A stretch of 64,000 nucleotides of DNA, from assembly GCA_048938105.1 (NCBI GenBank), contig JBHLMN010000022.1:44170-108169 (forward strand), written 5' to 3'. Of the stretch, positions 1 through 64,000 are shown piece by piece. Numbering within the stretch: the stretch's first letter is position 1; every line of letters starts with the position of its first letter. The position numbers and the translations under genes were made by a program. Source of the DNA: Promethearchaeota archaeon. Its GTDB lineage: Archaea > Asgardarchaeota > Heimdallarchaeia > Hodarchaeales > Hodarchaeaceae. Below the pieces are notes generated by a model. It saw only the letters and a program-made list of their open reading frames with translations. It searched no databases and was not told where the DNA came from.

Positions 1-984
1 AACACCATTACTAACAATTTCATTTCCAACTGTGCATCATATGCTATTTCTATTCAGGGTGCCTCAGATCTCAATAATGTGACACATAACACTGTTTTTA
101 ACAGTGATAGTAGTGGTATTTGGTTGGAATCAGCTTTCAACACTACACTTCTAAACAATACTATTTCTACCAGCGGTTACGACGGTATTGAGCTATTAGC
201 CTCTGATTATAACGACATTTTTAACAATACGATAATAAATAGTACTCGTTATGGCATTAGTCTTATTGGTGGTTCGGCTTGGAATCTCATAGAGTGGAAT
301 GATTTCATCAACAACAAAGGTCAAACCTCTCAGGCTCTTGATGATGTTTCCTTATCTAATACAACTTTCAATTACAACTATTGGGGTGATTGGACAAGCC
401 CCGACAGTGAACCTAATGGTATTGTTGACCATCCATACTTGATCGATGGTAATGCAAATAACAACGACCCCTATCCATTAACATCTCCAAACAATCCCAT
501 CACAGATCATTCCCTCTCTATCCCTATAGTTTTATATCCTAACGGTGGCGAAACAATCAGTGGTACTATTGAGATCGAGTGGTCGGCAGCAAGCGATACA
601 TGGGGACATCTGATTACTTATACGGTTTATTATTCAGCTGATGGTGGAACAACTTGGAACGAATTGGCCTCTGGTTTAACGACTACCTCTTATGACTGGG
701 ATACTACCACAGTAGCCGATGGAACCGATTATTTAGTCAAAGTTAATGCTACCTGTGTTGAAGATTTATGGAAAGAGGATATGTCTGATGGCAAATTCTC
801 AATTGATAATCCCGAACCTACAACAACGACTTCTACTACAACAACACCTATCATAACAACTTCTACTACAACAACAACCACTTCCGAAACTGGTGCTACT
901 TCAGGTTGGACATTTTCCATTCTTCTTCTATCAGTGTTAACTGTACTAGTATTGAAAAGAGGAATGAAACCAAAATCCAGCTAA
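1..984 (+). CDS. NosD/CASH parallel beta-helix surface protein with PNGGE Ig-like domain, Thr-rich linker and C-terminal TM anchor (5' truncated by window)
   Basis: Frame is open from base 1; N-rich PbH1 repeats, NYWGDW..PD motif, YPNGGE domain, poly-Thr, hydrophobic tail followed by KR. Confidence 0.85.
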   Translation, partial: NTITNNFISNCASYAISIQGASDLNNVTHNTVFNSDSSGIWLESAFNTTLLNNTISTSGYDGIELLASDYNDIFNNTIINSTRYGISLIGGSAWNLIEWNDFINNKGQTSQALDDVSLSNTTFNYNYWGDWTSPDSEPNGIVDHPYLIDGNANNNDPYPLTSPNNPITDHSLSIPIVLYPNGGETISGTIEIEWSAASDTWGHLITYTVYYSADGGTTWNELASGLTTTSYDWDTTTVADGTDYLVKVNATCVEDLWKEDMSDGKFSIDNPEPTTTTSTTTTPIITTSTTTTTTSETGATSGWTFSILLLSVLTVLVLKRGMKPKSS

Positions 985-1280
985 CATCTTCCTTCTTCTC
1001 CTCCTTTTTTATTTTAAACAATCCCTATTTACAGTATTATACTTGTTTCTTTTGGAAATACACTTTTTTCCTCTAAATAAATCATTTAGCGGGAAAACTC
1101 ACTTTCTCATTCTATAACTTAAATGCCAATTTCAAATTTGCATGAAATATGATTTCTATTGTCTAAAGTGCTTTTTTAGGGGGAAATTGAAGAGAAAAGA
1201 GAATTATTTCATTCGAGAATTATTCAAATAGTGATTCTCAAAGGTCTTGATTTGTGAATCAACCCCTTTTTTGTATCGGT

Positions 1281-1313
1281 GTTTAATTACTCATGAAAAT
1301 CCGAATTGAAATC
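1281..1313 (+). repeat. Partial copy of the GTPase/HerA junction core (spacer + right arm + start of GTPase 3' end)
   Basis: gtttaatt-actcatgaaaat-ccgaattgaaatc matches gcttattt-actcatgaaaat-tcagaatgaaattc of other copies. Confidence 0.65.
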
Positions 1314-1788
1314 AGCAGGAAGAATAAACATTATTATGTGGAGCCAGTTTTTATTGAGAATTTCTTCAACAATTTTGCTTCATCATTGACCTTTGTCTGA
1401 TCTAGTTCATCTACAGATATTCCAAAGAGAGAAATTTCAACAGTATCGCTATCAAACCATGCGAAGGTGATAACGGTTGAGTGCGTCGTTTTGATAGGTT
1501 TCATTATTTTGTACGACAGTAATGACGACATTATCCTTCTTTCTGCCAGTGTCAGCTTGGCGATGAGCCGCAATGATCGCCTCTAATCGATAGTGTCTAT
1601 CGATCACGAGAACTCACCTATACTAAAATGGTTCTTCTTAACAAATATAACAAAAAGTCCATATATCAATGTGAAATAGTAAGTTCCCACAGGATTAAAT
1701 TAGTTGTGCTTTAATGACTTATTTATTAATGATTAATGTCCATTTTGGAAAAATTAAATAAGAAGCAGTCTAGAAAATATTATATTCT

Positions 1789-4674
1789 TTGGAATTTACT
1801 AAATGTGATAGGTTCAATCACTTTCTTCTTATGAAATGTGGACAGGGTGATAAAATGGGACGAGGTCACACTTTTAAGGAGAAAACAAGAATATTATTGC
1901 AAGTGTTACGAATTAATCTCAAGAAATCCTTGATAACACTTGTTGGAATGACAATTGCACTTGCAATAATCACCGCAAGTCTAATTTACTTGGAATCAAA
2001 TGAAATAGACTATTATATAGGAGTTTTAAAGAACTCAGAGTTTGAAAAGCAGCTCATATTTCATGTTTATGGAGATTCAGAGGGAAATTACTCTTTTAAA
2101 GACATCACTTTGATTCAAAACGCTGTTAATGAAAAAATTACAGAATTTAACTTGAATAATACTATTATTCAATCAAACTATCCATTTCAATGTAGAATGA
2201 ACAGAAAAATACTGTTTCGAAACACAAGTGAATTGCATTATTTTCGTGGAATCAGTATGGATGAGTCTATAATCAAAGATTGTGTGAAAGGGAGTAAAAT
2301 TCCAGGTACACCCGATGAAGTGCTTATTTTTATACCTAGTAATGACCCAATTGAGCTAGATATAAACGAGACTATCCATTTTTCACTCTTCTATGAGGAA
2401 AACAATAACGAAAAATCACACAATATTAGTCTGAAAATTTCAGGAATGTTAACTGCTTCAAGTATTCGTTCTTCCTCTCAATTATGGTATATGGTGAGTG
2501 AGCATAATAGAATTCAAATCATCATGAACATAAAGCAGTACTTAGAGTTACTGAACACCTTAAGGACACTATCTGATGAAACTATTTCAAATAGGCTCGA
2601 GTTGTATTATTCCTTTGACTTTTCCACGGTGAATCACCAAAATGCCATCCAAATAATTGATAGATTACTTGAATTCGGTCGGATGGGTTGGGATTTTCAA
2701 ATTCAGGTTGTGACTCCTCGTGAATCAACGTGGTATGATATTTACATATCTTCAATGTCATGGTATTATATGATTCAAGATAGTGTTAGTAAATTTAGTA
2801 TGTTTTTCTTCCTTTTTACAGTCCTTTGTATTCCTGCTTTTATCATCACCTTTCTGTTAGTGAATTTTTCACTTGGAGTAATCAATGAAGGCAGAAGAAA
2901 AACCCTTACTCTATATAAAATGAGAGGGGTTTCGAAAAAATTTATTTTAACCATGTTATGTGTGGAAATATTGAGCCTTGCATTTATTGCCTCAATATTA
3001 GGATTAATTCTGGGATTACCTGTTTATTTCTTGATATCAACTACAACTGGCTATCTGAGCTTCGATTTGACAAAATGGCCAAATTTTACAATCGTTTCTC
3101 AAGCTACTGTTACGACTGTAATTGGATTCAGTTTGTGTTTCACCTTCCTTTTACATCTTAGTGCAATAATCAAGCTCGTTAATGCAAGAATTGTCCATTT
3201 GGAAGAAGAGGCAAGTAAGAAGAAAAAACGGAAGAGAGGAACTATCCGTCAAAATATTGATATTTTCTTACTATCTCAAGGAATAATTGGTATTCTTCTT
3301 CTCAACCTACTAATGGAAATTTTATATGAGACTGGTATGATAGAGAGTGGATTAGCTGTTTACTTTATGGGATTTATTTTCATATTTGCCTTTTTAAGTC
3401 CATTATCTCTCTTAGTTGGATTCATTTTCGCATTTAATAGATTAATGCCAGTCATGTTGGAAAAATTAGGTGGTTTATTATGGAAAAAGGACTTTAAATT
3501 TCTGGCTGTGGCAACTCGTAACTTATTTGTGAACATAAAGTTAACCACACGTACAACCCTGCTAATAGCTGTTACTGTCAGTTTTTTAATGATTTTGTCT
3601 TCGCTTCCCCTCTCATTAAATCAACATATCATTAATACGACTTATTATAAGGCTGGAAGTGATCTTGTTATTCAAACATGGGATTTGGTTGATGAAAATG
3701 CTATTAGGAATCTTTCAACCAAATTACATGAACTTCCTGGTTTAACTACGACGCTTGTTTCATTTAATGATTATGGGGAAATTGAAATTATGGGTATTGA
3801 AGATAATTTTGATAATGTGGCATTTTGGAAGTCACATTATGCAAAACAACCCCTCAGTAATCTCGTATCAGCACTTTATAGCTCTAAAAGTCAATTTCCA
3901 GTAATTATTGACTCCTCTTCCGCGAGAATTGAAAAGATAACTGTCAATGATAATTATCTTCTCAACTTAGATAATCAAAATCCTCTGAGCTTGACAATTG
4001 TAAGTAAAACAGACTATTGGCCAGGGTTAATTGAGAGACATCGGGATGAGGAAAGATTTCTAATTATTAAAATATCAAATTATTTTGATTTGATAAGCGA
4101 GGATGATTCCTATATTTGGTGTAAAATCGATCCAAGTTTCGATAAGGATGAAGTTCTTGAACAGGCTAAAAATGTAACCCTGGGATTAGGGGTCGATATT
4201 AGGAGCTTTCATCCTACCACTGAAAAATTAGATTTAGATCCAAAGTCTCTTGAAGTGAATTTTCTTTGGATCATCACAAATTTTAATTTCCTTGTTGCTC
4301 TCTTAGTGTTATTACTCTTTTTATTTTTGTTTACAATAACACGTATCACAAACCAATTGAAAGAAATTGGATTAAGTAGAGCATTAGGAATGAAATTTCA
4401 CCAAATCTTTCTCCTAATGTTCATTGAACCCTTTCTATTGGTTTTAATAAGTGGTTTACCAGGAGGATTAATCGGTTTAGGATTATTAATGACCGTCATA
4501 AATTTCGGTCAAGGACCCCCATTCAGCTATGATCCTCCATTCATTTTAATGATTGATTTTCCATCTATTTTCCTTATTTTTGGCTCAATTTTAATCACAG
4601 CAGTCATGTCTGGATTTATTACCTCGTACCGAGCAACTAGAGCCGATGTGTCTAAGATTCTCAAAGTGGAGTGA
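1789..4674 (+). CDS. FtsX/MacB-type ABC transporter permease (true start may be 1855)
   Basis: Two FtsX TM domains (RRKTLTLYKMRG; KEIGLSRALG) with extracellular loops. Confidence 0.85.
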   Translation: MEFTKCDRFNHFLLMKCGQGDKMGRGHTFKEKTRILLQVLRINLKKSLITLVGMTIALAIITASLIYLESNEIDYYIGVLKNSEFEKQLIFHVYGDSEGNYSFKDITLIQNAVNEKITEFNLNNTIIQSNYPFQCRMNRKILFRNTSELHYFRGISMDESIIKDCVKGSKIPGTPDEVLIFIPSNDPIELDINETIHFSLFYEENNNEKSHNISLKISGMLTASSIRSSSQLWYMVSEHNRIQIIMNIKQYLELLNTLRTLSDETISNRLELYYSFDFSTVNHQNAIQIIDRLLEFGRMGWDFQIQVVTPRESTWYDIYISSMSWYYMIQDSVSKFSMFFFLFTVLCIPAFIITFLLVNFSLGVINEGRRKTLTLYKMRGVSKKFILTMLCVEILSLAFIASILGLILGLPVYFLISTTTGYLSFDLTKWPNFTIVSQATVTTVIGFSLCFTFLLHLSAIIKLVNARIVHLEEEASKKKKRKRGTIRQNIDIFLLSQGIIGILLLNLLMEILYETGMIESGLAVYFMGFIFIFAFLSPLSLLVGFIFAFNRLMPVMLEKLGGLLWKKDFKFLAVATRNLFVNIKLTTRTTLLIAVTVSFLMILSSLPLSLNQHIINTTYYKAGSDLVIQTWDLVDENAIRNLSTKLHELPGLTTTLVSFNDYGEIEIMGIEDNFDNVAFWKSHYAKQPLSNLVSALYSSKSQFPVIIDSSSARIEKITVNDNYLLNLDNQNPLSLTIVSKTDYWPGLIERHRDEERFLIIKISNYFDLISEDDSYIWCKIDPSFDKDEVLEQAKNVTLGLGVDIRSFHPTTEKLDLDPKSLEVNFLWIITNFNFLVALLVLLLFLFLFTITRITNQLKEIGLSRALGMKFHQIFLLMFIEPFLLVLISGLPGGLIGLGLLMTVINFGQGPPFSYDPPFILMIDFPSIFLIFGSILITAVMSGFITSYRATRADVSKILKVE

Positions 4675-5564
4675 GTGTAATGTTGTTAGAATGTAAAGAT
4701 CTAATTAAAATTTATCCTTCTCCAGTTGAAGGTTTGATGTTCCCAGCACTACGAGGACTTGATCTTAAGGTACAAATGGGTGAATTAATTTCGTTAATTG
4801 GCCCTTCAGGGGCAGGAAAATCCACTCTTTTACGACTTATTTGCACATTCGATCAACCTAGTTCTGGAGAAATCCGGTTTGATGGAAAACTAGTGAATAC
4901 TTTCACAGACTCCGAATTAGAGGATTATCGGTTGAATGAGGTTGGTGTCATGTATCAAGCTCCTGAAGACAATCTTATCTGGAGTTTTGATTCACTACAG
5001 AATGTTATGTTACCAATGCGTTATTCAGGTAAATTTGGAGGAAATGAAAAAGATAGAGCCAACGAATTATTGGAAAAAGTTGGATTAAAAGGTAAGGGCC
5101 ATCGAAAACCATCACAGCTTTCTGGAGGTGAGCAACAACGAGTCGCGATTGCTGTTGCCCTCGCAAATAATCCCAAACTCCTTTTAGCTGATGAACCTAC
5201 TGGCGAGTTGGATAGTGGTACCACAGCTGTAATTATTGATTATTTCAAGCAATTAAATACTGATGATGGATTAACAATTCTAGTTGCAACTCATGATAAA
5301 CGCTTTGTGAAAATGACAAACAGAACCTATAAAATTTTAGATGGAAGGTTAACAACATATCATATTAGGTCTAAGAAGTCACTTGAGATTGATCTCGAAG
5401 AAGAAATCGTAATTGTGGACTCTCAGGGCAATCTGAGATTACCTCGTGAAGTTTTCCATCAATTCAAAGACTTAACAGCAGTTAAAGTCCAAGTTAAGAA
5501 TGGGAAAATCGAGTTGATTCCATTTATTGATAAACTTAAGAAAAATCAGAGGGATCAGAAATAA
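4671..5564 (+). CDS. ABC transporter ATP-binding protein (LolD/MacB-like) with AbrB-like C-terminal extension
   Basis: [28 protein letters not shown]; C-terminal [10 protein letters not shown]. Confidence 0.92.
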
Positions 5565-6250
5565 CTGTTAATAAAGCTCTTTATAATTTACAACAGGTGT
5601 ACCGATGGTATGAAAGTAATGTGGAGGTCGTAAAAGCCGTTGATGGTATCGATCTTCAGATCCGTGCGGGAGAATTTGTTGCAATTTTAGGTCCTTCAGG
5701 TTCAGGTAAAACTACATTACTCAACCTTTTGGCTGGACTTGATAAAACCACAGGGGGAACAATTGTGTTTAATGATTTAAATATGAATAGATTAAGTGAT
5801 TCAGCTATCTGTGATCTTAGAAGACATGAAATAGGTATCATTTTTCAGTTCTATAATATGCATCCTTCGCTAACTGCCCAGGAAAATATTGAATATCCTA
5901 TGTTGATAGCAGATATTCCTGCAAGTCAAAGAAACCAACGAGCTACAAATTTACTTAAAAAAATCGGTCTTTTTGGCAAAAAAGATAATTTTCCTACTGA
6001 ATTGTCAGGTGGAGAAAAACAACGAATTGGGATCGCTCGTGCCTTAGCGAATAATCCTCAGGTTATTATTGCTGATGAACCTACTGGAGATCTCGATTCA
6101 GAAACTGCTGAAGATATCATTAAATTATTGTTAAAAGTGAATAAACAGGGGACTACAATCATTATGGTTACTCATGATGAATCCCTCTTAACAGAGGATA
6201 TGCGAATTTTACACTTAGTTGATGGAAAAATAATAAATGAGAAGAAGTAA
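5561..6250 (+). CDS. Second ABC transporter ATP-binding protein (track start 5597; probable ATA start at 5561)
   Basis: GPSGSGKT, LSGGEKQR, IIADEPTG, VTHD; frame is open upstream to ATA overlapping the previous TAA. Confidence 0.88.
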   Translation: MTVNKALYNLQQVYRWYESNVEVVKAVDGIDLQIRAGEFVAILGPSGSGKTTLLNLLAGLDKTTGGTIVFNDLNMNRLSDSAICDLRRHEIGIIFQFYNMHPSLTAQENIEYPMLIADIPASQRNQRATNLLKKIGLFGKKDNFPTELSGGEKQRIGIARALANNPQVIIADEPTGDLDSETAEDIIKLLLKVNKQGTTIIMVTHDESLLTEDMRILHLVDGKIINEKK

Positions 6251-6360
6251 ATTAGACTATTCATGTGACATATTGAATGAATAGATATAGAAGTAAAGAA
6301 ACTTCAGAAGAAGTAGAGGAGTGGCGATGATACCTTCGTTGAATTTAATAAACAGGACTT

Positions 6361-6561
6361 GTGAACTTGAATAAGAAAAAAGGTGTCGGAGTAATTCTAT
6401 CTGTAATTGGAATTATTATAATGTTTATTACTAGTTCTATAGAAAGAGAGTTTCTTTCATTTGAACAATTTCTTTGGATATCATCTGGATTAATTTTGGG
6501 AATTGGTCTTTCTCTTCTTTTTTCCTTCTCTTTATTCCAAAAAAAAGAAGGCAATTCTTGA
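6361..6561 (+). CDS. Small two-TM membrane protein
   Basis: Two hydrophobic helices; a decayed second copy lies at 13330-13530. Confidence 0.65.
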   Translation: MNLNKKKGVGVILSVIGIIIMFITSSIEREFLSFEQFLWISSGLILGIGLSLLFSFSLFQKKEGNS

Positions 6562-6718
6562 TAGTAATAGATTGTTAAGATCCCAGTTATAGAAGATGTC
6601 TGTTATTGTCCTCTTTTTCTTGGAATCGCTATCAAAAATCAAAAAAAGTAAATGGATTGGAACACCTTTTTGAAAGAATATCTTTGGTAAATAAGATTCT
6701 ACTCCTCTATAACACCTC

Positions 6719-7723
6719 TCAATACCGATAAGAGCGTTCTCCTAAAATCTCATCTATTTGATTCATTTGATCGTTTTTCAGTGGACCGAATTCCATTGCC
6801 CCAATATTATCTTTAATCTGCTGAGTTGTTTTAAAACCTGGTATAGGTATTGTCTTCTCACTTCTACCCCAGACCCATGATAATGCACCTTGAGCTAGAG
6901 TCCGTCCATCAGTTGTAAGAACATTTTTCACGAGATCAAGTTTTTCAAGCCACTCTGGAGCTGGAAACCCATTTTTAAAGTATTTCATCCATTCTGGCTC
7001 ATTACCGCGGATATCATCCTTGGGTAACTTCGTCTTTCTGCTATATTTGCCAGTTAATAGTCCCATAGCAAGAGCAGTTCGATTAATACTAGCTAAATTG
7101 TGTTCTTCACAAATTGCTATAATTTCAGAACCTTCAACTAGAACATTTAGCTCTTGTTGAATAGCTGAACAATTATCATGTTGTGCAAAAAATTCAGCAT
7201 TTTTTGTCACATCAGTGCTCCACCCATATGTTTTAATTAACCCATCGTCTATAAGAGTCTCTAGAACTTCTACAACTTTTCTTGCTTCCTCAAGCTCAAT
7301 TGTCCACAAATGAAGTTGATAAAGATCAATGTAATCCGTATTTAACCTTTTTAATGAAGCCTGGCAAGCTTGTCGGATATATTCGGGAGAAATGTTAGTT
7401 CCAGTCATTTGTTTGCTCTTTTCATCAAATGTATTCCCAAATTTGGTTGCAATTACCATATCATTTCTTTCATATCCTTCTAAAGCTCGACCCAATACAG
7501 TTTCACTATGTCCTGCTCCATACACATCTGCTGTGTCGAAAAAATTTACTCCTAAATCAATTGCTCTTTGAATTGCTTTAATTGATTCATTATCGTCAAT
7601 ATTTCCCCAACCGTGAGGTTTGTCTCCAGTCCAAAATGGACCACCGATTGCCCAACATCCAAGACCTAAAGCACTAACTTCAATCCCCGATCTACCAATT
7701 TTTCTCTTCATAACAGAGGTCAT
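6719..7723 (-). CDS. Aldo/keto reductase
   Basis: GLGCWAIGG, FFDTADVYG, IATKFG, IDLYQLH, IPIPG motifs. Confidence 0.95.
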   Translation of the reverse strand: MTSVMKRKIGRSGIEVSALGLGCWAIGGPFWTGDKPHGWGNIDDNESIKAIQRAIDLGVNFFDTADVYGAGHSETVLGRALEGYERNDMVIATKFGNTFDEKSKQMTGTNISPEYIRQACQASLKRLNTDYIDLYQLHLWTIELEEARKVVEVLETLIDDGLIKTYGWSTDVTKNAEFFAQHDNCSAIQQELNVLVEGSEIIAICEEHNLASINRTALAMGLLTGKYSRKTKLPKDDIRGNEPEWMKYFKNGFPAPEWLEKLDLVKNVLTTDGRTLAQGALSWVWGRSEKTIPIPGFKTTQQIKDNIGAMEFGPLKNDQMNQIDEILGERSYRY

Positions 7724-8159
7724 GATTTCTCACATTAGTCAATTATCATCAATCTTTCTTAAATATCTCAGTTAATATTGGTTTTGATATAAACATATTT
7801 TTTCTCTATTCTATTACTAAAGATACTAAATATTCTGGAAGATATGTTACCTGAAGAAAAAAAATGTCTAAAAAATAAAGGAGTTGAAAGTATAAAGTAA
7901 TTTCGGTTAAAAAAAGTAAAATTAGATGTATTTTGATATGAGTACTGTTAATCTTTATTGTTCAGAATGATACCTTGAATCTTAGATATCTAGAGGCTTT
8001 GAATGCAATTGAGTAATTTTCTAAAGGAAATATTAGAGATAAATGTTATCTAGGAATGGATTATTTGGCAATATTCGCACACTAAAATTCCAAGAAAACT
8101 TGAAGATCAGTAAATAAATAGATGATTGAAAAAAAAGAAGAGGAGAACCGACAGGGAAT

Positions 8160-8717
8160 TTATGGTACGAGGACTGTGGTGTAAAGATCCCACCGAGTAA
8201 GGACGGTTGTGTGGAAGGCTAAGACCCCAACATATAACTGGGTCTCGGCTTGAAGCGGAAAGCGAGATTGAAACTCAAGGCGAACCTCCTCGTGTGCTGA
8301 AAGGCGGAAATCACCAAAGAGGACTGTGGTACATTCGACGTTTTGGATATCACCTAACGACTCATTGAACTCTACCAAGTCATCTTTCAGACATACAAAC
8401 ACCTTTGCAATCTGAAATAGATCGTTTTCTGGGATGGGAAATCCACCATAGCTATTAAAGTCACAATAAACTGTGAAACGGATTGTCCCGTTGGTATACA
8501 CTTCTTCATCAGTTAGAATAAGGCCGAAACTGGCCCGTGGGCCATATGGGTCCTCAGTTTCATCATTGCTTGTTTGTAACCCATGAATATACAAGTTAAT
8601 CAAAGCTGTTGTGCTGATGGTTAGGATAATCACCAGTGCTCCGACACTGATGACTTTTGTGCGGGAACTCGCTTTCTGCCATTGAGCTGTTAATTTACGG
8701 ACTTGAGACCATTTCAT
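8160..8717 (-). CDS. Hypothetical N-terminally anchored membrane protein
   Basis: 185 aa ORF with one N-terminal TM helix. Confidence 0.6.
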   Translation of the reverse strand: MKWSQVRKLTAQWQKASSRTKVISVGALVIILTISTTALINLYIHGLQTSNDETEDPYGPRASFGLILTDEEVYTNGTIRFTVYCDFNSYGGFPIPENDLFQIAKVFVCLKDDLVEFNESLGDIQNVECTTVLFGDFRLSAHEEVRLEFQSRFPLQAETQLYVGVLAFHTTVLTRWDLYTTVLVP

Positions 8718-8800
8718 CCTGATCTACCCCAAAGAATTCATTATACGAGTATGTAAACGAGGGCATCCCAAGCATCAATAATACTATGTCCATAATAATT

Positions 8801-9289
8801 TTAAATATTCTGTTCCCGAAGTTTAATGATTTTTTCCTTAAATTCTGGATCCACTGGATTCAAAATAGGGATGATTTCTAAGTTCCCACGAAAATCACTG
8901 TCAAAAGTAATAAACGACTTAACCTGGGAAGCTAAGGCGATAGCTGCATGTAACGCATCAGCTGCGTAAAGATTGTGGTCAAAAATTTGTTTTCGGGATG
9001 CCATGATAGCAGATCGTGTTACAGGGATTATCTTTAGCACTTTTTCTTCAACCATTTCTCCGAGTTCAGAGAGGAAGAAATCCAAAGCTAATTTTGCAGC
9101 TTTTTCTTCAATCTTCCCGAGATTGGCTTGTTTTTTTAAAGCACGAAACATTTCAAGTATAGTCCATTCACAAGTAATCCCCTGAAAGTTAGGAGTCAAT
9201 TGATTAAGTAACCAGTCTGCAAGAGCATTATTTTCAACAGGACAGTAGGCATTATAAAAAATATTTGTATCTAAATACACCCCCATCAT
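8801..9289 (-). CDS. vapC: PIN-domain (VapC-like) toxin
   Basis: VYLDTN, E, YAADALHAAIA, FITFD acidic PIN motifs; overlaps upstream RHH gene by 4 nt. Confidence 0.88.
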   Translation of the reverse strand: MMGVYLDTNIFYNAYCPVENNALADWLLNQLTPNFQGITCEWTILEMFRALKKQANLGKIEEKAAKLALDFFLSELGEMVEEKVLKIIPVTRSAIMASRKQIFDHNLYAADALHAAIALASQVKSFITFDSDFRGNLEIIPILNPVDPEFKEKIIKLREQNI

Positions 9290-9522
9290 TCTTCTCCTCG
9301 TACCGATCGAATAACTTCAACTCCATCTTGAAACGGCCCCTTCTGTTTACTTTGCAGATATTCTTTCAATTCTTTACGGTTTTTAATTCCTAACTTGTCT
9401 TTAATATAAACATATATGCCGCCACGAACCGCTTCACTTCTAGAATTGATAATCCCGTCTTTTATCAGTTGGTCAATCCACTCTAAAAGCTCCTCATCAA
9501 TAGAAATGGAGATACTTGTCAT
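9286..9522 (-). CDS. Ribbon-helix-helix (CopG/NikR-like) antitoxin
   Basis: SISISIDEELLEWIDQL...SRSEAVR RHH pattern; translationally coupled to PIN gene. Confidence 0.85.
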   Translation of the reverse strand: MTSISISIDEELLEWIDQLIKDGIINSRSEAVRGGIYVYIKDKLGIKNRKELKEYLQSKQKGPFQDGVEVIRSVRGEE

Positions 9523-9712
9523 AATTGCACCTTAGAATTAGTACTATCTGAAATGCTATTATATTAATAATACAAAATCAGTATCATTAAAATGTTACTA
9601 TTACAATTTAATTTTCATCTAAATCAGGAGCATAGATCCTCGAACACTTAAATCAAGGAATAGCATTTGATTAGGCTTGGAAAAAATCCGTTTCTTGGGG
9701 CATCAATGAAAT

Positions 9713-9800
9713 GGATTAAATTGTTAAGTTGTAAGGGAGGATGTCTTGTAATTCTTGGATTTCGGCAATTTGAACCAGATTCACATGTATCAGGGGATTA
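9713..9800 (-). pseudogene. 3'-end relic of the LRR gene at 45407-46753
   Basis: 88 bp ungapped similarity to 45404-45491. Confidence 0.8.
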
Positions 9801-9930
9801 CACTGAGGAAGTCAAGGAGTCATTCATTGATCAATACAAGGATAGGATCGAGAGTACTAGCTGTGAATTAACAGATCTGTGCAATTAAACCCAAGTCCAA
9901 AGATGAATTTTCTACAGAAATCAGATTTTG

Positions 9931-11886
9931 TTATTTTCTTCTCTTGACAATTTCTTTATGTAGTATTAAAGCTGCAGTTATTAGTACAATGATAATCAAC
10001 CCTCCAATAACATTACTAGGATAATTATTGGCATCTTTTCTTGTGCCACTGACACTTGTACTAGTAGATTCCCCCAAGCTTGTGATAATAGTCGTATAAC
10101 GAGAATTATTGATTGTGAATGTATTGTCAGATGTATCAACATTCCAGATCCCTTCAGCACAGCTCACATTCACTTTGATCAAATAGTTGGTACCATCCGC
10201 TACAGTAGTAGTATCCCAGACATACCAGGTACTCGTATAACGCGATCCTAGCGTGACCCATGTAATCCCACTATCGAACGAATAATAAACGGAATAACTT
10301 ACTGAATGACCCCACGAATCAATACAATCTGTCCATAGAATCATGATTCGGCCTGAAAATGTCTCTCCACCATTAGGATACAACACTGTCAGACCAACTA
10401 TAAAGTGATTTTGAGGCCTATTCGAAGATGTGAGCGGATAGATATCTTGGTTATTCACTGAACCAGCAATATCATAGGGTTCATCTACAATACCATCAGT
10501 ATCATTATCTGGGGTTGTCCAGTCATTCCAAAAGTTAAAGGTGAAAATGTTACTTGAGCCATTATCTGCTGCTTGAGACCCCGTGGCAATGTTTCCAGAA
10601 AAATCATTGAATAGGACTCTATTATTATAAGAACCACCTTGAAGAGAAACCCCATATCCATAATTATTGGTAATGGTATTGTTGGATATTATACCATTAT
10701 CAGAGGATTCAAAGTTTATTCCGTAGCCGCTGTTATTCGCAATGATATTGCTAGACAAGGTACAACTGTCAGAGTCAGATATGCTAATTCCACTATCATC
10801 GTTGTTGGTAACATTATTATCGAACAGAGAATTTTCAGTAGAAGATCTCAGAGAAAATCCAGTTTTATTGTTGCTAGCGATAGTATTGCCAGAAAATACA
10901 TTACCATCTGAAAGATAAACTAGAATTCCAGCCCTGTTGTTATTACTGATGGTATTACCAGATAAAATGTTAGAAAATGAAAGATCAAGACGAATTCCGT
11001 CCTCTTTGTTATTGACAACGGTATTGTTAGAGATTCTAGCTGTAGAGGTGGCTAGACTAATTCCAGTTTCGTTGTTGTGAGCGACAATATTTTCAGATAT
11101 AGCAGCATTATCAGTGTTAAAAAGGCTAATTCCAATTTCGTTGTTGTGAGCGACAATGTTTTCAGATAAAGCAGTATTATCAGAGTTAGAAAGAGTAATT
11201 CCATCATCACCGTTGTTGTTGATGATATTGGTGGATAAAAGATTGTTAAAAGAGTTAGAAAGGCTAATTCCTTCCCTTTGGTTATAGCTAATAGTATTAT
11301 TGAACAAATGATTGTTAAAAGAGTCAGAAAGGTGAATTCCCTCCCAGTGGTTATTGTTAACAGTATTATTGAACAGAGTGATACGCCCAGAATGAAGAAT
11401 GTCAATTCCTCTCACGTTGTTCTTGGTGATTATATTATTGGATAATTGTCCATTTGTCACATTACCAAAATAGATACCATCTTGGCCCAGACAAAAAAAG
11501 CAGTTACTAATTCGAAAATGTATATTAGTATCTTGAATATTTATCAAATTATTTTCAAAGGGGCCTGTAATATTAAGATTACAAATAAGAATAGGAGACG
11601 AGGGGGTGCCATTACCAGGCCAATTATTTACTTTTGCTAGTGTAATGAAATGAGCATTCCCCTCAATCCAGATTGGAGAATGGGTTTTATATTGGGTTAA
11701 GACATACGAAGAGGTTCGAAGCTTGTTTACTGAAGCCGACCAGGCCAATCCGCATACTTCAGATCCAGAATAATTCCTTGATCTATCGAAAAACCAATAA
11801 TAAACTGTCACGGGGTAAATTAAGATTAAACTGACAAGACAGAACATACTAATCAGCGCGAAACTAGACTTACTAGCTCTTCCCAT
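9931..11886 (-). CDS. NosD/CASH beta-helix surface protein with PNGGE domain and TM anchor; paralog of 43241-44941
   Basis: WPGNGT motif, many 23-aa PbH1 repeats, NFWNDWTTPD, YPNGGE, TM + KRRK. Confidence 0.9.
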   Translation of the reverse strand: MGRASKSSFALISMFCLVSLILIYPVTVYYWFFDRSRNYSGSEVCGLAWSASVNKLRTSSYVLTQYKTHSPIWIEGNAHFITLAKVNNWPGNGTPSSPILICNLNITGPFENNLINIQDTNIHFRISNCFFCLGQDGIYFGNVTNGQLSNNIITKNNVRGIDILHSGRITLFNNTVNNNHWEGIHLSDSFNNHLFNNTISYNQREGISLSNSFNNLLSTNIINNNGDDGITLSNSDNTALSENIVAHNNEIGISLFNTDNAAISENIVAHNNETGISLATSTARISNNTVVNNKEDGIRLDLSFSNILSGNTISNNNRAGILVYLSDGNVFSGNTIASNNKTGFSLRSSTENSLFDNNVTNNDDSGISISDSDSCTLSSNIIANNSGYGINFESSDNGIISNNTITNNYGYGVSLQGGSYNNRVLFNDFSGNIATGSQAADNGSSNIFTFNFWNDWTTPDNDTDGIVDEPYDIAGSVNNQDIYPLTSSNRPQNHFIVGLTVLYPNGGETFSGRIMILWTDCIDSWGHSVSYSVYYSFDSGITWVTLGSRYTSTWYVWDTTTVADGTNYLIKVNVSCAEGIWNVDTSDNTFTINNSRYTTIITSLGESTSTSVSGTRKDANNYPSNVIGGLIIIVLITAALILHKEIVKRRK

Positions 11887-12019
11887 TCTCTTTCCCTATG
11901 AATTCATTCTATGAGTAAGAGAATATAAAGATTCACTTAATTTACTGTATTTTTTTTGGGATTTCCTAATTGGAAAGGATTAAGATAAACCCAATTAGTC
12001 CAATACAAATTCACATCAC

Positions 12020-12043
12020 ATCGATAGCTTTTCTGTCAGTTAG
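12020..12043 (-). pseudogene. Tiny relic of the Rab-like GTPase 3' region
   Basis: atcgatagcttttctgtcagttag resembles tcgatagtttttctgtcagttgg in the 45.3 kb and 25.5 kb relics; same position relative to the CASH paralog as at 45.3 kb. Confidence 0.45.
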
Positions 12044-12497
12044 TTTTCGCGTCTCTCATTTTCTACAATGAATTATTCCTTAGTTATAATAGCATTCTTT
12101 CTTCTTTCAAGGTTTAAGCAAGATGAAAGTTGAATTTTAAGGCGATTTTAATTTTATTGATACAGTCGTTTGACCAAGTTAATTTTATCAGTCGTCACCA
12201 TCTTTATCTAGGTTTAGTTTTGATAATTCAATGTCTGAATAAGATTAAAATATCGCGAAATCAGAATGACTACCAATCTTAGAACAAGTACCCCCAAATG
12301 AAAACCCAGACCACATACAGACTTATTTAAAGAGAAAGCAATCACAATTGACATTATCTTTTGCTAAACATAAAGCAATTTTAGATAGTAAAAATGTAAT
12401 TTTATCATCCAATTGGACTTTAATACTAAACTTCAATTAAAAAAGAGGAATAGTTTTATATGTGGAATTGAAAGGATAAGAAGTATTTTTTCACAAT

Positions 12498-13124
12498 ATG
12501 TTGTTAATGAGGATGGATAAGATGAGTAAGTTAAATAATGCAAAAAAATGGATAGATCCAGAAAAAACAGACATTAATTGGGGTACAACCCTCGTATGGT
12601 TACTCCTTATGATTTTTTTATGGGCAGTAGCACTGATACAAATCTTTGAATGGGATATTGCCATTTCTTCGGAAATTTTTCTTATTTTAACTGGAGGAAT
12701 TGGGTCATATTTCATTGGAAAAACAGCCAGTGATGCAGAAAAGGAAAAAAATCAGTACTACAACAAAACCGTTAAAACCACCTTTGGAATAAGGCCTAAA
12801 CTAGCGAGAACATTGTTGGCTCTTTCTCTAACTGTGATTTATCTTTATCTCCTAGCTTTAAAGATGACAACAGATGCAAGTTTAACAATTTTTATTGACC
12901 AAACAAAATATGAAACCATCAGCACATTATTTTGGGCTGTTGTGGGTTTCTATATTCCAACTTTCTACTCCTTACTCATGGGACACCGAGAGTTACCTGT
13001 CGATATCGAAACAAAAATTAGGGGCTTAAAAGATCAAGGAAAAGATGCAGGAGCCATACAGAAAAATTTAGCGGAAGAAAATATAACTGTTCCTTTGAAG
13101 ATGATATCTCAGTATCTCGAATGA
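12498..13124 (+). CDS. Hypothetical multi-pass membrane protein
   Basis: About four TM helices in two similar hairpins. Confidence 0.7.
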   Translation: MLLMRMDKMSKLNNAKKWIDPEKTDINWGTTLVWLLLMIFLWAVALIQIFEWDIAISSEIFLILTGGIGSYFIGKTASDAEKEKNQYYNKTVKTTFGIRPKLARTLLALSLTVIYLYLLALKMTTDASLTIFIDQTKYETISTLFWAVVGFYIPTFYSLLMGHRELPVDIETKIRGLKDQGKDAGAIQKNLAEENITVPLKMISQYLE

Positions 13125-13329
13125 ATAAAACAATCATTACTATTATAGAAAATAGCATTTCAAGAGGTAGAAGTCTAGAAATTTAAAATATTCACAAGTT
13201 CCTGGTTATAAGTAATTATATCAAATTGGAAGTACAGTGGCTCTTGAAAGAATCATTCAAGGTGACTGGGAGGAATATCTCCAGAATAAGCTCCCCACTA
13301 TATCAAACAAGTTATATTAAACAGGACTT

Positions 13330-13530
13330 GAGAACTTGAATAAGAAAAAAGGTGTCGGAGTAATTCTATCTGTAATGGGGATTATTCTAATGTTTATTAC
13401 TAGTTCTATAGAAAGAGAATTCTTTTCATTTGAACAATTTCTTTAGATATCATCTGGATTAATTGTGGGAATTGGTCTTTCTCTTCTTTTGAACTTTTCT
13501 TTATTCCAAAAAAAAGAAGGTAATTCTTAA
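13330..13530 (+). pseudogene. Decayed copy of the small membrane gene 6361-6561
   Basis: Colinear near-identity; GTG>GAG at the start and in-frame TGG>TAG at 13444-13446. Confidence 0.9.
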
Positions 13531-13547
13531 TAATAATAGTAGAAAAC

Positions 13548-13591
13548 TCGGTGATAAGATCGCTGGAATGATGGTCATAAAAGATCATTAA
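13548..13591 (+). pseudogene. 3'-end relic of the RDD gene
   Basis: tcggtgataagatcgctggaa...gtcataaaaga.cattaa matches 30392-30435. Confidence 0.8.
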
Positions 13592-13603
13592 CCCCCAGTT
13601 ATA

Positions 13604-13758
13604 GGAAAGATGACATAGGGTTACTCCTAGGAGGGGTCTCTCCAAGGAAGAATGCGAGATGAGGACTCACTCCACCTAAATATTGCATGAGTGCTTCTTT
13701 ACTCATGAATATTTCAATTGAAATTCATATATGGTCTTGTTTTTGTAATACCTCAATC
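13604..13758 (-). repeat. HerA 5' relic + full junction core (13664-13712) + GTPase 3' relic
   Basis: Matches 39242-39350 and the GTPase end near 53654-53693. Confidence 0.9.
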
Positions 13759-14092
13759 TTTCTTTTCTTTCCTGAATCCATTCAGTGCTCCGTTAAAAGT
13801 TGGTGAGCTTTACGATAAGTTTTTTTGTTTAAAGATTACGCTATATCCTTTTTTTTAATCCATTGACTCTTGTTTTTTTAACTTCCAACTCCAAATACAA
13901 TTAATACTCCCCCGAATCCTATAAGGAAGTAAGCTCTGAACCTCAGGATTATTTTGATGGGTTTCGTGTACTCAGAAAATAAGTAGCTAGAACTTGATTA
14001 GTCTAATTCTAGGTGAGGTTTTTAAAGTAGAAAAATGTCCGTAATAAAATAAAAGCTTGAAAAAACCAATTTGATATCATTTCGAGTAAGGA

Positions 14093-15484
14093 GTGAGAGT
14101 CTTCTCATTGAACAGAATCTATTTGTCATTCGTGGTAATGGTGAGTGTTTTAGCTACAATAATGGTTCAATATGATGACAGCTCGCTTAGTTGTGCTCAA
14201 TGTGTACATTGGAAACAATCACTTCCCCCCAAGAATAATGACCTGATTTCTGCCTCCTCTGAGATTGAAAATGAACTTTATAATGTAACTTTTAGGAATA
14301 ATAGTTCTTATGCAATAGAAGAAGGAAATTTGCTTATCTGTAATCAGTGTCAAGCACTTAACAAGAGTAATATCACTTTCACTGGAAATGGCACCCTTCT
14401 TATCAAGAATTCGTATCTTTATTATATTAAATTATGGGAAGACCTAGAAATCAAGGTCATAAATAGCACCATAGAATTCACGGAGATTGGCGGACATTCT
14501 AACGCCTTGTATCAAAATGTCCATTGTCAGCAAATCTTCTCGGAGGGAAATGCGACTATTATATTGATAGATTCTAAATTGTTAGCCAATGGGGATTCTC
14601 CGATCCCTGGATCGCCTTCTAGTGGGGTTTTCTTCCAAGCACAAGACTATAGTCGAATAATCTCAGCGTTTGATAAGAAAAACTGGAGTGGTGGACTTTG
14701 GGGAAAACCACGGGCAGGTATTATTTGTTGGATAAATGGTTTAAGTTATAATGAGACTGATACATGTTATTATTTGAGGGGGAAAGGGGAACATGGGGAA
14801 TTAGTTAAATTCGCATTCTACTTAGAAAGTATGAGTTATAGCAAAGTGTATATTTTTCTTGACAATGTTTTGGATTCGATGATAAGCATCCAGAAATGGA
14901 GAGGATCTTATCTATTTAATACATCAAAGTATGAAAACAGGAAATATACACTAAGGATCGTTATAAATAATTCTCACGCTGAAAATTCAATAAGGTTGGA
15001 AGTCAACATTGATGATCATCTCCTTACACGGCCGACAATTTTGACCCCTAATGGTGGAGAAATTTTATCAGGAGACGCTAAAATTCGATGGGAACCTATT
15101 ATTTGTTCTGCAGGGCATTTTGTCAGTTATACCATATCTTTTTCTAGGAATGCAGGATTATCCTGGTGGATAGAGGAGTCAGGTATATCTGATAACATGT
15201 ATGTTTGGGATACCTCCATTAGAGTCGATGGTTCAAACTATTTGATCAAAGTGAATGCGAGCTGTACTGATGACGCATGGGTAGTAGACACTTCTGATGG
15301 AATATTCCAGATCCAAAATACTCCTCCTCCTACGATTACGATTACAAATCCCGGAAGAAGGATCTCTTCTAATACAATTATCGATGGTATTCCTGTTATG
15401 CCTAGCAATGTTATTTCAGGATTATTAATTCTGGGGATAATAATAACTGTGATAATTCTACGAAAAATGATCGATCGAAGATAG
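14093..15484 (+). CDS. Secreted/surface protein with unrelated N-terminus and the shared PNGGE + PSNVI..TM C-terminal module
   Basis: Signal/TM at N-terminus; TPNGGE...YLIKVNASC...DTSD; PSNVISGLLILG tail like the CASH genes. Confidence 0.8.
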   Translation: MRVFSLNRIYLSFVVMVSVLATIMVQYDDSSLSCAQCVHWKQSLPPKNNDLISASSEIENELYNVTFRNNSSYAIEEGNLLICNQCQALNKSNITFTGNGTLLIKNSYLYYIKLWEDLEIKVINSTIEFTEIGGHSNALYQNVHCQQIFSEGNATIILIDSKLLANGDSPIPGSPSSGVFFQAQDYSRIISAFDKKNWSGGLWGKPRAGIICWINGLSYNETDTCYYLRGKGEHGELVKFAFYLESMSYSKVYIFLDNVLDSMISIQKWRGSYLFNTSKYENRKYTLRIVINNSHAENSIRLEVNIDDHLLTRPTILTPNGGEILSGDAKIRWEPIICSAGHFVSYTISFSRNAGLSWWIEESGISDNMYVWDTSIRVDGSNYLIKVNASCTDDAWVVDTSDGIFQIQNTPPPTITITNPGRRISSNTIIDGIPVMPSNVISGLLILGIIITVIILRKMIDRR

Positions 15485-15979
15485 ATATTCCAGCTACCTG
15501 GATCGATATATTCGTCATATCAACCCTCAAAGTGAGTACATAATCAGTAGTAAATCTCCCTCCAGTAAATATGTCCAAACCATTTATTCAGTAGAATAAT
15601 TCCAATGAATGTGGATATGAATACATCCGTCATGAAACCCAAAAAGATAATTGAAACCTTTTGATTAATATTTATCAAACTTCCAACCACTCTAGAATTT
15701 CTAGATTTCCCCCCATAAAAACCTTGATACAAATCTAATATAATACTAGTCTGGGATCTCTCGACTGGTAAGCTCCTCCTGACTCTCTCAGGGAAAAATA
15801 ATAATGAACTTTCATCTATGAACAAATAGTCATCCTCTAAGTAATAAGAATATTTACGATTTCAAGAAATTAACTACCCAAATATTTTAATAAGAGGAGA
15901 GGTCATTGATGTCATAGAAAATATATATCGATAGTTATAATATTGATATTAATTTGGAGGAGATTTTATCTTAACGAGT

Positions 15980-17125
15980 TTGAAATGGAGTCGAAAACGT
16001 AATTATCGTAAATACAACGTTTTTCTTACCCTACGGTTAACTTTGACTATTTCATTCTTTATAACAATAACAGTAATTCCTTTAACAAGCATATTGAGCT
16101 ACACTTCATCCAGTCTTATAACAATAAAAGAGCGTAGGTTTGAGGGAAATGAAGGAACAAGGATTACTACAAACTTGAACGATACTTTCTGGGAAAAAGG
16201 CCCCCCATTGCCAATCAATGATACAGGATATGCTCATGCCTATAAGGGGAAAATCTATTTTGTTGGAGGAAAAGCAGTTCAAAAATACGATCCCTGGAAA
16301 GAACAATGGACAGTGATAAAACAAGAAGGCTTGGGTTATCACCCATTTAGCGGTGATAGTGCCTTAATAGGTGATAGAATTTATATGGTTCATGGATGGA
16401 CTGATCGGAACACAACATATTATGATATATCATCAAACTCCTTGGAAAGTTTTAGTCATCCGCAAAAAATGCGGTTAGATGTAGCTGTTGCCGCTGTCGA
16501 TGATATTCTATATGTTTCGGGAGGATGGATTAGTGGAGGATCTGCTGTTAGAACAGTTGAAGCTTATAATCCTAAAACTGATAAATGGAGTTCGGTTCAG
16601 TCAATGAGTACTACTAGAAAGCAACACGAAATGGTAGCTGCTGGAGGATTTCTCTATGTGATTGGAGGGTACAGTGGATCAGGATATAGAACTCGGACAA
16701 AAACAGTAGAAAAATATGACCCATCAACTGATGAGTGGGAATATTTAGAAGATGTCCCAGCTTATTATACACAACATGGATCAACAACTACGCATGATGA
16801 AAGCATCATCATATCGAGTATCAAGAGGTCTACCCATGTTTATAATTCTTCAGAAGAAAAATGGGTTCTAGGGCCAAGATATCCAGAACATTCAGGTATT
16901 ATTTACTGGGCAAATTCTCTAACTTTTTTTAATGGTAAAGTATATTCTATAGGATTGCGTGATTCACCAGGAAATTATTATAATTCAGTTTGGATAACCA
17001 AAATCTCTGAACCGACTGAATCAGAACCTCAAAGTTCATCTTTTGGCTCTCTAACGTTCATTTTTTCTCTGATTATCTTAGTTTTATTTGTAAATAAGTG
17101 TTTACGATCTAACGAGAAAACCTGA
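15980..17125 (+). CDS. Kelch-repeat beta-propeller membrane-anchored protein
   Basis: IYFVGG, LYVSGG..VEAYNPKTDKW, LYVIGG..VEKYDPSTDEW; N- and C-terminal TM. Confidence 0.9.
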   Translation: MKWSRKRNYRKYNVFLTLRLTLTISFFITITVIPLTSILSYTSSSLITIKERRFEGNEGTRITTNLNDTFWEKGPPLPINDTGYAHAYKGKIYFVGGKAVQKYDPWKEQWTVIKQEGLGYHPFSGDSALIGDRIYMVHGWTDRNTTYYDISSNSLESFSHPQKMRLDVAVAAVDDILYVSGGWISGGSAVRTVEAYNPKTDKWSSVQSMSTTRKQHEMVAAGGFLYVIGGYSGSGYRTRTKTVEKYDPSTDEWEYLEDVPAYYTQHGSTTTHDESIIISSIKRSTHVYNSSEEKWVLGPRYPEHSGIIYWANSLTFFNGKVYSIGLRDSPGNYYNSVWITKISEPTESEPQSSSFGSLTFIFSLIILVLFVNKCLRSNEKT

Positions 17126-17188
17126 TGTTACTCACTGCTGAAAACTTGAATCCTTGAAGAGTTTCTAAACAAAAAATTATATGGCAGA

Positions 17189-17348
17189 TACTCAATCAGA
17201 TTTCTTTCGCTTATCTTTAACATAAATTGCCAGGACTGCCTTCAACACCACGTTCGTCAATTTCAAAGAGCTCAACAGCTTTGAACCTTTTATAACCATA
17301 ATTACGCCAGTTATAGGAAAGATGGCATAGGCTTACTCCTAGGAGGGG
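17189..17348 (-). pseudogene. NYN gene 3' relic fused to a HerA-5' variant relic
   Basis: 17189-17307 matches 28543-28678 with small deletions; 17307-17348 matches 13595-13636. Confidence 0.85.
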
Positions 17349-17477
17349 TACTATTAACAATATTATGTAAAATAATTGTACCATAAACAATAAAAGTTTT
17401 CAAACAAAAATATATTAGGGATGGTGATCCATAACTCAATAGCCTTTATATTATATGTGTCTTAGGAGGAAAAGAGG

Positions 17478-20400
17478 TTGAGATTTCTTCAACTGCGGAT
17501 GACATTCAGTTTAGCTTGGCGAAACGTAACTAGATCTAGATATCGGAGCTTTCTCTTGATACTAGGCATTCTCCTCACAGTTGCTTTAGAAACAGGGATT
17601 GCAGTAAGTGTAGATACACTTTATGATGATTTTTTATTAGAAAATAGAAATAATAATTATACTGATATTACTGTGAATCCTGTAACTTGGCAAGATTCAG
17701 CTAGTTTAGAGGTGTTAGCAAAAGAAGTCCGTCAGATATCTGGAGTCTCTAAAGCTAGTCCAGCTTTGTTTTTGAGTGTTAATCAATTTATATCGCAGCA
17801 AGTGTCTCAAAATGTACTAGTATATGGGATTGATCCCAAGAATCACCCAGATATGGCTCATTTAGATCTAATTTCAGGATCAAGAACTCTCCAGAGTGAT
17901 ACGATTATTATTTCAGAACATTTATCTACAGTGTCAGGATTCCAAGTGGGGGACTCTGTTGATCTATCTTCTATAAGAGATGACCTTAATATTCTCAGAG
18001 TAACCATAGGGGGGATAATTTCAGATAAATCTTGTATTGGTAATAAAATAGGCTTTCTTTTCATCCTAGTTGATTTTCAGACTTTATTAAGAGTCATTCC
18101 AGAGGGATTGAGGTCTCATATCTTAATACAGGAGATAGATGTCTCAGTGAAAGATCTCTTAAGAATAAATGGAATAGCAGAGAAGATTGAAGATAAAGTG
18201 GGCCTAAACAATTATGTTTTCGTTGAGAAAGATATTTCAGAAATTAAATCAGCTGGAATTCGTGCATACCAAACCGCCATGAATCTTGTGATCATAGCAT
18301 CTTTTGTCGTAGAATTTTTATTCATTACTAACATTCTAGCTATCGCTATTAAAGACAGGCAAAAAGAATTAGGTATTTTGAGAGCTACAGGAGCAAATTC
18401 TTGGCAATTCATCAAGTTTATAGGGGTAGAAGTTTTAATATACGCAATCATTGGGAGTACCTTTGGTATATTCGTTGGAATCGGGTTTTCTCAGATTTTA
18501 GTTGATTTCATGGACAACTATTATACAAGCATTGAGTTTCAATCCATTTCATTACACTTTTCATCAATATTCGCAACTTTCCTGTCAGGAATTATCGTCG
18601 CCTTAATTTCAGGGCTTTACCCCATATTCTTAGCCCAAACATTACCTGTGGTTCAGAATATTCATTCACGGATGACAACAGCTAAATCTCATAATATTTT
18701 CACAGTTACAATGTGGAAATACACAATAGGATCAGGAGTCTCTCTTGCAATTACTGCATTTATCTTACAGATCTTCATTGGCCCTTCTCGTTTTCTGGAT
18801 TTTTCCCTTCTTTCCGCTCATTTTCTAACAGTTGTAATGATTTTTTCAGGGACTCTATTGATAGAAATAGGAATCCTGGCGTTTTTACCTCGAATTGCTA
18901 TGAGAGTTCTTTTTTGGTTTGATATCATTACACGAACCATTTCAATTCGGAATATTGCTAGGGAATTTCAAAAATCGTTATTTACAATTATGACAGCTGC
19001 TTTAGCTCTAACTTTTATAATCATAGTAGGAACAGTATCTGCAGCAATCATTGAAGAAGTTCCCGATTATTTTCAGAGTCAATGGGGAAGCATCGACGCA
19101 ATAGTCGAGGCACGAGATGACAATCTCCTTCCCATCAATAGTACTCAGCTTCTTGAGAAACGAGGAGTCATTGCCAAAGCTGCCTTTATCCAAGAAACAC
19201 GGACTCAAATAGACTCAACAAATGGATATATCTATGGTGTTGATCCCACTCAATATAGCTTTTTTGCTGAACCCATATTAACCTCAGATTATGATCTACC
19301 ATCATATTTAATCCTAAATGCATCAACAACAAACACAATTAATGGCTTAGTCTCTCAGATTCTCTTTCAACAGTTACGTTCGCCGTTAGGATCTAGCGTC
19401 TTAGTCAAAATAGCTGATAATAGTACAGTAAATGTTACTCTGGCAGCAGTCATCAAAGCAAATATCTTCCTTGGAAGTGGAGAGTACTTATATATTAGTT
19501 CCGGTCATTTCCAAGATTATTTCAATTCTACAATGGCTAAATGGTTTTTATGTAAACAAAGTGGTGAATCAGCTTCCATTGAGGGAGCTATTAAACTTGC
19601 TCTTCCAGAGATAAAAGAAATCACAATGATTAATTCCATTGCTGAACTTGTGGAAGAAACATTGCTATTTCAATCGGCTATTTTTCAGGTTTTGTTTATA
19701 GAATCATTTGTTCTTGCAGCAATCGCCCAATTTGTTTGTATTCTCATGTCTACTTTACGTATGGAACGAGAAATGGGTATTATGCGTAGTCTTGGATTAT
19801 CGAAAGAAAAAGTGTTTTCTATTTTTATGTGTGAATCAACTGCTTTAGGTATTACATCTCTAATTGTTGGATTTTTAGATGGTTTCTTGGGTTCAATCCT
19901 TCTAATATGGTATATTTCTCAAAGTATTCCAATTACATTCTATTTACCTCTCGAACGCGTTGCATTTTGGGTTGGTGTTTCATTCTTAATTACTATAGCA
20001 AGTACAATTGTACCTTCTTATCGTTCAAGTCAAAAAAATGTAGTAGCAACTATATATGGAAGACCAATGAGAAAGAGCTATATAGAAAAAATCGAAGAAC
20101 CAATTTTCTTTGAAGAAGAGGAATTATTACCTCAAAGGAAGAGGAAAGAGGTACTCACAGTATATGATGAACCTAAAGAATATCAAACCTCCTTCCAAAT
20201 CGGAAAAAGCTTACTGAAGGCTAATAAACAAAAAATTAGGAATATCTTTGTTGTGTTATTGGCAGTATGTCTTTTAAATTATATTTTAGATTCTTATCTG
20301 CCTCACAGGGGCCTCATTCCTTTTGATTTGATTACTTCATCTTTTTTCTCTGGAGGGGATTTTATGTTTCAATATTATAGCATAAGAAAAAGATACCTGA

Positions 20401-21029
20401 TTTTACTTAATCCTCTTCTTTTTTTCATGGGATTAGCATTAATATCACCTATTAGCACTTATCTGAGCGATCAAAAAAAAGAAAATTATCAACTGACGAT
20501 AAGACTACTAAAAAGCTTATTAGAAGGATTTTTCTTGATGATGATACTTGTTATTATAGGAATTCTCCTATTAATTAGCCCAGCATTGATTTATCTTTTC
20601 ATAACAACAATATTCAACCCAGAAGGTTTCTATTACACAGATGACCTTTGGTTTTATACTGTATCTTTTTTAAACTTTGGAATAGAGTTAATTCTTTTTC
20701 AAAGAGTATGGGTTTTTCTGGTTCTTCGTGGTTTGAAATTGGAGCTTAATTTCAAAGAAACATTCGCGTTAACGCGGAATACAGCCTTTGAAGGCCAATT
20801 AGGATTCATTACATTACTTATTATTCACACACTGATTCAGATTATTATAACCATGATTTTTCGTTATCCTATAGCTCGAAGTTCTTCCATTTCCTTTAGT
20901 CAACAATTATTCTTTCCGCCACTCCATCCCATTTCATTTCTTGCACTAATGAGTTTTGAAATAGGATTTTTCGTAATATTAATAATTTATCAACATATCC
21001 AACTAAAAAAGCAGCTTATTGTCACATGA
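17478..21029 (+). CDS. FtsX/MacB-type ABC permease with extra C-terminal multi-TM domain
   Basis: SLAWRNV..RSFLLILG; RQKELGILRATGA; REMGIMRSLG; extra TM block after about aa 900. Confidence 0.85.
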   Translation: MRFLQLRMTFSLAWRNVTRSRYRSFLLILGILLTVALETGIAVSVDTLYDDFLLENRNNNYTDITVNPVTWQDSASLEVLAKEVRQISGVSKASPALFLSVNQFISQQVSQNVLVYGIDPKNHPDMAHLDLISGSRTLQSDTIIISEHLSTVSGFQVGDSVDLSSIRDDLNILRVTIGGIISDKSCIGNKIGFLFILVDFQTLLRVIPEGLRSHILIQEIDVSVKDLLRINGIAEKIEDKVGLNNYVFVEKDISEIKSAGIRAYQTAMNLVIIASFVVEFLFITNILAIAIKDRQKELGILRATGANSWQFIKFIGVEVLIYAIIGSTFGIFVGIGFSQILVDFMDNYYTSIEFQSISLHFSSIFATFLSGIIVALISGLYPIFLAQTLPVVQNIHSRMTTAKSHNIFTVTMWKYTIGSGVSLAITAFILQIFIGPSRFLDFSLLSAHFLTVVMIFSGTLLIEIGILAFLPRIAMRVLFWFDIITRTISIRNIAREFQKSLFTIMTAALALTFIIIVGTVSAAIIEEVPDYFQSQWGSIDAIVEARDDNLLPINSTQLLEKRGVIAKAAFIQETRTQIDSTNGYIYGVDPTQYSFFAEPILTSDYDLPSYLILNASTTNTINGLVSQILFQQLRSPLGSSVLVKIADNSTVNVTLAAVIKANIFLGSGEYLYISSGHFQDYFNSTMAKWFLCKQSGESASIEGAIKLALPEIKEITMINSIAELVEETLLFQSAIFQVLFIESFVLAAIAQFVCILMSTLRMEREMGIMRSLGLSKEKVFSIFMCESTALGITSLIVGFLDGFLGSILLIWYISQSIPITFYLPLERVAFWVGVSFLITIASTIVPSYRSSQKNVVATIYGRPMRKSYIEKIEEPIFFEEEELLPQRKRKEVLTVYDEPKEYQTSFQIGKSLLKANKQKIRNIFVVLLAVCLLNYILDSYLPHRGLIPFDLITSSFFSGGDFMFQYYSIRKRYLILLNPLLFFMGLALISPISTYLSDQKKENYQLTIRLLKSLLEGFFLMMILVIIGILLLISPALIYLFITTIFNPEGFYYTDDLWFYTVSFLNFGIELILFQRVWVFLVLRGLKLELNFKETFALTRNTAFEGQLGFITLLIIHTLIQIIITMIFRYPIARSSSISFSQQLFFPPLHPISFLALMSFEIGFFVILIIYQHIQLKKQLIVT

Positions 21030-21276
21030 AATTAAGAAATGCTACAATTTCACGAAAATTGTTAAAGCAAAAGAAAAAGTCAAACAAACCCCCTAATTCT
21101 CCGTAATTGAGCTGTGCGCCAAAAATCACCGCGAAATTCGCATTGACTTCAATCACAATCCTCCAAACACCATAGTAGAGGAAGGAATCCTTCATATGAG
21201 TAGGCCAAATAATCAAGTAGAAAAGCTTTCAACCTTAAAATTGTTAAAAATCATCATGCACATTGTCCACTTTTGT

Positions 21277-21459
21277 ACTCATGTTAATTCAGATCTATAG
21301 ATGAAAACTTGTTTTTGTAATACCTTAATCGCTAGATCATAAAAAATTGTATCGATAGTTTTTTTGTCGGTTAGGTTGGACTCATAATACGAAACTCCTA
21401 ATTCTCTCGCTAAATTCTGGCCCTCTTCTGTTATTACAGTTCCTGATTCAATAATGAAC
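21277..21459 (-). pseudogene. Rab-like GTPase 3' relic with degenerate core right arm
   Basis: Encodes TVITEEGQNLARELGVSYYESNLTDKKTIDTIFYDL, similar to the C-terminus of 53656-54177. Confidence 0.9.
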
Positions 21460-21480
21460 TTTTCAGGGGGACAATTTGGA

Positions 21481-21615
21481 GTAGAAATCATACCAATGGA
21501 ATTCATTTATATTGTGGCATCACTTGGATGTCTGGCTCTATTAGCTTTCACCTATACTCTACGAGACAAATTTAAGACAAAAAGCTGAAAAAGAATTCAA
21601 AATGGGTGTATTCGG
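21481..21615 (+). pseudogene. Relic TM-anchor tail of a surface gene with no full copy seen in the window
   Basis: Reads VEIIPMEFIYIVASLGCLALLAFTYTLRDKFKTKS*; about 80 bp repeated at 45143-45225. Confidence 0.6.
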
Positions 21616-21674
21616 AAAAAATTTTTTATAGTCTTCAGATTCTTTGATCGCTTCAATTATAGCTGAATTAATAT

Positions 21675-23180
21675 ATGGAAAAATTCAGAGAGAAACTAGG
21701 GAAATTAATGTGTCAAAAGAGAGTGATGAGGGGATTCTTAACCAGCCTTGTTATTATTTTGAGCCTACAAATTCCTTGGATGAAAGCTATTAAAAATGAA
21801 AGTGGAGATTCAATAGAAGGTCATATCACAAATGAAGAGATAAATATTATCCAAATTCAACTAAACCAAACCTTTGGTGGGCTAGAAAGAGATTTTGGTT
21901 CTTCAGTTATTCAAACAGTTGATGGGGGGTTCCTCATTGCTGGTTCCACTGATTCGTATTCAAGTAAAGAGAATTTGGATATGTGGTTAGTGAAAACAAA
22001 TACTAGCGGATATGTGGAATGGAATCAGACTTACGATCTTTCACTATACGATCTGGTTTCTGACCTCATCCAGACCATAGATCAGAATTTCCTCTTAATT
22101 GGATCCTGTTTTGACGGTTGTGCTCCTTGTCTTGATTGGGGATCAGCTTTAAAGTTATTCGCTAATGGAACAGTCGAATGGTGTCAGTTTTATCAATATG
22201 GCGAAAGGGGGGGCGCCTGGGTGGACTCAGATGAACATTGCTTAGTTCATGCGGTAGTTCAGACGACAGATGGTGGGTTCCTCTTTGCAGGCGAAACAGT
22301 AGACTATTTAGTCGGTGACACTGGGCCTAATAATATGGATATGTGGCTGGTGAAGACTGATGATAATGGATCTGTTGAATGGAATCAGATCTATGGGTCA
22401 AGGGATGATGGTGGTTACTCCGTAATTCAGACGACTGATGAGGGGTTCCTCATTGCGGGTGTAACGATAGATTATCATTACGTGGTAGACAATGACTCTA
22501 GAGTTTTCATATATCCCCATAATGCTGATATGTGGCTTGTGAAATTATACGCCAATGGCTCTGTGGAATGGGATCAAGCCTACGGGGGAACAGGAAGTGA
22601 TTATGCCTTCAATGTTATTCAGACTGTTGATGGCGGATTCCTCTTGGCTGGGGTAACAAATTATTGGTCTAATAATTCGGATATGTGGCTGGTGAAAACT
22701 GATGCCAATGGTTCTGAAGAATGGGATCAAACTTATGGGGGATCGGGACATGATCATGCATCTTCAGTTCTTCAGACTGCTGATGGGGGATTCCTCATTG
22801 TTGGTGACACTGAATCTTATGGAGCTGGTGAGGAGGATATATGGCTTGTAAAGACTTATAGTAATGGAACAATCAAATGGAATCAAACCTTTGGTGGATC
22901 AGAAAGAGATCGTGGTAAATCAGTTATTCAGACTGCTGATAGTGAATTTCTTGTTGTAGGTTCCACAGAATCCTTTGGAGCAGGTGATTCGGACATATGG
23001 CTTTTAAAACTCTCTGAATCAATCGAAACTACCACTGAATTAATGAGCAAAACAAGTCCAACGAGTACTGTGCCCACAAATCCAAGTGAGTCGAAGGATT
23101 CATCAATTCTTGGATTTGAGATATTTTCACTTTTTGTAGGACTCTTACTCATTGTAATTATCCAAAAACAAAGAAAATAA
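21675..23180 (+). CDS. Secreted beta-propeller repeat protein with TM anchor
   Basis: About seven repeats of QTxDGGFLIAG...DMWLVKTDxxGxxEWNQTYGG; GFE + TM + KQRK tail. Confidence 0.85.
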   Translation: MEKFREKLGKLMCQKRVMRGFLTSLVIILSLQIPWMKAIKNESGDSIEGHITNEEINIIQIQLNQTFGGLERDFGSSVIQTVDGGFLIAGSTDSYSSKENLDMWLVKTNTSGYVEWNQTYDLSLYDLVSDLIQTIDQNFLLIGSCFDGCAPCLDWGSALKLFANGTVEWCQFYQYGERGGAWVDSDEHCLVHAVVQTTDGGFLFAGETVDYLVGDTGPNNMDMWLVKTDDNGSVEWNQIYGSRDDGGYSVIQTTDEGFLIAGVTIDYHYVVDNDSRVFIYPHNADMWLVKLYANGSVEWDQAYGGTGSDYAFNVIQTVDGGFLLAGVTNYWSNNSDMWLVKTDANGSEEWDQTYGGSGHDHASSVLQTADGGFLIVGDTESYGAGEEDIWLVKTYSNGTIKWNQTFGGSERDRGKSVIQTADSEFLVVGSTESFGAGDSDIWLLKLSESIETTTELMSKTSPTSTVPTNPSESKDSSILGFEIFSLFVGLLLIVIIQKQRK

Positions 23181-23258
23181 GTTCAGAATCCGTTAAAATA
23201 AAAAAAAATACATTCTAGTCAAAGATCAGTAGTAACTGCTTCATCAGTCAAGTTTTCG

Positions 23259-23650
23259 AGAGGATTTTTTCGAAGTGGAAAGAGGGGGTCGTTTTACTCA
23301 TGGGAGGGGCTTCTCCAAGGAAGATTTTGATATGAGGACTCACTCCTCCTAAATTTTCCTCAGATGCTTATTGATTCATGAAAATTCAGAATGAAATTCA
23401 TATATCGCCTTTTTTTCGTAATACCTCAATAGCTAAATCATGAAAAATGGTTTCAATAGATTTTCTCTCAGTTAGGTTGGACTCATAATACGAAACTCCT
23501 AATTCATTCGCTAAATTCTGGCCCTCTTCTGTTGTTACAGTTTCCGATTCAGTGATAAACCCCAGGATCGCAATCGGAACTGAAGATTCAGGAATTTGAT
23601 GAACTAAATTTCTTATTCAAATCTTTAACGGCTTTGAACGATGCCCTATC
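23259..23650 (-). repeat. HerA 5' relic + junction core (23337-23385) + long GTPase 3' relic
   Basis: Colinear with 39224-39350, then with 53666-53910; frameshifted. Confidence 0.92.
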
Positions 23651-23716
23651 ATCATAGTATGGGGGGGAAAGCCTGATCTGAGGCTGTTTTCGATGGTTAT
23701 GACTTGCGGTGTCAAG

Positions 23717-25030
23717 TTATTGATTCTTTCTTCTAATTAACAAAAATATACTAATGAAAATAACTACCATGAATGAAAATCCCGGAGTCTCATCTGTGGT
23801 GTAATCAGTTGTTATAGAATTTACTAGCGGAAAATGATCTACTCCATTCCCATCTCCAACGATTTCATAAGAAATATTCCAAATTTTTCCATCGTTTGTA
23901 GCACTTGTATAATTATTGGTATAATCATCTCCCCAGTAATTCCCTGTGGTTCCATTATCCCAGCGATTATCCATGCAATCATATTTTTCATAAGCCTGAC
24001 ATTTCGTATTTCCATAAATATCATTAAAATAAATTGTATTGTTGTTGCTCGAAAAAATCAGACCGATTCCAACCCAATAGTTATAACTTACATTATTCCC
24101 AGAAAGAATGTTGCTGCTTGAATTAGCCAGATAGATTCCATTACCATTGTAAATTGTAGAATTCCCCGAAACTTTGTTGTTGTTTACAGAATTCCCCAAA
24201 AGTGTGTTGTTTTTTGAACAATCCAACCAGATTCCAACCCAACCATTATACCTTACTTTATTCCCAGAAAGGAGGTTGTCACCCGAAGAATACAGGTAGA
24301 TTCCATTTAAACATTCGTTTTCAGAATTCCCCAGAAGTGTTTTGTTGTTTATAGAATTCCCCAGAAGCGTATTCTTGTTCAAAAAAAATAGGCCGATTCC
24401 TGCAATATTTTTATATCCAGAATTCTCGGAAAGAATGTTGTTGCTTGAATTAACCAGAGCGATTCCATAAAAATTGTAAATTAAAGAATTCCCCGAAAGC
24501 GTGTTGTTGGTTGATTTCCACAGATAGATTCCAAAAGGATTATTGGGGAGTAGATTATTGCGGATAGTTACATGTGCAGTATTATTTAAGAGAATTCCAA
24601 CTGGAGTAATTCTAGGAAAACTTCCATTTCCATCCTTCGCCCCACCTTCGATTAAGCAATTCTGGATGATAAGATAGGCATCCGTGAATCGTATCTCGAT
24701 CCCAAACGCTGTACTGGCATTAATGATAAAATTTTCAATAATATAAGGAGAGGCAGGAGTACCCTCCCCACTAAGTCCTTCATCCTCGATAAAGGTTGCC
24801 AACGCGTCATTCCCCTCAATATAAATCGGTGCATGACTCCCCACAGATTTAGAATTCCCTTTAAAGCTAGAATTATTTTCAGGTCGCGCAGGAAGGTCTG
24901 CAGGCCAACTCGTCAATCCAAGTAATAGAATTGTAAGAATGGATATCAACAAGAATTTAGAACGGTTCAAGTTCATTTCCCCTTCCATAGTACAGCTAAG
25001 ATCATAACGAAATTCTAGTAAGCTAGACAT
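23717..25030 (-). CDS. NosD/CASH surface protein with PGF-type C-terminal sorting signal
   Basis: HAPIYIEGN..G.GT...PYIIE; PbH1 repeats; GNYWGD; TPGFS + TM + RRK. Confidence 0.9.
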   Translation of the reverse strand: MSSLLEFRYDLSCTMEGEMNLNRSKFLLISILTILLLGLTSWPADLPARPENNSSFKGNSKSVGSHAPIYIEGNDALATFIEDEGLSGEGTPASPYIIENFIINASTAFGIEIRFTDAYLIIQNCLIEGGAKDGNGSFPRITPVGILLNNTAHVTIRNNLLPNNPFGIYLWKSTNNTLSGNSLIYNFYGIALVNSSNNILSENSGYKNIAGIGLFFLNKNTLLGNSINNKTLLGNSENECLNGIYLYSSGDNLLSGNKVRYNGWVGIWLDCSKNNTLLGNSVNNNKVSGNSTIYNGNGIYLANSSSNILSGNNVSYNYWVGIGLIFSSNNNTIYFNDIYGNTKCQAYEKYDCMDNRWDNGTTGNYWGDDYTNNYTSATNDGKIWNISYEIVGDGNGVDHFPLVNSITTDYTTDETPGFSFMVVIFISIFLLIRRKNQ

Positions 25031-25173
25031 CTTCTATATATATATTTAGCTAGAGTTCGAGTTAATCATTTACATAGTTTCATAATCTGCAGAAACAATT
25101 CTGGGTAAATGAACATCAGAAGGGAGGAGAACATAGAGTTAGGAACCGAAAAATATCTATTTGGGGTCATCAG

Positions 25174-25510
25174 TGGTAAGAATTTCTTGAATGGGATTAA
25201 AAAACATCTCTTGATAAGAAGCTCGTAATTGACTCTGAAACGGACGGTGGGACAACTCCTAGAGGGAAATCTGCCCATTGATCGAAACGATACAACGGCG
25301 TTCGTCGCGTTTGGCTTTCAAGAGCTGACGTAATTGCTCATATTCATTCCGAGGGAAGCCCAAGAGGTTTGCAATGTCAAAGGGATTGAATGCTTATTTA
25401 CTCATGAAAATTCAGAATAAAATTCATATGTCGCCTTTTTTTCATAAAACCTCAATAGCTAAATCCTGAAAAATGATTTCGATAGTTTTTCTGTCAGTCA
25501 ATTTGGACTC
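25174..25510 (-). pseudogene. Collapsed HerA-GTPase copy: HerA 3' relic fused directly to the core (25392-25411) and GTPase 3' relic
   Basis: 25174-25391 matches 37118-37383 with a gap; then gcttatttactcatgaaaattcag... of the GTPase end. Confidence 0.92.
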
Positions 25511-25648
25511 AAAAAAAGGAAATTAACAAGGAAATTTCTTTTTCTCAGATAACCTTTTTAGATGATCAAGCAACATGAATAGAAGTAAGATTTATTCAAT
25601 GGGTTGGACATGGGAAATGAAATTATTCATACTGGAGCAGTTTAGATA

Positions 25649-27337
25649 ATGGAAATTGGGACTTATCAAGGAAAAAAATTAGTGCAAAGTGAAATCAATG
25701 TACTAAAAGAAATTGAGAAGAGTATAGGGACACCCGTTCCTTATTTTAAGCATCAGGTTATTAATCTAGGGTTTAGTACTGAAGGAAATCATATTAAACA
25801 GCTTATTCTAAATTATATAGAATTAGAATCTTTACCAAAGAATATTGGAAACTTAATTCATCTTATTGAATTACACTTGAAGGGTAATAATCTCAAAAAA
25901 CTTCCAGAAACTTTCGGTCAATTAAGACAACTGAAGTATCTTGTTTTGTCTAAAAACAATTTGGAAGTTCTTCCCGATAGTTTTAATCTTTTAACGAATT
26001 TAGAAGATGTAAGGTTGCGAGAAAACAATCTAAAAAAGCTTCCTGAAGAATTGAGTGGTTTAGAGAATCTAGAAGTCTTAGATCTAGGTCAAAATAACCT
26101 TACTTCTCTTCCAGAATCGTTGTGTACCTTACCAAAATTAGGGAGTCTTACACTGGATAATAACTCTTTGGCATCATTACCAGACAATTTGTATCAATTA
26201 GAAAATTTAACTTATCTGGATGTCAATTCTAATACTTTGAAAGAACTTCCTGACTCTTTTGGAAAATTAACAAACCTAAATGTCTTTAAGGCTAATGATA
26301 ACAAATTAAGGAAACTCCCTTATAATTTTGGGAAGTGCATTAAGTTACAACAAATACAACTAGCAAGAAATGATCTTAAATCATTACCAGACTCCCTAAT
26401 TGATATCGAGAAGTTGACAAGGTTGCGATTGTCCTATAATCAAATTGAAAAGCTATCTTATGAACTTTGGGAAACTTTCAGTCAGATTAGTATTTTCTCT
26501 ATCTCTGAGAATCCCTTAAATTTTGCTGACTTCAGACGAATAAGATGGAAAGTAGACTCCACTAATCAGAAGTTTATACAGTTCTTAATAGGCATAGGAA
26601 CATCAGTCTTTACAGAAGTTCCTATCCATGAATTGGAGGAGATAATCGAACCTGATGATAAAATTTCCCGTTTAGCACATAAGTCTGCTCATCAAAACTA
26701 TCTTAATTTAGGAACCTCACTCACTCGTGCATTTTATGCGACGATGATTGGATCTGGTTTACTTCGCTATTATGATACATCTCTCTCCGAGGCGTTAAAC
26801 TTACCAATATATTTCTTAATTCTAATTCCATTATTACTCGGGTTTAGCTTGACACTTCGTCTCTCAGTTCAGAAGGAAAATGAAATTAGTGATCTACGCC
26901 AACAGTTTGTTCACAAATCGTTAGGTCATCCTGCGTATAATTTAGATATTTTTGAAGAACTCCTTAAAGAAAAATATTTTAGTCTGGAATCAGAGTTAAA
27001 ATCCTCTCGATATAATGCGGAGATAGGATTTTTCTCCAATCTAATTATCTCCTGCATTACAACTGTCATTTTCACCGTCTTGGCGGTAGCAGGGACAAAT
27101 TATATCAATGTAATCGTTTTATTATTTAGTCCAAGTATGTGGCCCCCATCTTTTATACCAATAATCATCGTTCTTATCTGTTTGACACTTATTTCTATGC
27201 CTATTCTTTGGTACTTATTCTCGAAATCATTACCAAGTCTAAACTTTGAATTAAGGTCCCTCCTCATAAAATATATAGAAGACTATGATATAGAGAGAGA
27301 AAAACATGAAAGAGAAGAATCTAGAATGAAATATTAG
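25649..27337 (+). CDS. Leucine-rich repeat protein with C-terminal TM domain
   Basis: About ten LxxLPxxxxxLxxLxxLxLxxN repeats followed by about four TM helices. Confidence 0.9.
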   Translation: MEIGTYQGKKLVQSEINVLKEIEKSIGTPVPYFKHQVINLGFSTEGNHIKQLILNYIELESLPKNIGNLIHLIELHLKGNNLKKLPETFGQLRQLKYLVLSKNNLEVLPDSFNLLTNLEDVRLRENNLKKLPEELSGLENLEVLDLGQNNLTSLPESLCTLPKLGSLTLDNNSLASLPDNLYQLENLTYLDVNSNTLKELPDSFGKLTNLNVFKANDNKLRKLPYNFGKCIKLQQIQLARNDLKSLPDSLIDIEKLTRLRLSYNQIEKLSYELWETFSQISIFSISENPLNFADFRRIRWKVDSTNQKFIQFLIGIGTSVFTEVPIHELEEIIEPDDKISRLAHKSAHQNYLNLGTSLTRAFYATMIGSGLLRYYDTSLSEALNLPIYFLILIPLLLGFSLTLRLSVQKENEISDLRQQFVHKSLGHPAYNLDIFEELLKEKYFSLESELKSSRYNAEIGFFSNLIISCITTVIFTVLAVAGTNYINVIVLLFSPSMWPPSFIPIIIVLICLTLISMPILWYLFSKSLPSLNFELRSLLIKYIEDYDIEREKHEREESRMKY

Positions 27338-27569
27338 AGAAATGTGAGAAAAGTTGTGTTACAAGATGCAACAGATGAGAGCTTAGACCATGACCATCTT
27401 CTTTTAAAATTATGATCATTAAAAAGAGTAAATAGGGTTAACCTTGAACTCCTCTGAAAAATTCGATAAGATAAGACAGCTTCTGAATGGAGATCCTCTT
27501 CAGAGGCTTAAAAAGCTTCAATGCCTTAAACTCATTCTTTCAATGTAAAATTTCCTAAGTGGTAGAAGA

Positions 27570-28409
27570 TTACTCTTTGTAAGAATCCTCAATAGAATGA
27601 AATTCATTCGTAGTGAAAATCGCTTGATTGGAGTAAATATATTTGATAATTATAACAGCCATCACAAGAGAAAATACTAATTGCATGACAGGATCAACCA
27701 GTGCTTCAGGGAACGTAATGGCTATCAAAAATGTCCCAAAAATATTGAGAACATAAAGTATCATTACCGCCCACCCTGCCCATGGTTTTAAACGCCGTAA
27801 GCCATATACTACTCCAATTTGAAATACACCAATGAAAAGTACCCAAAAAGGGAGCCAAGGAATGTTACTTAAATATGGATCAGATAAAGCACTGATGCCA
27901 GTAACTATATTTAGAATCCCACCCACAACAAGAAGCCCCATTATGATGTTTATTCCTAATGGTCTACGAGGAAGTGAAGGAAATGGATATCCACATTGTG
28001 GACAAAAGTAAGTGCCTGATATCCTTACAGACCCACAATTTCCACAATAATGTTCCCCCAATCTACCAGAAGAAGGGGGGATCTTTGGTTTAAGACTTAC
28101 TATTTTTTCAGGAGTGTATTCAAATTGACTCAATTGGTCTAGAGAAGGAAAAGGGAAGAGTTGGTCTTGAGGAATTTTGACTTCTGACATAAAAAACGTA
28201 TAAAGACTTTTCAATTGGTTGTAAAACGCTTCTGGGGAAATAGTTTTTTGCAGAAAGCGCATTTTCACTTTATCATACCAAGTTCTCCATTTATCCCAGG
28301 GTTCCTGATCTACTTTAAGTTTGACTAACTGATCATTAAATAAATCATCAAACTGTTTGACAATTTCCTCAAACGAGGTAATCTCAGTTTTTAATTCATC
28401 TTCTGTCAG
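27570..28409 (-). CDS. Zinc-ribbon membrane protein (track start 28268; probable CTG start at 28409)
   Basis: CGNCG...CPQCG, RPLGI + four TM; frame is open to 28451 with GAGGGA 5 nt before CTG. Confidence 0.75.
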   Translation of the reverse strand: MTEDELKTEITSFEEIVKQFDDLFNDQLVKLKVDQEPWDKWRTWYDKVKMRFLQKTISPEAFYNQLKSLYTFFMSEVKIPQDQLFPFPSLDQLSQFEYTPEKIVSLKPKIPPSSGRLGEHYCGNCGSVRISGTYFCPQCGYPFPSLPRRPLGINIIMGLLVVGGILNIVTGISALSDPYLSNIPWLPFWVLFIGVFQIGVVYGLRRLKPWAGWAVMILYVLNIFGTFLIAITFPEALVDPVMQLVFSLVMAVIIIKYIYSNQAIFTTNEFHSIEDSYKE

Positions 28410-28545
28410 TACAATCCCTCGTTTTACTTTGAAAAAGCTCTGAGTATCACCTTATCTATTACAGTAAAGTCCCGTTAATAACCTCGACAGTCTCATAATG
28501 AAACCTCCAACCAGTTTTTCTGCAATAAGTTGACCTTTGGGGTAC

Positions 28546-29292
28546 TCAATCAGATATTTTTCGTTTATCCTTGACATAAATTGATTTACCGGGACTACCT
28601 TTAACACTACGTTCATCAATTTCAAAGAGCTCAATAGCTTTAAACAATTCGTTGAGCTTTTTATAACCATAATTACGCGGATCGAATTCAGGACTTTGAT
28701 TCATCAAATTTGTACCAACTACAGCCAAATTTGCCCAACCGCTTTCATCTGTAGAAGATTCTACAGCATTTCTTAATAAGGTGACAAGCTTTGTGTCTCC
28801 TTTAAGTTGTTTAGTAGTCTTTTTGGAAGGTGGTTGGCCAGACTCATCTTTACGTAAGATCTCAGTGAAAATAAATTTGTCACAAGCTCCAACAAAGGGT
28901 TTAGGGGTCTTTTTCTCACCAAATCCATATACAATAAGGCCCGACTCACGAATTCTTGACGCTAATCGTGTGAAATCACTATCACTGGAGATAATACAAA
29001 AGCCATCAAGAGTCTCAGTATACAACAAATCCATGGCATCAATTATCATGGCACTATCCGTAGCATTTTTACCAACAGTGTATCCAAACTGCTGTATGGG
29101 TTGGATAGCATATTCCAACAAGACCTCCTTCCACCCCTTTAGGTCTGGAGTTGTCCAATCCCCATAAATCCTCTTAACTGTAGCAGTTCCATATTTAGTA
29201 ATTTCTGCTAACAGATCATCAATGATACTTGGTTGGGCGTTTTCTGCATCAATAAGAACTGCTAATTTCCTTAAGTTTTGATCTTCACTCAT
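28546..29292 (-). CDS. NYN (LabA/DUF88) ribonuclease with C-terminal OST-HTH/LOTUS domain
   Basis: AVLIDAEN, RIYGDW, GKNATD, SSDSDF, FDPRNYGYKKL; ATG at 29292 (track extends to 29334). Confidence 0.93.
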   Translation of the reverse strand: MSEDQNLRKLAVLIDAENAQPSIIDDLLAEITKYGTATVKRIYGDWTTPDLKGWKEVLLEYAIQPIQQFGYTVGKNATDSAMIIDAMDLLYTETLDGFCIISSDSDFTRLASRIRESGLIVYGFGEKKTPKPFVGACDKFIFTEILRKDESGQPPSKKTTKQLKGDTKLVTLLRNAVESSTDESGWANLAVVGTNLMNQSPEFDPRNYGYKKLNELFKAIELFEIDERSVKGSPGKSIYVKDKRKISD

Positions 29293-29330
29293 AAAAAAAA
29301 CCTTCTCACTGTTCATTAAGCAAGGAATAA

Positions 29331-29462
29331 TCACTTTCTTTTCTTCGCTGCAGCTCTCATAGCTCGAGCTTTAAAGCCCTGATTTTTACCTGAACGATCA
29401 GCAGCAATTTGAATTCTACGAGCAGATGCTTTGGTCATGGAAGTTTTGCGTTTAGTACCCAT
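29331..29462 (-). CDS. Small basic 43-aa protein (MTK.SA.RIQ..ADR.G.NQGFKARA..AA motif)
   Basis: GAGGT RBS 10 nt before ATG; resembles small SMP-like peptides; lies just upstream of NYN. Confidence 0.7.
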   Translation of the reverse strand: MGTKRKTSMTKASARRIQIAADRSGKNQGFKARAMRAAAKKRK

Positions 29463-29495
29463 ACTAATTGTAACCTCACTTATTTCTGCAATAAA

Positions 29496-29578
29496 GGGAT
29501 GACCGTGCACGAGTGCGTTATCCCACCCACTACGCGCGCGATAGAAGCACACAGCCGAACTGCGCCACTCCTTCTATC
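29496..29578. other. GC-rich double hairpin, candidate structured RNA
   Basis: GGGATGAC..GCACGAGTGC..GTTATCCC stem (29496-29524); GATAGAAG/CTTCTATC stem (29540-29578) enclosing ACACAG/CTGCGC. Confidence 0.45.
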
Positions 29579-29880
29579 TCAGATCTCTCTTCGATCCCTG
29601 ACCATAATTACGTGTTATTTAAGGTTTCTCATGAGATTATTCTTCTAAGAGAGAAGATTTAGTCATCAAATATATCCAAACGAGGATATAACTGGAAAAA
29701 GATATGTTTTTTACTTATCATTAGGAAGAATTTCTTCAATGGGATAAAAAAATCAACAAGTAAAGAGACAATCAAAAGCAGAAATGATCTTAGTTTTTAG
29801 TGAAATAAATTTTAGCGCCTTTATTTAAAACTTTATAATACTCTAATGACTCAATATCTACTATAGCAGGAGCGGATCAA

Positions 29881-30435
29881 ATGAAGCGTTTTTGTCCATA
29901 TTGTGGCAATCAGATTGACAAAACTGACATTTATTGTCTGTATTGCGGGAAAAAAATACCTGAGGAAGCAAAACGCCCTGAGAAGGAAGTATCTTGGAAA
30001 CCACAGACCATGTATACCACTCCACCAGCCACTCCATATCCTGTTCCCCCTCGATCCCGATATCAACCACGAACTTTTCATCCAACTCAACAAGCAACAC
30101 TTGGAGATCGGTGCTTTGCATTATTCATCGATAATTGTATTAGTTATAGCATTAGCGTGGTATCGTGCCTGATCTTGTGTATCCCTTTGGGATACGCTTA
30201 TGATTGCATCAAAGATGGGATTCGAGAGGGACAATCATTTGGGAAGGGGGGGATGCACCTAAGGGTTGTTGATTTTCGAACAGGGAGGCCAGCTACAATA
30301 GGACAATCAATGATTCGCAACTGTCTCTGTGGATCATGCGATTCTTCGACCTGTTATTGCTTTGCGATTCTTGATAGTAATGGTAGAAGAATCGGTGATA
30401 AGATCGCTGGAACAGTCGTCATAAAAGACTATTAA
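29881..30435 (+). CDS. Zinc-ribbon + RDD family membrane protein
   Basis: CPYCG..CLYCG; ATLGDRCFALFID; GQSFGK..LRVVD; RRIGDKIAGTVV. Confidence 0.9.
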   Translation: MKRFCPYCGNQIDKTDIYCLYCGKKIPEEAKRPEKEVSWKPQTMYTTPPATPYPVPPRSRYQPRTFHPTQQATLGDRCFALFIDNCISYSISVVSCLILCIPLGYAYDCIKDGIREGQSFGKGGMHLRVVDFRTGRPATIGQSMIRNCLCGSCDSSTCYCFAILDSNGRRIGDKIAGTVVIKDY

Positions 30436-30457
30436 TCGCCAGGGGTAAAAATAGGAA

Positions 30458-30527
30458 TCATTCTTTGGTCAAAATTTCTCGAATGGGATCAAAATACAAC
30501 TGTTGATAGGACTCACGTAATTGTTTC
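30458..30527 (-). pseudogene. HerA 3'-end relic convergent with RDD
   Basis: Matches 37110-37179 including the stop; a weaker similar relic is at about 29726-29757. Confidence 0.88.
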
Positions 30528-30926
30528 GTTAAAAAATTCAGAGTTAATCCTCAGGTAAAATTGTGTCACATTACTTTTCAACATTATTACAATAGATAAG
30601 ATCCAACCCCTCATTCCTCTGATCGGTCTTTCTTGTATTGAAATAAGAAAATTATTAATTCTTAGTACTGATTTCAATGTTTTGAATAATTAATGAGTAT
30701 GATCCATCAAGATCTAAGGATTTAATAAGGAGAGAATAATCAAAAAAAAGCATTTTTACCGAGATAATTTGCATACTTTTCCAAAATCAATGAAAATTAT
30801 TTCCCTATTAGCTCACCAAACGAATAAGGCATTAGAATGGACTTCGAGGGAATAGATAGATATTTGGTACAGTCAACATCATTGAGTTTTCTTAAAAATC
30901 CCTTGAAATGGACTTCAACATTGATT

Positions 30927-31172
30927 CTATCGCTCTATTCTCAGAAAAATTTCCCAATTCAAATGGGAAAGAATTTCATCCTCTTCTGGCATAAGAGGAT
31001 CACGATAAATTGACCATTTTCCTTTTGAATTCTTAATTGTTATTCTACCTTTCTCAATTGTTTTAATTTCATTTAATTCTTTTACTAAGATGGTAGCCCA
31101 ATATCCACACTTGGGACAATAATACCCCTTGCCTTGAGCCACTAGTTGAGATTTACAAAATCGACACTTCAT
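30927..31172 (-). CDS. Small zinc-finger protein
   Basis: MKCRFCK...YYCPKCG; AAGGTGA RBS before ATG 31172. Confidence 0.65.
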   Translation of the reverse strand: MKCRFCKSQLVAQGKGYYCPKCGYWATILVKELNEIKTIEKGRITIKNSKGKWSIYRDPLMPEEDEILSHLNWEIFLRIER

Positions 31173-31447
31173 TTTTTCACCTTCCTTCCGTTTGAGGATG
31201 GTTATTTTTATAAAAAAAACCGATAGTGACACGATATGTTCTCAAATAGACCTCCTGTGAAACCCCACTTATATTTTCCTGTAATTATTCAACCAGGAGA
31301 AAGCTTCTAATACTCCTCATTCATCCCGGAAAACGCTTTCGATCTTTAAACAACCTTTTTATATTTAACTACACCTTTAGGACTTTCAAGTGGATTCATA
31401 TATTCTCCATATTCTTTTATATGTTAATAATTCATTAGTAACTTCTT

Positions 31448-32863
31448 TCAATAAGTTGAAGATCCGCGCATCTTCGATAGTATCGCCCCAACATTAAGAA
31501 GCCCTTTGAAAATGAGGCCTGGTTCACCAAGCTGTAAGGCTTTGTATTGAATTCTTAGCAGTCTACGGGGATTTTTATAGAAATATTTGGTAAAACTATT
31601 CTTTATTCCTGATATTTCTTCTGATGAATAATTGGATAATCGTTTATCAGCCCGAACAAAAAGCTCGCTCTCATCAATAACACCTTTTTTAACCGCATTT
31701 ATCCATAACTGTGTGCCTACCACATAGGTTAAATCGTAACAACTAATTAAATCTAGAGGTACGGTATCAAAATATTCCAAATTTTGCTTAATGTGCTTTT
31801 CTGTTTCAAATGGGGCTCCTATAATGAAAAATCCTACTGTTATTAAGCCTGCTTTATTAGCTAATTTTATTGCGTTTATTCCTTGCTCTACTGTCGTTCT
31901 TTTATTGTAAAAGTCAAGTACGTCTTGATTAGCGCTTTCAATCCCAAAAAATACTGCGATTACTCCTGCTTTTCGCATTTTCTGAAATAAATTAAAATCC
32001 ACTGAGTCCACTCTTCCTTGAACAGCCATCTTGATCTTTATCTTCTCTCCAATGATTCTGTCCATAATTTTGTGAACTCGCTTCTTATTCAGTAAGAAAT
32101 TGTCATCACCAAAAGCAATATATCTGTATCCTTGCTTAACTAAACATTTTATCTCATTGACAACATTATCAACACTCCTTGCACGGTACTGGCTATATAT
32201 CATACGAGCACAAAAATGACAATTAAAGGGGCATCCTCGCGTGCTCATGAGCCATGCGAGATTAAGTCGTGCATTACCAAGATACCCATACTTTTTTTTA
32301 TCAATTAATTCCCAAGCGGGGAATATACTCGAATCCAGGTTTTTGACTTGCATGACCCCAGGATTTTTTATTATTTTTCCATCTTTCTTGTAAATTAATC
32401 CAGGAATATCTTCTAAGGATGTTTTTTGCACAATAGAGTTGAGAATATGTGTAATGTAGCCTTCTGCTTCTCCTAAACAGGTTAGAAAAGACCCTTCAAT
32501 ATATTTATGAGTAATGTTACAATGTGGCCCACCACATAATATGAATCCTTTTGGATTCACCTCCTGTATATCTTTGATGATCTTTTGGACATTATTCAGT
32601 ACAAGAGTATAACAGGTAATCAAGATGAAGTCTTGTACTGTAATAATCTTCAGAAATTCTTTCCTTGAGAGCTTGTCAACATTTAAATCAAGAAATGTTA
32701 CATTATACCCTTCTCTTAGTAGTGGAGCCCCAAGATAGAGGAGCCCGAGAGGAGGAGCTAAGCTCTTATTTGCTTTCCATCTTTTTCCAAATGAATATTC
32801 ATTAAATGGTGCGTGTAAAAGTAATACGTTCTTACTCCGTCCTTTTTCCAATTTAATGTCCAC
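31448..32863 (-). CDS. B12-binding radical SAM protein
   Basis: PPLGLLYL, GGPH, TRGCPFNCHFC (CxxxCxxC), DDNF, GIES. Confidence 0.93.
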   Translation of the reverse strand: MDIKLEKGRSKNVLLLHAPFNEYSFGKRWKANKSLAPPLGLLYLGAPLLREGYNVTFLDLNVDKLSRKEFLKIITVQDFILITCYTLVLNNVQKIIKDIQEVNPKGFILCGGPHCNITHKYIEGSFLTCLGEAEGYITHILNSIVQKTSLEDIPGLIYKKDGKIIKNPGVMQVKNLDSSIFPAWELIDKKKYGYLGNARLNLAWLMSTRGCPFNCHFCARMIYSQYRARSVDNVVNEIKCLVKQGYRYIAFGDDNFLLNKKRVHKIMDRIIGEKIKIKMAVQGRVDSVDFNLFQKMRKAGVIAVFFGIESANQDVLDFYNKRTTVEQGINAIKLANKAGLITVGFFIIGAPFETEKHIKQNLEYFDTVPLDLISCYDLTYVVGTQLWINAVKKGVIDESELFVRADKRLSNYSSEEISGIKNSFTKYFYKNPRRLLRIQYKALQLGEPGLIFKGLLNVGAILSKMRGSSTY

Positions 32864-33257
32864 TCCTCGTTAAAAGTGCGTTTTAGATCTAAACCAAAAG
32901 GATAACACTTAAACTAGAATAGAAAATAAAAAGTAGTAAGGGATAAGAAATTACAATTTTCTCTTGAAATTTTGATGAAAATTGCTCCCAAGAAAATGTA
33001 TTCCTATTGCAATTTTTCTGAAAAAATCGTTCTCTAGCATTTTTTCTTTTTCAGCTAGAATGGTTTGCCATTTTTCTACCAGAATGTCAATTAACTGTTT
33101 GAATATCTTATTTACATAGTCGAGATTCGGATATAATGGGATAAAAGCATTAGTTGCAGTAAAGATTCAATAAATCACATTCACTCTTTAAATTTCTTGA
33201 CTTAAGGATTTCTCTGACCATTATGTGTACTATTTCACTACCTCTGATTTTATCGCA

Positions 33258-33749
33258 TTAATCGAATGGGGAAGGAATATGAGATGTCCAATTGTTTGGT
33301 AGAGGGTCAACTTTTCCAGTAAGAGGAACTTCCCATACCTCCGTGACCATCTCCCCTTTATGAGTCGAAAAAACTCCATTAGCTACAAAGATCGCACCAG
33401 CTAAATCTTTTACTCCAAGTATTGGGAATAAAAGTCGGTTTTTCGTCTGTGTACTTGGTTCTGCTTCCCAGTCAAACATCAATGGATCGCTTGATTCTAT
33501 TTCTTGATTACTTAATTTAATAATAATACGTTCCCATCTCAAATATCCCATTCGATCCCCGATATTTTGAATGAGAATTATTACATCGATATTTTCATGG
33601 CGTCTTTTTGTTACACGAGCTTCTGTAAGATTGAATTGTGGCCCACGAATTCGGTTGTGCCACGTATTATAAATTGACAGTATCAAAGCAATAAAGCCTA
33701 GTAGTAGCCCTCCAATAGCTGCAATACTTGTAAGAAGATCATTTGCCAA
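33258..33749 (-). CDS. Hypothetical protein with N-terminal TM
   Basis: AGGAGG RBS; TM helix then beta-rich region with QNIGDR. Confidence 0.65.
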   Translation of the reverse strand: MANDLLTSIAAIGGLLLGFIALILSIYNTWHNRIRGPQFNLTEARVTKRRHENIDVIILIQNIGDRMGYLRWERIIIKLSNQEIESSDPLMFDWEAEPSTQTKNRLLFPILGVKDLAGAIFVANGVFSTHKGEMVTEVWEVPLTGKVDPLPNNWTSHIPSPFD

Positions 33750-34318
33750 TTTCTTCGCCTCCTTTATGTTCTAATGATCTCACATTTTCTTTTCGCGCCG
33801 ACCTATTTAAATTCTATAGAGTAAGAAAATGACAATTTTTATTAGGAAGATTGTTGAAAAATCTACATCTAAAATTAACTTAAGTAAGTTTCAATTGACT
33901 TGTCTAGACTTTCAGGAACCTCTTTCTGTATGGATTTAAGATATAATTATAGCTATCCTTTATTGATATCCTATAAATCTCTTTAATGAATAATCAGACC
34001 CAAAAAGGATAATGGGAGAGAAGAATGGGTTGCTTAAATCAGGAGAATTAGTAAAGAGATTGAAACAGTCCTAAAAACATTCAACAGTTTTTTCGTGATA
34101 ATTTGTAATTTTTTATTCCTATTGGCTTTAAATAATAAGCTTGACAGTTATCAAAATGTGTGTGATATTCATTTATCTCTGAAAGAAGCCTACTTTGGGA
34201 CCCTCGCAAAGACAACACATATTGATATCAACTTTTACAACATAGTCATGATGAAGTGAGTTTTCTTGAGTTATGAGAAGGTGTATGGTGTGAAAAAAGG
34301 ATTATTGAGGGGATTCCC

Positions 34319-34636
34319 TTGAAAGATACTCACAAGGTTTTCATCTCTGATGAGACATGGCAATTAATAAGAGGATTTTTACCTGTTGCCCGTAAAGTAA
34401 TGAGAGCTCCAGATTTTTCGGAGATAGATTTAGTAGAACTAGTTATCCAGCAGGGCTTAGGCCAGATGCTCACCGATATTGTTTCTGAGGGCCCAGATGT
34501 CTTGCTAGAGAGTTTCAAGCACATACATCTAGAAGATCCTGAAGAATTGGGCAGGATCATCGTTGATAAATTGAAAAAAAGAGAGACGAGAACACTGTCA
34601 AAAAAATGGAGAAAACAGATGTCTAGATTTATCTAA
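34319..34636 (+). CDS. Hypothetical small protein
   Basis: 105 aa ORF preceded by GAGGGG RBS. Confidence 0.6.
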   Translation: MKDTHKVFISDETWQLIRGFLPVARKVMRAPDFSEIDLVELVIQQGLGQMLTDIVSEGPDVLLESFKHIHLEDPEELGRIIVDKLKKRETRTLSKKWRKQMSRFI

Positions 34637-34677
34637 TATTCAAATAATTATGATAATGAAATAAATCAATAGTAATA

Positions 34678-35367
34678 GTGGAATCAATTGTTTTAAAAGA
34701 TGATAGAATGTCAGACAATGAGAAACATAAGCCTGAAGAAAAGGAAAAAAATAAAGAAAGAAAGAAAACTGATGAAAATAAATTTGAGGAGTTAAAATTT
34801 TTCATCCAGATATGGCAACATCACGACACGATGTTTTGGAATAGATTCACAACCTTTATTGCTGCCGCCTCGATATTGATAACATTTTTAGGTGCAGTTG
34901 TTCTTTTCGGCATAAGTAATCAAAATCTAAGAAATGAAAACCTACTATCAACGCGAATATCAGCCATAATAGTTCTAATGGCGGGAGCTTTTGTGGTAAT
35001 TACGATTTTTTGGTATTTCATGTTGAACCACATTTTTATATGGGTAGATTTTTACTTAAAAAAAGCTAGGGCTTCTCAAAAGGAACTTGGTATGAAAATA
35101 CTTTTTAATAATAGTGAAGGGCCAATATTTCCTTTTCTAGCAAAAATTCCAAGTATTCGTATTATGGACTTTCTCTTTAGCTTTTTCTGTATATGTGGAA
35201 TCTTGGTGGTAATTCAGCATTTTTTGATGGTTCATTTCTCTTCATGGTCAATTGATAATCCTGCAATATTCATTGGAATCATAGTTATTACACCAATCGG
35301 AACACTGGTAAGCCAACACTTGTTGAATCAGTGGCGTTCAAATAAAATTAAAGCATTTGAATTTTAA
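34678..35367 (+). CDS. Four-TM membrane protein
   Basis: W.HHD..FW.R...F motif followed by TM hairpins. Confidence 0.65.
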   Translation: MESIVLKDDRMSDNEKHKPEEKEKNKERKKTDENKFEELKFFIQIWQHHDTMFWNRFTTFIAAASILITFLGAVVLFGISNQNLRNENLLSTRISAIIVLMAGAFVVITIFWYFMLNHIFIWVDFYLKKARASQKELGMKILFNNSEGPIFPFLAKIPSIRIMDFLFSFFCICGILVVIQHFLMVHFSSWSIDNPAIFIGIIVITPIGTLVSQHLLNQWRSNKIKAFEF

Positions 35368-35451
35368 CCTCTGAGGATAGTTCAAATTCCTTTTTCTTTA
35401 TTTTTCTAGGAAAACGTATCCCGTTTAACATCAATGAATCATTATCAACAA

Positions 35452-35725
35452 CAGTATCCAAGCCTTTCTTGCGAAACCACCCATGTTCCAAAGGACTTAT
35501 GTAGATGTGGATCGATTTCGGATCAAAAATGGCATACTTCAACGAAAAGGTTTCTTTGACATGCTGGAAGACGTTAATACTGGAACGATCAACATTAAGA
35601 GGAATGTGTGCAAAGTGGAAAGAGGGGATCGTTTTTCTCATGGGAGAGGCCTCTCCAGAGAAGAAATCACTAAGGTTACTCACTCCTCCTAGGTATGGAA
35701 AAAGCGCTTATTTACTCATGAAAAT
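35452..35725 (-). pseudogene. HerA N-terminal relic + junction core (35677-35725)
   Basis: SPMRKTIPSFHFAHIPLNVDRSSINVFQH...WFRKKGLDT versus the intact HerA N-terminus. Confidence 0.93.
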
Positions 35726-35955
35726 GATTTCATCGTGAGATAAACCTTTTTTAAGGCTCAAAGAGCTATTAACCTGTAGTTGGGATTTGGTTCAAAAGGG
35801 AAACCACCTTGAGGTATAGTAAAGTGGTTCTCATTTTAATGCTTTTCATTTGTCTAGTTGTCTGTGGATTATCCCAAGAGCTTCCCTTTACCCCTGAAGA
35901 CCAGAAAAATTTCTTATCTTGGGTCATCCTTGGGACAGATAAATACCATTTGTAA
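35726..35955 (+). pseudogene. Promoter + signal-peptide relic of a CASH cassette gene
   Basis: Matches 39351-39525 and 51835-52012; TTG 35809 gives MRYSKVVLILMLFICLVVCGLSQELPFTPEDQ..., stop at 35955. Confidence 0.9.
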
Positions 35956-36069
35956 GGGTGGGGTGATTGTTCGTCCAGCATCCATGTTTATATGCCACGT
36001 AAGGTGAAACTTTTATAAGAGAAAATGACAACAATAACAGGATAATTGCATTCATGAGGGAAAGATACA

Positions 36070-36873
36070 ATGAGAATAACCCATTTGATTAATAATCAAG
36101 AAGAAATTGATATTCTTCGATGGTTTAATAGAAAAAAACCAAAAAAGAGTAAAGAACTGCTATTACCTATACTTTTACTGTCAATACTCGTCTCGAATCC
36201 ATATTATCATGTTCTTGCTGATCAGACTCAGGAAAAAAGAATTAATCCAGAACACTTTACAATAGCTGTTCAGGTTGGCGATTGGAGGGAATATAATGTG
36301 TCGAAATATTATAATCCCACTGGGATGGGTAGACTGTACACAGAGGAAGGGCAAAGACTCCTTGTCACAATAATTAATATTACACACAACTTCATAGAAT
36401 ATCGGGTTGAGATAATTCTAGTAAGTGGGGAGGTCAAAAATCAATCTTCTCAACCAAAAATAAATAGGGCATTTTACCCATGGGTTGGACACCATGTGAC
36501 AACTACAAATAGAACACTGTTAGAACAAGCCTTAAAGAGAGACGAAATTCTGATATATGAATTTAAGGAGCATGAATTAAATGTGCAATGGATACGGAAC
36601 TCTACGTTTTACCCAGGGATCTTTGAGGAAAATCACACGTTTATTGAAGAGTGGAATGTCGATCTGAAAACAGGTTGGTTAAATCATTATAAGTACAAAG
36701 TAACAATCAATGGAACGATAACACGAGAAATCTTTATCGAAACAATAAGAAGTGTGGAACCAGTTAATACAACAACTGGGGACTCTTTCGCTTTAATTGT
36801 GATTCCAATCATAACAATTTATATTAGGAGACGAGTAAAGAGGAAGAAGAAGGATTCATCAGAATTCACTTGA
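36070..36873 (+). CDS. Hypothetical secreted protein with C-terminal TM anchor
   Basis: Signal-like helix, VQVGDWREYNV, D.KTGWL, TM + RRRVKRKKK. Confidence 0.75.
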   Translation: MRITHLINNQEEIDILRWFNRKKPKKSKELLLPILLLSILVSNPYYHVLADQTQEKRINPEHFTIAVQVGDWREYNVSKYYNPTGMGRLYTEEGQRLLVTIINITHNFIEYRVEIILVSGEVKNQSSQPKINRAFYPWVGHHVTTTNRTLLEQALKRDEILIYEFKEHELNVQWIRNSTFYPGIFEENHTFIEEWNVDLKTGWLNHYKYKVTINGTITREIFIETIRSVEPVNTTTGDSFALIVIPIITIYIRRRVKRKKKDSSEFT

Positions 36874-37109
36874 TAATAAAAAAATATAAATAATATGAAA
36901 AGGATGTATGAGGATAATTAAAGGAGGAAAAAGCAAGGCCGTTAATGTGTATTGTTTACTTACACTGGATAAAGACAGTGAACGAAAAGTGAAGGCGAAA
37001 AAGCATCATATTAAACCTTATTCCCAATGTTGATCATCCTACAAGAATATCAGCTAGGGGAGCACAAGCCAGAGGCACCATTAATAAACTAATTACTCCT
37101 CAAGGAGAA

Positions 37110-39326
37110 TTATTCTTTGGTCAGAATTTCCTGAATGGGATCAAAATACAATTGTTGATAAGAGTCACGCAATTGTTTCTGAAATGAAAGATTAGATAAT
37201 TCATCTAAATCCATAGACAAGTCAGGATCTAAGAGAAACTCATTAGTCTTCAAGAGGGAAATCTGACCGTTGACCGAAATGATACAGCGGCGTTCATCTT
37301 GTTTAGCTTTTAATAATTGACGTAATTGCTCATATTCATCCTTTGGAATACCTAAGAGATTCGAAACCTCGAAAGGGTTGAATTTCGTGAAGAAAAGAGT
37401 CAACAGGCCAGTGTTTGTTAACATAGGTTGGTCAATAATAGGTTCCGTGCCAATAAAAATCATAGAAATGTCATATGCACGTAAGGTCCAAGGGCCACGT
37501 CCAATCATAGATTCAGGAGATTTCGAACGGAAATTCTTCGCAGGAGCGAGCTTTTGGATCTCATCCAACACGAAGACATTTTTCGGCAACGATTCTTCTT
37601 TGAAAGGAGCTCGAAAGGTACGAACATAATAATATAAATTCTGAAAGACCACATTTAGAAAAATCTCCCGCCCGCTTTGATCCTCCATAGCCTCAAAGGC
37701 AGAGAGGTCAATAATGGCATTCCGATCAAGGAGGTTGGCAACCTCAAAGGTGGTCTTTGATACCGTGAAACACCGCCCCGTATTACCAAAGAAGAGTTTT
37801 TCGACACGATTCAAGATGCCTGTCGCAGTATTCTCAAGATAAGCCCCCTTCATTCCCAACTCATCGGGATTCTCCAGATAGAAAAGAAACCTCCGAAAAT
37901 CCCCCTGATCTTTCACTGTTTGAATAACAGTAAGATGAAGCATCCGCCGCATCTGGGGAGATACAGCATCCTCATTATCAAAAATATGTTCTAGAATGGA
38001 GACCGCAAATTGGATATGGTCTTCAACAGGGATAAGAGGTTGACCTGCATCATTCAGAGGAATTTGGAAGATATTAATCCCCCAAGGGAAGGAGGCAGAC
38101 CCAGGCTTTAAGTAGAGAAAATCATCACAAAAAGTCCTAACAGGGGAAAGATACTCCCCTTTCGGATCAAAAATGAGAAATTTGACCCCTTTTTGGTGAA
38201 ATTCGTTGATTAAACCATAAATGAAACGACTTTTGCCCTCACCTGTCATACCAAAAACAGCCATGTGCCGACAGAGGTCTTTCCCGTCAATTAATAAAGG
38301 AACATTAGAGGTTTTGCCGCTAATAATGGGAATCCCAAGGTTGATGGCACGTTGAGGAGAAGTTTCACTTATACCCGTGGATAAGGTGTAATCAGATTTG
38401 TTGGGGACGAGAGTATACCCCTCGTGGGAGAATTGCCGCTGAGGAGGAGCAATGAAACTCATTAGAGACGAACCATCCAAAGTAATGGGGGACACCAGCT
38501 TTCTGGAAACACACAACTTCCTGAGGGAAGGAAAACGTCTGAAAAAAGTGGGATAAGAGCGAGCTTTAAGTCCCTTAGAGACAAATAAGACAGATAAACG
38601 ATTAAGCTTGGCTTTTAACAACTCAGGACTGGTTTCCACAACTAAAATCCGAGGAGAGAAGCGAAAACAACCAGCTTCCTCCATGATGTTCATTCGCTGA
38701 GGTTGGAAACGGCGTTCGACTTTACCCTGTTGAATATCAAAACGGACATGACTCAGATGCCGTTCCTGATCATCATCAGATTGGAACTTCTTGGGGACTT
38801 TGATGGATTTGAAGACAAATTGAAGAAAAGCAAATTGAGGATTGTCCGTCAAAATTTCAAGCAGATGATCAGTGAAACCATCAGCTGTGGTAAAAGGAGG
38901 TTCTGCAGTGCCCTCTAAACCAAGGATTCCTCCACAGAAAAAAGTAGGGCCATCTGTACTAACCTGAAAAGACTTAGTCAAAAGGTCAAGAAGCACATGA
39001 ATCGGGGTGGGTTCAATCTTGTGAAAGTCAGGATGTAAGCCCATGGCAATAGCAAACTGCTGAATGGTGGCGATACCAGTATCTAAGCTTTTCTTGCGAA
39101 ACCACCCGCGTTCAAGGGGACACATGTGGATGTGGACAGATTTTGGATCAAAAATGGTATACTCCAACGAAAAGGTTTCTTTGGCATGCTGGAAGATGTT
39201 AATACTAGACCGATCAACATTAAGAGGAATGTGTTCGAAGTGGAAAGAGGGGATCGCTTTGCTCATGGGTGAGGCCTCTCTAAGGGAAAAATCGAGTTGA
39301 TGACTCACTCCTCCTAGGTATTGCAT
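37110..39326 (-). CDS. HerA/FtsK/VirB4-like P-loop ATPase (DUF87 type)
   Basis: RHMAVFGMTGEGKS Walker A, IFDPKGEY, FVLDEIQ Walker B; true start probably a little downstream of 39326. Confidence 0.88.
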   Translation of the reverse strand: MQYLGGVSHQLDFSLREASPMSKAIPSFHFEHIPLNVDRSSINIFQHAKETFSLEYTIFDPKSVHIHMCPLERGWFRKKSLDTGIATIQQFAIAMGLHPDFHKIEPTPIHVLLDLLTKSFQVSTDGPTFFCGGILGLEGTAEPPFTTADGFTDHLLEILTDNPQFAFLQFVFKSIKVPKKFQSDDDQERHLSHVRFDIQQGKVERRFQPQRMNIMEEAGCFRFSPRILVVETSPELLKAKLNRLSVLFVSKGLKARSYPTFFRRFPSLRKLCVSRKLVSPITLDGSSLMSFIAPPQRQFSHEGYTLVPNKSDYTLSTGISETSPQRAINLGIPIISGKTSNVPLLIDGKDLCRHMAVFGMTGEGKSRFIYGLINEFHQKGVKFLIFDPKGEYLSPVRTFCDDFLYLKPGSASFPWGINIFQIPLNDAGQPLIPVEDHIQFAVSILEHIFDNEDAVSPQMRRMLHLTVIQTVKDQGDFRRFLFYLENPDELGMKGAYLENTATGILNRVEKLFFGNTGRCFTVSKTTFEVANLLDRNAIIDLSAFEAMEDQSGREIFLNVVFQNLYYYVRTFRAPFKEESLPKNVFVLDEIQKLAPAKNFRSKSPESMIGRGPWTLRAYDISMIFIGTEPIIDQPMLTNTGLLTLFFTKFNPFEVSNLLGIPKDEYEQLRQLLKAKQDERRCIISVNGQISLLKTNEFLLDPDLSMDLDELSNLSFQKQLRDSYQQLYFDPIQEILTKE

Positions 39327-39350
39327 GAGTGCTTATTTACTCATGAAAAT
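39302..39350 (+). repeat. Junction core, best-preserved copy (12-8-12 inverted repeat at 39319-39350)
   Basis: GACTCACTCCTCCTAGG TATTGCATGAGT GCTTATTT ACTCATGAAAAT. Confidence 0.9.
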
Positions 39351-39433
39351 GATTTCATCGTGAGATAAACCTTTTTTAAGGCCCCAAGAGCTAAGACCAA
39401 TAGTCTGGGATTTGGATCAAAAGGGAAACCACA

Positions 39434-42400
39434 TTGAAATGGAGTACCACAGTTCTCATACTAATGCTTTTCATTTGGCTATTGGTCTGTGGAAAAAGCC
39501 AAGAGCTTTCATTCACCCCTGAAAATCAACTCTCTAATGGTCAGGCTGCTGATCCTCGGTTTGGTAATTCCAAAATACATCAATACACTCCCCATGATCC
39601 CATTATTATTACAAGAAATAGTGATTTTGCCTCCCAAGGATATCCTGGTTCAGGAACTATTGATGATCCATATTGGATTAAGGGATTTAATATTACTTCT
39701 CCTGATGGTGATTTAATTGCCATTAGTGATACTACTGCATATTTCTGTATTGCTAACAACTATCTCAATGGATTATCCACAGCGTGGGGAGGTATCGTCC
39801 TGAACAACGTTATTAACGGAATAATCGAAGACAATCTCGTGTTAAACCATGAATATTTAGGAATAGTGACTTATTCCTCATCCAATATTGTTATAGTTAA
39901 CAATATTGCTTTCAATAATGGTTTGAACGGAATTCGACTTGAAATGGAATCAAATAATAACCTACTTGAAAACAATACTGTTCTGGATAACAAAGCAGAT
40001 GGGATTTGGATGGGAATTTCATGTAACTATAATAGGATTATCAATAATACGGTCTATGCTAACATTGGGATTGGAATCTATTTTGGTTTGGAAGATTTTT
40101 CATATACTGGGTGTAGTGATAGCTTCATTTTCCGTAATTTTATTTACAATAACAGCTATGGCATAAAATTCGAGTCTTCAGATAATAACATAATCATTGG
40201 TAATAAAATTTCCAATAATACTCATCATGCCATTTATCTTGACGCTACGTCTGATAGTAACAGAATAGCAATTAATAATTTTTTTAACAATAATCTAGGG
40301 GAGCAGTCTCAAGCTTATGACGATGGAGCTGCCAATGTAATTTTTGCAAATCATTGGGACGACTGGATCACACCAGATGACGATGGAGATGGGATTGTCG
40401 ACGCCCCCTACAATATCAGTGGTCTATCAACAACACAAGATGGATTTGCACATGTATCTGCTATCATACCGCACAGCGACATTTCTATTGATGGAGATGC
40501 GATGTTTCATGCTACTGCGGCTGCCGAAAATTGGCCTGGGAACGGAACCTTGTCAAATCCCTATATCATTGAGAGACTTATCATGATTGACATAAGGAAT
40601 CGGACATTGATTGAAATTGCCAACACAAGCATCCATTTTCAAATAAGAGACAGCTTACCTTGGGGAGGATCTATCGTTTTCTCTAAGGTTTCACATGGAA
40701 TAATTCACAATAATACTATGGTTCGGAGTGGGATAGCCATTTATTCCTCCAGAAATTGTACCGTGTCAGATAATTTAGTAACTGGTGACTCAGGAGACGG
40801 AATACACCTCCTAAACTCCAATCACACATCCATTCTTAGTAATCAAGTGTTCAATAATCAAGGTCAGGGAATTTCCATTGACACCTCTTGGGATAGCACC
40901 ATCTCTGGAAATACTGTAAACAACAACAACGAAGACGGAATTCGCTTTAAGGATTCTACAGCCATTATTATTTCTAACAACACGGTTTCCCAAAACGGGG
41001 TTGGAATTTATCTTGGGAGTTCTAATAATAGCACTATTTCTAACAATATAGTCACCGACAACAAACACAATGGAATTTTTCTTGAGGATTCATCTAATAG
41101 CGCTATTTCCAACAATACAATCACTGGTTCTCCGTGGAGTGGAATTCGGCTATTAAATTCTAGTGAAAGTACCTTGGGAAATAATTCGATCACCGAATGT
41201 AGTGATGGAATTTCGGTTGATGAGTCGGAAACACTCACCCTGACCAATAATATGGTCACTAGCAACAGTGCGGATGGAATTGACCTTTTTTATTCAGGGA
41301 ATAGCATCCTATCGGGGAATATGGTCTCTAATAATGGTGGTAATGGATTTAATATTTTTGATTCAGAGACCAGTGTTCTGACTGCCAATACAGCCTCTAA
41401 TAACAATGACCTTGGAATTTTTCTTAGAGATTCTACAGACATTACCCTTTCCAACAATACAATCAAGAGCAACAGCGGTGGAATTTTTCTTTGGTATTCT
41501 GGGAATAACACACTTGTGAGCAACACTATCACAAACAATGGAAACATAGGAATAATCCTTGCTACTTCCAAAAACAATACGATTTTAGATAATATTTTGG
41601 TAAATAATGATCTTTTCATCGGGCATGCCGAAATTAATTGGGATATGCATGTGACATCTCCTACTCTAACTGATTATTTTCAAGCTGATGTAATGAACAA
41701 TTCTATAAACGGGAAACCGCTCGTATATTGGCAACATGCTGCAGGTGGAACAATACCAGCTGGAGCTGCCCAGGTCATTCTGGTGAACTGTACGGCAGTA
41801 ACAGTGGCGAATCAAGATCTTTCAAATGTCTTGTTTGGTTTACAAACGATTTCCAGCTCATGCGTGTCCATCTTAAACAATGTCATAGTTAATACTAGTA
41901 TATCTGGAATCTATCTTCTAGATTCTATTAATAGCACGATTGCTGATAATAAAATTACACACAACTATGGACTTGGAATTTTTCTTCAGGATTCTAATTC
42001 TAGCGCTATTTCCAACAATACGGTCACCAACAACAGACACAATGGAATTTTTCTTGAGGATTCTAACAATAGCAATAGTTCAAAGAATGTTGTCACCGAC
42101 AATGATGGTCATGGATTTTATCTTGGGAATTCTAAGAATTGTATGATTTCATCAAACATTATTTCTTACAATCGTGGAAAGGGAGTCGAAGTTAATGATT
42201 CTACCAACATCATCATTTCCAGCAATACCATCTCTAGTAACGACAATGGGATTCATCTTGAGAATTCATGCAATAGCGTTATCTCTGACAATACAATAAA
42301 CTACAATGAGGAAGACGGAATTCTATTTAGGGCCTCGGAGAATAGCACTATTTCCAACAATACGGTATCCAATAACATGAAAGGAATTATTCTTGGGGCC

Positions 42401-43021
42401 TCTGGGAATTGTGTTATTTATAACAATACAATCACTGACCATGATTTTCAGGGAATCGAAATTCATCGTTCTACAGCTATTACTATTTCCAACAATATAG
42501 TCTCCAACAACGACAACAATGGAATTATCCTTGAGAATTCATCCAATAGCGTTATTTCTGACAATACAATAAACTACAATAGCGGAAACGGAATTGTATT
42601 TTGGTACGATGAAATCTTAATTTCTAAAAATAACTTAATTTCTCATAATACAGTGTCTAACAATAGTGGATATGGTATTTTTATAGGTGGATCATCTAAG
42701 TTTTGCAATGTATCGTGGAACATTTTTAATGGGAATAATCGTGAGGGAACATCTCAAGCTAAAGACGATGGAAGAAATAATACCTTTGAACATAATTACT
42801 GGGACGATTGGACGGAACCCGACACGGACGGGGATGGGGTTGTTGATACACCTTATGATATTGATGGTGATGCAGAGAATCAAGATATGTACCCACGCGT
42901 TTCTCCAAATCCTGTTTCCACCCCATTTTTGAGCGAAAATATCCTCATGGGGTTAGTTTTTCTCGTACTCATCCTTCCTGTCCTGGGGATCTTAATTCGC
43001 AAGCAGAAGAGAAATTTTTGA
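39434..43021 (+). CDS. Large multi-domain NosD/CASH surface protein
   Basis: Signal peptide, several PbH1 blocks, NGKPLVYW, NYWDDW, TM + RKQKRNF. Confidence 0.92.
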   Translation: MKWSTTVLILMLFIWLLVCGKSQELSFTPENQLSNGQAADPRFGNSKIHQYTPHDPIIITRNSDFASQGYPGSGTIDDPYWIKGFNITSPDGDLIAISDTTAYFCIANNYLNGLSTAWGGIVLNNVINGIIEDNLVLNHEYLGIVTYSSSNIVIVNNIAFNNGLNGIRLEMESNNNLLENNTVLDNKADGIWMGISCNYNRIINNTVYANIGIGIYFGLEDFSYTGCSDSFIFRNFIYNNSYGIKFESSDNNIIIGNKISNNTHHAIYLDATSDSNRIAINNFFNNNLGEQSQAYDDGAANVIFANHWDDWITPDDDGDGIVDAPYNISGLSTTQDGFAHVSAIIPHSDISIDGDAMFHATAAAENWPGNGTLSNPYIIERLIMIDIRNRTLIEIANTSIHFQIRDSLPWGGSIVFSKVSHGIIHNNTMVRSGIAIYSSRNCTVSDNLVTGDSGDGIHLLNSNHTSILSNQVFNNQGQGISIDTSWDSTISGNTVNNNNEDGIRFKDSTAIIISNNTVSQNGVGIYLGSSNNSTISNNIVTDNKHNGIFLEDSSNSAISNNTITGSPWSGIRLLNSSESTLGNNSITECSDGISVDESETLTLTNNMVTSNSADGIDLFYSGNSILSGNMVSNNGGNGFNIFDSETSVLTANTASNNNDLGIFLRDSTDITLSNNTIKSNSGGIFLWYSGNNTLVSNTITNNGNIGIILATSKNNTILDNILVNNDLFIGHAEINWDMHVTSPTLTDYFQADVMNNSINGKPLVYWQHAAGGTIPAGAAQVILVNCTAVTVANQDLSNVLFGLQTISSSCVSILNNVIVNTSISGIYLLDSINSTIADNKITHNYGLGIFLQDSNSSAISNNTVTNNRHNGIFLEDSNNSNSSKNVVTDNDGHGFYLGNSKNCMISSNIISYNRGKGVEVNDSTNIIISSNTISSNDNGIHLENSCNSVISDNTINYNEEDGILFRASENSTISNNTVSNNMKGIILGASGNCVIYNNTITDHDFQGIEIHRSTAITISNNIVSNNDNNGIILENSSNSVISDNTINYNSGNGIVFWYDEILISKNNLISHNTVSNNSGYGIFIGGSSKFCNVSWNIFNGNNREGTSQAKDDGRNNTFEHNYWDDWTEPDTDGDGVVDTPYDIDGDAENQDMYPRVSPNPVSTPFLSENILMGLVFLVLILPVLGILIRKQKRNF

Positions 43022-43157
43022 GGTAAAATATACGACATAAAAAGCATTTAAGCCTCAAAAAGCTACAACCCGTAATTTGGGATTAGGTCCAAAGGTGATT
43101 CTCTGGGGAAAAAAAAAAAGGTATTTCTCAAAAAAAGGGATGAGTATGTGATATGCA

Positions 43158-43206
43158 GACTCACTCCTCCTAGGTATTGAAAAAGCGCTTATTTACTCAT
43201 GAAAAT
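43158..43206 (+). repeat. Junction core copy
   Basis: gactcactcctcctaggtattgaaaaagcgcttatttactcatgaaaat. Confidence 0.9.
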
Positions 43207-43240
43207 TCGCAGGAAGTGTAAACAGTGAATAAGCTATATG

Positions 43241-44941
43241 TCATTCTTTTCTTTTAATAATTCCTTTTTGTAGTATTAGAGCGACAGTTATTAGTACAGT
43301 GATAATCAATCCGCCTATAACATTACCAGGAAAACCATTGGCATTTGTTCTAGTACTAGGAGTACTATTGACACTTGTACTAGTAGATTCCACCAAGGTT
43401 GTGGTAATAGTTGTATAACCAAAATTAATGATTGTGAATGTATTATCAGATGTATCAGTATTCCAGACCCCATCAGCACAGCTCGCGTTTACTTTGATCA
43501 AATAGTTGGTGCCATTAGGTACTGTGGTGATATCCCATATATACATGGTTCCAGTAAAACCTGACTCCAAGGTAACCCACGATGTCCCCCCATCAGCGGA
43601 AAAAGAGACAGAATACGTGATTGAATGAGCCCAGGAATCAACACCATCTGTCCAAAAAATCGCGATTTCGTCTGAAAATGTCTCTTCACCATTAGGATGC
43701 GATACTGTTAGACCGAATATAAAGTGATTTTGAGGTAGATTCGAGGACGTGAGCGGATAGATATCTTGGTTATTCACTGAACCAGCAATAGGATAGGATT
43801 CATCTACAATACCATCCGTATCATTATCTGGGGTTGTCCAGTCACTCCAATAGTTAAACACGAAAATATTATTCGAACCATTATCAACTGCTTGAGATCC
43901 CGTATCAATGTTTCCAGAGAACTCATTGAATAGAACTCTGTTATTAACAGAGCCATCTCGAAGTGAAACTCCATACCTATAGTTGTTGGTGAGAGTATTG
44001 TTGGATATCATACTGTTCTCAGAGTATTTAAAGCTAATTCCGTCCCCATTGTTGTCGTTAATACTATTGTCAGAGAGAATACAATTCTCAGAAGTACGAA
44101 GGGAAACTCCAGATTGATTGTTATTGTTGATAGTATTGCCAGATAAAGTGTTATTAAATGAGGCAGTAAGACGAATTCCGTATTTAGTATTATTGGTAAC
44201 GACATTGTCAGAGATGATACTATCCTCAGAGGAGCTGAGCCAAATTCCATTTCCACTGTTGTCGGTGACAACATTGTTGGTTAAAGTAGAATTCCCAGAA
44301 GTGATGAGACGAATTCCAAATCTACTGCTGTTGACAACAATATTATTGAACAGAGTAATACTTCTAGAGTAAAGAATCTCAATTCCTCCCAAACAATTGT
44401 TGGTAATTATATTATTAGATAATTGTCCATTAGTCACATTTTCTAGATAAATTCCAAATTCTCCTTGGTTTATTATACAGTTACTGATTCGAAAATATAA
44501 ATTAGTATCCAGAATAGTTATCATGTTATAATCATAGGAGCCAGAAATATTAAAATCATCAATGAGAATCGGAGACGAGGGGGTTCCATTACCAGGCCAA
44601 TTATTCTTACTTGCTTGGGCAATGAAAAGAGAATCCCCCTCTATATAGATATAAGGATATTGTTTGGTTTCATTTATCACGTCTGCTTCGAATTTATCAC
44701 GCAATTCCTGATTGAAACTCAAGATCTCTTGAGAAGAATCACTAAGGATCCAAGGACATGCTTCTATATCATCCTGGGTTTGACCAGGAAATTGAGATGC
44801 TAGATCATTTGAATAAAGGCATTTGGATTGAACCATTATAGGACTGACCAAAAGGCTAAAAATACTCATGAATAGTACAAAATACAAAATGAATAGTTTT
44901 AACAAGGAGTATATAATTTGAATTTTATGAAACTTCATCAT
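43241..44941 (-). CDS. NosD/CASH surface protein, paralog of 9931-11886 with different N-terminus and fewer repeats
   Basis: Shared WPGNGTPSSPILI and WTTPDNDTDGIVDE...NNQDIYPLTSSN through the TM tail. Confidence 0.9.
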   Translation of the reverse strand: MMKFHKIQIIYSLLKLFILYFVLFMSIFSLLVSPIMVQSKCLYSNDLASQFPGQTQDDIEACPWILSDSSQEILSFNQELRDKFEADVINETKQYPYIYIEGDSLFIAQASKNNWPGNGTPSSPILIDDFNISGSYDYNMITILDTNLYFRISNCIINQGEFGIYLENVTNGQLSNNIITNNCLGGIEILYSRSITLFNNIVVNSSRFGIRLITSGNSTLTNNVVTDNSGNGIWLSSSEDSIISDNVVTNNTKYGIRLTASFNNTLSGNTINNNNQSGVSLRTSENCILSDNSINDNNGDGISFKYSENSMISNNTLTNNYRYGVSLRDGSVNNRVLFNEFSGNIDTGSQAVDNGSNNIFVFNYWSDWTTPDNDTDGIVDESYPIAGSVNNQDIYPLTSSNLPQNHFIFGLTVSHPNGEETFSDEIAIFWTDGVDSWAHSITYSVSFSADGGTSWVTLESGFTGTMYIWDITTVPNGTNYLIKVNASCADGVWNTDTSDNTFTIINFGYTTITTTLVESTSTSVNSTPSTRTNANGFPGNVIGGLIITVLITVALILQKGIIKRKE

Positions 44942-45142
44942 TCCCCTTCAACTTGTTACTCCGACTTTCTTGATAAATAGGAAGATAGGAAAAACTTCCC
45001 ATTATTATTTTAATTCTGATCAAACACATTACTTTGAGTTTTATTATAACAACCCTAATGAATACTGTCTAAGGATAATCATTAAATGATAATTAAAAAG
45101 AGCTCCTTGGTTCTAGTCATTTTTTTTTTCTTTATGACTCTT

Positions 45143-45380
45143 TAGTCCTATTAGCTTTCACTTATACTTTACGAGACCAATTTAGGACAAAAACCTGAAC
45201 AAGAATACAAGATGGGTGTATTCGGATTGAAATTTACAGGTCGCCTGTGTTTCGTAAAACCTCAATCGATAAATCATGCAAAATTGTTTCGATAGTTTTT
45301 CTGTCAGTTGGTGTAGACTCAAAATACAGAACTCTCAACTCATCCGCTAATTCAGGCCCTCGTCAGTTGTTACAGTTTCC
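45143..45380. pseudogene. TM-tail relic (+) fused to GTPase 3' relic (-)
   Basis: 45143-45225 matches about 21533-21615; 45221-45380 matches the GTPase C-terminal coding region. Confidence 0.85.
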
Positions 45381-45406
45381 CTTACATGAATTATTATTAA
45401 GACGGA

Positions 45407-46753
45407 TTAAATCCTTAAGTTGTAATGGAGGGTGTCTTGTAAATCTTGGATTTCTGCAATTGGAACTTGATTCACATGTGTCAGGGGATTATCGGTTAGA
45501 ATAACATATTTTAAAGCGGGACAGGAGTCTAGCGGGGAGAGATCAATGGTTTCCAACGAATTCCTATTAAAGAATAACTCCCATAACGACGGATGATTCC
45601 TGAACGGGGATAGATCAATGGAGGTAATAGCATTATCACCCAACCTGAGTTCACGAAATTTAGGACAGTGCTGCAAGGGGGAAAGGTCTATGGTCTGAAA
45701 ACGATTGTGGCTCAAGTCGAGATCTTTGAATTCAGGTAACTGTGCCAACGGGGAAAGGTCAAGAGCGGTTAATTCATTGTCTTTCAATGAAATTTCTTCT
45801 AGATGGTCACAATTTCTGAGGGGGGAGAGGTCAAGACTTTGAAGTCCGTTATTAAATATAGTTATATCTTCTAGACTGTTTTTCGGAGGCATGGGGGGTA
45901 ACACAACGGATGTCAAGGTTCTTAAAGAAAGAATTCCAATATATCTTAGGACAGGGAGGTGAGCTAATGGGGTCAAGTCAAGAGTCTGAAAATCGGTTCC
46001 TTCCGATAATTCGAAGTGGGTCAATTTCTGACAATATCGAATCAGGTCAAAACAGACCATATCAATGATGTTCAAGTTTTCAGGGATCTTGAATTCGGTG
46101 ATATCTCGTGTTTCCTTGAGTGGTTCCAAGGAGATGTACGGAAAGTCAAGGAATACATTCTTAATGAATGTTTCTTCAATGATCCGTGTAGGTGGGAAGA
46201 ATCTTTCCATGAACAGAGTACACGGGACATAAGCATTCCCTGTTTCTTCATCTCGAATGACCCGATAATCAGTAAATGTTGAGATAAGGCGCGCCTGATC
46301 AATAATCTCAGATAATGTCAGGTCAATCTTCTCTGGTATTTCGGGATAAATAATCAATTGACTCTTTCGCCCAAAGACATACCCGCTATATTTTATTTCT
46401 AATTCTTCTGGATCAAAGATTGTTTCTGAGATTGGCATCCAAACAGGTCTTTCTAGAACTTCGTTGATAGAGATCCGTTCATAGTTTTTCTTCATCTTTT
46501 CTTTACTAATCGTGGTTAAGGGACAAAGATAAAATACTAGATCCTGGTCACGGTATTCTAACACGGTATACAGATAATTCGTGGGATCGCCGAGATTCAC
46601 GTTGAGTTCTTGGGCGACTAATGTGGCAATGATAGAATCATCTTTGTCATACCGCAATTCACGCCTTGTTTGAGCAATCTTCTCGCTTATTTCCGCCTTC
46701 GAGAGTTGTTTCTGTTCGTGGATCTTCCTGATTACCTGTTCCTTACTCTGCAT
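45407..46753 (-). CDS. LRR protein with DUF2240/RPA-N-like helical N-terminus
   Basis: LDLSPL repeats; N-terminal I..KI....LS..EI...I.....L......IA.LVAQELNV; paralog of 55647-57083. Confidence 0.85.
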   Translation of the reverse strand: MQSKEQVIRKIHEQKQLSKAEISEKIAQTRRELRYDKDDSIIATLVAQELNVNLGDPTNYLYTVLEYRDQDLVFYLCPLTTISKEKMKKNYERISINEVLERPVWMPISETIFDPEELEIKYSGYVFGRKSQLIIYPEIPEKIDLTLSEIIDQARLISTFTDYRVIRDEETGNAYVPCTLFMERFFPPTRIIEETFIKNVFLDFPYISLEPLKETRDITEFKIPENLNIIDMVCFDLIRYCQKLTHFELSEGTDFQTLDLTPLAHLPVLRYIGILSLRTLTSVVLPPMPPKNSLEDITIFNNGLQSLDLSPLRNCDHLEEISLKDNELTALDLSPLAQLPEFKDLDLSHNRFQTIDLSPLQHCPKFRELRLGDNAITSIDLSPFRNHPSLWELFFNRNSLETIDLSPLDSCPALKYVILTDNPLTHVNQVPIAEIQDLQDTLHYNLRI

Positions 46754-47020
46754 CCCGAGCCCTCATGCTACGCGTTTTCCACCCATACCTGCTTGAGTTG
46801 AATATATTTTTGATCATTCTGATGATTGATCTCAACTTCTCTTACCTCCATAAATACCCTTTGTTTTTATGTCTGCTATGGTGATTTGTCTCTATCACGA
46901 ATCAGTTCAGTCATCCAATAGTATAAGGGGCCAAAGAACATCCCAAAAAGTCCGACCACGAAAAGTACAGGGGAGACTAAGGTAAGGTCAACTCCATAAA
47001 CGAATTCCCAATAAGATCGC

Positions 47021-47163
47021 GAGGAATGTGTTCGAAGTGGAAAGAGGGAGTCGTTTTACTCATGGGAGGGGTCTCTCCAAGGAAAATTCTACGATGTAGC
47101 TTACTCCTCCTAGGTATTGCAGAGGTTCTTATTTACTCCTGAAAATTTCAATTGAAATTCAGA
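47021..47163 (-). repeat. HerA 5' relic + junction core (47098-47146) + GTPase end
   Basis: gaggaatgtgttcgaagtggaaagaggg...actcctcctaggtattgcagaggttcttatttactcctgaaaatttcaattgaaattc. Confidence 0.9.
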
Positions 47164-47508
47164 TCCCACCAAATATAGTTTTCATTTGCATTTCCAACGA
47201 AATCTTTTGGAAACAATGGAAACGAGAAGAATGAGGAAAAGTAAACTGAAGGAAGAAAAGGGTAACGAAAAGGAGGCTGGTTGATAGTGGTAGACATCAG
47301 ATCAGACCTCAGGCCATGTACTATAGATTTTGGAGGATGAGACATGGAACTCTTCTATGATATCGTCTACATCAAGGAGCACCCACGTGTCAACGGTACA
47401 TGGTAGACAGGTGAAGTTTTCACCCCAATATTGGTACGGGAAGGTAATATGAAAGAAGACGAAAAACTACTATACTGGAACTCGTCGTTGTATCCCTGAA
47501 AGCGTACC

Positions 47509-48495
47509 TTAATTTTGACTCCCTTTTTTCCATTGAAATAACGGCTTTAACTTGTCCCTCTTTTTCTGGAACTTATTGTTTTCTTCTACAATAAATATAA
47601 CAGAATCTTCTGCTTCTAATTTCTCCCAGAGAACGTTTAACTCTAATTTATATTCACCAGGTTCAAGTTTATACAAAATCGCATTCTGTGTTTCAGCTAT
47701 TAATTCGTTGTTTATCTTCCATGTGTATTTGGGTTTATTTATTATCGTCTTTTTTCCAGTAAAATAACTTAGAGAACGTAATTTTACTGGAGGAGAGATG
47801 GCTTCATCTCCTTGTTTTGGGGACATGATTTTTGCGACCAACTGCAGAGGCTTAGCATCTGGTACTTTTAAGGTGGAACTAATCGTATTTACATTATTAT
47901 ATGCTATTATTTCTATTAAACAGTTTTCACCACCAATTAAAGCTTCTTTTTTGATCATAATTTCGTTGATTGTCAATCTTGAAGCAATTCTTCGCCAGTT
48001 AATTCCCCCATCTGCACTTGTTCGAACAGTAAAATACAGGGGAATAGATTCTGAATGAGTAGCTTTCCAATAGACTCTATATGTATCTTCATCCCTCTCT
48101 TCTATCTTGACTTCTTCTTCAAAAATCGGTTTTCCAGCTGGTATAATAATTTCATGAATTTCAATATCTTTGAAAATAAATGTTATTCTATTTGCTCCCT
48201 CTGGAAAGGGTATTTTTGACTTAACAAATAATGTCTCATTTGTCACTAATCTTTTAAATTTATCTTTATTCTCAAAAAGTTTTGGATAAGTTCTTGAACC
48301 CAAGTTTGCACCCCATTGTAGCAACAGTTGTTCATCATTATACAACGCGATTGTTAATGGGCTTTCTTCAAAATTTTTTACTCCCATAGAGTTCAAAGTT
48401 AGGTATGAGGGTCGTAAATACAGCTTATTATCAGGGGATAAATATCCTGAAATACTTAAATATTGAACAGGTTTGTTTTTATCTTTTCCTTTCAC
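47509..48495 (-). CDS. Hypothetical beta-sandwich protein, partner of the upstream metallopeptidase
   Basis: Y.VR.SADGG.NW and I.SP..G Ig/PKD-like segments; 17 bp downstream of 48513-51341. Confidence 0.7.
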   Translation of the reverse strand: MKGKDKNKPVQYLSISGYLSPDNKLYLRPSYLTLNSMGVKNFEESPLTIALYNDEQLLLQWGANLGSRTYPKLFENKDKFKRLVTNETLFVKSKIPFPEGANRITFIFKDIEIHEIIIPAGKPIFEEEVKIEERDEDTYRVYWKATHSESIPLYFTVRTSADGGINWRRIASRLTINEIMIKKEALIGGENCLIEIIAYNNVNTISSTLKVPDAKPLQLVAKIMSPKQGDEAISPPVKLRSLSYFTGKKTIINKPKYTWKINNELIAETQNAILYKLEPGEYKLELNVLWEKLEAEDSVIFIVEENNKFQKKRDKLKPLFQWKKGSQN

Positions 48496-48512
48496 TTTTC
48501 TACATCCTCTAA

Positions 48513-51341
48513 TTATCCAATCTCGAAAGCGTCTAAACTACCAGCAAGGTCATTTTCAGCACAGAAAGCTACGACTAAAAAGAACCTTTCTAAAGATGAC
48601 TCAATACCATTGATAAAATACATAACCCACATGTACTCTGGAGCATTAATCCATCTTCTATTCGATGACGACTTCATCATTTGGTCAGTTGAAGCCGATA
48701 TATCACAATCTTCAAATCTACCCCATAAGAAGCGAGTATCTGCTCCTCGGATAAGGGTACTTCCACTTTCTTGATCATTAAGATTCATTGCATGTCCAAT
48801 CTCATGTGCTTCAAGGTAACTATTCCTCTCTGGTTTAGCACACCAATAGGCAATGGGAAAAGGCGTTCCGCCAAGGAAATCGGGTGGACCTGGCCACCCG
48901 ATTCCTTTTTCTCTATCTCTTGCTTCTTTTGGAATAATCGCGCAATAAATCACTCCATCTTCGTAATCACCATTACTTAAGTGATCATCAAAGACGTCAA
49001 AGAAATCTGTTGACCAAAAAGCAGTTTGATAGAAATCATCATTATCGTTGAAATCAAAGTTGTTGTCACTAACATCTAGAGTTTCTATTCCTACAACATT
49101 AATACCATCCTCTAATGAAACTGGAAAAATCGAATGTAACTTCTCTATGCAGACATCTATCTCCTCATCCGAAGTTTCAAGACCATTAGTTTTAACTTTA
49201 AACATATAGATCTTCAAAGGAGATTTCTCTTCAAAGTTAACTGTCGTTGTAAATTCTACAGGTTGCCATGAAGCCCAATCATCAGTAGAAAACAATCTCA
49301 CTTTCAGTTCTAGAGTTCCTTGTGAATAATTCTCTCTCAAGATGAATTTTAATCTAGGTCTACTGTTCTCCACGCTGTTATCTGGGGGTAAAGAATCCTC
49401 GGAAGGATAAGAAGTAACAATGTAGGGCCCTAATACTTCATCTCCGAGATATTGAGTAACATATAAGTAACCTGTGACATGATCCAGATTCGAACTCTTC
49501 CCAGATCCTGCGTAAACGCGAACAACAGTTTCCTTCCCTTTTATAAGTGGGATAATATTAGTTTTGGATGGTTCATCCATATTAAAACTCTGTATGGCTT
49601 GATTGACTTCTATGCTATATATTGTAACTTCAGTTGATTCTCTCAAATGAACAGTACTAATACTTTCCACGCTTCCACAACTATTCTCCGCTTCAATTCT
49701 TATTCTATAGTCATTATCAGTTGTTTCATTATAAATTATTGTTATTGTTCCTGTAACTTCATTTCCACCATAATGACGTTCAATTTCTTCAAAAATTGTT
49801 GCCATTCCTCTATCAACTTCTTTTAAGATCCTGATTGATTCTGTTCCTGAATCTGCACTAATAACCTTCCAATCTACAACCAATGTGCCGTCTGGTTGAA
49901 TAGAAGTTTCTTCTTCTCCATTAAGAACCATAGTAATCTCAGGAATTGTCCCCCAGAACATATTAACAGCTGTCAATGGAGGTGTTGGGAAAACTGATAC
50001 CTCTGTAAGAGCAAATGTTGGTCTCACTTCTATTCCACAACTATGAAATTGGTTTCCTTCGTCCCTACCGTTAATTTTTCCTCGAGAAGTCCAAAGGATG
50101 TCTCCTACCCATTCTCTAAAAATAGCTAAATCTTGGAACACTTGTTCATCTAGAAATCCGATAGGTCCACTTCTCGCCCATTCTGGGCACTCCAATTCAA
50201 TAGAAATATCACTCCAATTATGATCTTCTACTTCTGCACAGCGCCAAACCTTACCATAACCTGGAACTTCAAATGGCAAAAGAAGTCTTAAATTAGAATC
50301 CTCTGGGTGCATTCCAAATCCTTCTCCCTCTATAGTAAGTGTATCACCAGAACATAAATGCCGAGGAGAAACATTAGTGATAATATCTGAAATTAAATAA
50401 GGAGAATCTGCAGGAAGGTGGTAAAACAAAGCTTTATAATTAAAAAATATTTCAAAAGCTATAAATCGTAATACTGAATAACAAAATATCCTATACTGTG
50501 TCGCGATTTCATAAAAATCAATATGAGGAAGATCCTTGGGAGTAATATCTCTATCAAGACCTAAGTCTAAGATATCTTCTTGATCATCTTGAAAAGGATC
50601 AACAGGAGGGAGCTCACCATCAGGTGGGAATCTACCACCTCTAGGATTAAAATCATCAGGACACATGCCTGGGATATCTTCTCCCCAATTACCTTCTCTT
50701 CCAAAGAAATTCATTTTATCGACAAATGGATCTTTAATCCCTCTTTCCCTGAAATCATGTAAATCTCTATCAATAGATGTGATAATTTCATTACGCAAAA
50801 ATAATGTATCTATTCTTCTTTGTATATCTAGCCATTCTTTTTCACTCCGAGCGGTCATTAATCCTGCTAATGTTAATTCAGTAAACATTGGTATATCTTT
50901 AACACAATTCTCTAAACAGAAAGATCCCCGTGGTTTAAAGAATCCCCTTTTCCATTTTCTCCCTCTAAAATCATTTGAAAATCCATAAAAGGGTTTGATA
51001 CGAGATATCCACCTACGAAACTTAGAAACAGCTTGTGGTTCGAGAGCATAAACTCTTGGTGCTAGTTTTGACAAGGCATTTAATTCTGCAAGATCTTTTT
51101 GTATAGCTGTTCTTAATGATTTCCCAGTCCAAGGGAGGTTTTCTTCTACACTTATGATATCCATCGATTTTTCTATCTGGTCAAGTACTTCTTTACGTAA
51201 GACCCTTGGTGTTAATGCAGAAACATATTGAGGTAGTTTAGGTTTTTTTTTAAAATGAAAATCAATTTTTTTTCTCTTTTTCTTCTCAAGATATTGTTTA
51301 AAATAAAAAAATTCTCTTCTATACATCCCAATCTCTTCCAT
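48513..51341 (-). CDS. Large putative zinc metallopeptidase with IPT/TIG-like domain
   Basis: AHEIGHAMNL HExxH; SP...GDTLTIEGEGFG IPT-like motif; IEVNQAIQ...LIKGKETVVRVY. Confidence 0.7.
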   Translation of the reverse strand: MEEIGMYRREFFYFKQYLEKKKRKKIDFHFKKKPKLPQYVSALTPRVLRKEVLDQIEKSMDIISVEENLPWTGKSLRTAIQKDLAELNALSKLAPRVYALEPQAVSKFRRWISRIKPFYGFSNDFRGRKWKRGFFKPRGSFCLENCVKDIPMFTELTLAGLMTARSEKEWLDIQRRIDTLFLRNEIITSIDRDLHDFRERGIKDPFVDKMNFFGREGNWGEDIPGMCPDDFNPRGGRFPPDGELPPVDPFQDDQEDILDLGLDRDITPKDLPHIDFYEIATQYRIFCYSVLRFIAFEIFFNYKALFYHLPADSPYLISDIITNVSPRHLCSGDTLTIEGEGFGMHPEDSNLRLLLPFEVPGYGKVWRCAEVEDHNWSDISIELECPEWARSGPIGFLDEQVFQDLAIFREWVGDILWTSRGKINGRDEGNQFHSCGIEVRPTFALTEVSVFPTPPLTAVNMFWGTIPEITMVLNGEEETSIQPDGTLVVDWKVISADSGTESIRILKEVDRGMATIFEEIERHYGGNEVTGTITIIYNETTDNDYRIRIEAENSCGSVESISTVHLRESTEVTIYSIEVNQAIQSFNMDEPSKTNIIPLIKGKETVVRVYAGSGKSSNLDHVTGYLYVTQYLGDEVLGPYIVTSYPSEDSLPPDNSVENSRPRLKFILRENYSQGTLELKVRLFSTDDWASWQPVEFTTTVNFEEKSPLKIYMFKVKTNGLETSDEEIDVCIEKLHSIFPVSLEDGINVVGIETLDVSDNNFDFNDNDDFYQTAFWSTDFFDVFDDHLSNGDYEDGVIYCAIIPKEARDREKGIGWPGPPDFLGGTPFPIAYWCAKPERNSYLEAHEIGHAMNLNDQESGSTLIRGADTRFLWGRFEDCDISASTDQMMKSSSNRRWINAPEYMWVMYFINGIESSLERFFLVVAFCAENDLAGSLDAFEIG

Positions 51342-51905
51342 TTATTGAAATGGATATAATAGTCTAGTATTTGTAGCATAATTTATAAACTTTTTACCAT
51401 AAATTATCAATATACGATGTTCTGTAAACCTAAAATGCTTCTAGTTTAATTTTCCTATTGAAGATTGGCATTATCAATTTCTTCTTTCACGGTATTCACT
51501 CCCATAGCTTAAATTTTAATGAATAGTATAAAAATGTCAATAGAAAGGTTTAACACGATTGTTCTCTGCTCAAAAGCTTGAAATATTAATTTATTTAAAA
51601 GAAATTCCAATTAAAGAAGTTTGAAACTGTATTCAAAAATTACTTTCTTATTGCCTAAGTTCCTGAAGAGAAAATAGTAGTAACCTCTGTCCCCCAATAT
51701 CATATAAACCCAATCACCACGTACTTCGGATCTCCAATCAAATGCGTGGGTGAAGAAAAAACGAAATCATTGAGGAAAGTGGCAACATTGAATGACCTAT
51801 CTTCTGATTAAAGTGATTATTTACTCATGAAAATGATTTCATCGTGAGATAAACCTTTTTTAAGGCTCAAAGAGCTATAACCTCTGATTTGGGATTTGGA
51901 TTGAA

Positions 51906-53483
51906 ATGGAAACCACATTGAAATGGAGTATCGCGGTTCTCATAGTAATGCTTTTCATTTGGTTATCTGTCGATGAATTATCCCAAGAGCTTCCATTTAC
52001 CCCTGAAGACCAATTCTCGGATGATCAGGCCGCTCATCCTCGTATGAGTACATCCAAAATCCACCAATTCAATCCCCATGAACCCATAATCATTGAAGAT
52101 GATTATGGTTTTGACTCTCAGGGATTTCCTGGCTCAGGAACCATTGATGATCCCTACCGCATTGAAGGTTTTAATATCACATCTTCCAATGGAACCTCAA
52201 TCGTAATATCTAGGACAGAAAATTATTTTTGCATTAGAAATAACTTTCTTCATGGATTGTCTTCAGCAGAATTCGGTATTGAGTTTTCAGGAGTTGAGCA
52301 TGGTACAATCGAAAATAATATTGTGACAAATTATTCAACCTCTGGAATAACTCTTAGGGGTTCAAATAATAATGTTATTATAAACAATACAATTACCAAC
52401 AATGACGGCACTGGAATTTATCTTCAAGATTCTGAGAATAACACTATATCCAACAACACGATCTCCAACAACGATAGCACTGGAATTTTCCTTGATTCCT
52501 CTGTGAATAACTTTATTTCCGACAATAGCGTTTTCAACAATGATGGTGGAATTTACCTTTGGAAAATTCGGGGGGCATATTCTCTTCCTGGATATAATAT
52601 TATTGTCAACAATTTTATCGCCAACAACGAATGGACTGGAATATCCATCTATGATTCTGCAAGCAATACTATTTTGGATAATATATTGATGAATAATGGC
52701 TTTCAGGTGCAGGGTGGGTTATTGAGATACTTTTTTCAGACTGAAGTGAGGAATAACACAATCAATGGAAGAGCACTGATCTATTGGCAAAACATTATTG
52801 AAGAAACAGTTCCTCGTGGAGCGGGTCAGATCATTCTGGTTAATTGTACGGCTGTGACTGTTACCAACCAGAACTTATCAGATGTGGAAACCGGCCTTGG
52901 AGTAATTTCCAGCGATAAGTTGTCTATTTTCAACAATACAATTGTAAACAACTGCGACCACGGAATTCACCTTTGGGACTCTACAGCTAATTCTATTTCC
53001 AGAAACACAGTTTCCCACAACGGAATTGGAATTTATCTTGAAAATTCATACAGTAGCACTATTTCAAACAATATATTCTCTCATAACGGGGTAGGAATTT
53101 ATCATCAGGAGTCTGAGAACAGCGTAATTTTCAACAATACTTTTTCCAATAATCACGGGTATGGCATTTCAATACTTGATAGGTCTTCGTTTTGCAATGT
53201 CTCATGGAACATTTTCATTGGAAACAACCCTAATGGCACCTCTCAAGCATATGACGCAAGCCTGAATAATACATTTAACCAGAACTACTGGGACGATTGG
53301 GTCGGGGACGACCCCTATCCGATTGATGGTGTTGCAAACAATCGAGATAGGCATCCACAAGGTGCTCCTAATCGGGATTCTGCTTCTTATTGGAGCGAAA
53401 ACATCCTCGTGGGGTTCTTTCTTTTCGTAGTAATCCTTCCTGTCTTGGGGATATTAATTCGCAGGCAGAAGAGAAATTTTTGA
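51906..53483 (+). CDS. NosD/CASH surface protein, short allele of 39434-43021 (start may be TTG 51918)
   Basis: Shared signal/first domain and SENIL..LILPVLGILIR.QKRNF-type tail; divergent, shorter interior. Confidence 0.92.
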   Translation: METTLKWSIAVLIVMLFIWLSVDELSQELPFTPEDQFSDDQAAHPRMSTSKIHQFNPHEPIIIEDDYGFDSQGFPGSGTIDDPYRIEGFNITSSNGTSIVISRTENYFCIRNNFLHGLSSAEFGIEFSGVEHGTIENNIVTNYSTSGITLRGSNNNVIINNTITNNDGTGIYLQDSENNTISNNTISNNDSTGIFLDSSVNNFISDNSVFNNDGGIYLWKIRGAYSLPGYNIIVNNFIANNEWTGISIYDSASNTILDNILMNNGFQVQGGLLRYFFQTEVRNNTINGRALIYWQNIIEETVPRGAGQIILVNCTAVTVTNQNLSDVETGLGVISSDKLSIFNNTIVNNCDHGIHLWDSTANSISRNTVSHNGIGIYLENSYSSTISNNIFSHNGVGIYHQESENSVIFNNTFSNNHGYGISILDRSSFCNVSWNIFIGNNPNGTSQAYDASLNNTFNQNYWDDWVGDDPYPIDGVANNRDRHPQGAPNRDSASYWSENILVGFFLFVVILPVLGILIRRQKRNF

Positions 53484-53616
53484 GGTAAAATATACAACAT
53501 AAAAAGCATTTAAACCTCAAAAAGCTACAACCCGTAATTTGGGATGAGGATCCAAAGGTAATTCTCTGGAAAACAAAAAAGGAATTTCTCAAAAAAGGAT
53601 GAGTATGTGATATGCA

Positions 53617-53665
53617 GACTCACTCCTCCTAGGTATTGCTTGAATGTTTATTTACTCACGAAAAT
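53617..53665 (+). repeat. Junction core copy overlapping the GTPase stop codon
   Basis: gactcactcctcctaggtattgcttgaatgtttatttactcacgaaaat; TCA at 53656-53658 is the GTPase stop. Confidence 0.9.
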
Positions 53666-54177
53666 TCAGATTTAACTCGTAATACCTCAATAATCAAATC
53701 ATGATAGATGGTTTCGACAGTTTTTTTGTCAGTTGGTTTGGACTCATAATACAAAACTCTCAACTCATCTGCTAAATTTTGGCCCTCGGCGGTTGTTACA
53801 GTTTCCGATTCAGTAATAAACCCCACAAGCGCAATAGGAACCAAAGATTCAGGAATATGTCTCTTAAATGCTTTATACCAATCTTTGACTGCTTTAAACG
53901 AAGTTCTATCTTCCTTGGCAAAAGTAATGATGGCTGCAGATGCACCACGATAATAACTGGTTCGGATTTCTCCAAAAAACTCCTTACCCGAAGTATCCAC
54001 TAGGATTAATTTAATGTTGTTCCCAGTTACTTGGATTTGTGTAGTTAAAATCCCTACTCCGAGAACCAGTCGTGTATGGTCACCAGTCTGATAACCACAA
54101 AATCTCCGATTCATTTTTGTTTTTAATTCGTTGGGAGTTCCAATAAGACAGATTTTCAGTAAATATTCATCGGGCAT
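53656..54177 (-). CDS. Rab-like small GTPase with degenerate G1/G4 motifs
   Basis: KICLIG, IKLILVDTSGKE, SYYRGASA, SF..V..W, EG..LA..L...YYES; lacks GKT and NKxD. Confidence 0.88.
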   Translation of the reverse strand: MPDEYLLKICLIGTPNELKTKMNRRFCGYQTGDHTRLVLGVGILTTQIQVTGNNIKLILVDTSGKEFFGEIRTSYYRGASAAIITFAKEDRTSFKAVKDWYKAFKRHIPESLVPIALVGFITESETVTTAEGQNLADELRVLYYESKPTDKKTVETIYHDLIIEVLRVKSEFS

Positions 54178-54346
54178 TGAGTCATTCCCTCACGTGAATT
54201 CATGCATACAATTTTGATAAGCTAGTCCAGAGAAAATCCGAATCTTTTAGAAGTAATGCGTTGAAGGGTTACATTAAAAATCAAAAGATTATTACATAAA
54301 TAGTTTTTTCTCATGAATCATACCTTTTTTTTACAAAAAGAAAACA

Positions 54347-55459
54347 TTGGGGAAAATTATATGCATGATATATATTCATTACTTTCGGATATCTCGCAGA
54401 AAGGTTTTTAAGGGGAGAAAAGATGGAGAAAATAGGGACAAACCGTTATTGGGCAAATATGTGAGAACGTTGGGGTATTGGAAGACCAATCCAGTAGATG
54501 CAGCATGGGATGCACTGGAAATCTTTTTTAAAGAACGCCAATTTCGATTTAAGCCAGATGTGTGGGTAGAAGACAGCGAATATCTGTACGATACAAAGGA
54601 CAAAGTAGACATTATTATCAAACAAACAATCATAACCATTATTCAGGAGTGTCACGCTTTGATAAAGTACCTCCACAAGAACAAAGATTGTCTACCCCTG
54701 CTCCCTGAGGTCATCAATGCTGAGGATATCGCTGTCACGCGGTTTCATCCCACTGTACCCTGTAAATATAACATCACTTACCCCTCCGAAAAACACGACT
54801 CAGAAAATGATCGTCAATACGTCTTATTACTCGGTGACACTAATGAATGTGGCTTTCTGTTGAAGCAAGCTATTCCTGATACCCCCTTTGTCATTTGGTA
54901 TAGTTGGGAGGTGGATGAGCAAGGGGTCTCTTTTTGCAATGCTTTTATCTCCCCCTCAGAAGAAGAAGAAGTAGCCAAAGCGTGGAACGCACTGGAACTC
55001 TTTTTTCAGGAGCGCCAATTTCGATTTCAACCAGATGTGTGGGTAAAAGACAGCGAGGAATTGTTCGATTCAAACCACAATTGGCACACTATTTGGAAGC
55101 AGGCCATCGAATCCATTATTCAGGCGTGTCGTGCTATGCTACAGTACCTCCACGAGAACAGAGATCACCTCCCTCCGCTTCCTGAAGTCATTAATCCTGT
55201 AGATATTGTTGTTACAAGGTTTAACCCAATACTACCCTGTAAACACAGTATCACATACCCGCCCCAAACGCGTGAATCTGAAGATGACCCCCAATACGTC
55301 TTATTACGCGGTGACACCAATGAGTGTGGCTTCCTGTTAAAGAAAGCCATTTTTGACACTCCCTTTGGGATTTGGTATAGATGGGAGGTGGTTCAAGGGG
55401 AACCTCGTTACTATGGTATAGATGTTTCTTTTCCTTCCTCTTCATCCTCTAATGATTAA
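54347..55459 (+). CDS. Hypothetical protein with a tandem duplicated ~159-aa domain
   Basis: AW.ALE.FF.ERQFRF.PDVWV.DSE and YVLL.GDTNECGFLLK each occur twice, 477 bp apart. Confidence 0.75.
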   Translation: MGKIICMIYIHYFRISRRKVFKGRKDGENRDKPLLGKYVRTLGYWKTNPVDAAWDALEIFFKERQFRFKPDVWVEDSEYLYDTKDKVDIIIKQTIITIIQECHALIKYLHKNKDCLPLLPEVINAEDIAVTRFHPTVPCKYNITYPSEKHDSENDRQYVLLLGDTNECGFLLKQAIPDTPFVIWYSWEVDEQGVSFCNAFISPSEEEEVAKAWNALELFFQERQFRFQPDVWVKDSEELFDSNHNWHTIWKQAIESIIQACRAMLQYLHENRDHLPPLPEVINPVDIVVTRFNPILPCKHSITYPPQTRESEDDPQYVLLRGDTNECGFLLKKAIFDTPFGIWYRWEVVQGEPRYYGIDVSFPSSSSSND

Positions 55460-55646
55460 AAGATCTATTGACTCTCTAATTTGAACCTGAATGGAGTGTT
55501 TGTCGAAATACCCGTATTAATCAAAGAATCCTTCGTACATATGAGATATTAGTAAATAAGAAGAAAACCTTTTGTAATGAGTGGGGGGTTTGTCATTTTC
55601 AGGTACCTCATGAAAAAACTTATAAGAAGAGAAACCCAGTAATTAA

Positions 55647-57083
55647 ATGAGAAAGGGAAGATTGATGGAGCTAACTACTGGACAAATTATTCAGAAGATT
55701 GTTCAGCAGACAAATCTCTCAAGGATAGAAGTGGAAGAACAGATTGAACAACTCAGACGGTCACTAAAATATGACAAGGATGTAGCCGAAGAAGATGCGA
55801 CGATCCCGAAACTATTGGCACAAGAGATGAACGTAGATTTAGGAGATCCCGCAGATTATCTCTACATAGAGTTACTGTTCGATGAATTTCCACAGTTTGC
55901 GCGAATAATCCCGTTCGCGACCATTGATAAAGAGAAAATCAAGGAAATTTTACAGAAATATGTCGAAAAACCAAAAACATGGGTTCCAGGAAAGGATGAG
56001 GTAGAACCAGTGATATTAACAGTGGAACCAACGTTATTTCGGGACGGAATATTGGTTCATTACGAGGAGTATACCTCAATGACACCAATAGAGTATTCTT
56101 TGAGGGAAATAATTGATCAGGCGGAACTTTACAGAACATTCACAGATTATTGGATCGAACGAACGGAAGATCCAGAGAAAACTTACCTACCTTATTCTAT
56201 AGTAGAGAAACTAACCTTTCATCCACCTGAGTGGATTACTATGGATTTAGATAATCCAAAGAATCGATTCAAGTTCCCCTACATCAGTCTTGAATGTCTA
56301 CGAGAGGATCCGAAGTTGGAAATCTTTGGGTTTGTCAACTCACGAGTCAAAGAGGTCAAGGGAATCGAAATACTACAAAGTTGTCCAAATCTCAAAGAAA
56401 TACAGATTTATGATGATGATGCGGTATTTGAGAGTTTTGATATCCCAACAGACCTACGATTGCCGAGATTGGAGAGAATAAAGACATATTTAAATGGGAA
56501 AAAGGTAAAACAATGGGATCTTTCGTTTTTGGAACATTGTCTGAATCTTCGAGAAGTCGTGATTAAAAGCACAATAGGAAGGTACTTTCCTCCAGAAGGA
56601 GTACTGATCCTACCAGCATTCGAAAATCATCCATATCTAGAGAATCTAACAATAAAGCAAAACGCAATCGAATCTACCTGTCTCAACACAATAAATTGCC
56701 CTAACCTCAAGATCCTCAATTTTAGTGGTAATCGACTTCCTAAACTCGATCTCTCACCATTAATGCATTGCCCGAATTTAGAGGAGTTAAAACTTAACAA
56801 TAATTCCCTTAAGTCATTCGATCTCTCCCCTCTCCAGAACTGCCCTAATTTACAGATCCTCGATCTCAGTTATAATTCCCTGTATTCTCTTGATCTTTCC
56901 CCCCTCCAACATTGTCTTGATCTCCGTGTCCTTTCTCTGGCCAATCAACATGATCAGTTGTCTGATTTAGACCTCTCCCCTCTGCGTAACTGCTCTACTC
57001 TTGAACAGATCAACTTAGCTCGTAATCATGGTCTTAAACTCGTCGGGATGAATGATCATCTCTCCTCTTTAGTCAAACGGTAA
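55647..57083 (+). CDS. LRR protein with DUF2240/RPA-N-like N-terminus
   Basis: LDLSPL.HC.NL repeats; N-terminus homologous to 45407-46753. Confidence 0.85.
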   Translation: MRKGRLMELTTGQIIQKIVQQTNLSRIEVEEQIEQLRRSLKYDKDVAEEDATIPKLLAQEMNVDLGDPADYLYIELLFDEFPQFARIIPFATIDKEKIKEILQKYVEKPKTWVPGKDEVEPVILTVEPTLFRDGILVHYEEYTSMTPIEYSLREIIDQAELYRTFTDYWIERTEDPEKTYLPYSIVEKLTFHPPEWITMDLDNPKNRFKFPYISLECLREDPKLEIFGFVNSRVKEVKGIEILQSCPNLKEIQIYDDDAVFESFDIPTDLRLPRLERIKTYLNGKKVKQWDLSFLEHCLNLREVVIKSTIGRYFPPEGVLILPAFENHPYLENLTIKQNAIESTCLNTINCPNLKILNFSGNRLPKLDLSPLMHCPNLEELKLNNNSLKSFDLSPLQNCPNLQILDLSYNSLYSLDLSPLQHCLDLRVLSLANQHDQLSDLDLSPLRNCSTLEQINLARNHGLKLVGMNDHLSSLVKR

Positions 57084-57307
57084 TTTAGCTGTGATTTCTC
57101 CTCTTTTTGCTTTTGTTAGATCTAGATCTATGTTCGCAGCCTTCACCATTTTTTTTGGGCCTTTATCGTTTTCTTTCATCTTGAAAAATCCTTTTAATTC
57201 CCATTGAATGGTTTTCAGGCAACTTTCCTCTCCTGATTGATGGTATTTTTCCCTAGTATTGTCGGTCTTGTTCTTTTGAGTATACCTAGATTACCATCAT
57301 AGCTAGC

Positions 57308-57352
57308 TTTATATATTGGTTAGATTTGTATCTAGCTCAGTATGTATCTAGC
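57308..57352 (+). promoter_or_regulatory. TATA box followed by a TGTATCTAGC direct repeat (putative operator)
   Basis: TTTATATA at 57308-57315; 10-mer at 57327-57336 and 57343-57352. Confidence 0.5.
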
Positions 57353-57399
57353 AAACGACAACTCAAGAAAGTTGTTTTTTCATAGGATTGGTTAATCAA

Positions 57400-57642
57400 A
57401 TGTCTACTACTGTCTTATTAGGTAAAAGAATTGTGTCTGTTATGCCTCCTTCTGTTCAGAAGGTGTATCGTACCCTTCAAGCGGGTAAGCGTATGCATGT
57501 GGGTGATATTGAGTCCAAGACTAATTATAGTCCACGCACTGTTCGTCAGGCCCTTCGTCAGCTCAAGAATGCTCAATTAATCACTCAAATTCCTGATATG
57601 TACGACATGCGTCGTCACTACTATATGGCTGTGAGTGCCTAA
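57400..57642 (+). CDS. Small winged-helix transcriptional regulator
   Basis: MPPSVQKVY..L...YSPRTVRQALRQLK...LI......D.RR..Y archaeal wHTH pattern. Confidence 0.85.
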   Translation: MSTTVLLGKRIVSVMPPSVQKVYRTLQAGKRMHVGDIESKTNYSPRTVRQALRQLKNAQLITQIPDMYDMRRHYYMAVSA

Positions 57643-57772
57643 GTTTTAATGTGAGTGTATGCTTATGAAAAGAGTCTTCCGCAAACTGTATAGTAAATGG
57701 GTTGCCTTCAAGACTGCCCTTCGTCACTTTCATTATTTCACAACCTCTCTTGTTTAATGTGGTGTGGTTTCT

Positions 57773-57943
57773 ATGAATCGATGTGAGAAGTGTCAGTCTG
57801 AGTATTCTGATGGGGCTCTTTTCTGCTCTACCTGTGGCCATTATCTACGTTCGGAATTTATTTTTTCTTGGGATCAGTGGTTACAGGCCTATCAACTTTA
57901 TCTTCTTGAAGCTAAGAATGTTCTTTCTACTAATCAAAGGTGA
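57773..57943 (+). CDS. 56-aa zinc-ribbon protein (not in the ORF track)
   Basis: MNRCEKCQSEYSDGALFCSTCGHYLRS...NQR*; GGTG upstream; its stop overlaps the next RBS. Confidence 0.75.
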   Translation: MNRCEKCQSEYSDGALFCSTCGHYLRSEFIFSWDQWLQAYQLYLLEAKNVLSTNQR

Positions 57944-57950
57944 TTTGTGT

Positions 57951-58514
57951 ATGCGTTATTGTGTGAATTGTGGATCGTCGTATGATGAAGATGATCGTTA
58001 TTGTGCCCATTGTGGTTTTATTCTTCGTTCTCGGCCTCAGGTAGCTCAACCCTCTGAGGTTCGTGAGACTCGTGTGTCTCGCCCTGTTGAGTTTATCCCT
58101 CCTCCTCATCGTGTCTCTCGCCCTCGTCCTTCTAGTAATGCCTCCTCTGTTGTTGCTGGTCTTGTCTTTCTTTCTGTTGCTTTTCTTCTCGCTATTCTCT
58201 TCTTTTCTCCGTCTCTCTTTGGCTCCTTTGCGGGCCTTTTTGGGTCTCTTGGGGGCAAACTCGGTAGTCTTGGGGGTGAATTTGGGCGTCTCGCTGGTGA
58301 ATTGGGTAGTAAGTTTGGTCATCTTGGTGGTGAACTTGGACGTGGCTTTGGTACTTTTGGTGGTCATATCGGGAGTCATTTTACTCCTCGATCATCTATC
58401 TTTCGCATCCTTTTTGTTGTCTTCGTTCTTGGTTGGGTCCTGATTCCTGGCTTGGCCTTTCTTGTTCGGTCTCGCCAGCATCGAGATCATTATCAAAATT
58501 TGCGTTGGGATTAG
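57951..58514 (+). CDS. Zinc-ribbon membrane protein with glycine-rich repeat
   Basis: ATG after AAGGTGA; CVNCG..CAHCG; TM, (F/L)GxLGG repeats, TM. Confidence 0.8.
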   Translation: MRYCVNCGSSYDEDDRYCAHCGFILRSRPQVAQPSEVRETRVSRPVEFIPPPHRVSRPRPSSNASSVVAGLVFLSVAFLLAILFFSPSLFGSFAGLFGSLGGKLGSLGGEFGRLAGELGSKFGHLGGELGRGFGTFGGHIGSHFTPRSSIFRILFVVFVLGWVLIPGLAFLVRSRQHRDHYQNLRWD

Positions 58515-58516
58515 CT

Positions 58517-58759
58517 GTGGAGTCGAAGGTGCCTTTGTCAGTTATATTTGGTGTTACTTCTCTCAGGCATCTTCCTCCCTCTGCTCAGAAGATCTATTCC
58601 ATCTTACATTCGAATGATTCTATGCGGCTTCATGATATTGAGTCTCTGACCAGTTATTCCTCTCGTATGATCCGTTATGCTCTTCGTTGTTTGATGAATG
58701 CTCAATTAGTGTCTCGAGTCAATGGCTTGTGGCATTATTCCTTTGCTGTTAACCGTTAA
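58517..58759 (+). CDS. Second small winged-helix regulator, paralog of 57400-57642
   Basis: LPPSAQKIY..L...DIES.T.YS.R.IR.ALR.L.NAQL; start approximate. Confidence 0.75.
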   Translation: MESKVPLSVIFGVTSLRHLPPSAQKIYSILHSNDSMRLHDIESLTSYSSRMIRYALRCLMNAQLVSRVNGLWHYSFAVNR

Positions 58760-58775
58760 TGTATTGAAAAATGTG

Positions 58776-59285
58776 ATGAATATGTTCAGTAATGAATCAA
58801 CTGATAAAAATGTGACCTATCAACACCACTCCTTCGTCTTATACTACGCTGCGTTAGCTGTTGGTGTTGTACTGATTGCGCTTTCCCTTTATCTTTGGGT
58901 TCCTGCTTATGCTCTGGTTATTCTTCCTAGTGCCTTTATGGTTCTTGGGGTTTCTTATTCTCTTCTTGCTTCCCGTCATTCTTCCCGTGATTTTTCTTTT
59001 TTCGTGACGATTATTGTGGGTGTCCTTACTGTTGGTATGGGGTTAATTTTCTTGCCCTTTGTCGAGATTATTCTGTCTGTTGGCCTCCTGGTATTTGCGT
59101 TGTCTCTTACTTATTATAAATCTCGTTCTTCTCCCCATGCTCCCTCCTTTTTCGTGCTGATTGCCCTGGGTGTTCTGGCGGGTACTGTTCTTCTTACTGT
59201 GTTATCGTTTATTGGATTTTCCAACATCTACCTTGGGACTTTTCTAGTTATGTCTATCTTGGGTTTAATGGTTTCTGATCTGTAA
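58776..59285 (+). CDS. Multi-TM membrane protein with internal repeats
   Basis: About six TM helices; SR.S....SFFV repeated. Confidence 0.7.
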   Translation: MNMFSNESTDKNVTYQHHSFVLYYAALAVGVVLIALSLYLWVPAYALVILPSAFMVLGVSYSLLASRHSSRDFSFFVTIIVGVLTVGMGLIFLPFVEIILSVGLLVFALSLTYYKSRSSPHAPSFFVLIALGVLAGTVLLTVLSFIGFSNIYLGTFLVMSILGLMVSDL

Positions 59286-59297
59286 TTATGATAAAGA

Positions 59298-59867
59298 GTG
59301 ACTAAAATGTTTAGTAATAAATCAAGTAATAAAAATGTGAATTTTCGCCCTCCTTCGAAGTATTGTTCAAAGTGTGGGGCTGTTATTGGCTCTGAGGATT
59401 TGTTTTGTCAATCTTGTGGAGCTGAGTTAGCTGCTCGTAAGGTGAGTTCTTACGTGGCGAGTTCTCCTCGCCTAGAGTCTTTCAAAGGGTATATTCAGAT
59501 TATTGGTATCGTTGAGATTGTCTTTGGTATTTTTGCGTTATTCATTGGTTTATTAATGGCCTCATTTGTACCTCTCTTCTACTATCTCATGCGCTATGAG
59601 GTTATTGAGTTTGAGGAACCTATGGTTCCCCGCCTTATTCCCGTTATCTCCGTCTTAATCTTTGTTATTGCGGTCGTGTGCTTCGTTTATGCTTTTGTCT
59701 CTATTCTCAGTGGTAAACGCCTCCTCCAGTATCAGAATTCGGGTCGTATTGGCACTATGGTCATTGGCGCCCTTAACTTGTTCAATTTTCCCTTTGGTAC
59801 CATTTTTGGCATTGCTGCCCTCTATGTCTTGACCCAACCCGAAGTCGAACAGCTCTATACTAAGTAG
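59298..59867 (+). CDS. Zinc-ribbon membrane protein
   Basis: CSKCG..CQSCG; TM helices; FPFGTIFGIAALYVL motif. Confidence 0.8.
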   Translation: MTKMFSNKSSNKNVNFRPPSKYCSKCGAVIGSEDLFCQSCGAELAARKVSSYVASSPRLESFKGYIQIIGIVEIVFGIFALFIGLLMASFVPLFYYLMRYEVIEFEEPMVPRLIPVISVLIFVIAVVCFVYAFVSILSGKRLLQYQNSGRIGTMVIGALNLFNFPFGTIFGIAALYVLTQPEVEQLYTK

Positions 59868-60164
59868 TAGTCTCCCTTCTCTTCCTAAAGGGGGTCTTTC
59901 GTGAGGAGGGAGCTTGTCCCTGATTTTCTGTTTTTTCTTCTTCATTAGCTTCAAGATTTCCGATGTCGTATAACGTTGGTAATACACACAAACCTCCTTA
60001 TATTGAAAAAGAATAAATTTAGAGGTAAACCGATGTTTGGTCTTTCCAATTGTCAGGTACCGTTGGTTAGGTTTTGAAAAGTATTTACAATGGTATATAC
60101 CTGAAATATACCTCGTACGATAATTGGATCAGGAATAATAGGTCTTAATTGTAGTATTTCAAAG

Positions 60165-61034
60165 CTATTTCCTCTTTTCCAGGTTCAAAATTATCCCAGA
60201 ACTCCTTAGGGGGTGACGCAAATCATAGTCTACTCGTGTATCGTGTAGAACTCGTGAACAATAAGGATCTCCTTGTGCAATGGTATGCTCCATTGTTAAA
60301 ATTAAACTCTCATCACGCATTTTTGCGCCTTCGTAATCTCCATAACAACAGACAAGGTACTTAAGTTCAGAATCTGGTAATTCTTCCAAGGCGTCAACCC
60401 AAGTACAATTGTTATTTCGATAGGCATATTTTCCTTCATTAAGTAATGCATGGACTATAATCCATTCTGATGGTTTATCTCCGGGTCTTATACGATTTTC
60501 CAATAGAGTTTCAAGGTCAACAAAATCACTCTCATGATTTTTTCGTCGTTCTTTCTGGAAACACGTGATATATTTCTTGTAGAGCTTAATTGCCTCTTCT
60601 CGTCCTATAGTTTCAATCAAAGCCACAAGATTGTAGTATCTAGGAAGGAGGAATGAATGTAAATAATCTTTATTTATGACGTTGATTTTTTCTTTGCTCC
60701 ACTCGATTTTCTCTGGTAGTTGAAGATTGTGTAAATAGAAGTTAAGACTTAATTGGGCTAATTCAGGATTTCTTTGCAGGTAATCGAACTCGTCGATTAG
60801 TTCATCGAGACTGATTCCTAATTTCTTGATTAAATTTTCCTGCACTAATTTCTGGTATTGATTCTGTAAATTTATCACATACTTCGTTATCACACTGGAC
60901 TTTTGATCATCTACAAATCCAAGTATAAAATTTAGTCTTTTCAAAACCTCTCGTTTAGCATTAGTATAAACTTGTATTTCTACTTCAAATTCAAGAGCGT
61001 TTGACATTGGTTCGCCAGTTCTTGAGATTTTCAT
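60165..61034 (-). CDS. L-2-amino-thiazoline-4-carboxylic acid hydrolase-like protein (possible C-terminal frameshift)
   Basis: IGREEAI, NC.W, VCCYGDY, LTMEHTIAQGDPYC motifs. Confidence 0.8.
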   Translation of the reverse strand: MKISRTGEPMSNALEFEVEIQVYTNAKREVLKRLNFILGFVDDQKSSVITKYVINLQNQYQKLVQENLIKKLGISLDELIDEFDYLQRNPELAQLSLNFYLHNLQLPEKIEWSKEKINVINKDYLHSFLLPRYYNLVALIETIGREEAIKLYKKYITCFQKERRKNHESDFVDLETLLENRIRPGDKPSEWIIVHALLNEGKYAYRNNNCTWVDALEELPDSELKYLVCCYGDYEGAKMRDESLILTMEHTIAQGDPYCSRVLHDTRVDYDLRHPLRSSGIILNLEKRK

Positions 61035-61096
61035 TGCTTTTTAAACCTCGATTTATTCATAATTAAAATTAAACCTGATAAAGATATATTAGAGTA

Positions 61097-61420
61097 TTAA
61101 GTTTCCATTCTTTCCAGTTTGAAACAAACTGGTCTCTTCCCATCCGTACAGCTAGTGTACATTATATTCGGTTCCGTCCAACTATGTTCTCCACCGAAAG
61201 CTAGGACTAGAAGGTCTTTGTATAAATCATGCCACGCCCAACCACAGAAATCTGGAGGTTTTCTCAGCCTTTCCACCAGAAATTCTTGTCCTTCTTCAAA
61301 GATGGAACATATCGTCACGATCTGACCTGAACAGGGAGCGAAAAGATCATGCCCGACGACATCTTTGGGGCCAAACTTTTTTATCACAGAAATTTTTATA
61401 TTATCCATTGCTGTAGCCAC
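61097..61420 (-). CDS. TIGR04076 family protein
   Basis: C..FEEGQEF...P.DFC.WAW.D...SCTDG.RPV.FKLER. Confidence 0.88.
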   Translation of the reverse strand: MATAMDNIKISVIKKFGPKDVVGHDLFAPCSGQIVTICSIFEEGQEFLVERLRKPPDFCGWAWHDLYKDLLVLAFGGEHSWTEPNIMYTSCTDGKRPVCFKLERMET

Positions 61421-61534
61421 ATCCTTTTTTTCCGTTTAATGTGCATTCAATCCATTTTTTTATAATTTAACTCTTTAATGACTCTAAATGCTCCATAGTA
61501 CCATTCTATACAATTTATAAAATTATGCGACTGT

Positions 61535-61852
61535 TTACGTTTCAATTTTCTCAATAGTGAAAACCACGGGTCTCATACCATCCGTACAGCACACATATAC
61601 CTTTTGTTCTCTCCAATCTTTCCCCGCACCGAACGCTAACGTAGAAACGTCCTTATAGATGTCATACCATGCCCATTCACAAAAGTCTTCAGGCTTCTTC
61701 AGCTCTTCTACTAGGAATTCTTGTCCATCTTCAAATAAAGAACAGACCGATATAACTTTCCCAGAAGGACTCTTCATCTCCTGTCCAAATACTTCTTTAG
61801 GATTAAAACGTCTAACAACTGAAATCTTGAGTTTTGTCACCTGTAGAGCCAT
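61535..61852 (-). CDS. TIGR04076 family protein (tandem paralog)
   Basis: C..FEDGQEF...PEDFC.WAW.D...CCTDG.RPVVF.IE. Confidence 0.88.
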   Translation of the reverse strand: MALQVTKLKISVVRRFNPKEVFGQEMKSPSGKVISVCSLFEDGQEFLVEELKKPEDFCEWAWYDIYKDVSTLAFGAGKDWREQKVYVCCTDGMRPVVFTIEKIET

Positions 61853-63104
61853 CTTTAAATTCGATTCTTTTGCAATAAATATTGATTTAATGAAATTTCT
61901 CTAGTTGAAAACTATTTATCTGTATAATAAATTTTTAGCTTCAGGTAAAAGAGCATAGGCTGACTAAACGAAAATTTTGTTGCCATTGTCGATTCATTCC
62001 GAGCTATGATAGCTGATCAAAAAACAGGGACTCTCAATTTAGTCATTTCCACTATGGTTCCTAATAGGATTGACGAAACCATTAATTGTCAACTTTCCTA
62101 ACAACCCCATTGCACCCCACAACTTTACGTATAAAGAATTGATAAGGATTTATAATCAGACATCGTTGGATATGTCTATAATGTCTGAGTCACAGAAGAA
62201 ATTTGATGCTATATTTGAGAAAAAGTCCTTAAAGAAGTTTTTTTTATTAGTCTAAATCTTTCAAATTCGTTCTTTTTTCCCTTTATATGAAAGTCAATTG
62301 ATTTAGTTCAAAAGATTTTTTAAGTAAGAGGGCGTAATTAATGAAAATTTTAGAATTCTTGCTTTTAATGTATTCTTCAGACGCTCAGAATGGGAAAAAA
62401 AAGATGTTTGAGTGAATCATGACATTCAAAGAGTTCTAGATAGTAAGATTATTCCGATGTGCAAAATTTGGGAGGTGAAAGTGATAATGAACTCTTTAAC
62501 TCATCTCATTCTAATGATTGAATTAATTTTTCAACTGATTTAGGAAGGGAAGTCAATGGATTGCCCTCTAACTCCAAAAATTGGAGCTGAGTTAGGATCT
62601 TCGTCATTTTTGAAAATTATAAAGATGGTATTTCTGTTAGTGCTAAACAATCCGTATTCAATACTTAAATACTGAAATAGGTTACTCTTAAGATAATCAT
62701 ATTTTTCAGAGCTGGACGAAAAATCATTCACCATTTCCCTCTTCAATCCACCTCTATTCTGTTGAAATCTGAACGCATCTTTCAAACTATTACTTCACTA
62801 ATAGGGAGGGTATGAATTATACACGGAAATTGTCTATAGAGAGTCTCTAGGTACTCGCTAATCTGTGTCAGTTTGTACAAAAACGGGGACAATATCTTTT
62901 CTTGTCGTAAAAGTGTTGTTGTAAGTATTTTCTATTTGAATTTTATGTTAAGGTTAATTTTTCTACAAGGCTGGTTTGACGACATTAGGTCAATCACAAA
63001 TTTTCTGCTTTTTTCCCAGTTCTGTTAATCCAAGAAATGACCCAATAACTAGATTATTAATAGGAAATACTGTTAGTGAAAAACAAAGGGTCACCATTAG
63101 CTTC

Positions 63105-64000
63105 TCATTCAACACTGTTAAATGAAAAAGATAGTCCATTTATGGTTAATACTTCCATTGATGTTGGTCTTCCTTCATCATCCAACAAGAATTTTACAGC
63201 TAAGATTTGCCAAACTGCTGGGTTCCACTCCGTAATAAATTCAGTTTCATTATGAATTTTGAGAGCGATTTCACCAGAACTTAGAATGAGAAAAAGTGAT
63301 CCATCCTTTATTTTTATGTCTAATTCTATTACGCCTGAATATTTACCTTCAAGTTTTTTAAGTTTATTCAGATCGACATTATTTTGAGGATTTGATAGAA
63401 AATTAGTAATTTCTAACTTCGCTGCAGGTTTACCTACAGGTGCTAAAAAAACTGTAAACTCATCTTCTCCATCTACGCCTAAAAAATCATCAGTTTGGTC
63501 TTGAATATAGATTTCTGTTCCGCAAGTTCCACATCCAATTGCTTCACTTGCGAGATAGAGATTTTGACAGATCATACCTATCTCTATTGAAATCATTTTG
63601 TATGAAGGATTTTTATATTTCCAAACGGTTCGATATGGAACAACAGTCCAGAAGAATATCACAGGTGCATTGATGATATGAGCACGATTTAATAGAATTT
63701 TTTCTAGATTTTCAAACTCTGATTCCAAAGATTTAATAAATAGCAGTTTGTGGCCGTGAGGAACATATCTATAAAGCCCCCGATTAATTCCTTTAACTCG
63801 ATTTAAAACAAGATATGTTTCAAAGGGATGACGAGCACCTGCAGAAGGAACAGTTTTAAATGTCATGAATCCGTTCTTAAAAACTCTCTTAACTCCTTGT
63901 GTACACCAAAGTAGGAATGATAATTCTTCAATTGTTAGAGAAGCTTTAGTGAATCTTCTATGGCTTGCTCTTTTGTTGATTACTTCAAGGAATGGGGGTT
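63105..64000 (-). CDS. SagB/ThcOx-family nitroreductase-like dehydrogenase (5' end beyond the window)
   Basis: Frame is open to the edge: RASHRRF..LTIEELSFLLWCTQG; PSAGARHPFE; QNLYLASEAIGCGTC. Confidence 0.9.
   Translation of the reverse strand, partial: PPFLEVINKRASHRRFTKASLTIEELSFLLWCTQGVKRVFKNGFMTFKTVPSAGARHPFETYLVLNRVKGINRGLYRYVPHGHKLLFIKSLESEFENLEKILLNRAHIINAPVIFFWTVVPYRTVWKYKNPSYKMISIEIGMICQNLYLASEAIGCGTCGTEIYIQDQTDDFLGVDGEDEFTVFLAPVGKPAAKLEITNFLSNPQNNVDLNKLKKLEGKYSGVIELDIKIKDGSLFLILSSGEIALKIHNETEFITEWNPAVWQILAVKFLLDDEGRPTSMEVLTINGLSFSFNSVE

Follow-up and report, generated by a model that had tools for sequence, protein, structure and literature searches.

Repeated Putative HerA Promoter Junctions in a Surface-Gene Island of a Hodarchaeales Archaeon as Candidate Relics of Serial Segmental Duplication

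Introduction

Integron arrays are characterised by the integrase IntI, an attI site and attC sites, and CALINs are arrays of this kind without an adjacent integrase; both are reportedly present in Archaea as well. Xer/dif-dependent elements (IMEX) and the pdif modules of Acinetobacter are bounded by short sites and carry no recombinase of their own. In the orphan (displaced) modules of CDI and Rhs systems, co-oriented gene fragments separate variable genes and no dedicated recombinase takes part. The vsp, vsa and vpma loci of Mycoplasma combine a conserved 5′ cassette with an adjacent Xer-like recombinase and inverted sites, and their expression is switched by inversion. The large genomes of Asgard archaea are thought to have expanded by duplication and gene transfer. 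The archaeal dif site is 28 bp long and has 11-bp inverted arms around a 6-bp spacer (PMC2958812). Aloposons, which use tRNA sites and carry giant genes (PMC8813620), are unrelated to the locus described here.

The locus lies in a 64-kb window (the whole stretch of DNA that was analysed) on a 108-kb contig, C37, of a 5.85-Mb Hodarchaeales genome (G000). An initial annotation had read it as a candidate integron-like capture platform served by a recombinase acting in trans. As in integron and CALIN arrays, a short co-oriented element punctuates heterogeneous genes, and as in CALINs there is no integrase beside the array. Unlike attC sites, the element is conserved in sequence and not in folded structure and has no R′/R″ boxes; no GTTRRRY/RYYYAAC boxes could be seen by eye. 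Integron cassettes are mostly single, promoterless, co-oriented ORFs with flush joints, whereas the units here span 2–12 kb and hold up to about eight genes on both strands. No IntI-type recombinase was found, most joints carry variable remnants of the HerA and GTPase genes that flank the native site, and the element appears to have a host role in front of HerA.

The units resemble IMEX and pdif modules in being bounded by short sites without a recombinase of their own and in that one arm of the site is better conserved. Unlike the 11-6-11 dif site, however, the element has at best a 12-8-12 layout in which the left arm is not conserved (the best dyad, 7 bp or an imperfect 12 bp around 8 bp, occurs in 2 of 14 copies), and it is not unique on the chromosome. 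The pdif sites alternate in orientation, whereas the copies here are all direct. Nor does the locus look like an additive island of the tRNA type, as no integrase lies at its border and the repeat lengths are not constant. With CDI/Rhs orphan modules it shares co-oriented conserved fragments between variable genes, and probably duplication or displacement combined with homologous recombination, but the repeated piece is an intergenic, putative promoter junction with two gene ends instead of the constant region of one gene, and the cargo consists of surface proteins instead of toxin-immunity pairs. As in the Mycoplasma loci, surface-protein genes of one locus share a conserved upstream block that may be the place of recombination; yet the repeats are direct, lack a neighbouring recombinase and in many cases do not precede a gene.

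Results

Copy Number and Distribution of the Element

The 12-mer ACTCATGAAAAT has 12 matches with at most one mismatch in the window, all on the + strand, compared with 1.4 expected and a maximum of 4 in 100 shuffles. Two of these matches (23750 and 34768) lie inside ORFs without the remaining element and look like chance. The copy at 21277 has two mismatches to the 12-mer and a weak profile score (nhmmer E 0.67), but was accepted as genuine on the strength of its right flank, which shares 86% identity with the right flank of the copy at 23374. All 11 positions given in the initial annotation were thus recovered by the 12-mer scan, the profile or, for 21277, flank identity, and the left part ACTCC(T/A)CCTA is indeed kept by seven copies. 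Genome-wide, significant matches of a 34-nt profile are all co-oriented and confined to C37, between −19168 and 53665 in window coordinates, as had been proposed for an island. They include three extra copies left of the window (−19168, −12168 and −7653), the first two of them degenerate, which brings the total to about 14 copies on one contig and none elsewhere in the 5.85-Mb genome. A genome-wide regulatory motif scattered in both orientations is thereby ruled out. No known RNA family was matched in Rfam and no tRNA genes were found in the window, and an RNA family or a tRNA-linked att site was therefore dropped.

In most copies the repeat exceeds 49 bp, its length varying from 32 to more than 440 nt. 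On the left it runs on into the 5′ leader and first codons of HerA, and on the right into the 3′ end of a Ras-family GTPase gene or the leader of a beta-helix (NosD/CASH) surface-protein gene. The claim that the site natively joins the GTPase stop to the HerA start region was borne out, the TGA lying within ACTCATGA on the − strand.

A second co-oriented local motif array was seen on contig C8, in a region that holds most of the GTPase paralogues, and a Shine-Dalgarno-like sequence and a possible start codon adjoin at least one of its copies. It may thus be usual for this genome to hold tandem families whose upstream motifs are conserved. A local repeat on C52 proved to be a coding repeat and not a site.

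Gene Remnants at the Copies

The resident 49-bp element (39302..39350, read on the − strand) lies 68 nt upstream of the start codon at 39266 of a HerA-type ATPase gene (37110..39266, − strand). This is the sole intact HerA gene of the array and encodes 718 aa from a conserved Met, with a DUF87 central domain; the protein has weak CedD, VirB4 and TraD-like matches and belongs to a genus-specific family.

The other copies in the window, which face the same way, are given in their + strand reading. The copy at 1269..1300 is without HerA leader and has 14 nt of the GTPase end on its right, followed by a flank termed Rc2. Next come a copy with 108 nt of HerA leader and 5′ end, the HerA start codon being lost, and about 45 nt of GTPase 3′ end (13604..13757), the degenerate copy ACTCATGTTAAT with a GTPase 3′ remnant corresponding to aa 120–167 (21257..21459), and a copy (23259..23653) that retains 127 nt of HerA leader and GTPase aa 106–171 and is flanked by two gene ends in convergent arrangement. 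The copy at 25169..25516 abuts a HerA C-terminal pseudogene piece with stops (aa 648–738) on its left and a GTPase remnant (aa 143–166) on its right; a 6-bp microhomology, TTGAAT, marks the deletion joint at 25400, which was the one joint studied closely. The longest HerA 5′ remnant, an in-frame N-terminal fragment, is found at 35452..35898 together with a leader termed Ra and the stump of a beta-helix gene, and this copy is 84% identical to 39077–39523.

To the right of the resident element, the Ra leader and a NosD/beta-helix surface-protein gene of 1195 aa (39351..43021, + strand) form one unit with 43158–43206 and have element copies at their bounds. The latter is a minimal 49-nt copy (43158..43206) between two convergent beta-helix genes, with an Rc2 right flank. 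A second copy of the unit 39339–43206 occupies 51803..53483 (+ strand), where an element copy without HerA leader is followed by the Ra leader and a beta-helix gene of 525 aa. Between the two, the HerA leader is kept over 126 nt and the GTPase end over 18 nt in the copy at 47021..47164, which lies 380 nt upstream of a − strand LRR gene. Another minimal 49-nt copy (53617..53665), identical to 43158–43206 at 45 of 49 positions, abuts the Ras-family GTPase gene (53656..54177, − strand), the sole intact gene of the junction type, whose end and TGA lie inside the 53634–53665 copy. This GTPase has a single orthologue, in G003 (90% identity), and the G003 orthologue of the adjacent copy retains at least 115 nt of HerA leader.

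Remnants also exist without a core. A HerA C-terminal piece of 22 aa (30461..30526, − strand), 91% identical to the resident gene, adjoins an RDD gene without any element, and a GTPase 3′ remnant with one stop (45252..45443, − strand, aa 104–167) has no recognisable element copy.

Most copies carry HerA 5′ and GTPase 3′ remnants. These measure about 20, 49, 49, 108, 126, 127, 158 and 273 nt on the HerA side and about 2, 4, 14, 18, 45, 100, 170, 215 and 520 nt on the GTPase side. Their closest matches are the intact genes of this same genome. The HerA N-terminal relic has a dS of 0.29 and a dN/dS of 0.32 relative to the resident gene, and the GTPase relics have dN/dS values of 0.33–0.58. Import of the relics from other sampled species was ruled out, since dS to other species is saturated and the leaders cluster by genome.

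Homology classes do change at or near the site, and one beta-helix unit occurs twice with copies at both ends. The cargo that had been called heterogeneous is nevertheless largely paralogous: C37 carries about ten NosD/beta-helix genes, three LRR genes and two each of FtsX, TPR and SBP genes, and there are segmental homologies at the nucleotide level. Eight ORFs without an informative Pfam match, including one for a 942-aa protein, matched no family in NCBIfam.

The copies are 15–25% diverged, old yet persisting, and two of them have internal core deletions. The variable left patch takes one of a few discrete forms, and these forms assort without regard to either flank. Breakpoints are largely variable relative to the core, an outcome that the initial annotation had named as speaking against its reading and for plain tandem duplication and decay, but in some cases a flank stops exactly where the 32-nt element begins or ends: on the right this is the Ra flank, and on the left it is seen for the copies at 1289 and 51823 and for G003 C204 and G011 C72.

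The Element as a Putative HerA Promoter

On the − strand the resident copy consists of ATTTTCATGAGT, a TATA-like AAATAAGC, a variable 9-nt patch, AATA and CCTAGGAGGAGTGAGT. Read toward HerA, the conserved blocks are ATTTTCATGAG, TAAATAAG, 9 variable nt, AATA and CCTAGGAGG, which we take to match the archaeal promoter layout (BRE/TATA, proximal element and initiator), although the assignment of single blocks to promoter parts is tentative. Among the six longest copies 12 of 12 columns are conserved in the right arm, 7 of 8 in the spacer and 6 of 12 in the left arm, the supposed left arm being the least conserved part of the element. Orthologues and paralogues of HerA with as little as 62% protein identity still have the core about 70 nt upstream, between flanks that cannot be aligned. 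Across species an AT-rich 8-bp box keeps a constant distance to one conserved gene downstream, and the conserved blocks have the spacings expected of an archaeal promoter. The element is therefore most likely the promoter and leader start of a genus-specific (Hodarchaeales/Heimdall-type) HerA/VirB4/CedB-like ATPase gene, as judged from its sequence and position.

Coding constraint from an upstream gene in the relatives was ruled out, as long ORFs terminate within the element in the G000/G003 lineage alone. Nor is the element supported as a divergent (bidirectional) promoter in general, the upstream genes of the relatives being mostly co-directional. At least five copies (−19168, −7653, 23374, 43195 and 53654) lie between two convergent gene ends with cores kept about as well as the others, and they count against the promoter reading because there is nothing obvious to drive there.

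The Element in Related Genomes

In the relatives the element is mostly single-copy and stands in front of the HerA gene. The closed genome G009 has one element in 160 kb around HerA and G011 has one on its 53-kb HerA contig, while G003, G013 and G014 also carry extra cores. This lineage shares with G003, its closest relative, a GTPase gene that ends inside the element. To the left of the orthologous junction the two genomes differ, with a breakpoint at about −49 to −57, outside the 32-nt element. The leader copies group by genome, a relic leader of G014 clustering with the resident leader of G014. The second HerA paralogue of the genome under study, on contig C18, lacks the element. Scanning metagenome and genome collections for exact words gave chance matches in unrelated organisms plus three HerA loci, one on the 4,943,496-nt chromosome of G009, one G008-like and one G017-like, all of them loci of known relatives.

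Recombinase Genes and Assembly

A recombinase acting in trans found no support. Phage_integrase (PF00589) had no match on the 108-kb contig C37, the three matches of the genome being on C14, C56 and C45, and there was no Pfam recombinase or transposase among the roughly 60 C37 ORFs scanned. Each genome has one XerA-like gene, and G003, G013 and G014 each have only one Xer-like gene.

In public unitig-type contigs from the probable source run, every inter-copy segment was present without mismatches and at an even depth of 11–17. These contigs break at every copy, and the original assembly is consequently the sole basis for the order of the segments. The same contigs, interrupted at the copies as they are, showed no core-to-core joint; one low-depth joint from 35621 to 47066 (run X3) connects two leader copies away from the core and is uninformative, and stretches lacking cover in other samples carry no weight either. 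Contamination of the bin is 7%.

Discussion

On balance we lean towards the view that serial segmental duplication left the copies behind as relics of the promoter junction, and that ordinary recombination reshuffled them at their sole near-identical patch. In the G000/G003 lineage the GTPase gene lies directly upstream of the putative HerA promoter and ends inside the element. This GTPase-promoter-HerA junction and the neighbouring surface-protein genes may then have been duplicated repeatedly in segments, mostly in tandem, and the copies would therefore be co-oriented. The redundant HerA and GTPase copies were perhaps functional for a time, until deletions and insertions of variable extent eroded them to 14 junction relics. 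Duplication and decay of this kind is consistent with the remnants of the flanking genes, their variable outer ends and pseudogene features, with copies nearest to the residents of the same genome, and with paralogous cargo. The promoter core (20 to 49 nt) is the sole stretch that is nearly identical between copies otherwise 15–40% diverged, and this is where homologous recombination, gene conversion and microhomology-mediated deletion between copies would be expected to resolve, mimicking flank switching at a dedicated site. The flush flank ends count against duplication and decay, because they are not what random deletion predicts. So do the discrete, independently assorting versions of the left patch and the persistence of copies this old.

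The integron-like capture platform does not hold up well against this background. The remnants vary in length where att joints would be flush, they are in-lineage paralogues of the resident genes, the joint examined shows microhomology, and the element itself is conserved across the genus before HerA, mostly as a single copy with promoter-like blocks. A related and in our opinion unlikely explanation is that the 32-nt element is a true site-specific site with inverted arms and an 8-bp spacer, at which a recombinase in trans inserts, excises and reshuffles multi-gene units while the element doubles as HerA promoter. The enzyme could be the host XerA-like protein or one of the two other tyrosine recombinases, and the adjacent FtsK/HerA-type motor might assist it as FtsK assists XerCD. 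The restriction of co-oriented copies to one island would suit such a site, as would the perfect 7-bp dyad in the resident copy and the copy at 13701, the flush flank changes at element edges in three genomes, the beta-helix unit bounded by copies at two non-adjacent places, the difference between G000 and G003 left of the GTPase junction, and the well-kept cores where no gene start is near. On the other hand, the contig has no recombinase gene, conservation is poorest in the left arm, most copies and the relatives lack the dyad, the geometry differs from the 11-6-11 of Xer sites (PMC2958812), and variable-length remnants on both sides are unlike the leftovers of precise exchange. The G000/G003 breakpoint also falls outside the element, and the public contigs hold no core-to-core joint.

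The copies could also have been supplied by duplication and kept by selection as working promoter or operator elements of one transcription factor, the surface genes being co-controlled with HerA, which we regard as rather improbable too. Archaeal operators are often near-palindromes overlapping a TATA-like box, and TCATGA with its flanking ATTT/AAAT is such a near-palindrome. The 20-nt core of the relic copies is much better conserved than the adjoining leader, and at about nine of the 14 copies a gene starts no more than 500 nt away on one side; yet five copies face only gene ends and two have lost part of the core. It is very unlikely that the copies are polar recognition or loading sequences for the adjacent HerA/FtsK-type translocase, comparable to KOPS (FtsK) or clt (Streptomyces TraB). 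Strict polarity, the constant link to the ATPase gene in the genus and the weak matches of the ATPase to DNA-translocating ATPases fit this purely analogical idea, but the gene remnants reveal how the copies arose and the second HerA paralogue has no element. Lastly, an assembly artefact in which repeats made the bin assembler chain unrelated segments is hardly credible despite the breaks in the public contigs and the contamination of the bin, since the segments have even depth without mismatches, the copies differ mutually by 15–25% and are therefore not collapsed repeats, and the same junction types occur independently in G003.

If the site-specific reading were true, it would mean a new kind of gene-capture platform in archaea; that a HerA promoter element doubles as crossover site, giving an integron-like or dif-module-like and possibly motor-assisted platform on a gene junction in Hodarchaeales, seems doubtful to us. 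As relics of duplication, the copies would make the island an unusually legible record of genome growth, with at least 14 promoter-junction copies within about 73 kb each marking a former unit. They would also illustrate that a short conserved regulatory patch can become a preferred crossover among diverged repeats and so imitate a dedicated recombination site, which calls for caution with candidate short-site cassette arrays in Asgard genomes.

Distribution of the 49-bp element

Contig C37 is 108 kb long, and the window is its final 64 kb; the genome comprises 5.85 Mb in 65 contigs. With at most one mismatch, the right-arm sequence ACTCATGAAAAT has 12 matches in the window, all on the + strand, against a mean of 1.4 and a maximum of 4 in shuffled sequences. 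A longer element is common to ten of these and to the copy at 21277, which the initial annotation had listed and which differs from the arm at two positions. The matches at 23750 and 34768 are lone words within ORFs.

A 34-nt profile of the element gave significant matches on C37 alone when run genome-wide, on the + strand throughout, so the co-orientation originally described is borne out and a genome-wide motif is ruled out. Left of the window the profile located further + strand copies at −7653 and, weakly, at −19168, and BLAST a degenerate one at −12168 with an internal 8-nt deletion in its core. With these three the array has 14 members across ∼73 kb. In public contigs of the probable source run every segment is reproduced at even depth; these contigs end at the copies, and none of them showed a core-to-core joint. 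Exact-word scans of large sequence collections gave nothing beyond loci matching known relatives.

The element as part of the HerA gene unit

On the left side, a copy borders an intact gene in one case alone, that of a HerA-type ATPase (37110–39326, − strand, DUF87 domain), which adjoins copy 39339 and has weak matches to the DNA-translocating ATPases CedD, VirB4 and TraD-like proteins. Orthologue alignment sets its actual start at the Met codon at 39266, which puts the 49-bp site (39302–39350) 36 to 84 nt upstream. On the right side there is likewise a single such case, a gene for a Ras-family GTPase (53656–54177, − strand), whose final codons and TGA stop fall within ACTCA(C/T)GA of the element. 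The initial annotation was therefore correct, for this genome, in placing the site at the GTPase-stop/HerA-start junction.

Of the 20 other genomes in the genus, 19 have the HerA-type ATPase, which hardly occurs outside the genus; the relatives include the Heimdallarchaeota chromosome CP070695.1 and a genome labelled Hodarchaeota. The core, (G/C)TTATTTACTCATGAAAAT, keeps a constant distance upstream of HerA genes, paralogous as well as orthologous, whose proteins are as little as 62% identical, and both of its flanks are unalignable. The closed genome G009 has one copy in the 160 kb around HerA, and G011 one on its 53-kb HerA contig. In no relative does a GTPase adjoin HerA or a long ORF end in the element; the upstream neighbours are mostly co-directional and end 24–220 nt short of it. 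The element thus belongs to the HerA gene unit as a conserved, non-coding component. A second HerA paralogue of this genome (C18:127214–129358, 70% identical to the resident gene) has no recognisable element upstream; its G009 counterpart retains a degenerate one.

Across the six long copies of this genome all 12 right-arm columns are conserved, together with 7 of 8 in the spacer, 6 of 12 in the left arm and 1 of 7 in the central GCATGAG of that arm; arms and spacer show the same pattern in relatives. Toward HerA the blocks run ATTTTCATGAG, an AT-rich 8-mer TAAATAAG, nine unconstrained bases, AATA and CCTAGGAGG, followed by leader and start codon. We take these to match the upstream/BRE region, TATA box, proximal element and initiator at usual archaeal spacings. 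In its conservation pattern the element reads as a putative HerA promoter.

The unconstrained left patch has a few discrete versions (e.g., TATTGCATGAGTG, TAT(T/G)GAAAAAGCG and T(A/T)TTCCTCAGATG), common to copies with differing flanks. The perfect CATGAGT/ACTCATG dyad, which had hinted at a recombinase site, is found only at 39339, at 13701 and in one copy of the closest relative, G003. The 13 nt between TATT and the TATA-like box (39319–39331, and likewise in other copies) also occur in discrete versions: in one they pair with the right arm as a perfect dyad, and in another they form the palindrome AAGCGCTT. Bases change several at a time, in a pattern resembling patchy gene conversion or templated (quasi-palindrome) mutation.

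Anatomy and age of the copies

Left of the copies, the stretch homologous to the HerA leader and initial codons differs in length: 273 nt at 35714, 158 nt at −7653, 127 nt at 23374, 126 nt at 47135, 108 nt at 13701, 49 nt at both 43195 and 53654, and about 20–30 nt at 1289, 25400 and 51823. Right of most copies, homology to the GTPase 3′ end varies likewise, from the full gene at 53654 through about 215 nt (23374), 170 nt (21277), 100 nt (25400) and 45 nt (13701) to 18 nt at 47135, 14 nt at 1289 and about 2–4 nt at −7653 and 43195. Remnants of HerA (30461–30526) and of the GTPase (45252–45443) also occur without an element. At 25400 a HerA C-terminal pseudogene piece meets the element at TTGAAT, which is found in both partners; this joint is a microhomology deletion.

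Flush replacement of the GTPase side at its last base is confined to one right-flank class, Ra (35714, 39339 and 51823), which is a beta-helix gene leader. A unit of Ra leader, beta-helix gene, ∼190 nt and 49-nt element is present twice (39339–43206 and 51823–53665), the shared homology beginning and stopping at the element. The Ra leader starts (39351–39366; also 35726 and 51835) with a slightly imperfect inverted right arm (GATTTCATCGTGAGAT versus ACTCATGAAAAT), so these three copies bear a second hairpin-capable dyad at the flush joint.

The in-frame HerA N-terminal relic at 35452–35635 differs from the resident gene with a dS of 0.29 and dN/dS of 0.32; against other-species orthologues dS is saturated. 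Leaders group by genome: those of the array are 74–82% identical mutually, except 13701 (60–66%), and 58–72% identical to those of G009, G011 and G014, and the relic leader in G014 groups with the G014 resident. GTPase relics give dS 0.4–0.8 and dN/dS 0.33–0.58 against the intact gene, whose only junction-type orthologue, in G003 (90% identity), gives dS 0.19. The copies are thus in-lineage paralogues. By these estimates they were functional during part of their history, and most date from about the time of the split from G003 or before it.

Cargo genes and a second array

The cargo between copies is largely paralogous, and block homologies at nucleotide level connect several of its genes. C37 has about ten NosD/beta-helix genes, three LRR genes, two each of FtsX, TPR and SBP genes, and zinc-ribbon/RDD proteins. 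Two segmental duplications of 92–93% identity (window 6346–6570/13315–13539; C37 34096–34652/39198–39753) are far younger than the junction copies; the island is thus still undergoing duplication.

A repeat-rich, beta-propeller-like protein (21675–23180) has a weak C-terminal Heimdall-CTERM sorting-signal match, which fits surface display and a Heimdall-type host. A 942-aa ORF (48513–51341, − strand), 480 nt downstream of copy 51823 on that strand, matches no Pfam or NCBIfam family. The stretch 58001–60000 is a composition outlier (GC 0.43, AT skew −0.43) with a cluster of zinc-ribbon protein ORFs in overlapping frames.

On another contig (C8, about 5–54 kb), in the region with most Ras-GTPase paralogues, ACAGACATCAGACCGAAC recurs about 20 times in one orientation, at a spacing of 0.5–10 kb, and its flanks are conserved. 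Near at least one (− strand) a Shine-Dalgarno-like CGGAGGAA and a possible start codon suggest an upstream motif, which may be a conserved promoter or 5′ leader shared by a family of tandem genes.

Origin of the array

The initial annotation proposed an integron-like capture platform and a search for a recombinase near the island. None was found there: the three tyrosine-recombinase genes of the genome lie on C14, C56 and C45, and C37 has none. Pfam scans of about 60 C37 ORFs turned up neither a serine recombinase nor a transposase nor any further mobility gene, and NCBIfam assigned no family to eight ORFs without an informative Pfam match. G003, G013 and G014 have one tyrosine recombinase each, of Xer type. 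We consider a site-specific recombination system using the element unlikely; it keeps some weight because five copies between convergent gene ends still have good cores, some flanks in three genomes switch flush at the element's edges, and the unconstrained patch versions recur beside different flanks.

Most simply, segments containing the GTPase-promoter-HerA junction would have been duplicated serially, and their redundant coding parts would then have eroded. The core may have survived through continuing selection, or because most divergence arose while each copy was a working promoter. Since copies remain near-identical in the core alone, gene conversion and homologous exchange between them would be expected to resolve there, and this accounts for the mosaic of flank classes on both sides with no need of a dedicated enzyme. 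This genome and G003 diverge at the orthologous GTPase junction ∼49–57 nt left of the element's right edge, at a point outside the 32-nt core.

In G003, one contig (C180) has at least 115 nt of leader, the element and an intact GTPase gene, in synteny with window 53.6–59.9 kb; another (C110) has 75 nt of leader, the element and the Rc2 right flank of copies 1289 and 43195; on a third (C204) the element lacks a leader and is flanked by PIN and beta-helix genes. A sequence on C184 (5703–6083; aa 1–127, 67% identity), either a fragment or a diverged paralogue of the junction-type GTPase, may correspond on the 5′ side to the 3′ remnants. A 54-codon HerA remnant with the element occurs in G013 (C122), a HerA 5′ remnant, element and beta-helix gene end in G014 (C272), and an element with a G009-like right flank in G011 (C72). 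With these extra copies in four relatives the process is not unique to the genome studied here, whose array is by far the largest seen.

Follow-up and report, generated by a model that had tools for sequence, protein, structure and literature searches.

A HerA gene end with a signature of past selection in a surface-protein island of a Hodarchaeales archaeon

Introduction

Prophage-like elements leave displaced gene ends at their integration sites, as e14 and phage 21 do in the icd gene of Escherichia coli. The gene end at the centre of this work resembles those, in that the duplicate end differs from the intact gene mainly by silent changes and was apparently once the working end. Unlike those, it comes with neither an integrase nor att repeats, and it is joined to an upstream element by an internal deletion.

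In Vibrio cholerae, the effector-immunity modules of the T6SS undergo sequential displacement, which leaves arrays of orphan immunity genes, and homology-facilitated illegitimate recombination was proposed as the mechanism (PMC5361080). In this proposal, a conserved stretch anchors the incoming DNA, the far end of which is joined illegitimately (PMC5361080). Orphan C-terminal modules are also mentioned there for the Rhs and CDI loci (PMC5361080, refs 43-46). Sequential displacement, as in the T6SS arrays and in the Rhs and CDI orphan modules, appears to be the closest described process to the one that may have shaped the archaeal locus presented here. Like the T6SS arrays, this locus displays a conserved anchor, stacked modules, leftover gene ends, which at 25 kb look like an earlier or foreign allele, and no integrase. 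Unlike them, it resides in an archaeal host; its anchor is a GTPase/ATPase operon with its upstream element; its cargo consists of beta-helix, LRR and Kelch surface proteins and not of toxin-immunity pairs; 5' and 3' gene ends both survive; and part of the relics appear to be plain local duplicates. As far as the Rhs and CDI loci are treated in that source, what they have in common with our locus is that displaced and diverged gene ends follow in strings downstream of a single intact gene; but their payload is the variable 3' tip, whereas our relic derives from an ATPase that is conserved and housekeeping-like, with the payload in genes of its own. We do not regard the array as a new kind of system.

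Materials and Methods

The window, i.e., the whole stretch of 64,000 nt that was analysed, corresponds to positions 44170-108169 of contig C37 in the Hodarchaeales genome G000 (5.85 Mb, 65 contigs). All the genomes compared are metagenome-assembled, and G000 has a contamination of 7%. Coordinates are window positions unless a contig or locus is named, and relics are designated by their approximate position. The relic map was obtained by aligning a composite reference (GTPase, core element and HerA) to contig C37. Three histories were simulated under a simple substitution model, starting from the resident sequence and running until the observed count of base differences was reached. The C-terminal HerA tree includes two additional natural a-type alleles, P0002 (GCA_016839665.1) and P0003 (JGI metagenome), and the nucleotide trees leave out P0001 and P0010.

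Results and Discussion

The Island, Its Intact Genes and the Core Element

Contig C37 carries a surface-protein island with beta-helix/CASH, LRR and Kelch genes. Its cargo comprises beta-helix/NosD, LRR, Kelch, FtsX, NYN and radical-SAM-like genes, and no toxin-immunity pairs. The following intact genes and copies of a 49-nt core element serve as landmarks:

37110..39326, minus strand: intact resident HerA-like (DUF87) ATPase of the a-type, 738 aa, with its probable real start at Met21 (39266)
53656..54177, minus strand: intact resident Ras-family small GTPase, 173 aa
53617..53665, minus strand: core copy directly behind the intact GTPase, where the HerA ATG is mutated to AAG
43158..43206, minus strand: bare copy of the 49-nt core
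51812..51834, minus strand: only the first 23 nt of the core, next to the 5' end of a beta-helix gene

The resident HerA matches DUF87 (PF01935) over residues 338-546 with 64.2 bits (cut-off 23.2), and the resident GTPase matches the Ras domain (PF00071) over residues 8-165 with 87.8 bits (cut-off 21.6). Since the ATPase resembles solved HerA (E 0.009) and the PADLOC HerA models only weakly, "HerA-like" is the right label. HerA-like genes have GTPase, beta-helix and RDD genes as neighbours. The HerA orthologs of other species (loci L002, L003, L009, L026, L004, L007 and L008) start at the equivalent of Met21; hence, the first 20 "codons" of the resident frame, in the region 39266-39350, are probably leader and not protein.

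Twelve copies of the core were found, all of them on C37 and on one strand, together with HerA or GTPase pieces between unrelated cargo genes. Elsewhere in the genus, the core precedes a-type HerA genes in G009, G011, G014 and G012, and its first half precedes b-type HerA genes in G008, G012 and G017, with no GTPase upstream there. From this conservation, we read the core as a putative upstream (promoter/leader) element of HerA. A role as a recombinase site was considered and set aside, the core being conserved upstream of HerA at single-copy loci elsewhere and an inverted repeat being present in some copies only. No tyrosine recombinase gene was found on C37; the three PF00589 matches of the genome are all on other contigs.

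Structure of the 25 kb Relic

An earlier note, made from the sequence alone, had drawn attention to a HerA relic near 25 kb and to its surroundings, which comprise:

25262..25390, minus strand: the flagged HerA relic, whose codons correspond to resident residues 649-691; the codon that follows (25259-25261) reads TAG in place of the resident's TTG
25157..25255, minus strand: continuation of this relic beyond a 48-nt gap, with 27 aligned codons, its own C-terminal tail and a stop codon
25391..25411, minus strand: start of the core (21 nt), which abuts HerA codon 649 and marks a 1.95-kb deletion
25445..25516, minus strand: C-terminal GTPase piece from the same unit, covering about residues 143-166, with a 19-nt extra segment
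23717..25030, minus strand: intact gene that immediately follows the relic downstream and encodes a beta-helix (NosD/CASH-type) surface protein of 437 aa

Read on the minus strand, 25262-25390 gives the 43 residues that the note had quoted, followed by TAG, and its resident counterpart lies at 37254-37382. The described 34/43 identity with many silent changes was confirmed: 34 of 43 amino acids and 100 of 129 nucleotides are identical, a match well above the chance level (blastn E 5e-23). Of the 29 base differences, 8, 2 and 19 are at the first, second and third codon positions, respectively (chi-square p 0.0005); the NG86 estimates are dN 0.117, dS 1.52 and dN/dS 0.077, and the same bases read in the wrong frame give a ratio of 1.9. 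Past the TAG and the 48-nt gap, which is absent from all 25 intact homologs, 27 further codons (25255-25175) align in frame with a dN/dS of 0.14, and the relic ends in a short tail that differs from the resident's and has its own stop codon. Over the total of 70 codons there is no frameshift, despite a dS of about 1.4. At the deletion joint, where about 1.95 kb of the gene is gone, a short TTCAA is common to both partners.

The order of HerA followed by a beta-helix gene is the same as in the complete genome G009, where HerA overlaps a 724-aa beta-helix gene. With a GTPase piece upstream and an intact beta-helix gene downstream, the 25 kb relic can thus be recognised as the tail of a GTPase-core-HerA-beta-helix unit.

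Past Selection and Depth of Divergence

Over 70 codons, the relic differs from the resident by 28 silent and 21 non-silent changes (dS 1.42, ratio 0.10), distributed 13/6/30 over the codon positions (p 9e-5); these 43 to 70 codons are a short sample with saturated silent sites, and dN/dS values throughout are NG86 estimates. Comparisons with G009a, G011a, P0002 and P0003 give values that resemble those against the resident. The divergence between relic and resident (dS about 1.4) equals that between the resident and its G009a and G011a orthologs (dS 1.33-1.49, ratio 0.06-0.08).

In the simulations, a relic evolving neutrally since the split is predicted to show 16.1 amino acid changes over 43 codons, where 9 are seen (P 0.001), and 27.3 over 70 codons, where 18 are seen (0 of 3000 runs). 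Constraint of both copies at 0.07 fits the 43 codons and, over 70 codons, predicts 12.6 changes against the 18 observed (P 0.03); a gene that worked for long and then decayed briefly would be expected to show just such a slight misfit. By this pattern of substitutions, the 25 kb relic is a diverged copy that was apparently kept functional until shortly before its breakage.

Seven of the nine replaced residues of the relic occur in intact homologs, and the natural intact alleles P0001-P0003 have further residues specific to it. Such recurrence turned out to be useless as a discriminator, being found for 7/9 residues at 25 kb but also for 11/13 at 35.5 kb. Parsimony polarisation with outgroups can be applied to the 35.5 kb relic, which is young, but was likewise set aside at 25 kb, where saturation makes it unreliable.

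Placement of the Relic and Origin of the Resident HerA

The divergences used as baselines are the following:

a-type HerA, resident versus G009a, G011a, G014a and G012b: dS 1.33-1.69, dN/dS 0.06-0.08
b-type HerA, G000_C18 versus G003 and G007: dS 0.67-0.71, dN/dS 0.12-0.13
aEF-2, G000 versus G007: dS 0.57
aEF-2, G000 versus G003: dS 0.74
aEF-2, G000 versus G011: dS 1.25
aEF-2, G000 versus G009: dS 1.85

In the full-length HerA tree of the genus, the resident groups with G009a, G014a, G011a and G012b in an "a" clade. A second intact HerA of G000 (on C18, 70% aa) falls in the "b" clade, where the branching (C18,(G003,G007)) matches the aEF-2 distances. The C-terminal codon tree reads (P0003,(P0002,(relic25k,(G009a,G011a,(resident,relic30k))))), with support of 92/88 for the group to which the 25 kb relic does not belong and of 93/87 for the resident with the 30.5 kb relic. 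The star of relics radiating from the resident copy, which the note had named as the tree that would speak against its view, was not obtained: one relic branches deeply and one is a close sister. Forcing the relics to group with the resident costs 7.2 log-likelihood units (AU p 0.10), and none of the AU tests of relic placement in the HerA and GTPase trees reached 0.05; the position of the 25 kb relic outside resident, G009a and G011a is our best estimate, not a proof.

None of the 20 other genomes of the genus that were searched shows two intact a-type HerA copies. G003 and G007 have only a b-type gene, and G003 also holds a dead ortholog of the resident. This a-type piece, located beside the G003 GTPase, shows a dS of 0.56 to the G000 resident, in keeping with the species baseline of 0.57-0.74; hence, the resident HerA looks native, i.e., vertically inherited.

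Other HerA Relics

Further HerA relics of the window that are discussed here are:

35452..35725, minus strand: core, leader and HerA codons 21-83; apparently a young, neutrally decaying duplicate of the resident lineage
30455..30527, minus strand: last 22 codons and stop of a HerA copy, adjoining an intact RDD gene and sister to the resident
47021..47146, minus strand: relic of the core, HerA leader and first codons

In all, 5' pieces of HerA lie at 47146-47021, 35725-35452, 23385-23259 and 13712-13604, with three more to the left of the window, and 3' pieces at 25390-25157 and 30527-30455. A tree of the junction relics (core and leader, 125-160 nt) was a star and uninformative.

The relic at 35452-35683 had been thought to behave like the one at 25 kb, which was not confirmed. 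It is 88% identical to the resident at the nucleotide level over 63 codons, its differences are distributed 9/3/11 (p 0.10) and the ratio is 0.34. The neutral model predicts 14.0 amino acid changes where 13 are seen, and constraint of both copies is rejected (0 of 3000 runs). Polarised with four outgroups, the branch of the relic carries 7 non-silent to 2 silent changes, and the resident branch 3 to 6. Its non-coding flanks are 79-83% identical to those of the resident, as compared with 88% in the coding part. This picture fits the remnant of a young duplicate of the native gene, and the 30.5 kb piece is probably another one.

HerA relics of G002, G019, G003 and G009 also differ from the nearest intact gene mainly by silent changes:

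G002, contig 77, first piece: 89 codons, dN/dS 0.10, dS 0.75
G002, contig 77, second piece: 54 codons, dN/dS 0.11
G019, contig 18: 121 codons, dN/dS 0.15, the nearest gene being in another species
G003, contig 180: 43 codons, dN/dS 0.14, dS 0.56
G009: 20 codons, dN/dS 0.12, dS 0.85, with 9 of 10 differences at third positions

The GTPase and Its Relics

Besides the piece that belongs to the 25 kb unit, the GTPase left the following relics:

23259..23653, minus strand: GTPase residues 89-173, core, HerA leader and first codons
21315..21459, minus strand: GTPase residues 120-167, with the same truncation ends as the 45 kb relic
45252..45443, minus strand: GTPase residues of about 104-167, frameshifted
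13604..13757, minus strand: GTPase tail, core and HerA leader

The GTPase 3' pieces proper span 45443-45252, 25516-25445, 23653-23404, 21459-21315 and 13757-13713. Pieces were thus found at all five places where the note had seen relics with a longer C-terminus than the intact GTPase, and five relics carry 19 extra nucleotides between the ...EVLR codons and the HerA upstream core, absent from the resident and from its G003 ortholog (L034:3271-3786). The reading frame of the relics ends earlier (...RKKGDI*), so it is their DNA that is longer, and not the protein.

Over the 24-48 codons that align well, the GTPase relics show ratios of 0.26-0.50. Three of the four fit neutral decay in the simulations and reject constraint on both branches (P 0.011-0.027); the 45 kb piece alone leans the opposite way (P 0.04). 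In the GTPase tree, all relics, the resident and G003 form one clade against the paralogs (99/98), inside which the resident pairs with G003 (92/94) and the 23 kb relic with the 21 kb relic (84/97); holding all G000 copies together is not rejected (p 0.25). The intact GTPase P0010 (ENA metagenome) has the ...ELGVSYYE... motif of these last two relics, which indicates that their allele type exists as a working gene. The 21 kb and 45 kb relics share both truncation ends and have a mutual ratio of 0.86, and hence were copied when already dead and are not independent events. We propose that the GTPase pieces may represent an older allele class in long neutral decay, of which some members were copied after death.

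The claims that each relic evolved under purifying selection before being broken, and that the relics come from diverged functional alleles and not from decay of the resident genes, therefore hold for the 25 kb relic, where the ratio is about 0.1 and neutral decay is rejected. They do not extend to the 35.5 kb relic (0.34) nor, for past selection, to three of the four GTPase relics (0.26-0.50 for the set), and the 30.5 kb piece is a sister of the resident.

The resident GTPase and its G003 ortholog differ by a dS of only 0.19 over 172 codons, against a baseline of 0.67-0.74 for aEF-2 and b-type HerA (P<1e-7). This value, three to four times lower, suggests a transfer between G000 and G003 after the species split, unless the G003 contig of 9 kb was assigned to the wrong bin. 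In the 25 kb unit, the dS to the respective resident gene is about 0.4 for the GTPase piece and about 1.4 for the HerA piece; either the unit itself is a mosaic, or the resident GTPase is a newcomer. In G003 and two metagenome contigs (L068/L069/L070), the 173-aa GTPase has a second Ras-family gene (205-245 aa) in front of it and, behind it, dead pieces of a-type HerA, an SBP_bac_5 gene in convergent orientation and a NYN/OST-HTH gene. In the window, NYN/OST-HTH sits 25 kb from the GTPase.

Searches for a Donor

When the 43-aa relic was compared with 5.8 billion proteins, no intact allele closer than 84-86% identity, and hence no donor, was found. A nucleotide search with 39 kb of the window against the 20 genus genomes returned no cargo segment above 88% identity, so recent transfer could not be shown, and no recombination junction with a donor was seen. 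Searching with the linked beta-helix gene gave no donor either: its closest relatives, found in G020 and G015, are remote paralogs of 42-50% aa identity, and neither HerA nor GTPase nor core occurs in their vicinity.

Origin of the 25 kb Fragment

Our preferred reading, to which we give a probability of roughly 0.6, is that the 25 kb fragment is the 3' end of a second, long-functional and diverged a-type HerA, most likely imported, and that the other relics have other origins. The locus would have held several copies of a small operon made of the Ras-type GTPase, the conserved HerA upstream element, the HerA-like ATPase and often a beta-helix gene, of which one is whole now. At 25 kb, the second a-type HerA would have stood in a GTPase-core-HerA-beta-helix (437 aa) unit. 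It had diverged from the native copy as far as the orthologs of other species of the genus have, and was apparently under purifying selection for nearly all that time. The source would most likely be DNA of another lineage of the genus, which would have entered by recombination at the conserved sequences of the operon and been stacked next to the native copy; the redundant copy would then have decayed, broken by a nonsense codon, by the loss of 48 nt and by that of 1.95 kb between the upstream element and codon 649. The data show the signature of selection, how deep the divergence is and that the other relics behave differently, whereas the import and its route by recombination are inferred.

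The same signature of selection would fit equally well if the operon had been duplicated in this genome long ago, both a-type HerAs had remained functional and one had been broken recently, without any import. The locus clearly makes duplicates (e.g., 35.5 kb versus 39.3 kb), and the AU test is compatible with a clade of relic and resident (p 0.09-0.10). Such a duplication would have to predate the split of G000, G009 and G011 (dS about 1.4), yet none of the 20 other genus genomes searched shows two intact a-type copies; the nearest species, G003 and G007, have the b-type gene only, plus the dead resident ortholog in G003; and the best tree places the relic outside the orthologs of three species. 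Import is the more economical account of the 25 kb unit, because no genome searched shows two intact a-type copies and the relic falls outside the orthologs of three species. We thus consider that import from another lineage is probable and that an old paralog is less likely, though it is the alternative we take most seriously.

A uniform history, in which all relics would be local duplicates of resident genes eroded neutrally, accounts well for the 35.5 kb relic (7:2; 14.0 predicted versus 13) and for three of the four GTPase relics, and the 21 kb and 45 kb relics were indeed copied after death. But neutral decay is rejected for the 25 kb relic (P 0.001; 0/3000), the GTPase relics carry a 19-nt state that is absent from both the resident and G003, and the HerA relics of four other genomes are also biased towards silent changes, so that this history stands for single relics, is refuted as a general rule and is, for the array as a whole, improbable. 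We see still less likelihood in a selection of the fragments as such, whether as homology arms, att-like cassette sites or expressed small proteins. The 49-nt core (about 90%) is more conserved than the coding pieces that flank it, the neighbours differ on either side, and the 35.5 kb relic lies within an open frame of 111 aa (35348-35683); under selection on DNA sites, however, changes would not pile up at third codon positions, and the 25 kb relic contains a stop and lacks a plausible start, while the core stands upstream of a- and b-type HerA genes genus-wide, also where no array exists, and C37 lacks a recombinase gene. With a contamination of 7%, one might also suspect that the assembly had placed variants of a single locus, from different strains, one behind the other. 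This we hold to be hardly credible: the truncation points of the relics differ, unique cargo genes lie between them, and similar relics occur in the single-contig genome G009 and in independent assemblies.

Implications of the Layered Array

Relics that bear traces of past selection tell when copies went through a hypervariable locus and of which type they were. In one Asgard surface-protein island they reveal at least three layers, namely one deep allele, a class of older GTPase alleles and a duplicate of recent date, and the resident GTPase appears far younger than the species split. Taken together, this suggests that genes flowed between species alongside a local birth-and-death. Should donors be found, the locus could serve to measure recombination between Hodarchaeales lineages. 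We also put forward, as a tentative idea about which we are rather doubtful, that the GTPase-HerA junction of this Hodarchaeales genus may be a standing landing pad, into which whole units from other species, with GTPase, ATPase and surface-protein genes, were repeatedly recombined and stacked. If so, the displaced copies would constitute datable relics, from which frequent, integrase-independent recombination between species could be read in the archaea most closely related to eukaryotes.

Cargo Genes and Minor Observations

When three of the beta-helix proteins of the window were used as tblastn queries, all the matches in G000 (at least 15 copies or pieces) were located on the 108-kb contig C37. 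Two plus-strand beta-helix genes, in the regions 39302-43206 and 51812-53665 (1195 and 525 aa, respectively), have a common 5' region and 3' flank and are bracketed by the core; a third 5' stump lies at 35726-35955. The two regions look like one cassette type that may have been duplicated and then diversified inside. HerA-like genes of the genus are regularly paired with beta-helix (NosD/CASH) genes. The two overlap in one operon in G009 (L021:18119-L022:317 and L022:314-2488), and they are divergent in GCA_016839665.1 (L098:85-1800 versus 2106-4304) and in the window. This pairing may reflect a functional link, e.g., in export or assembly.

The youngest repeat of the window, of 225 nt and 92% identity (6346-6570 versus 13315-13539), consists of a small membrane gene and its flank. 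Finally, the aEF-2 gene of G000 (C11:70054-72495; L071/L073), of 814 aa, matches its family in two blocks, below the cut-off, with a gap of about 74 residues, which may be a lineage-specific insertion.
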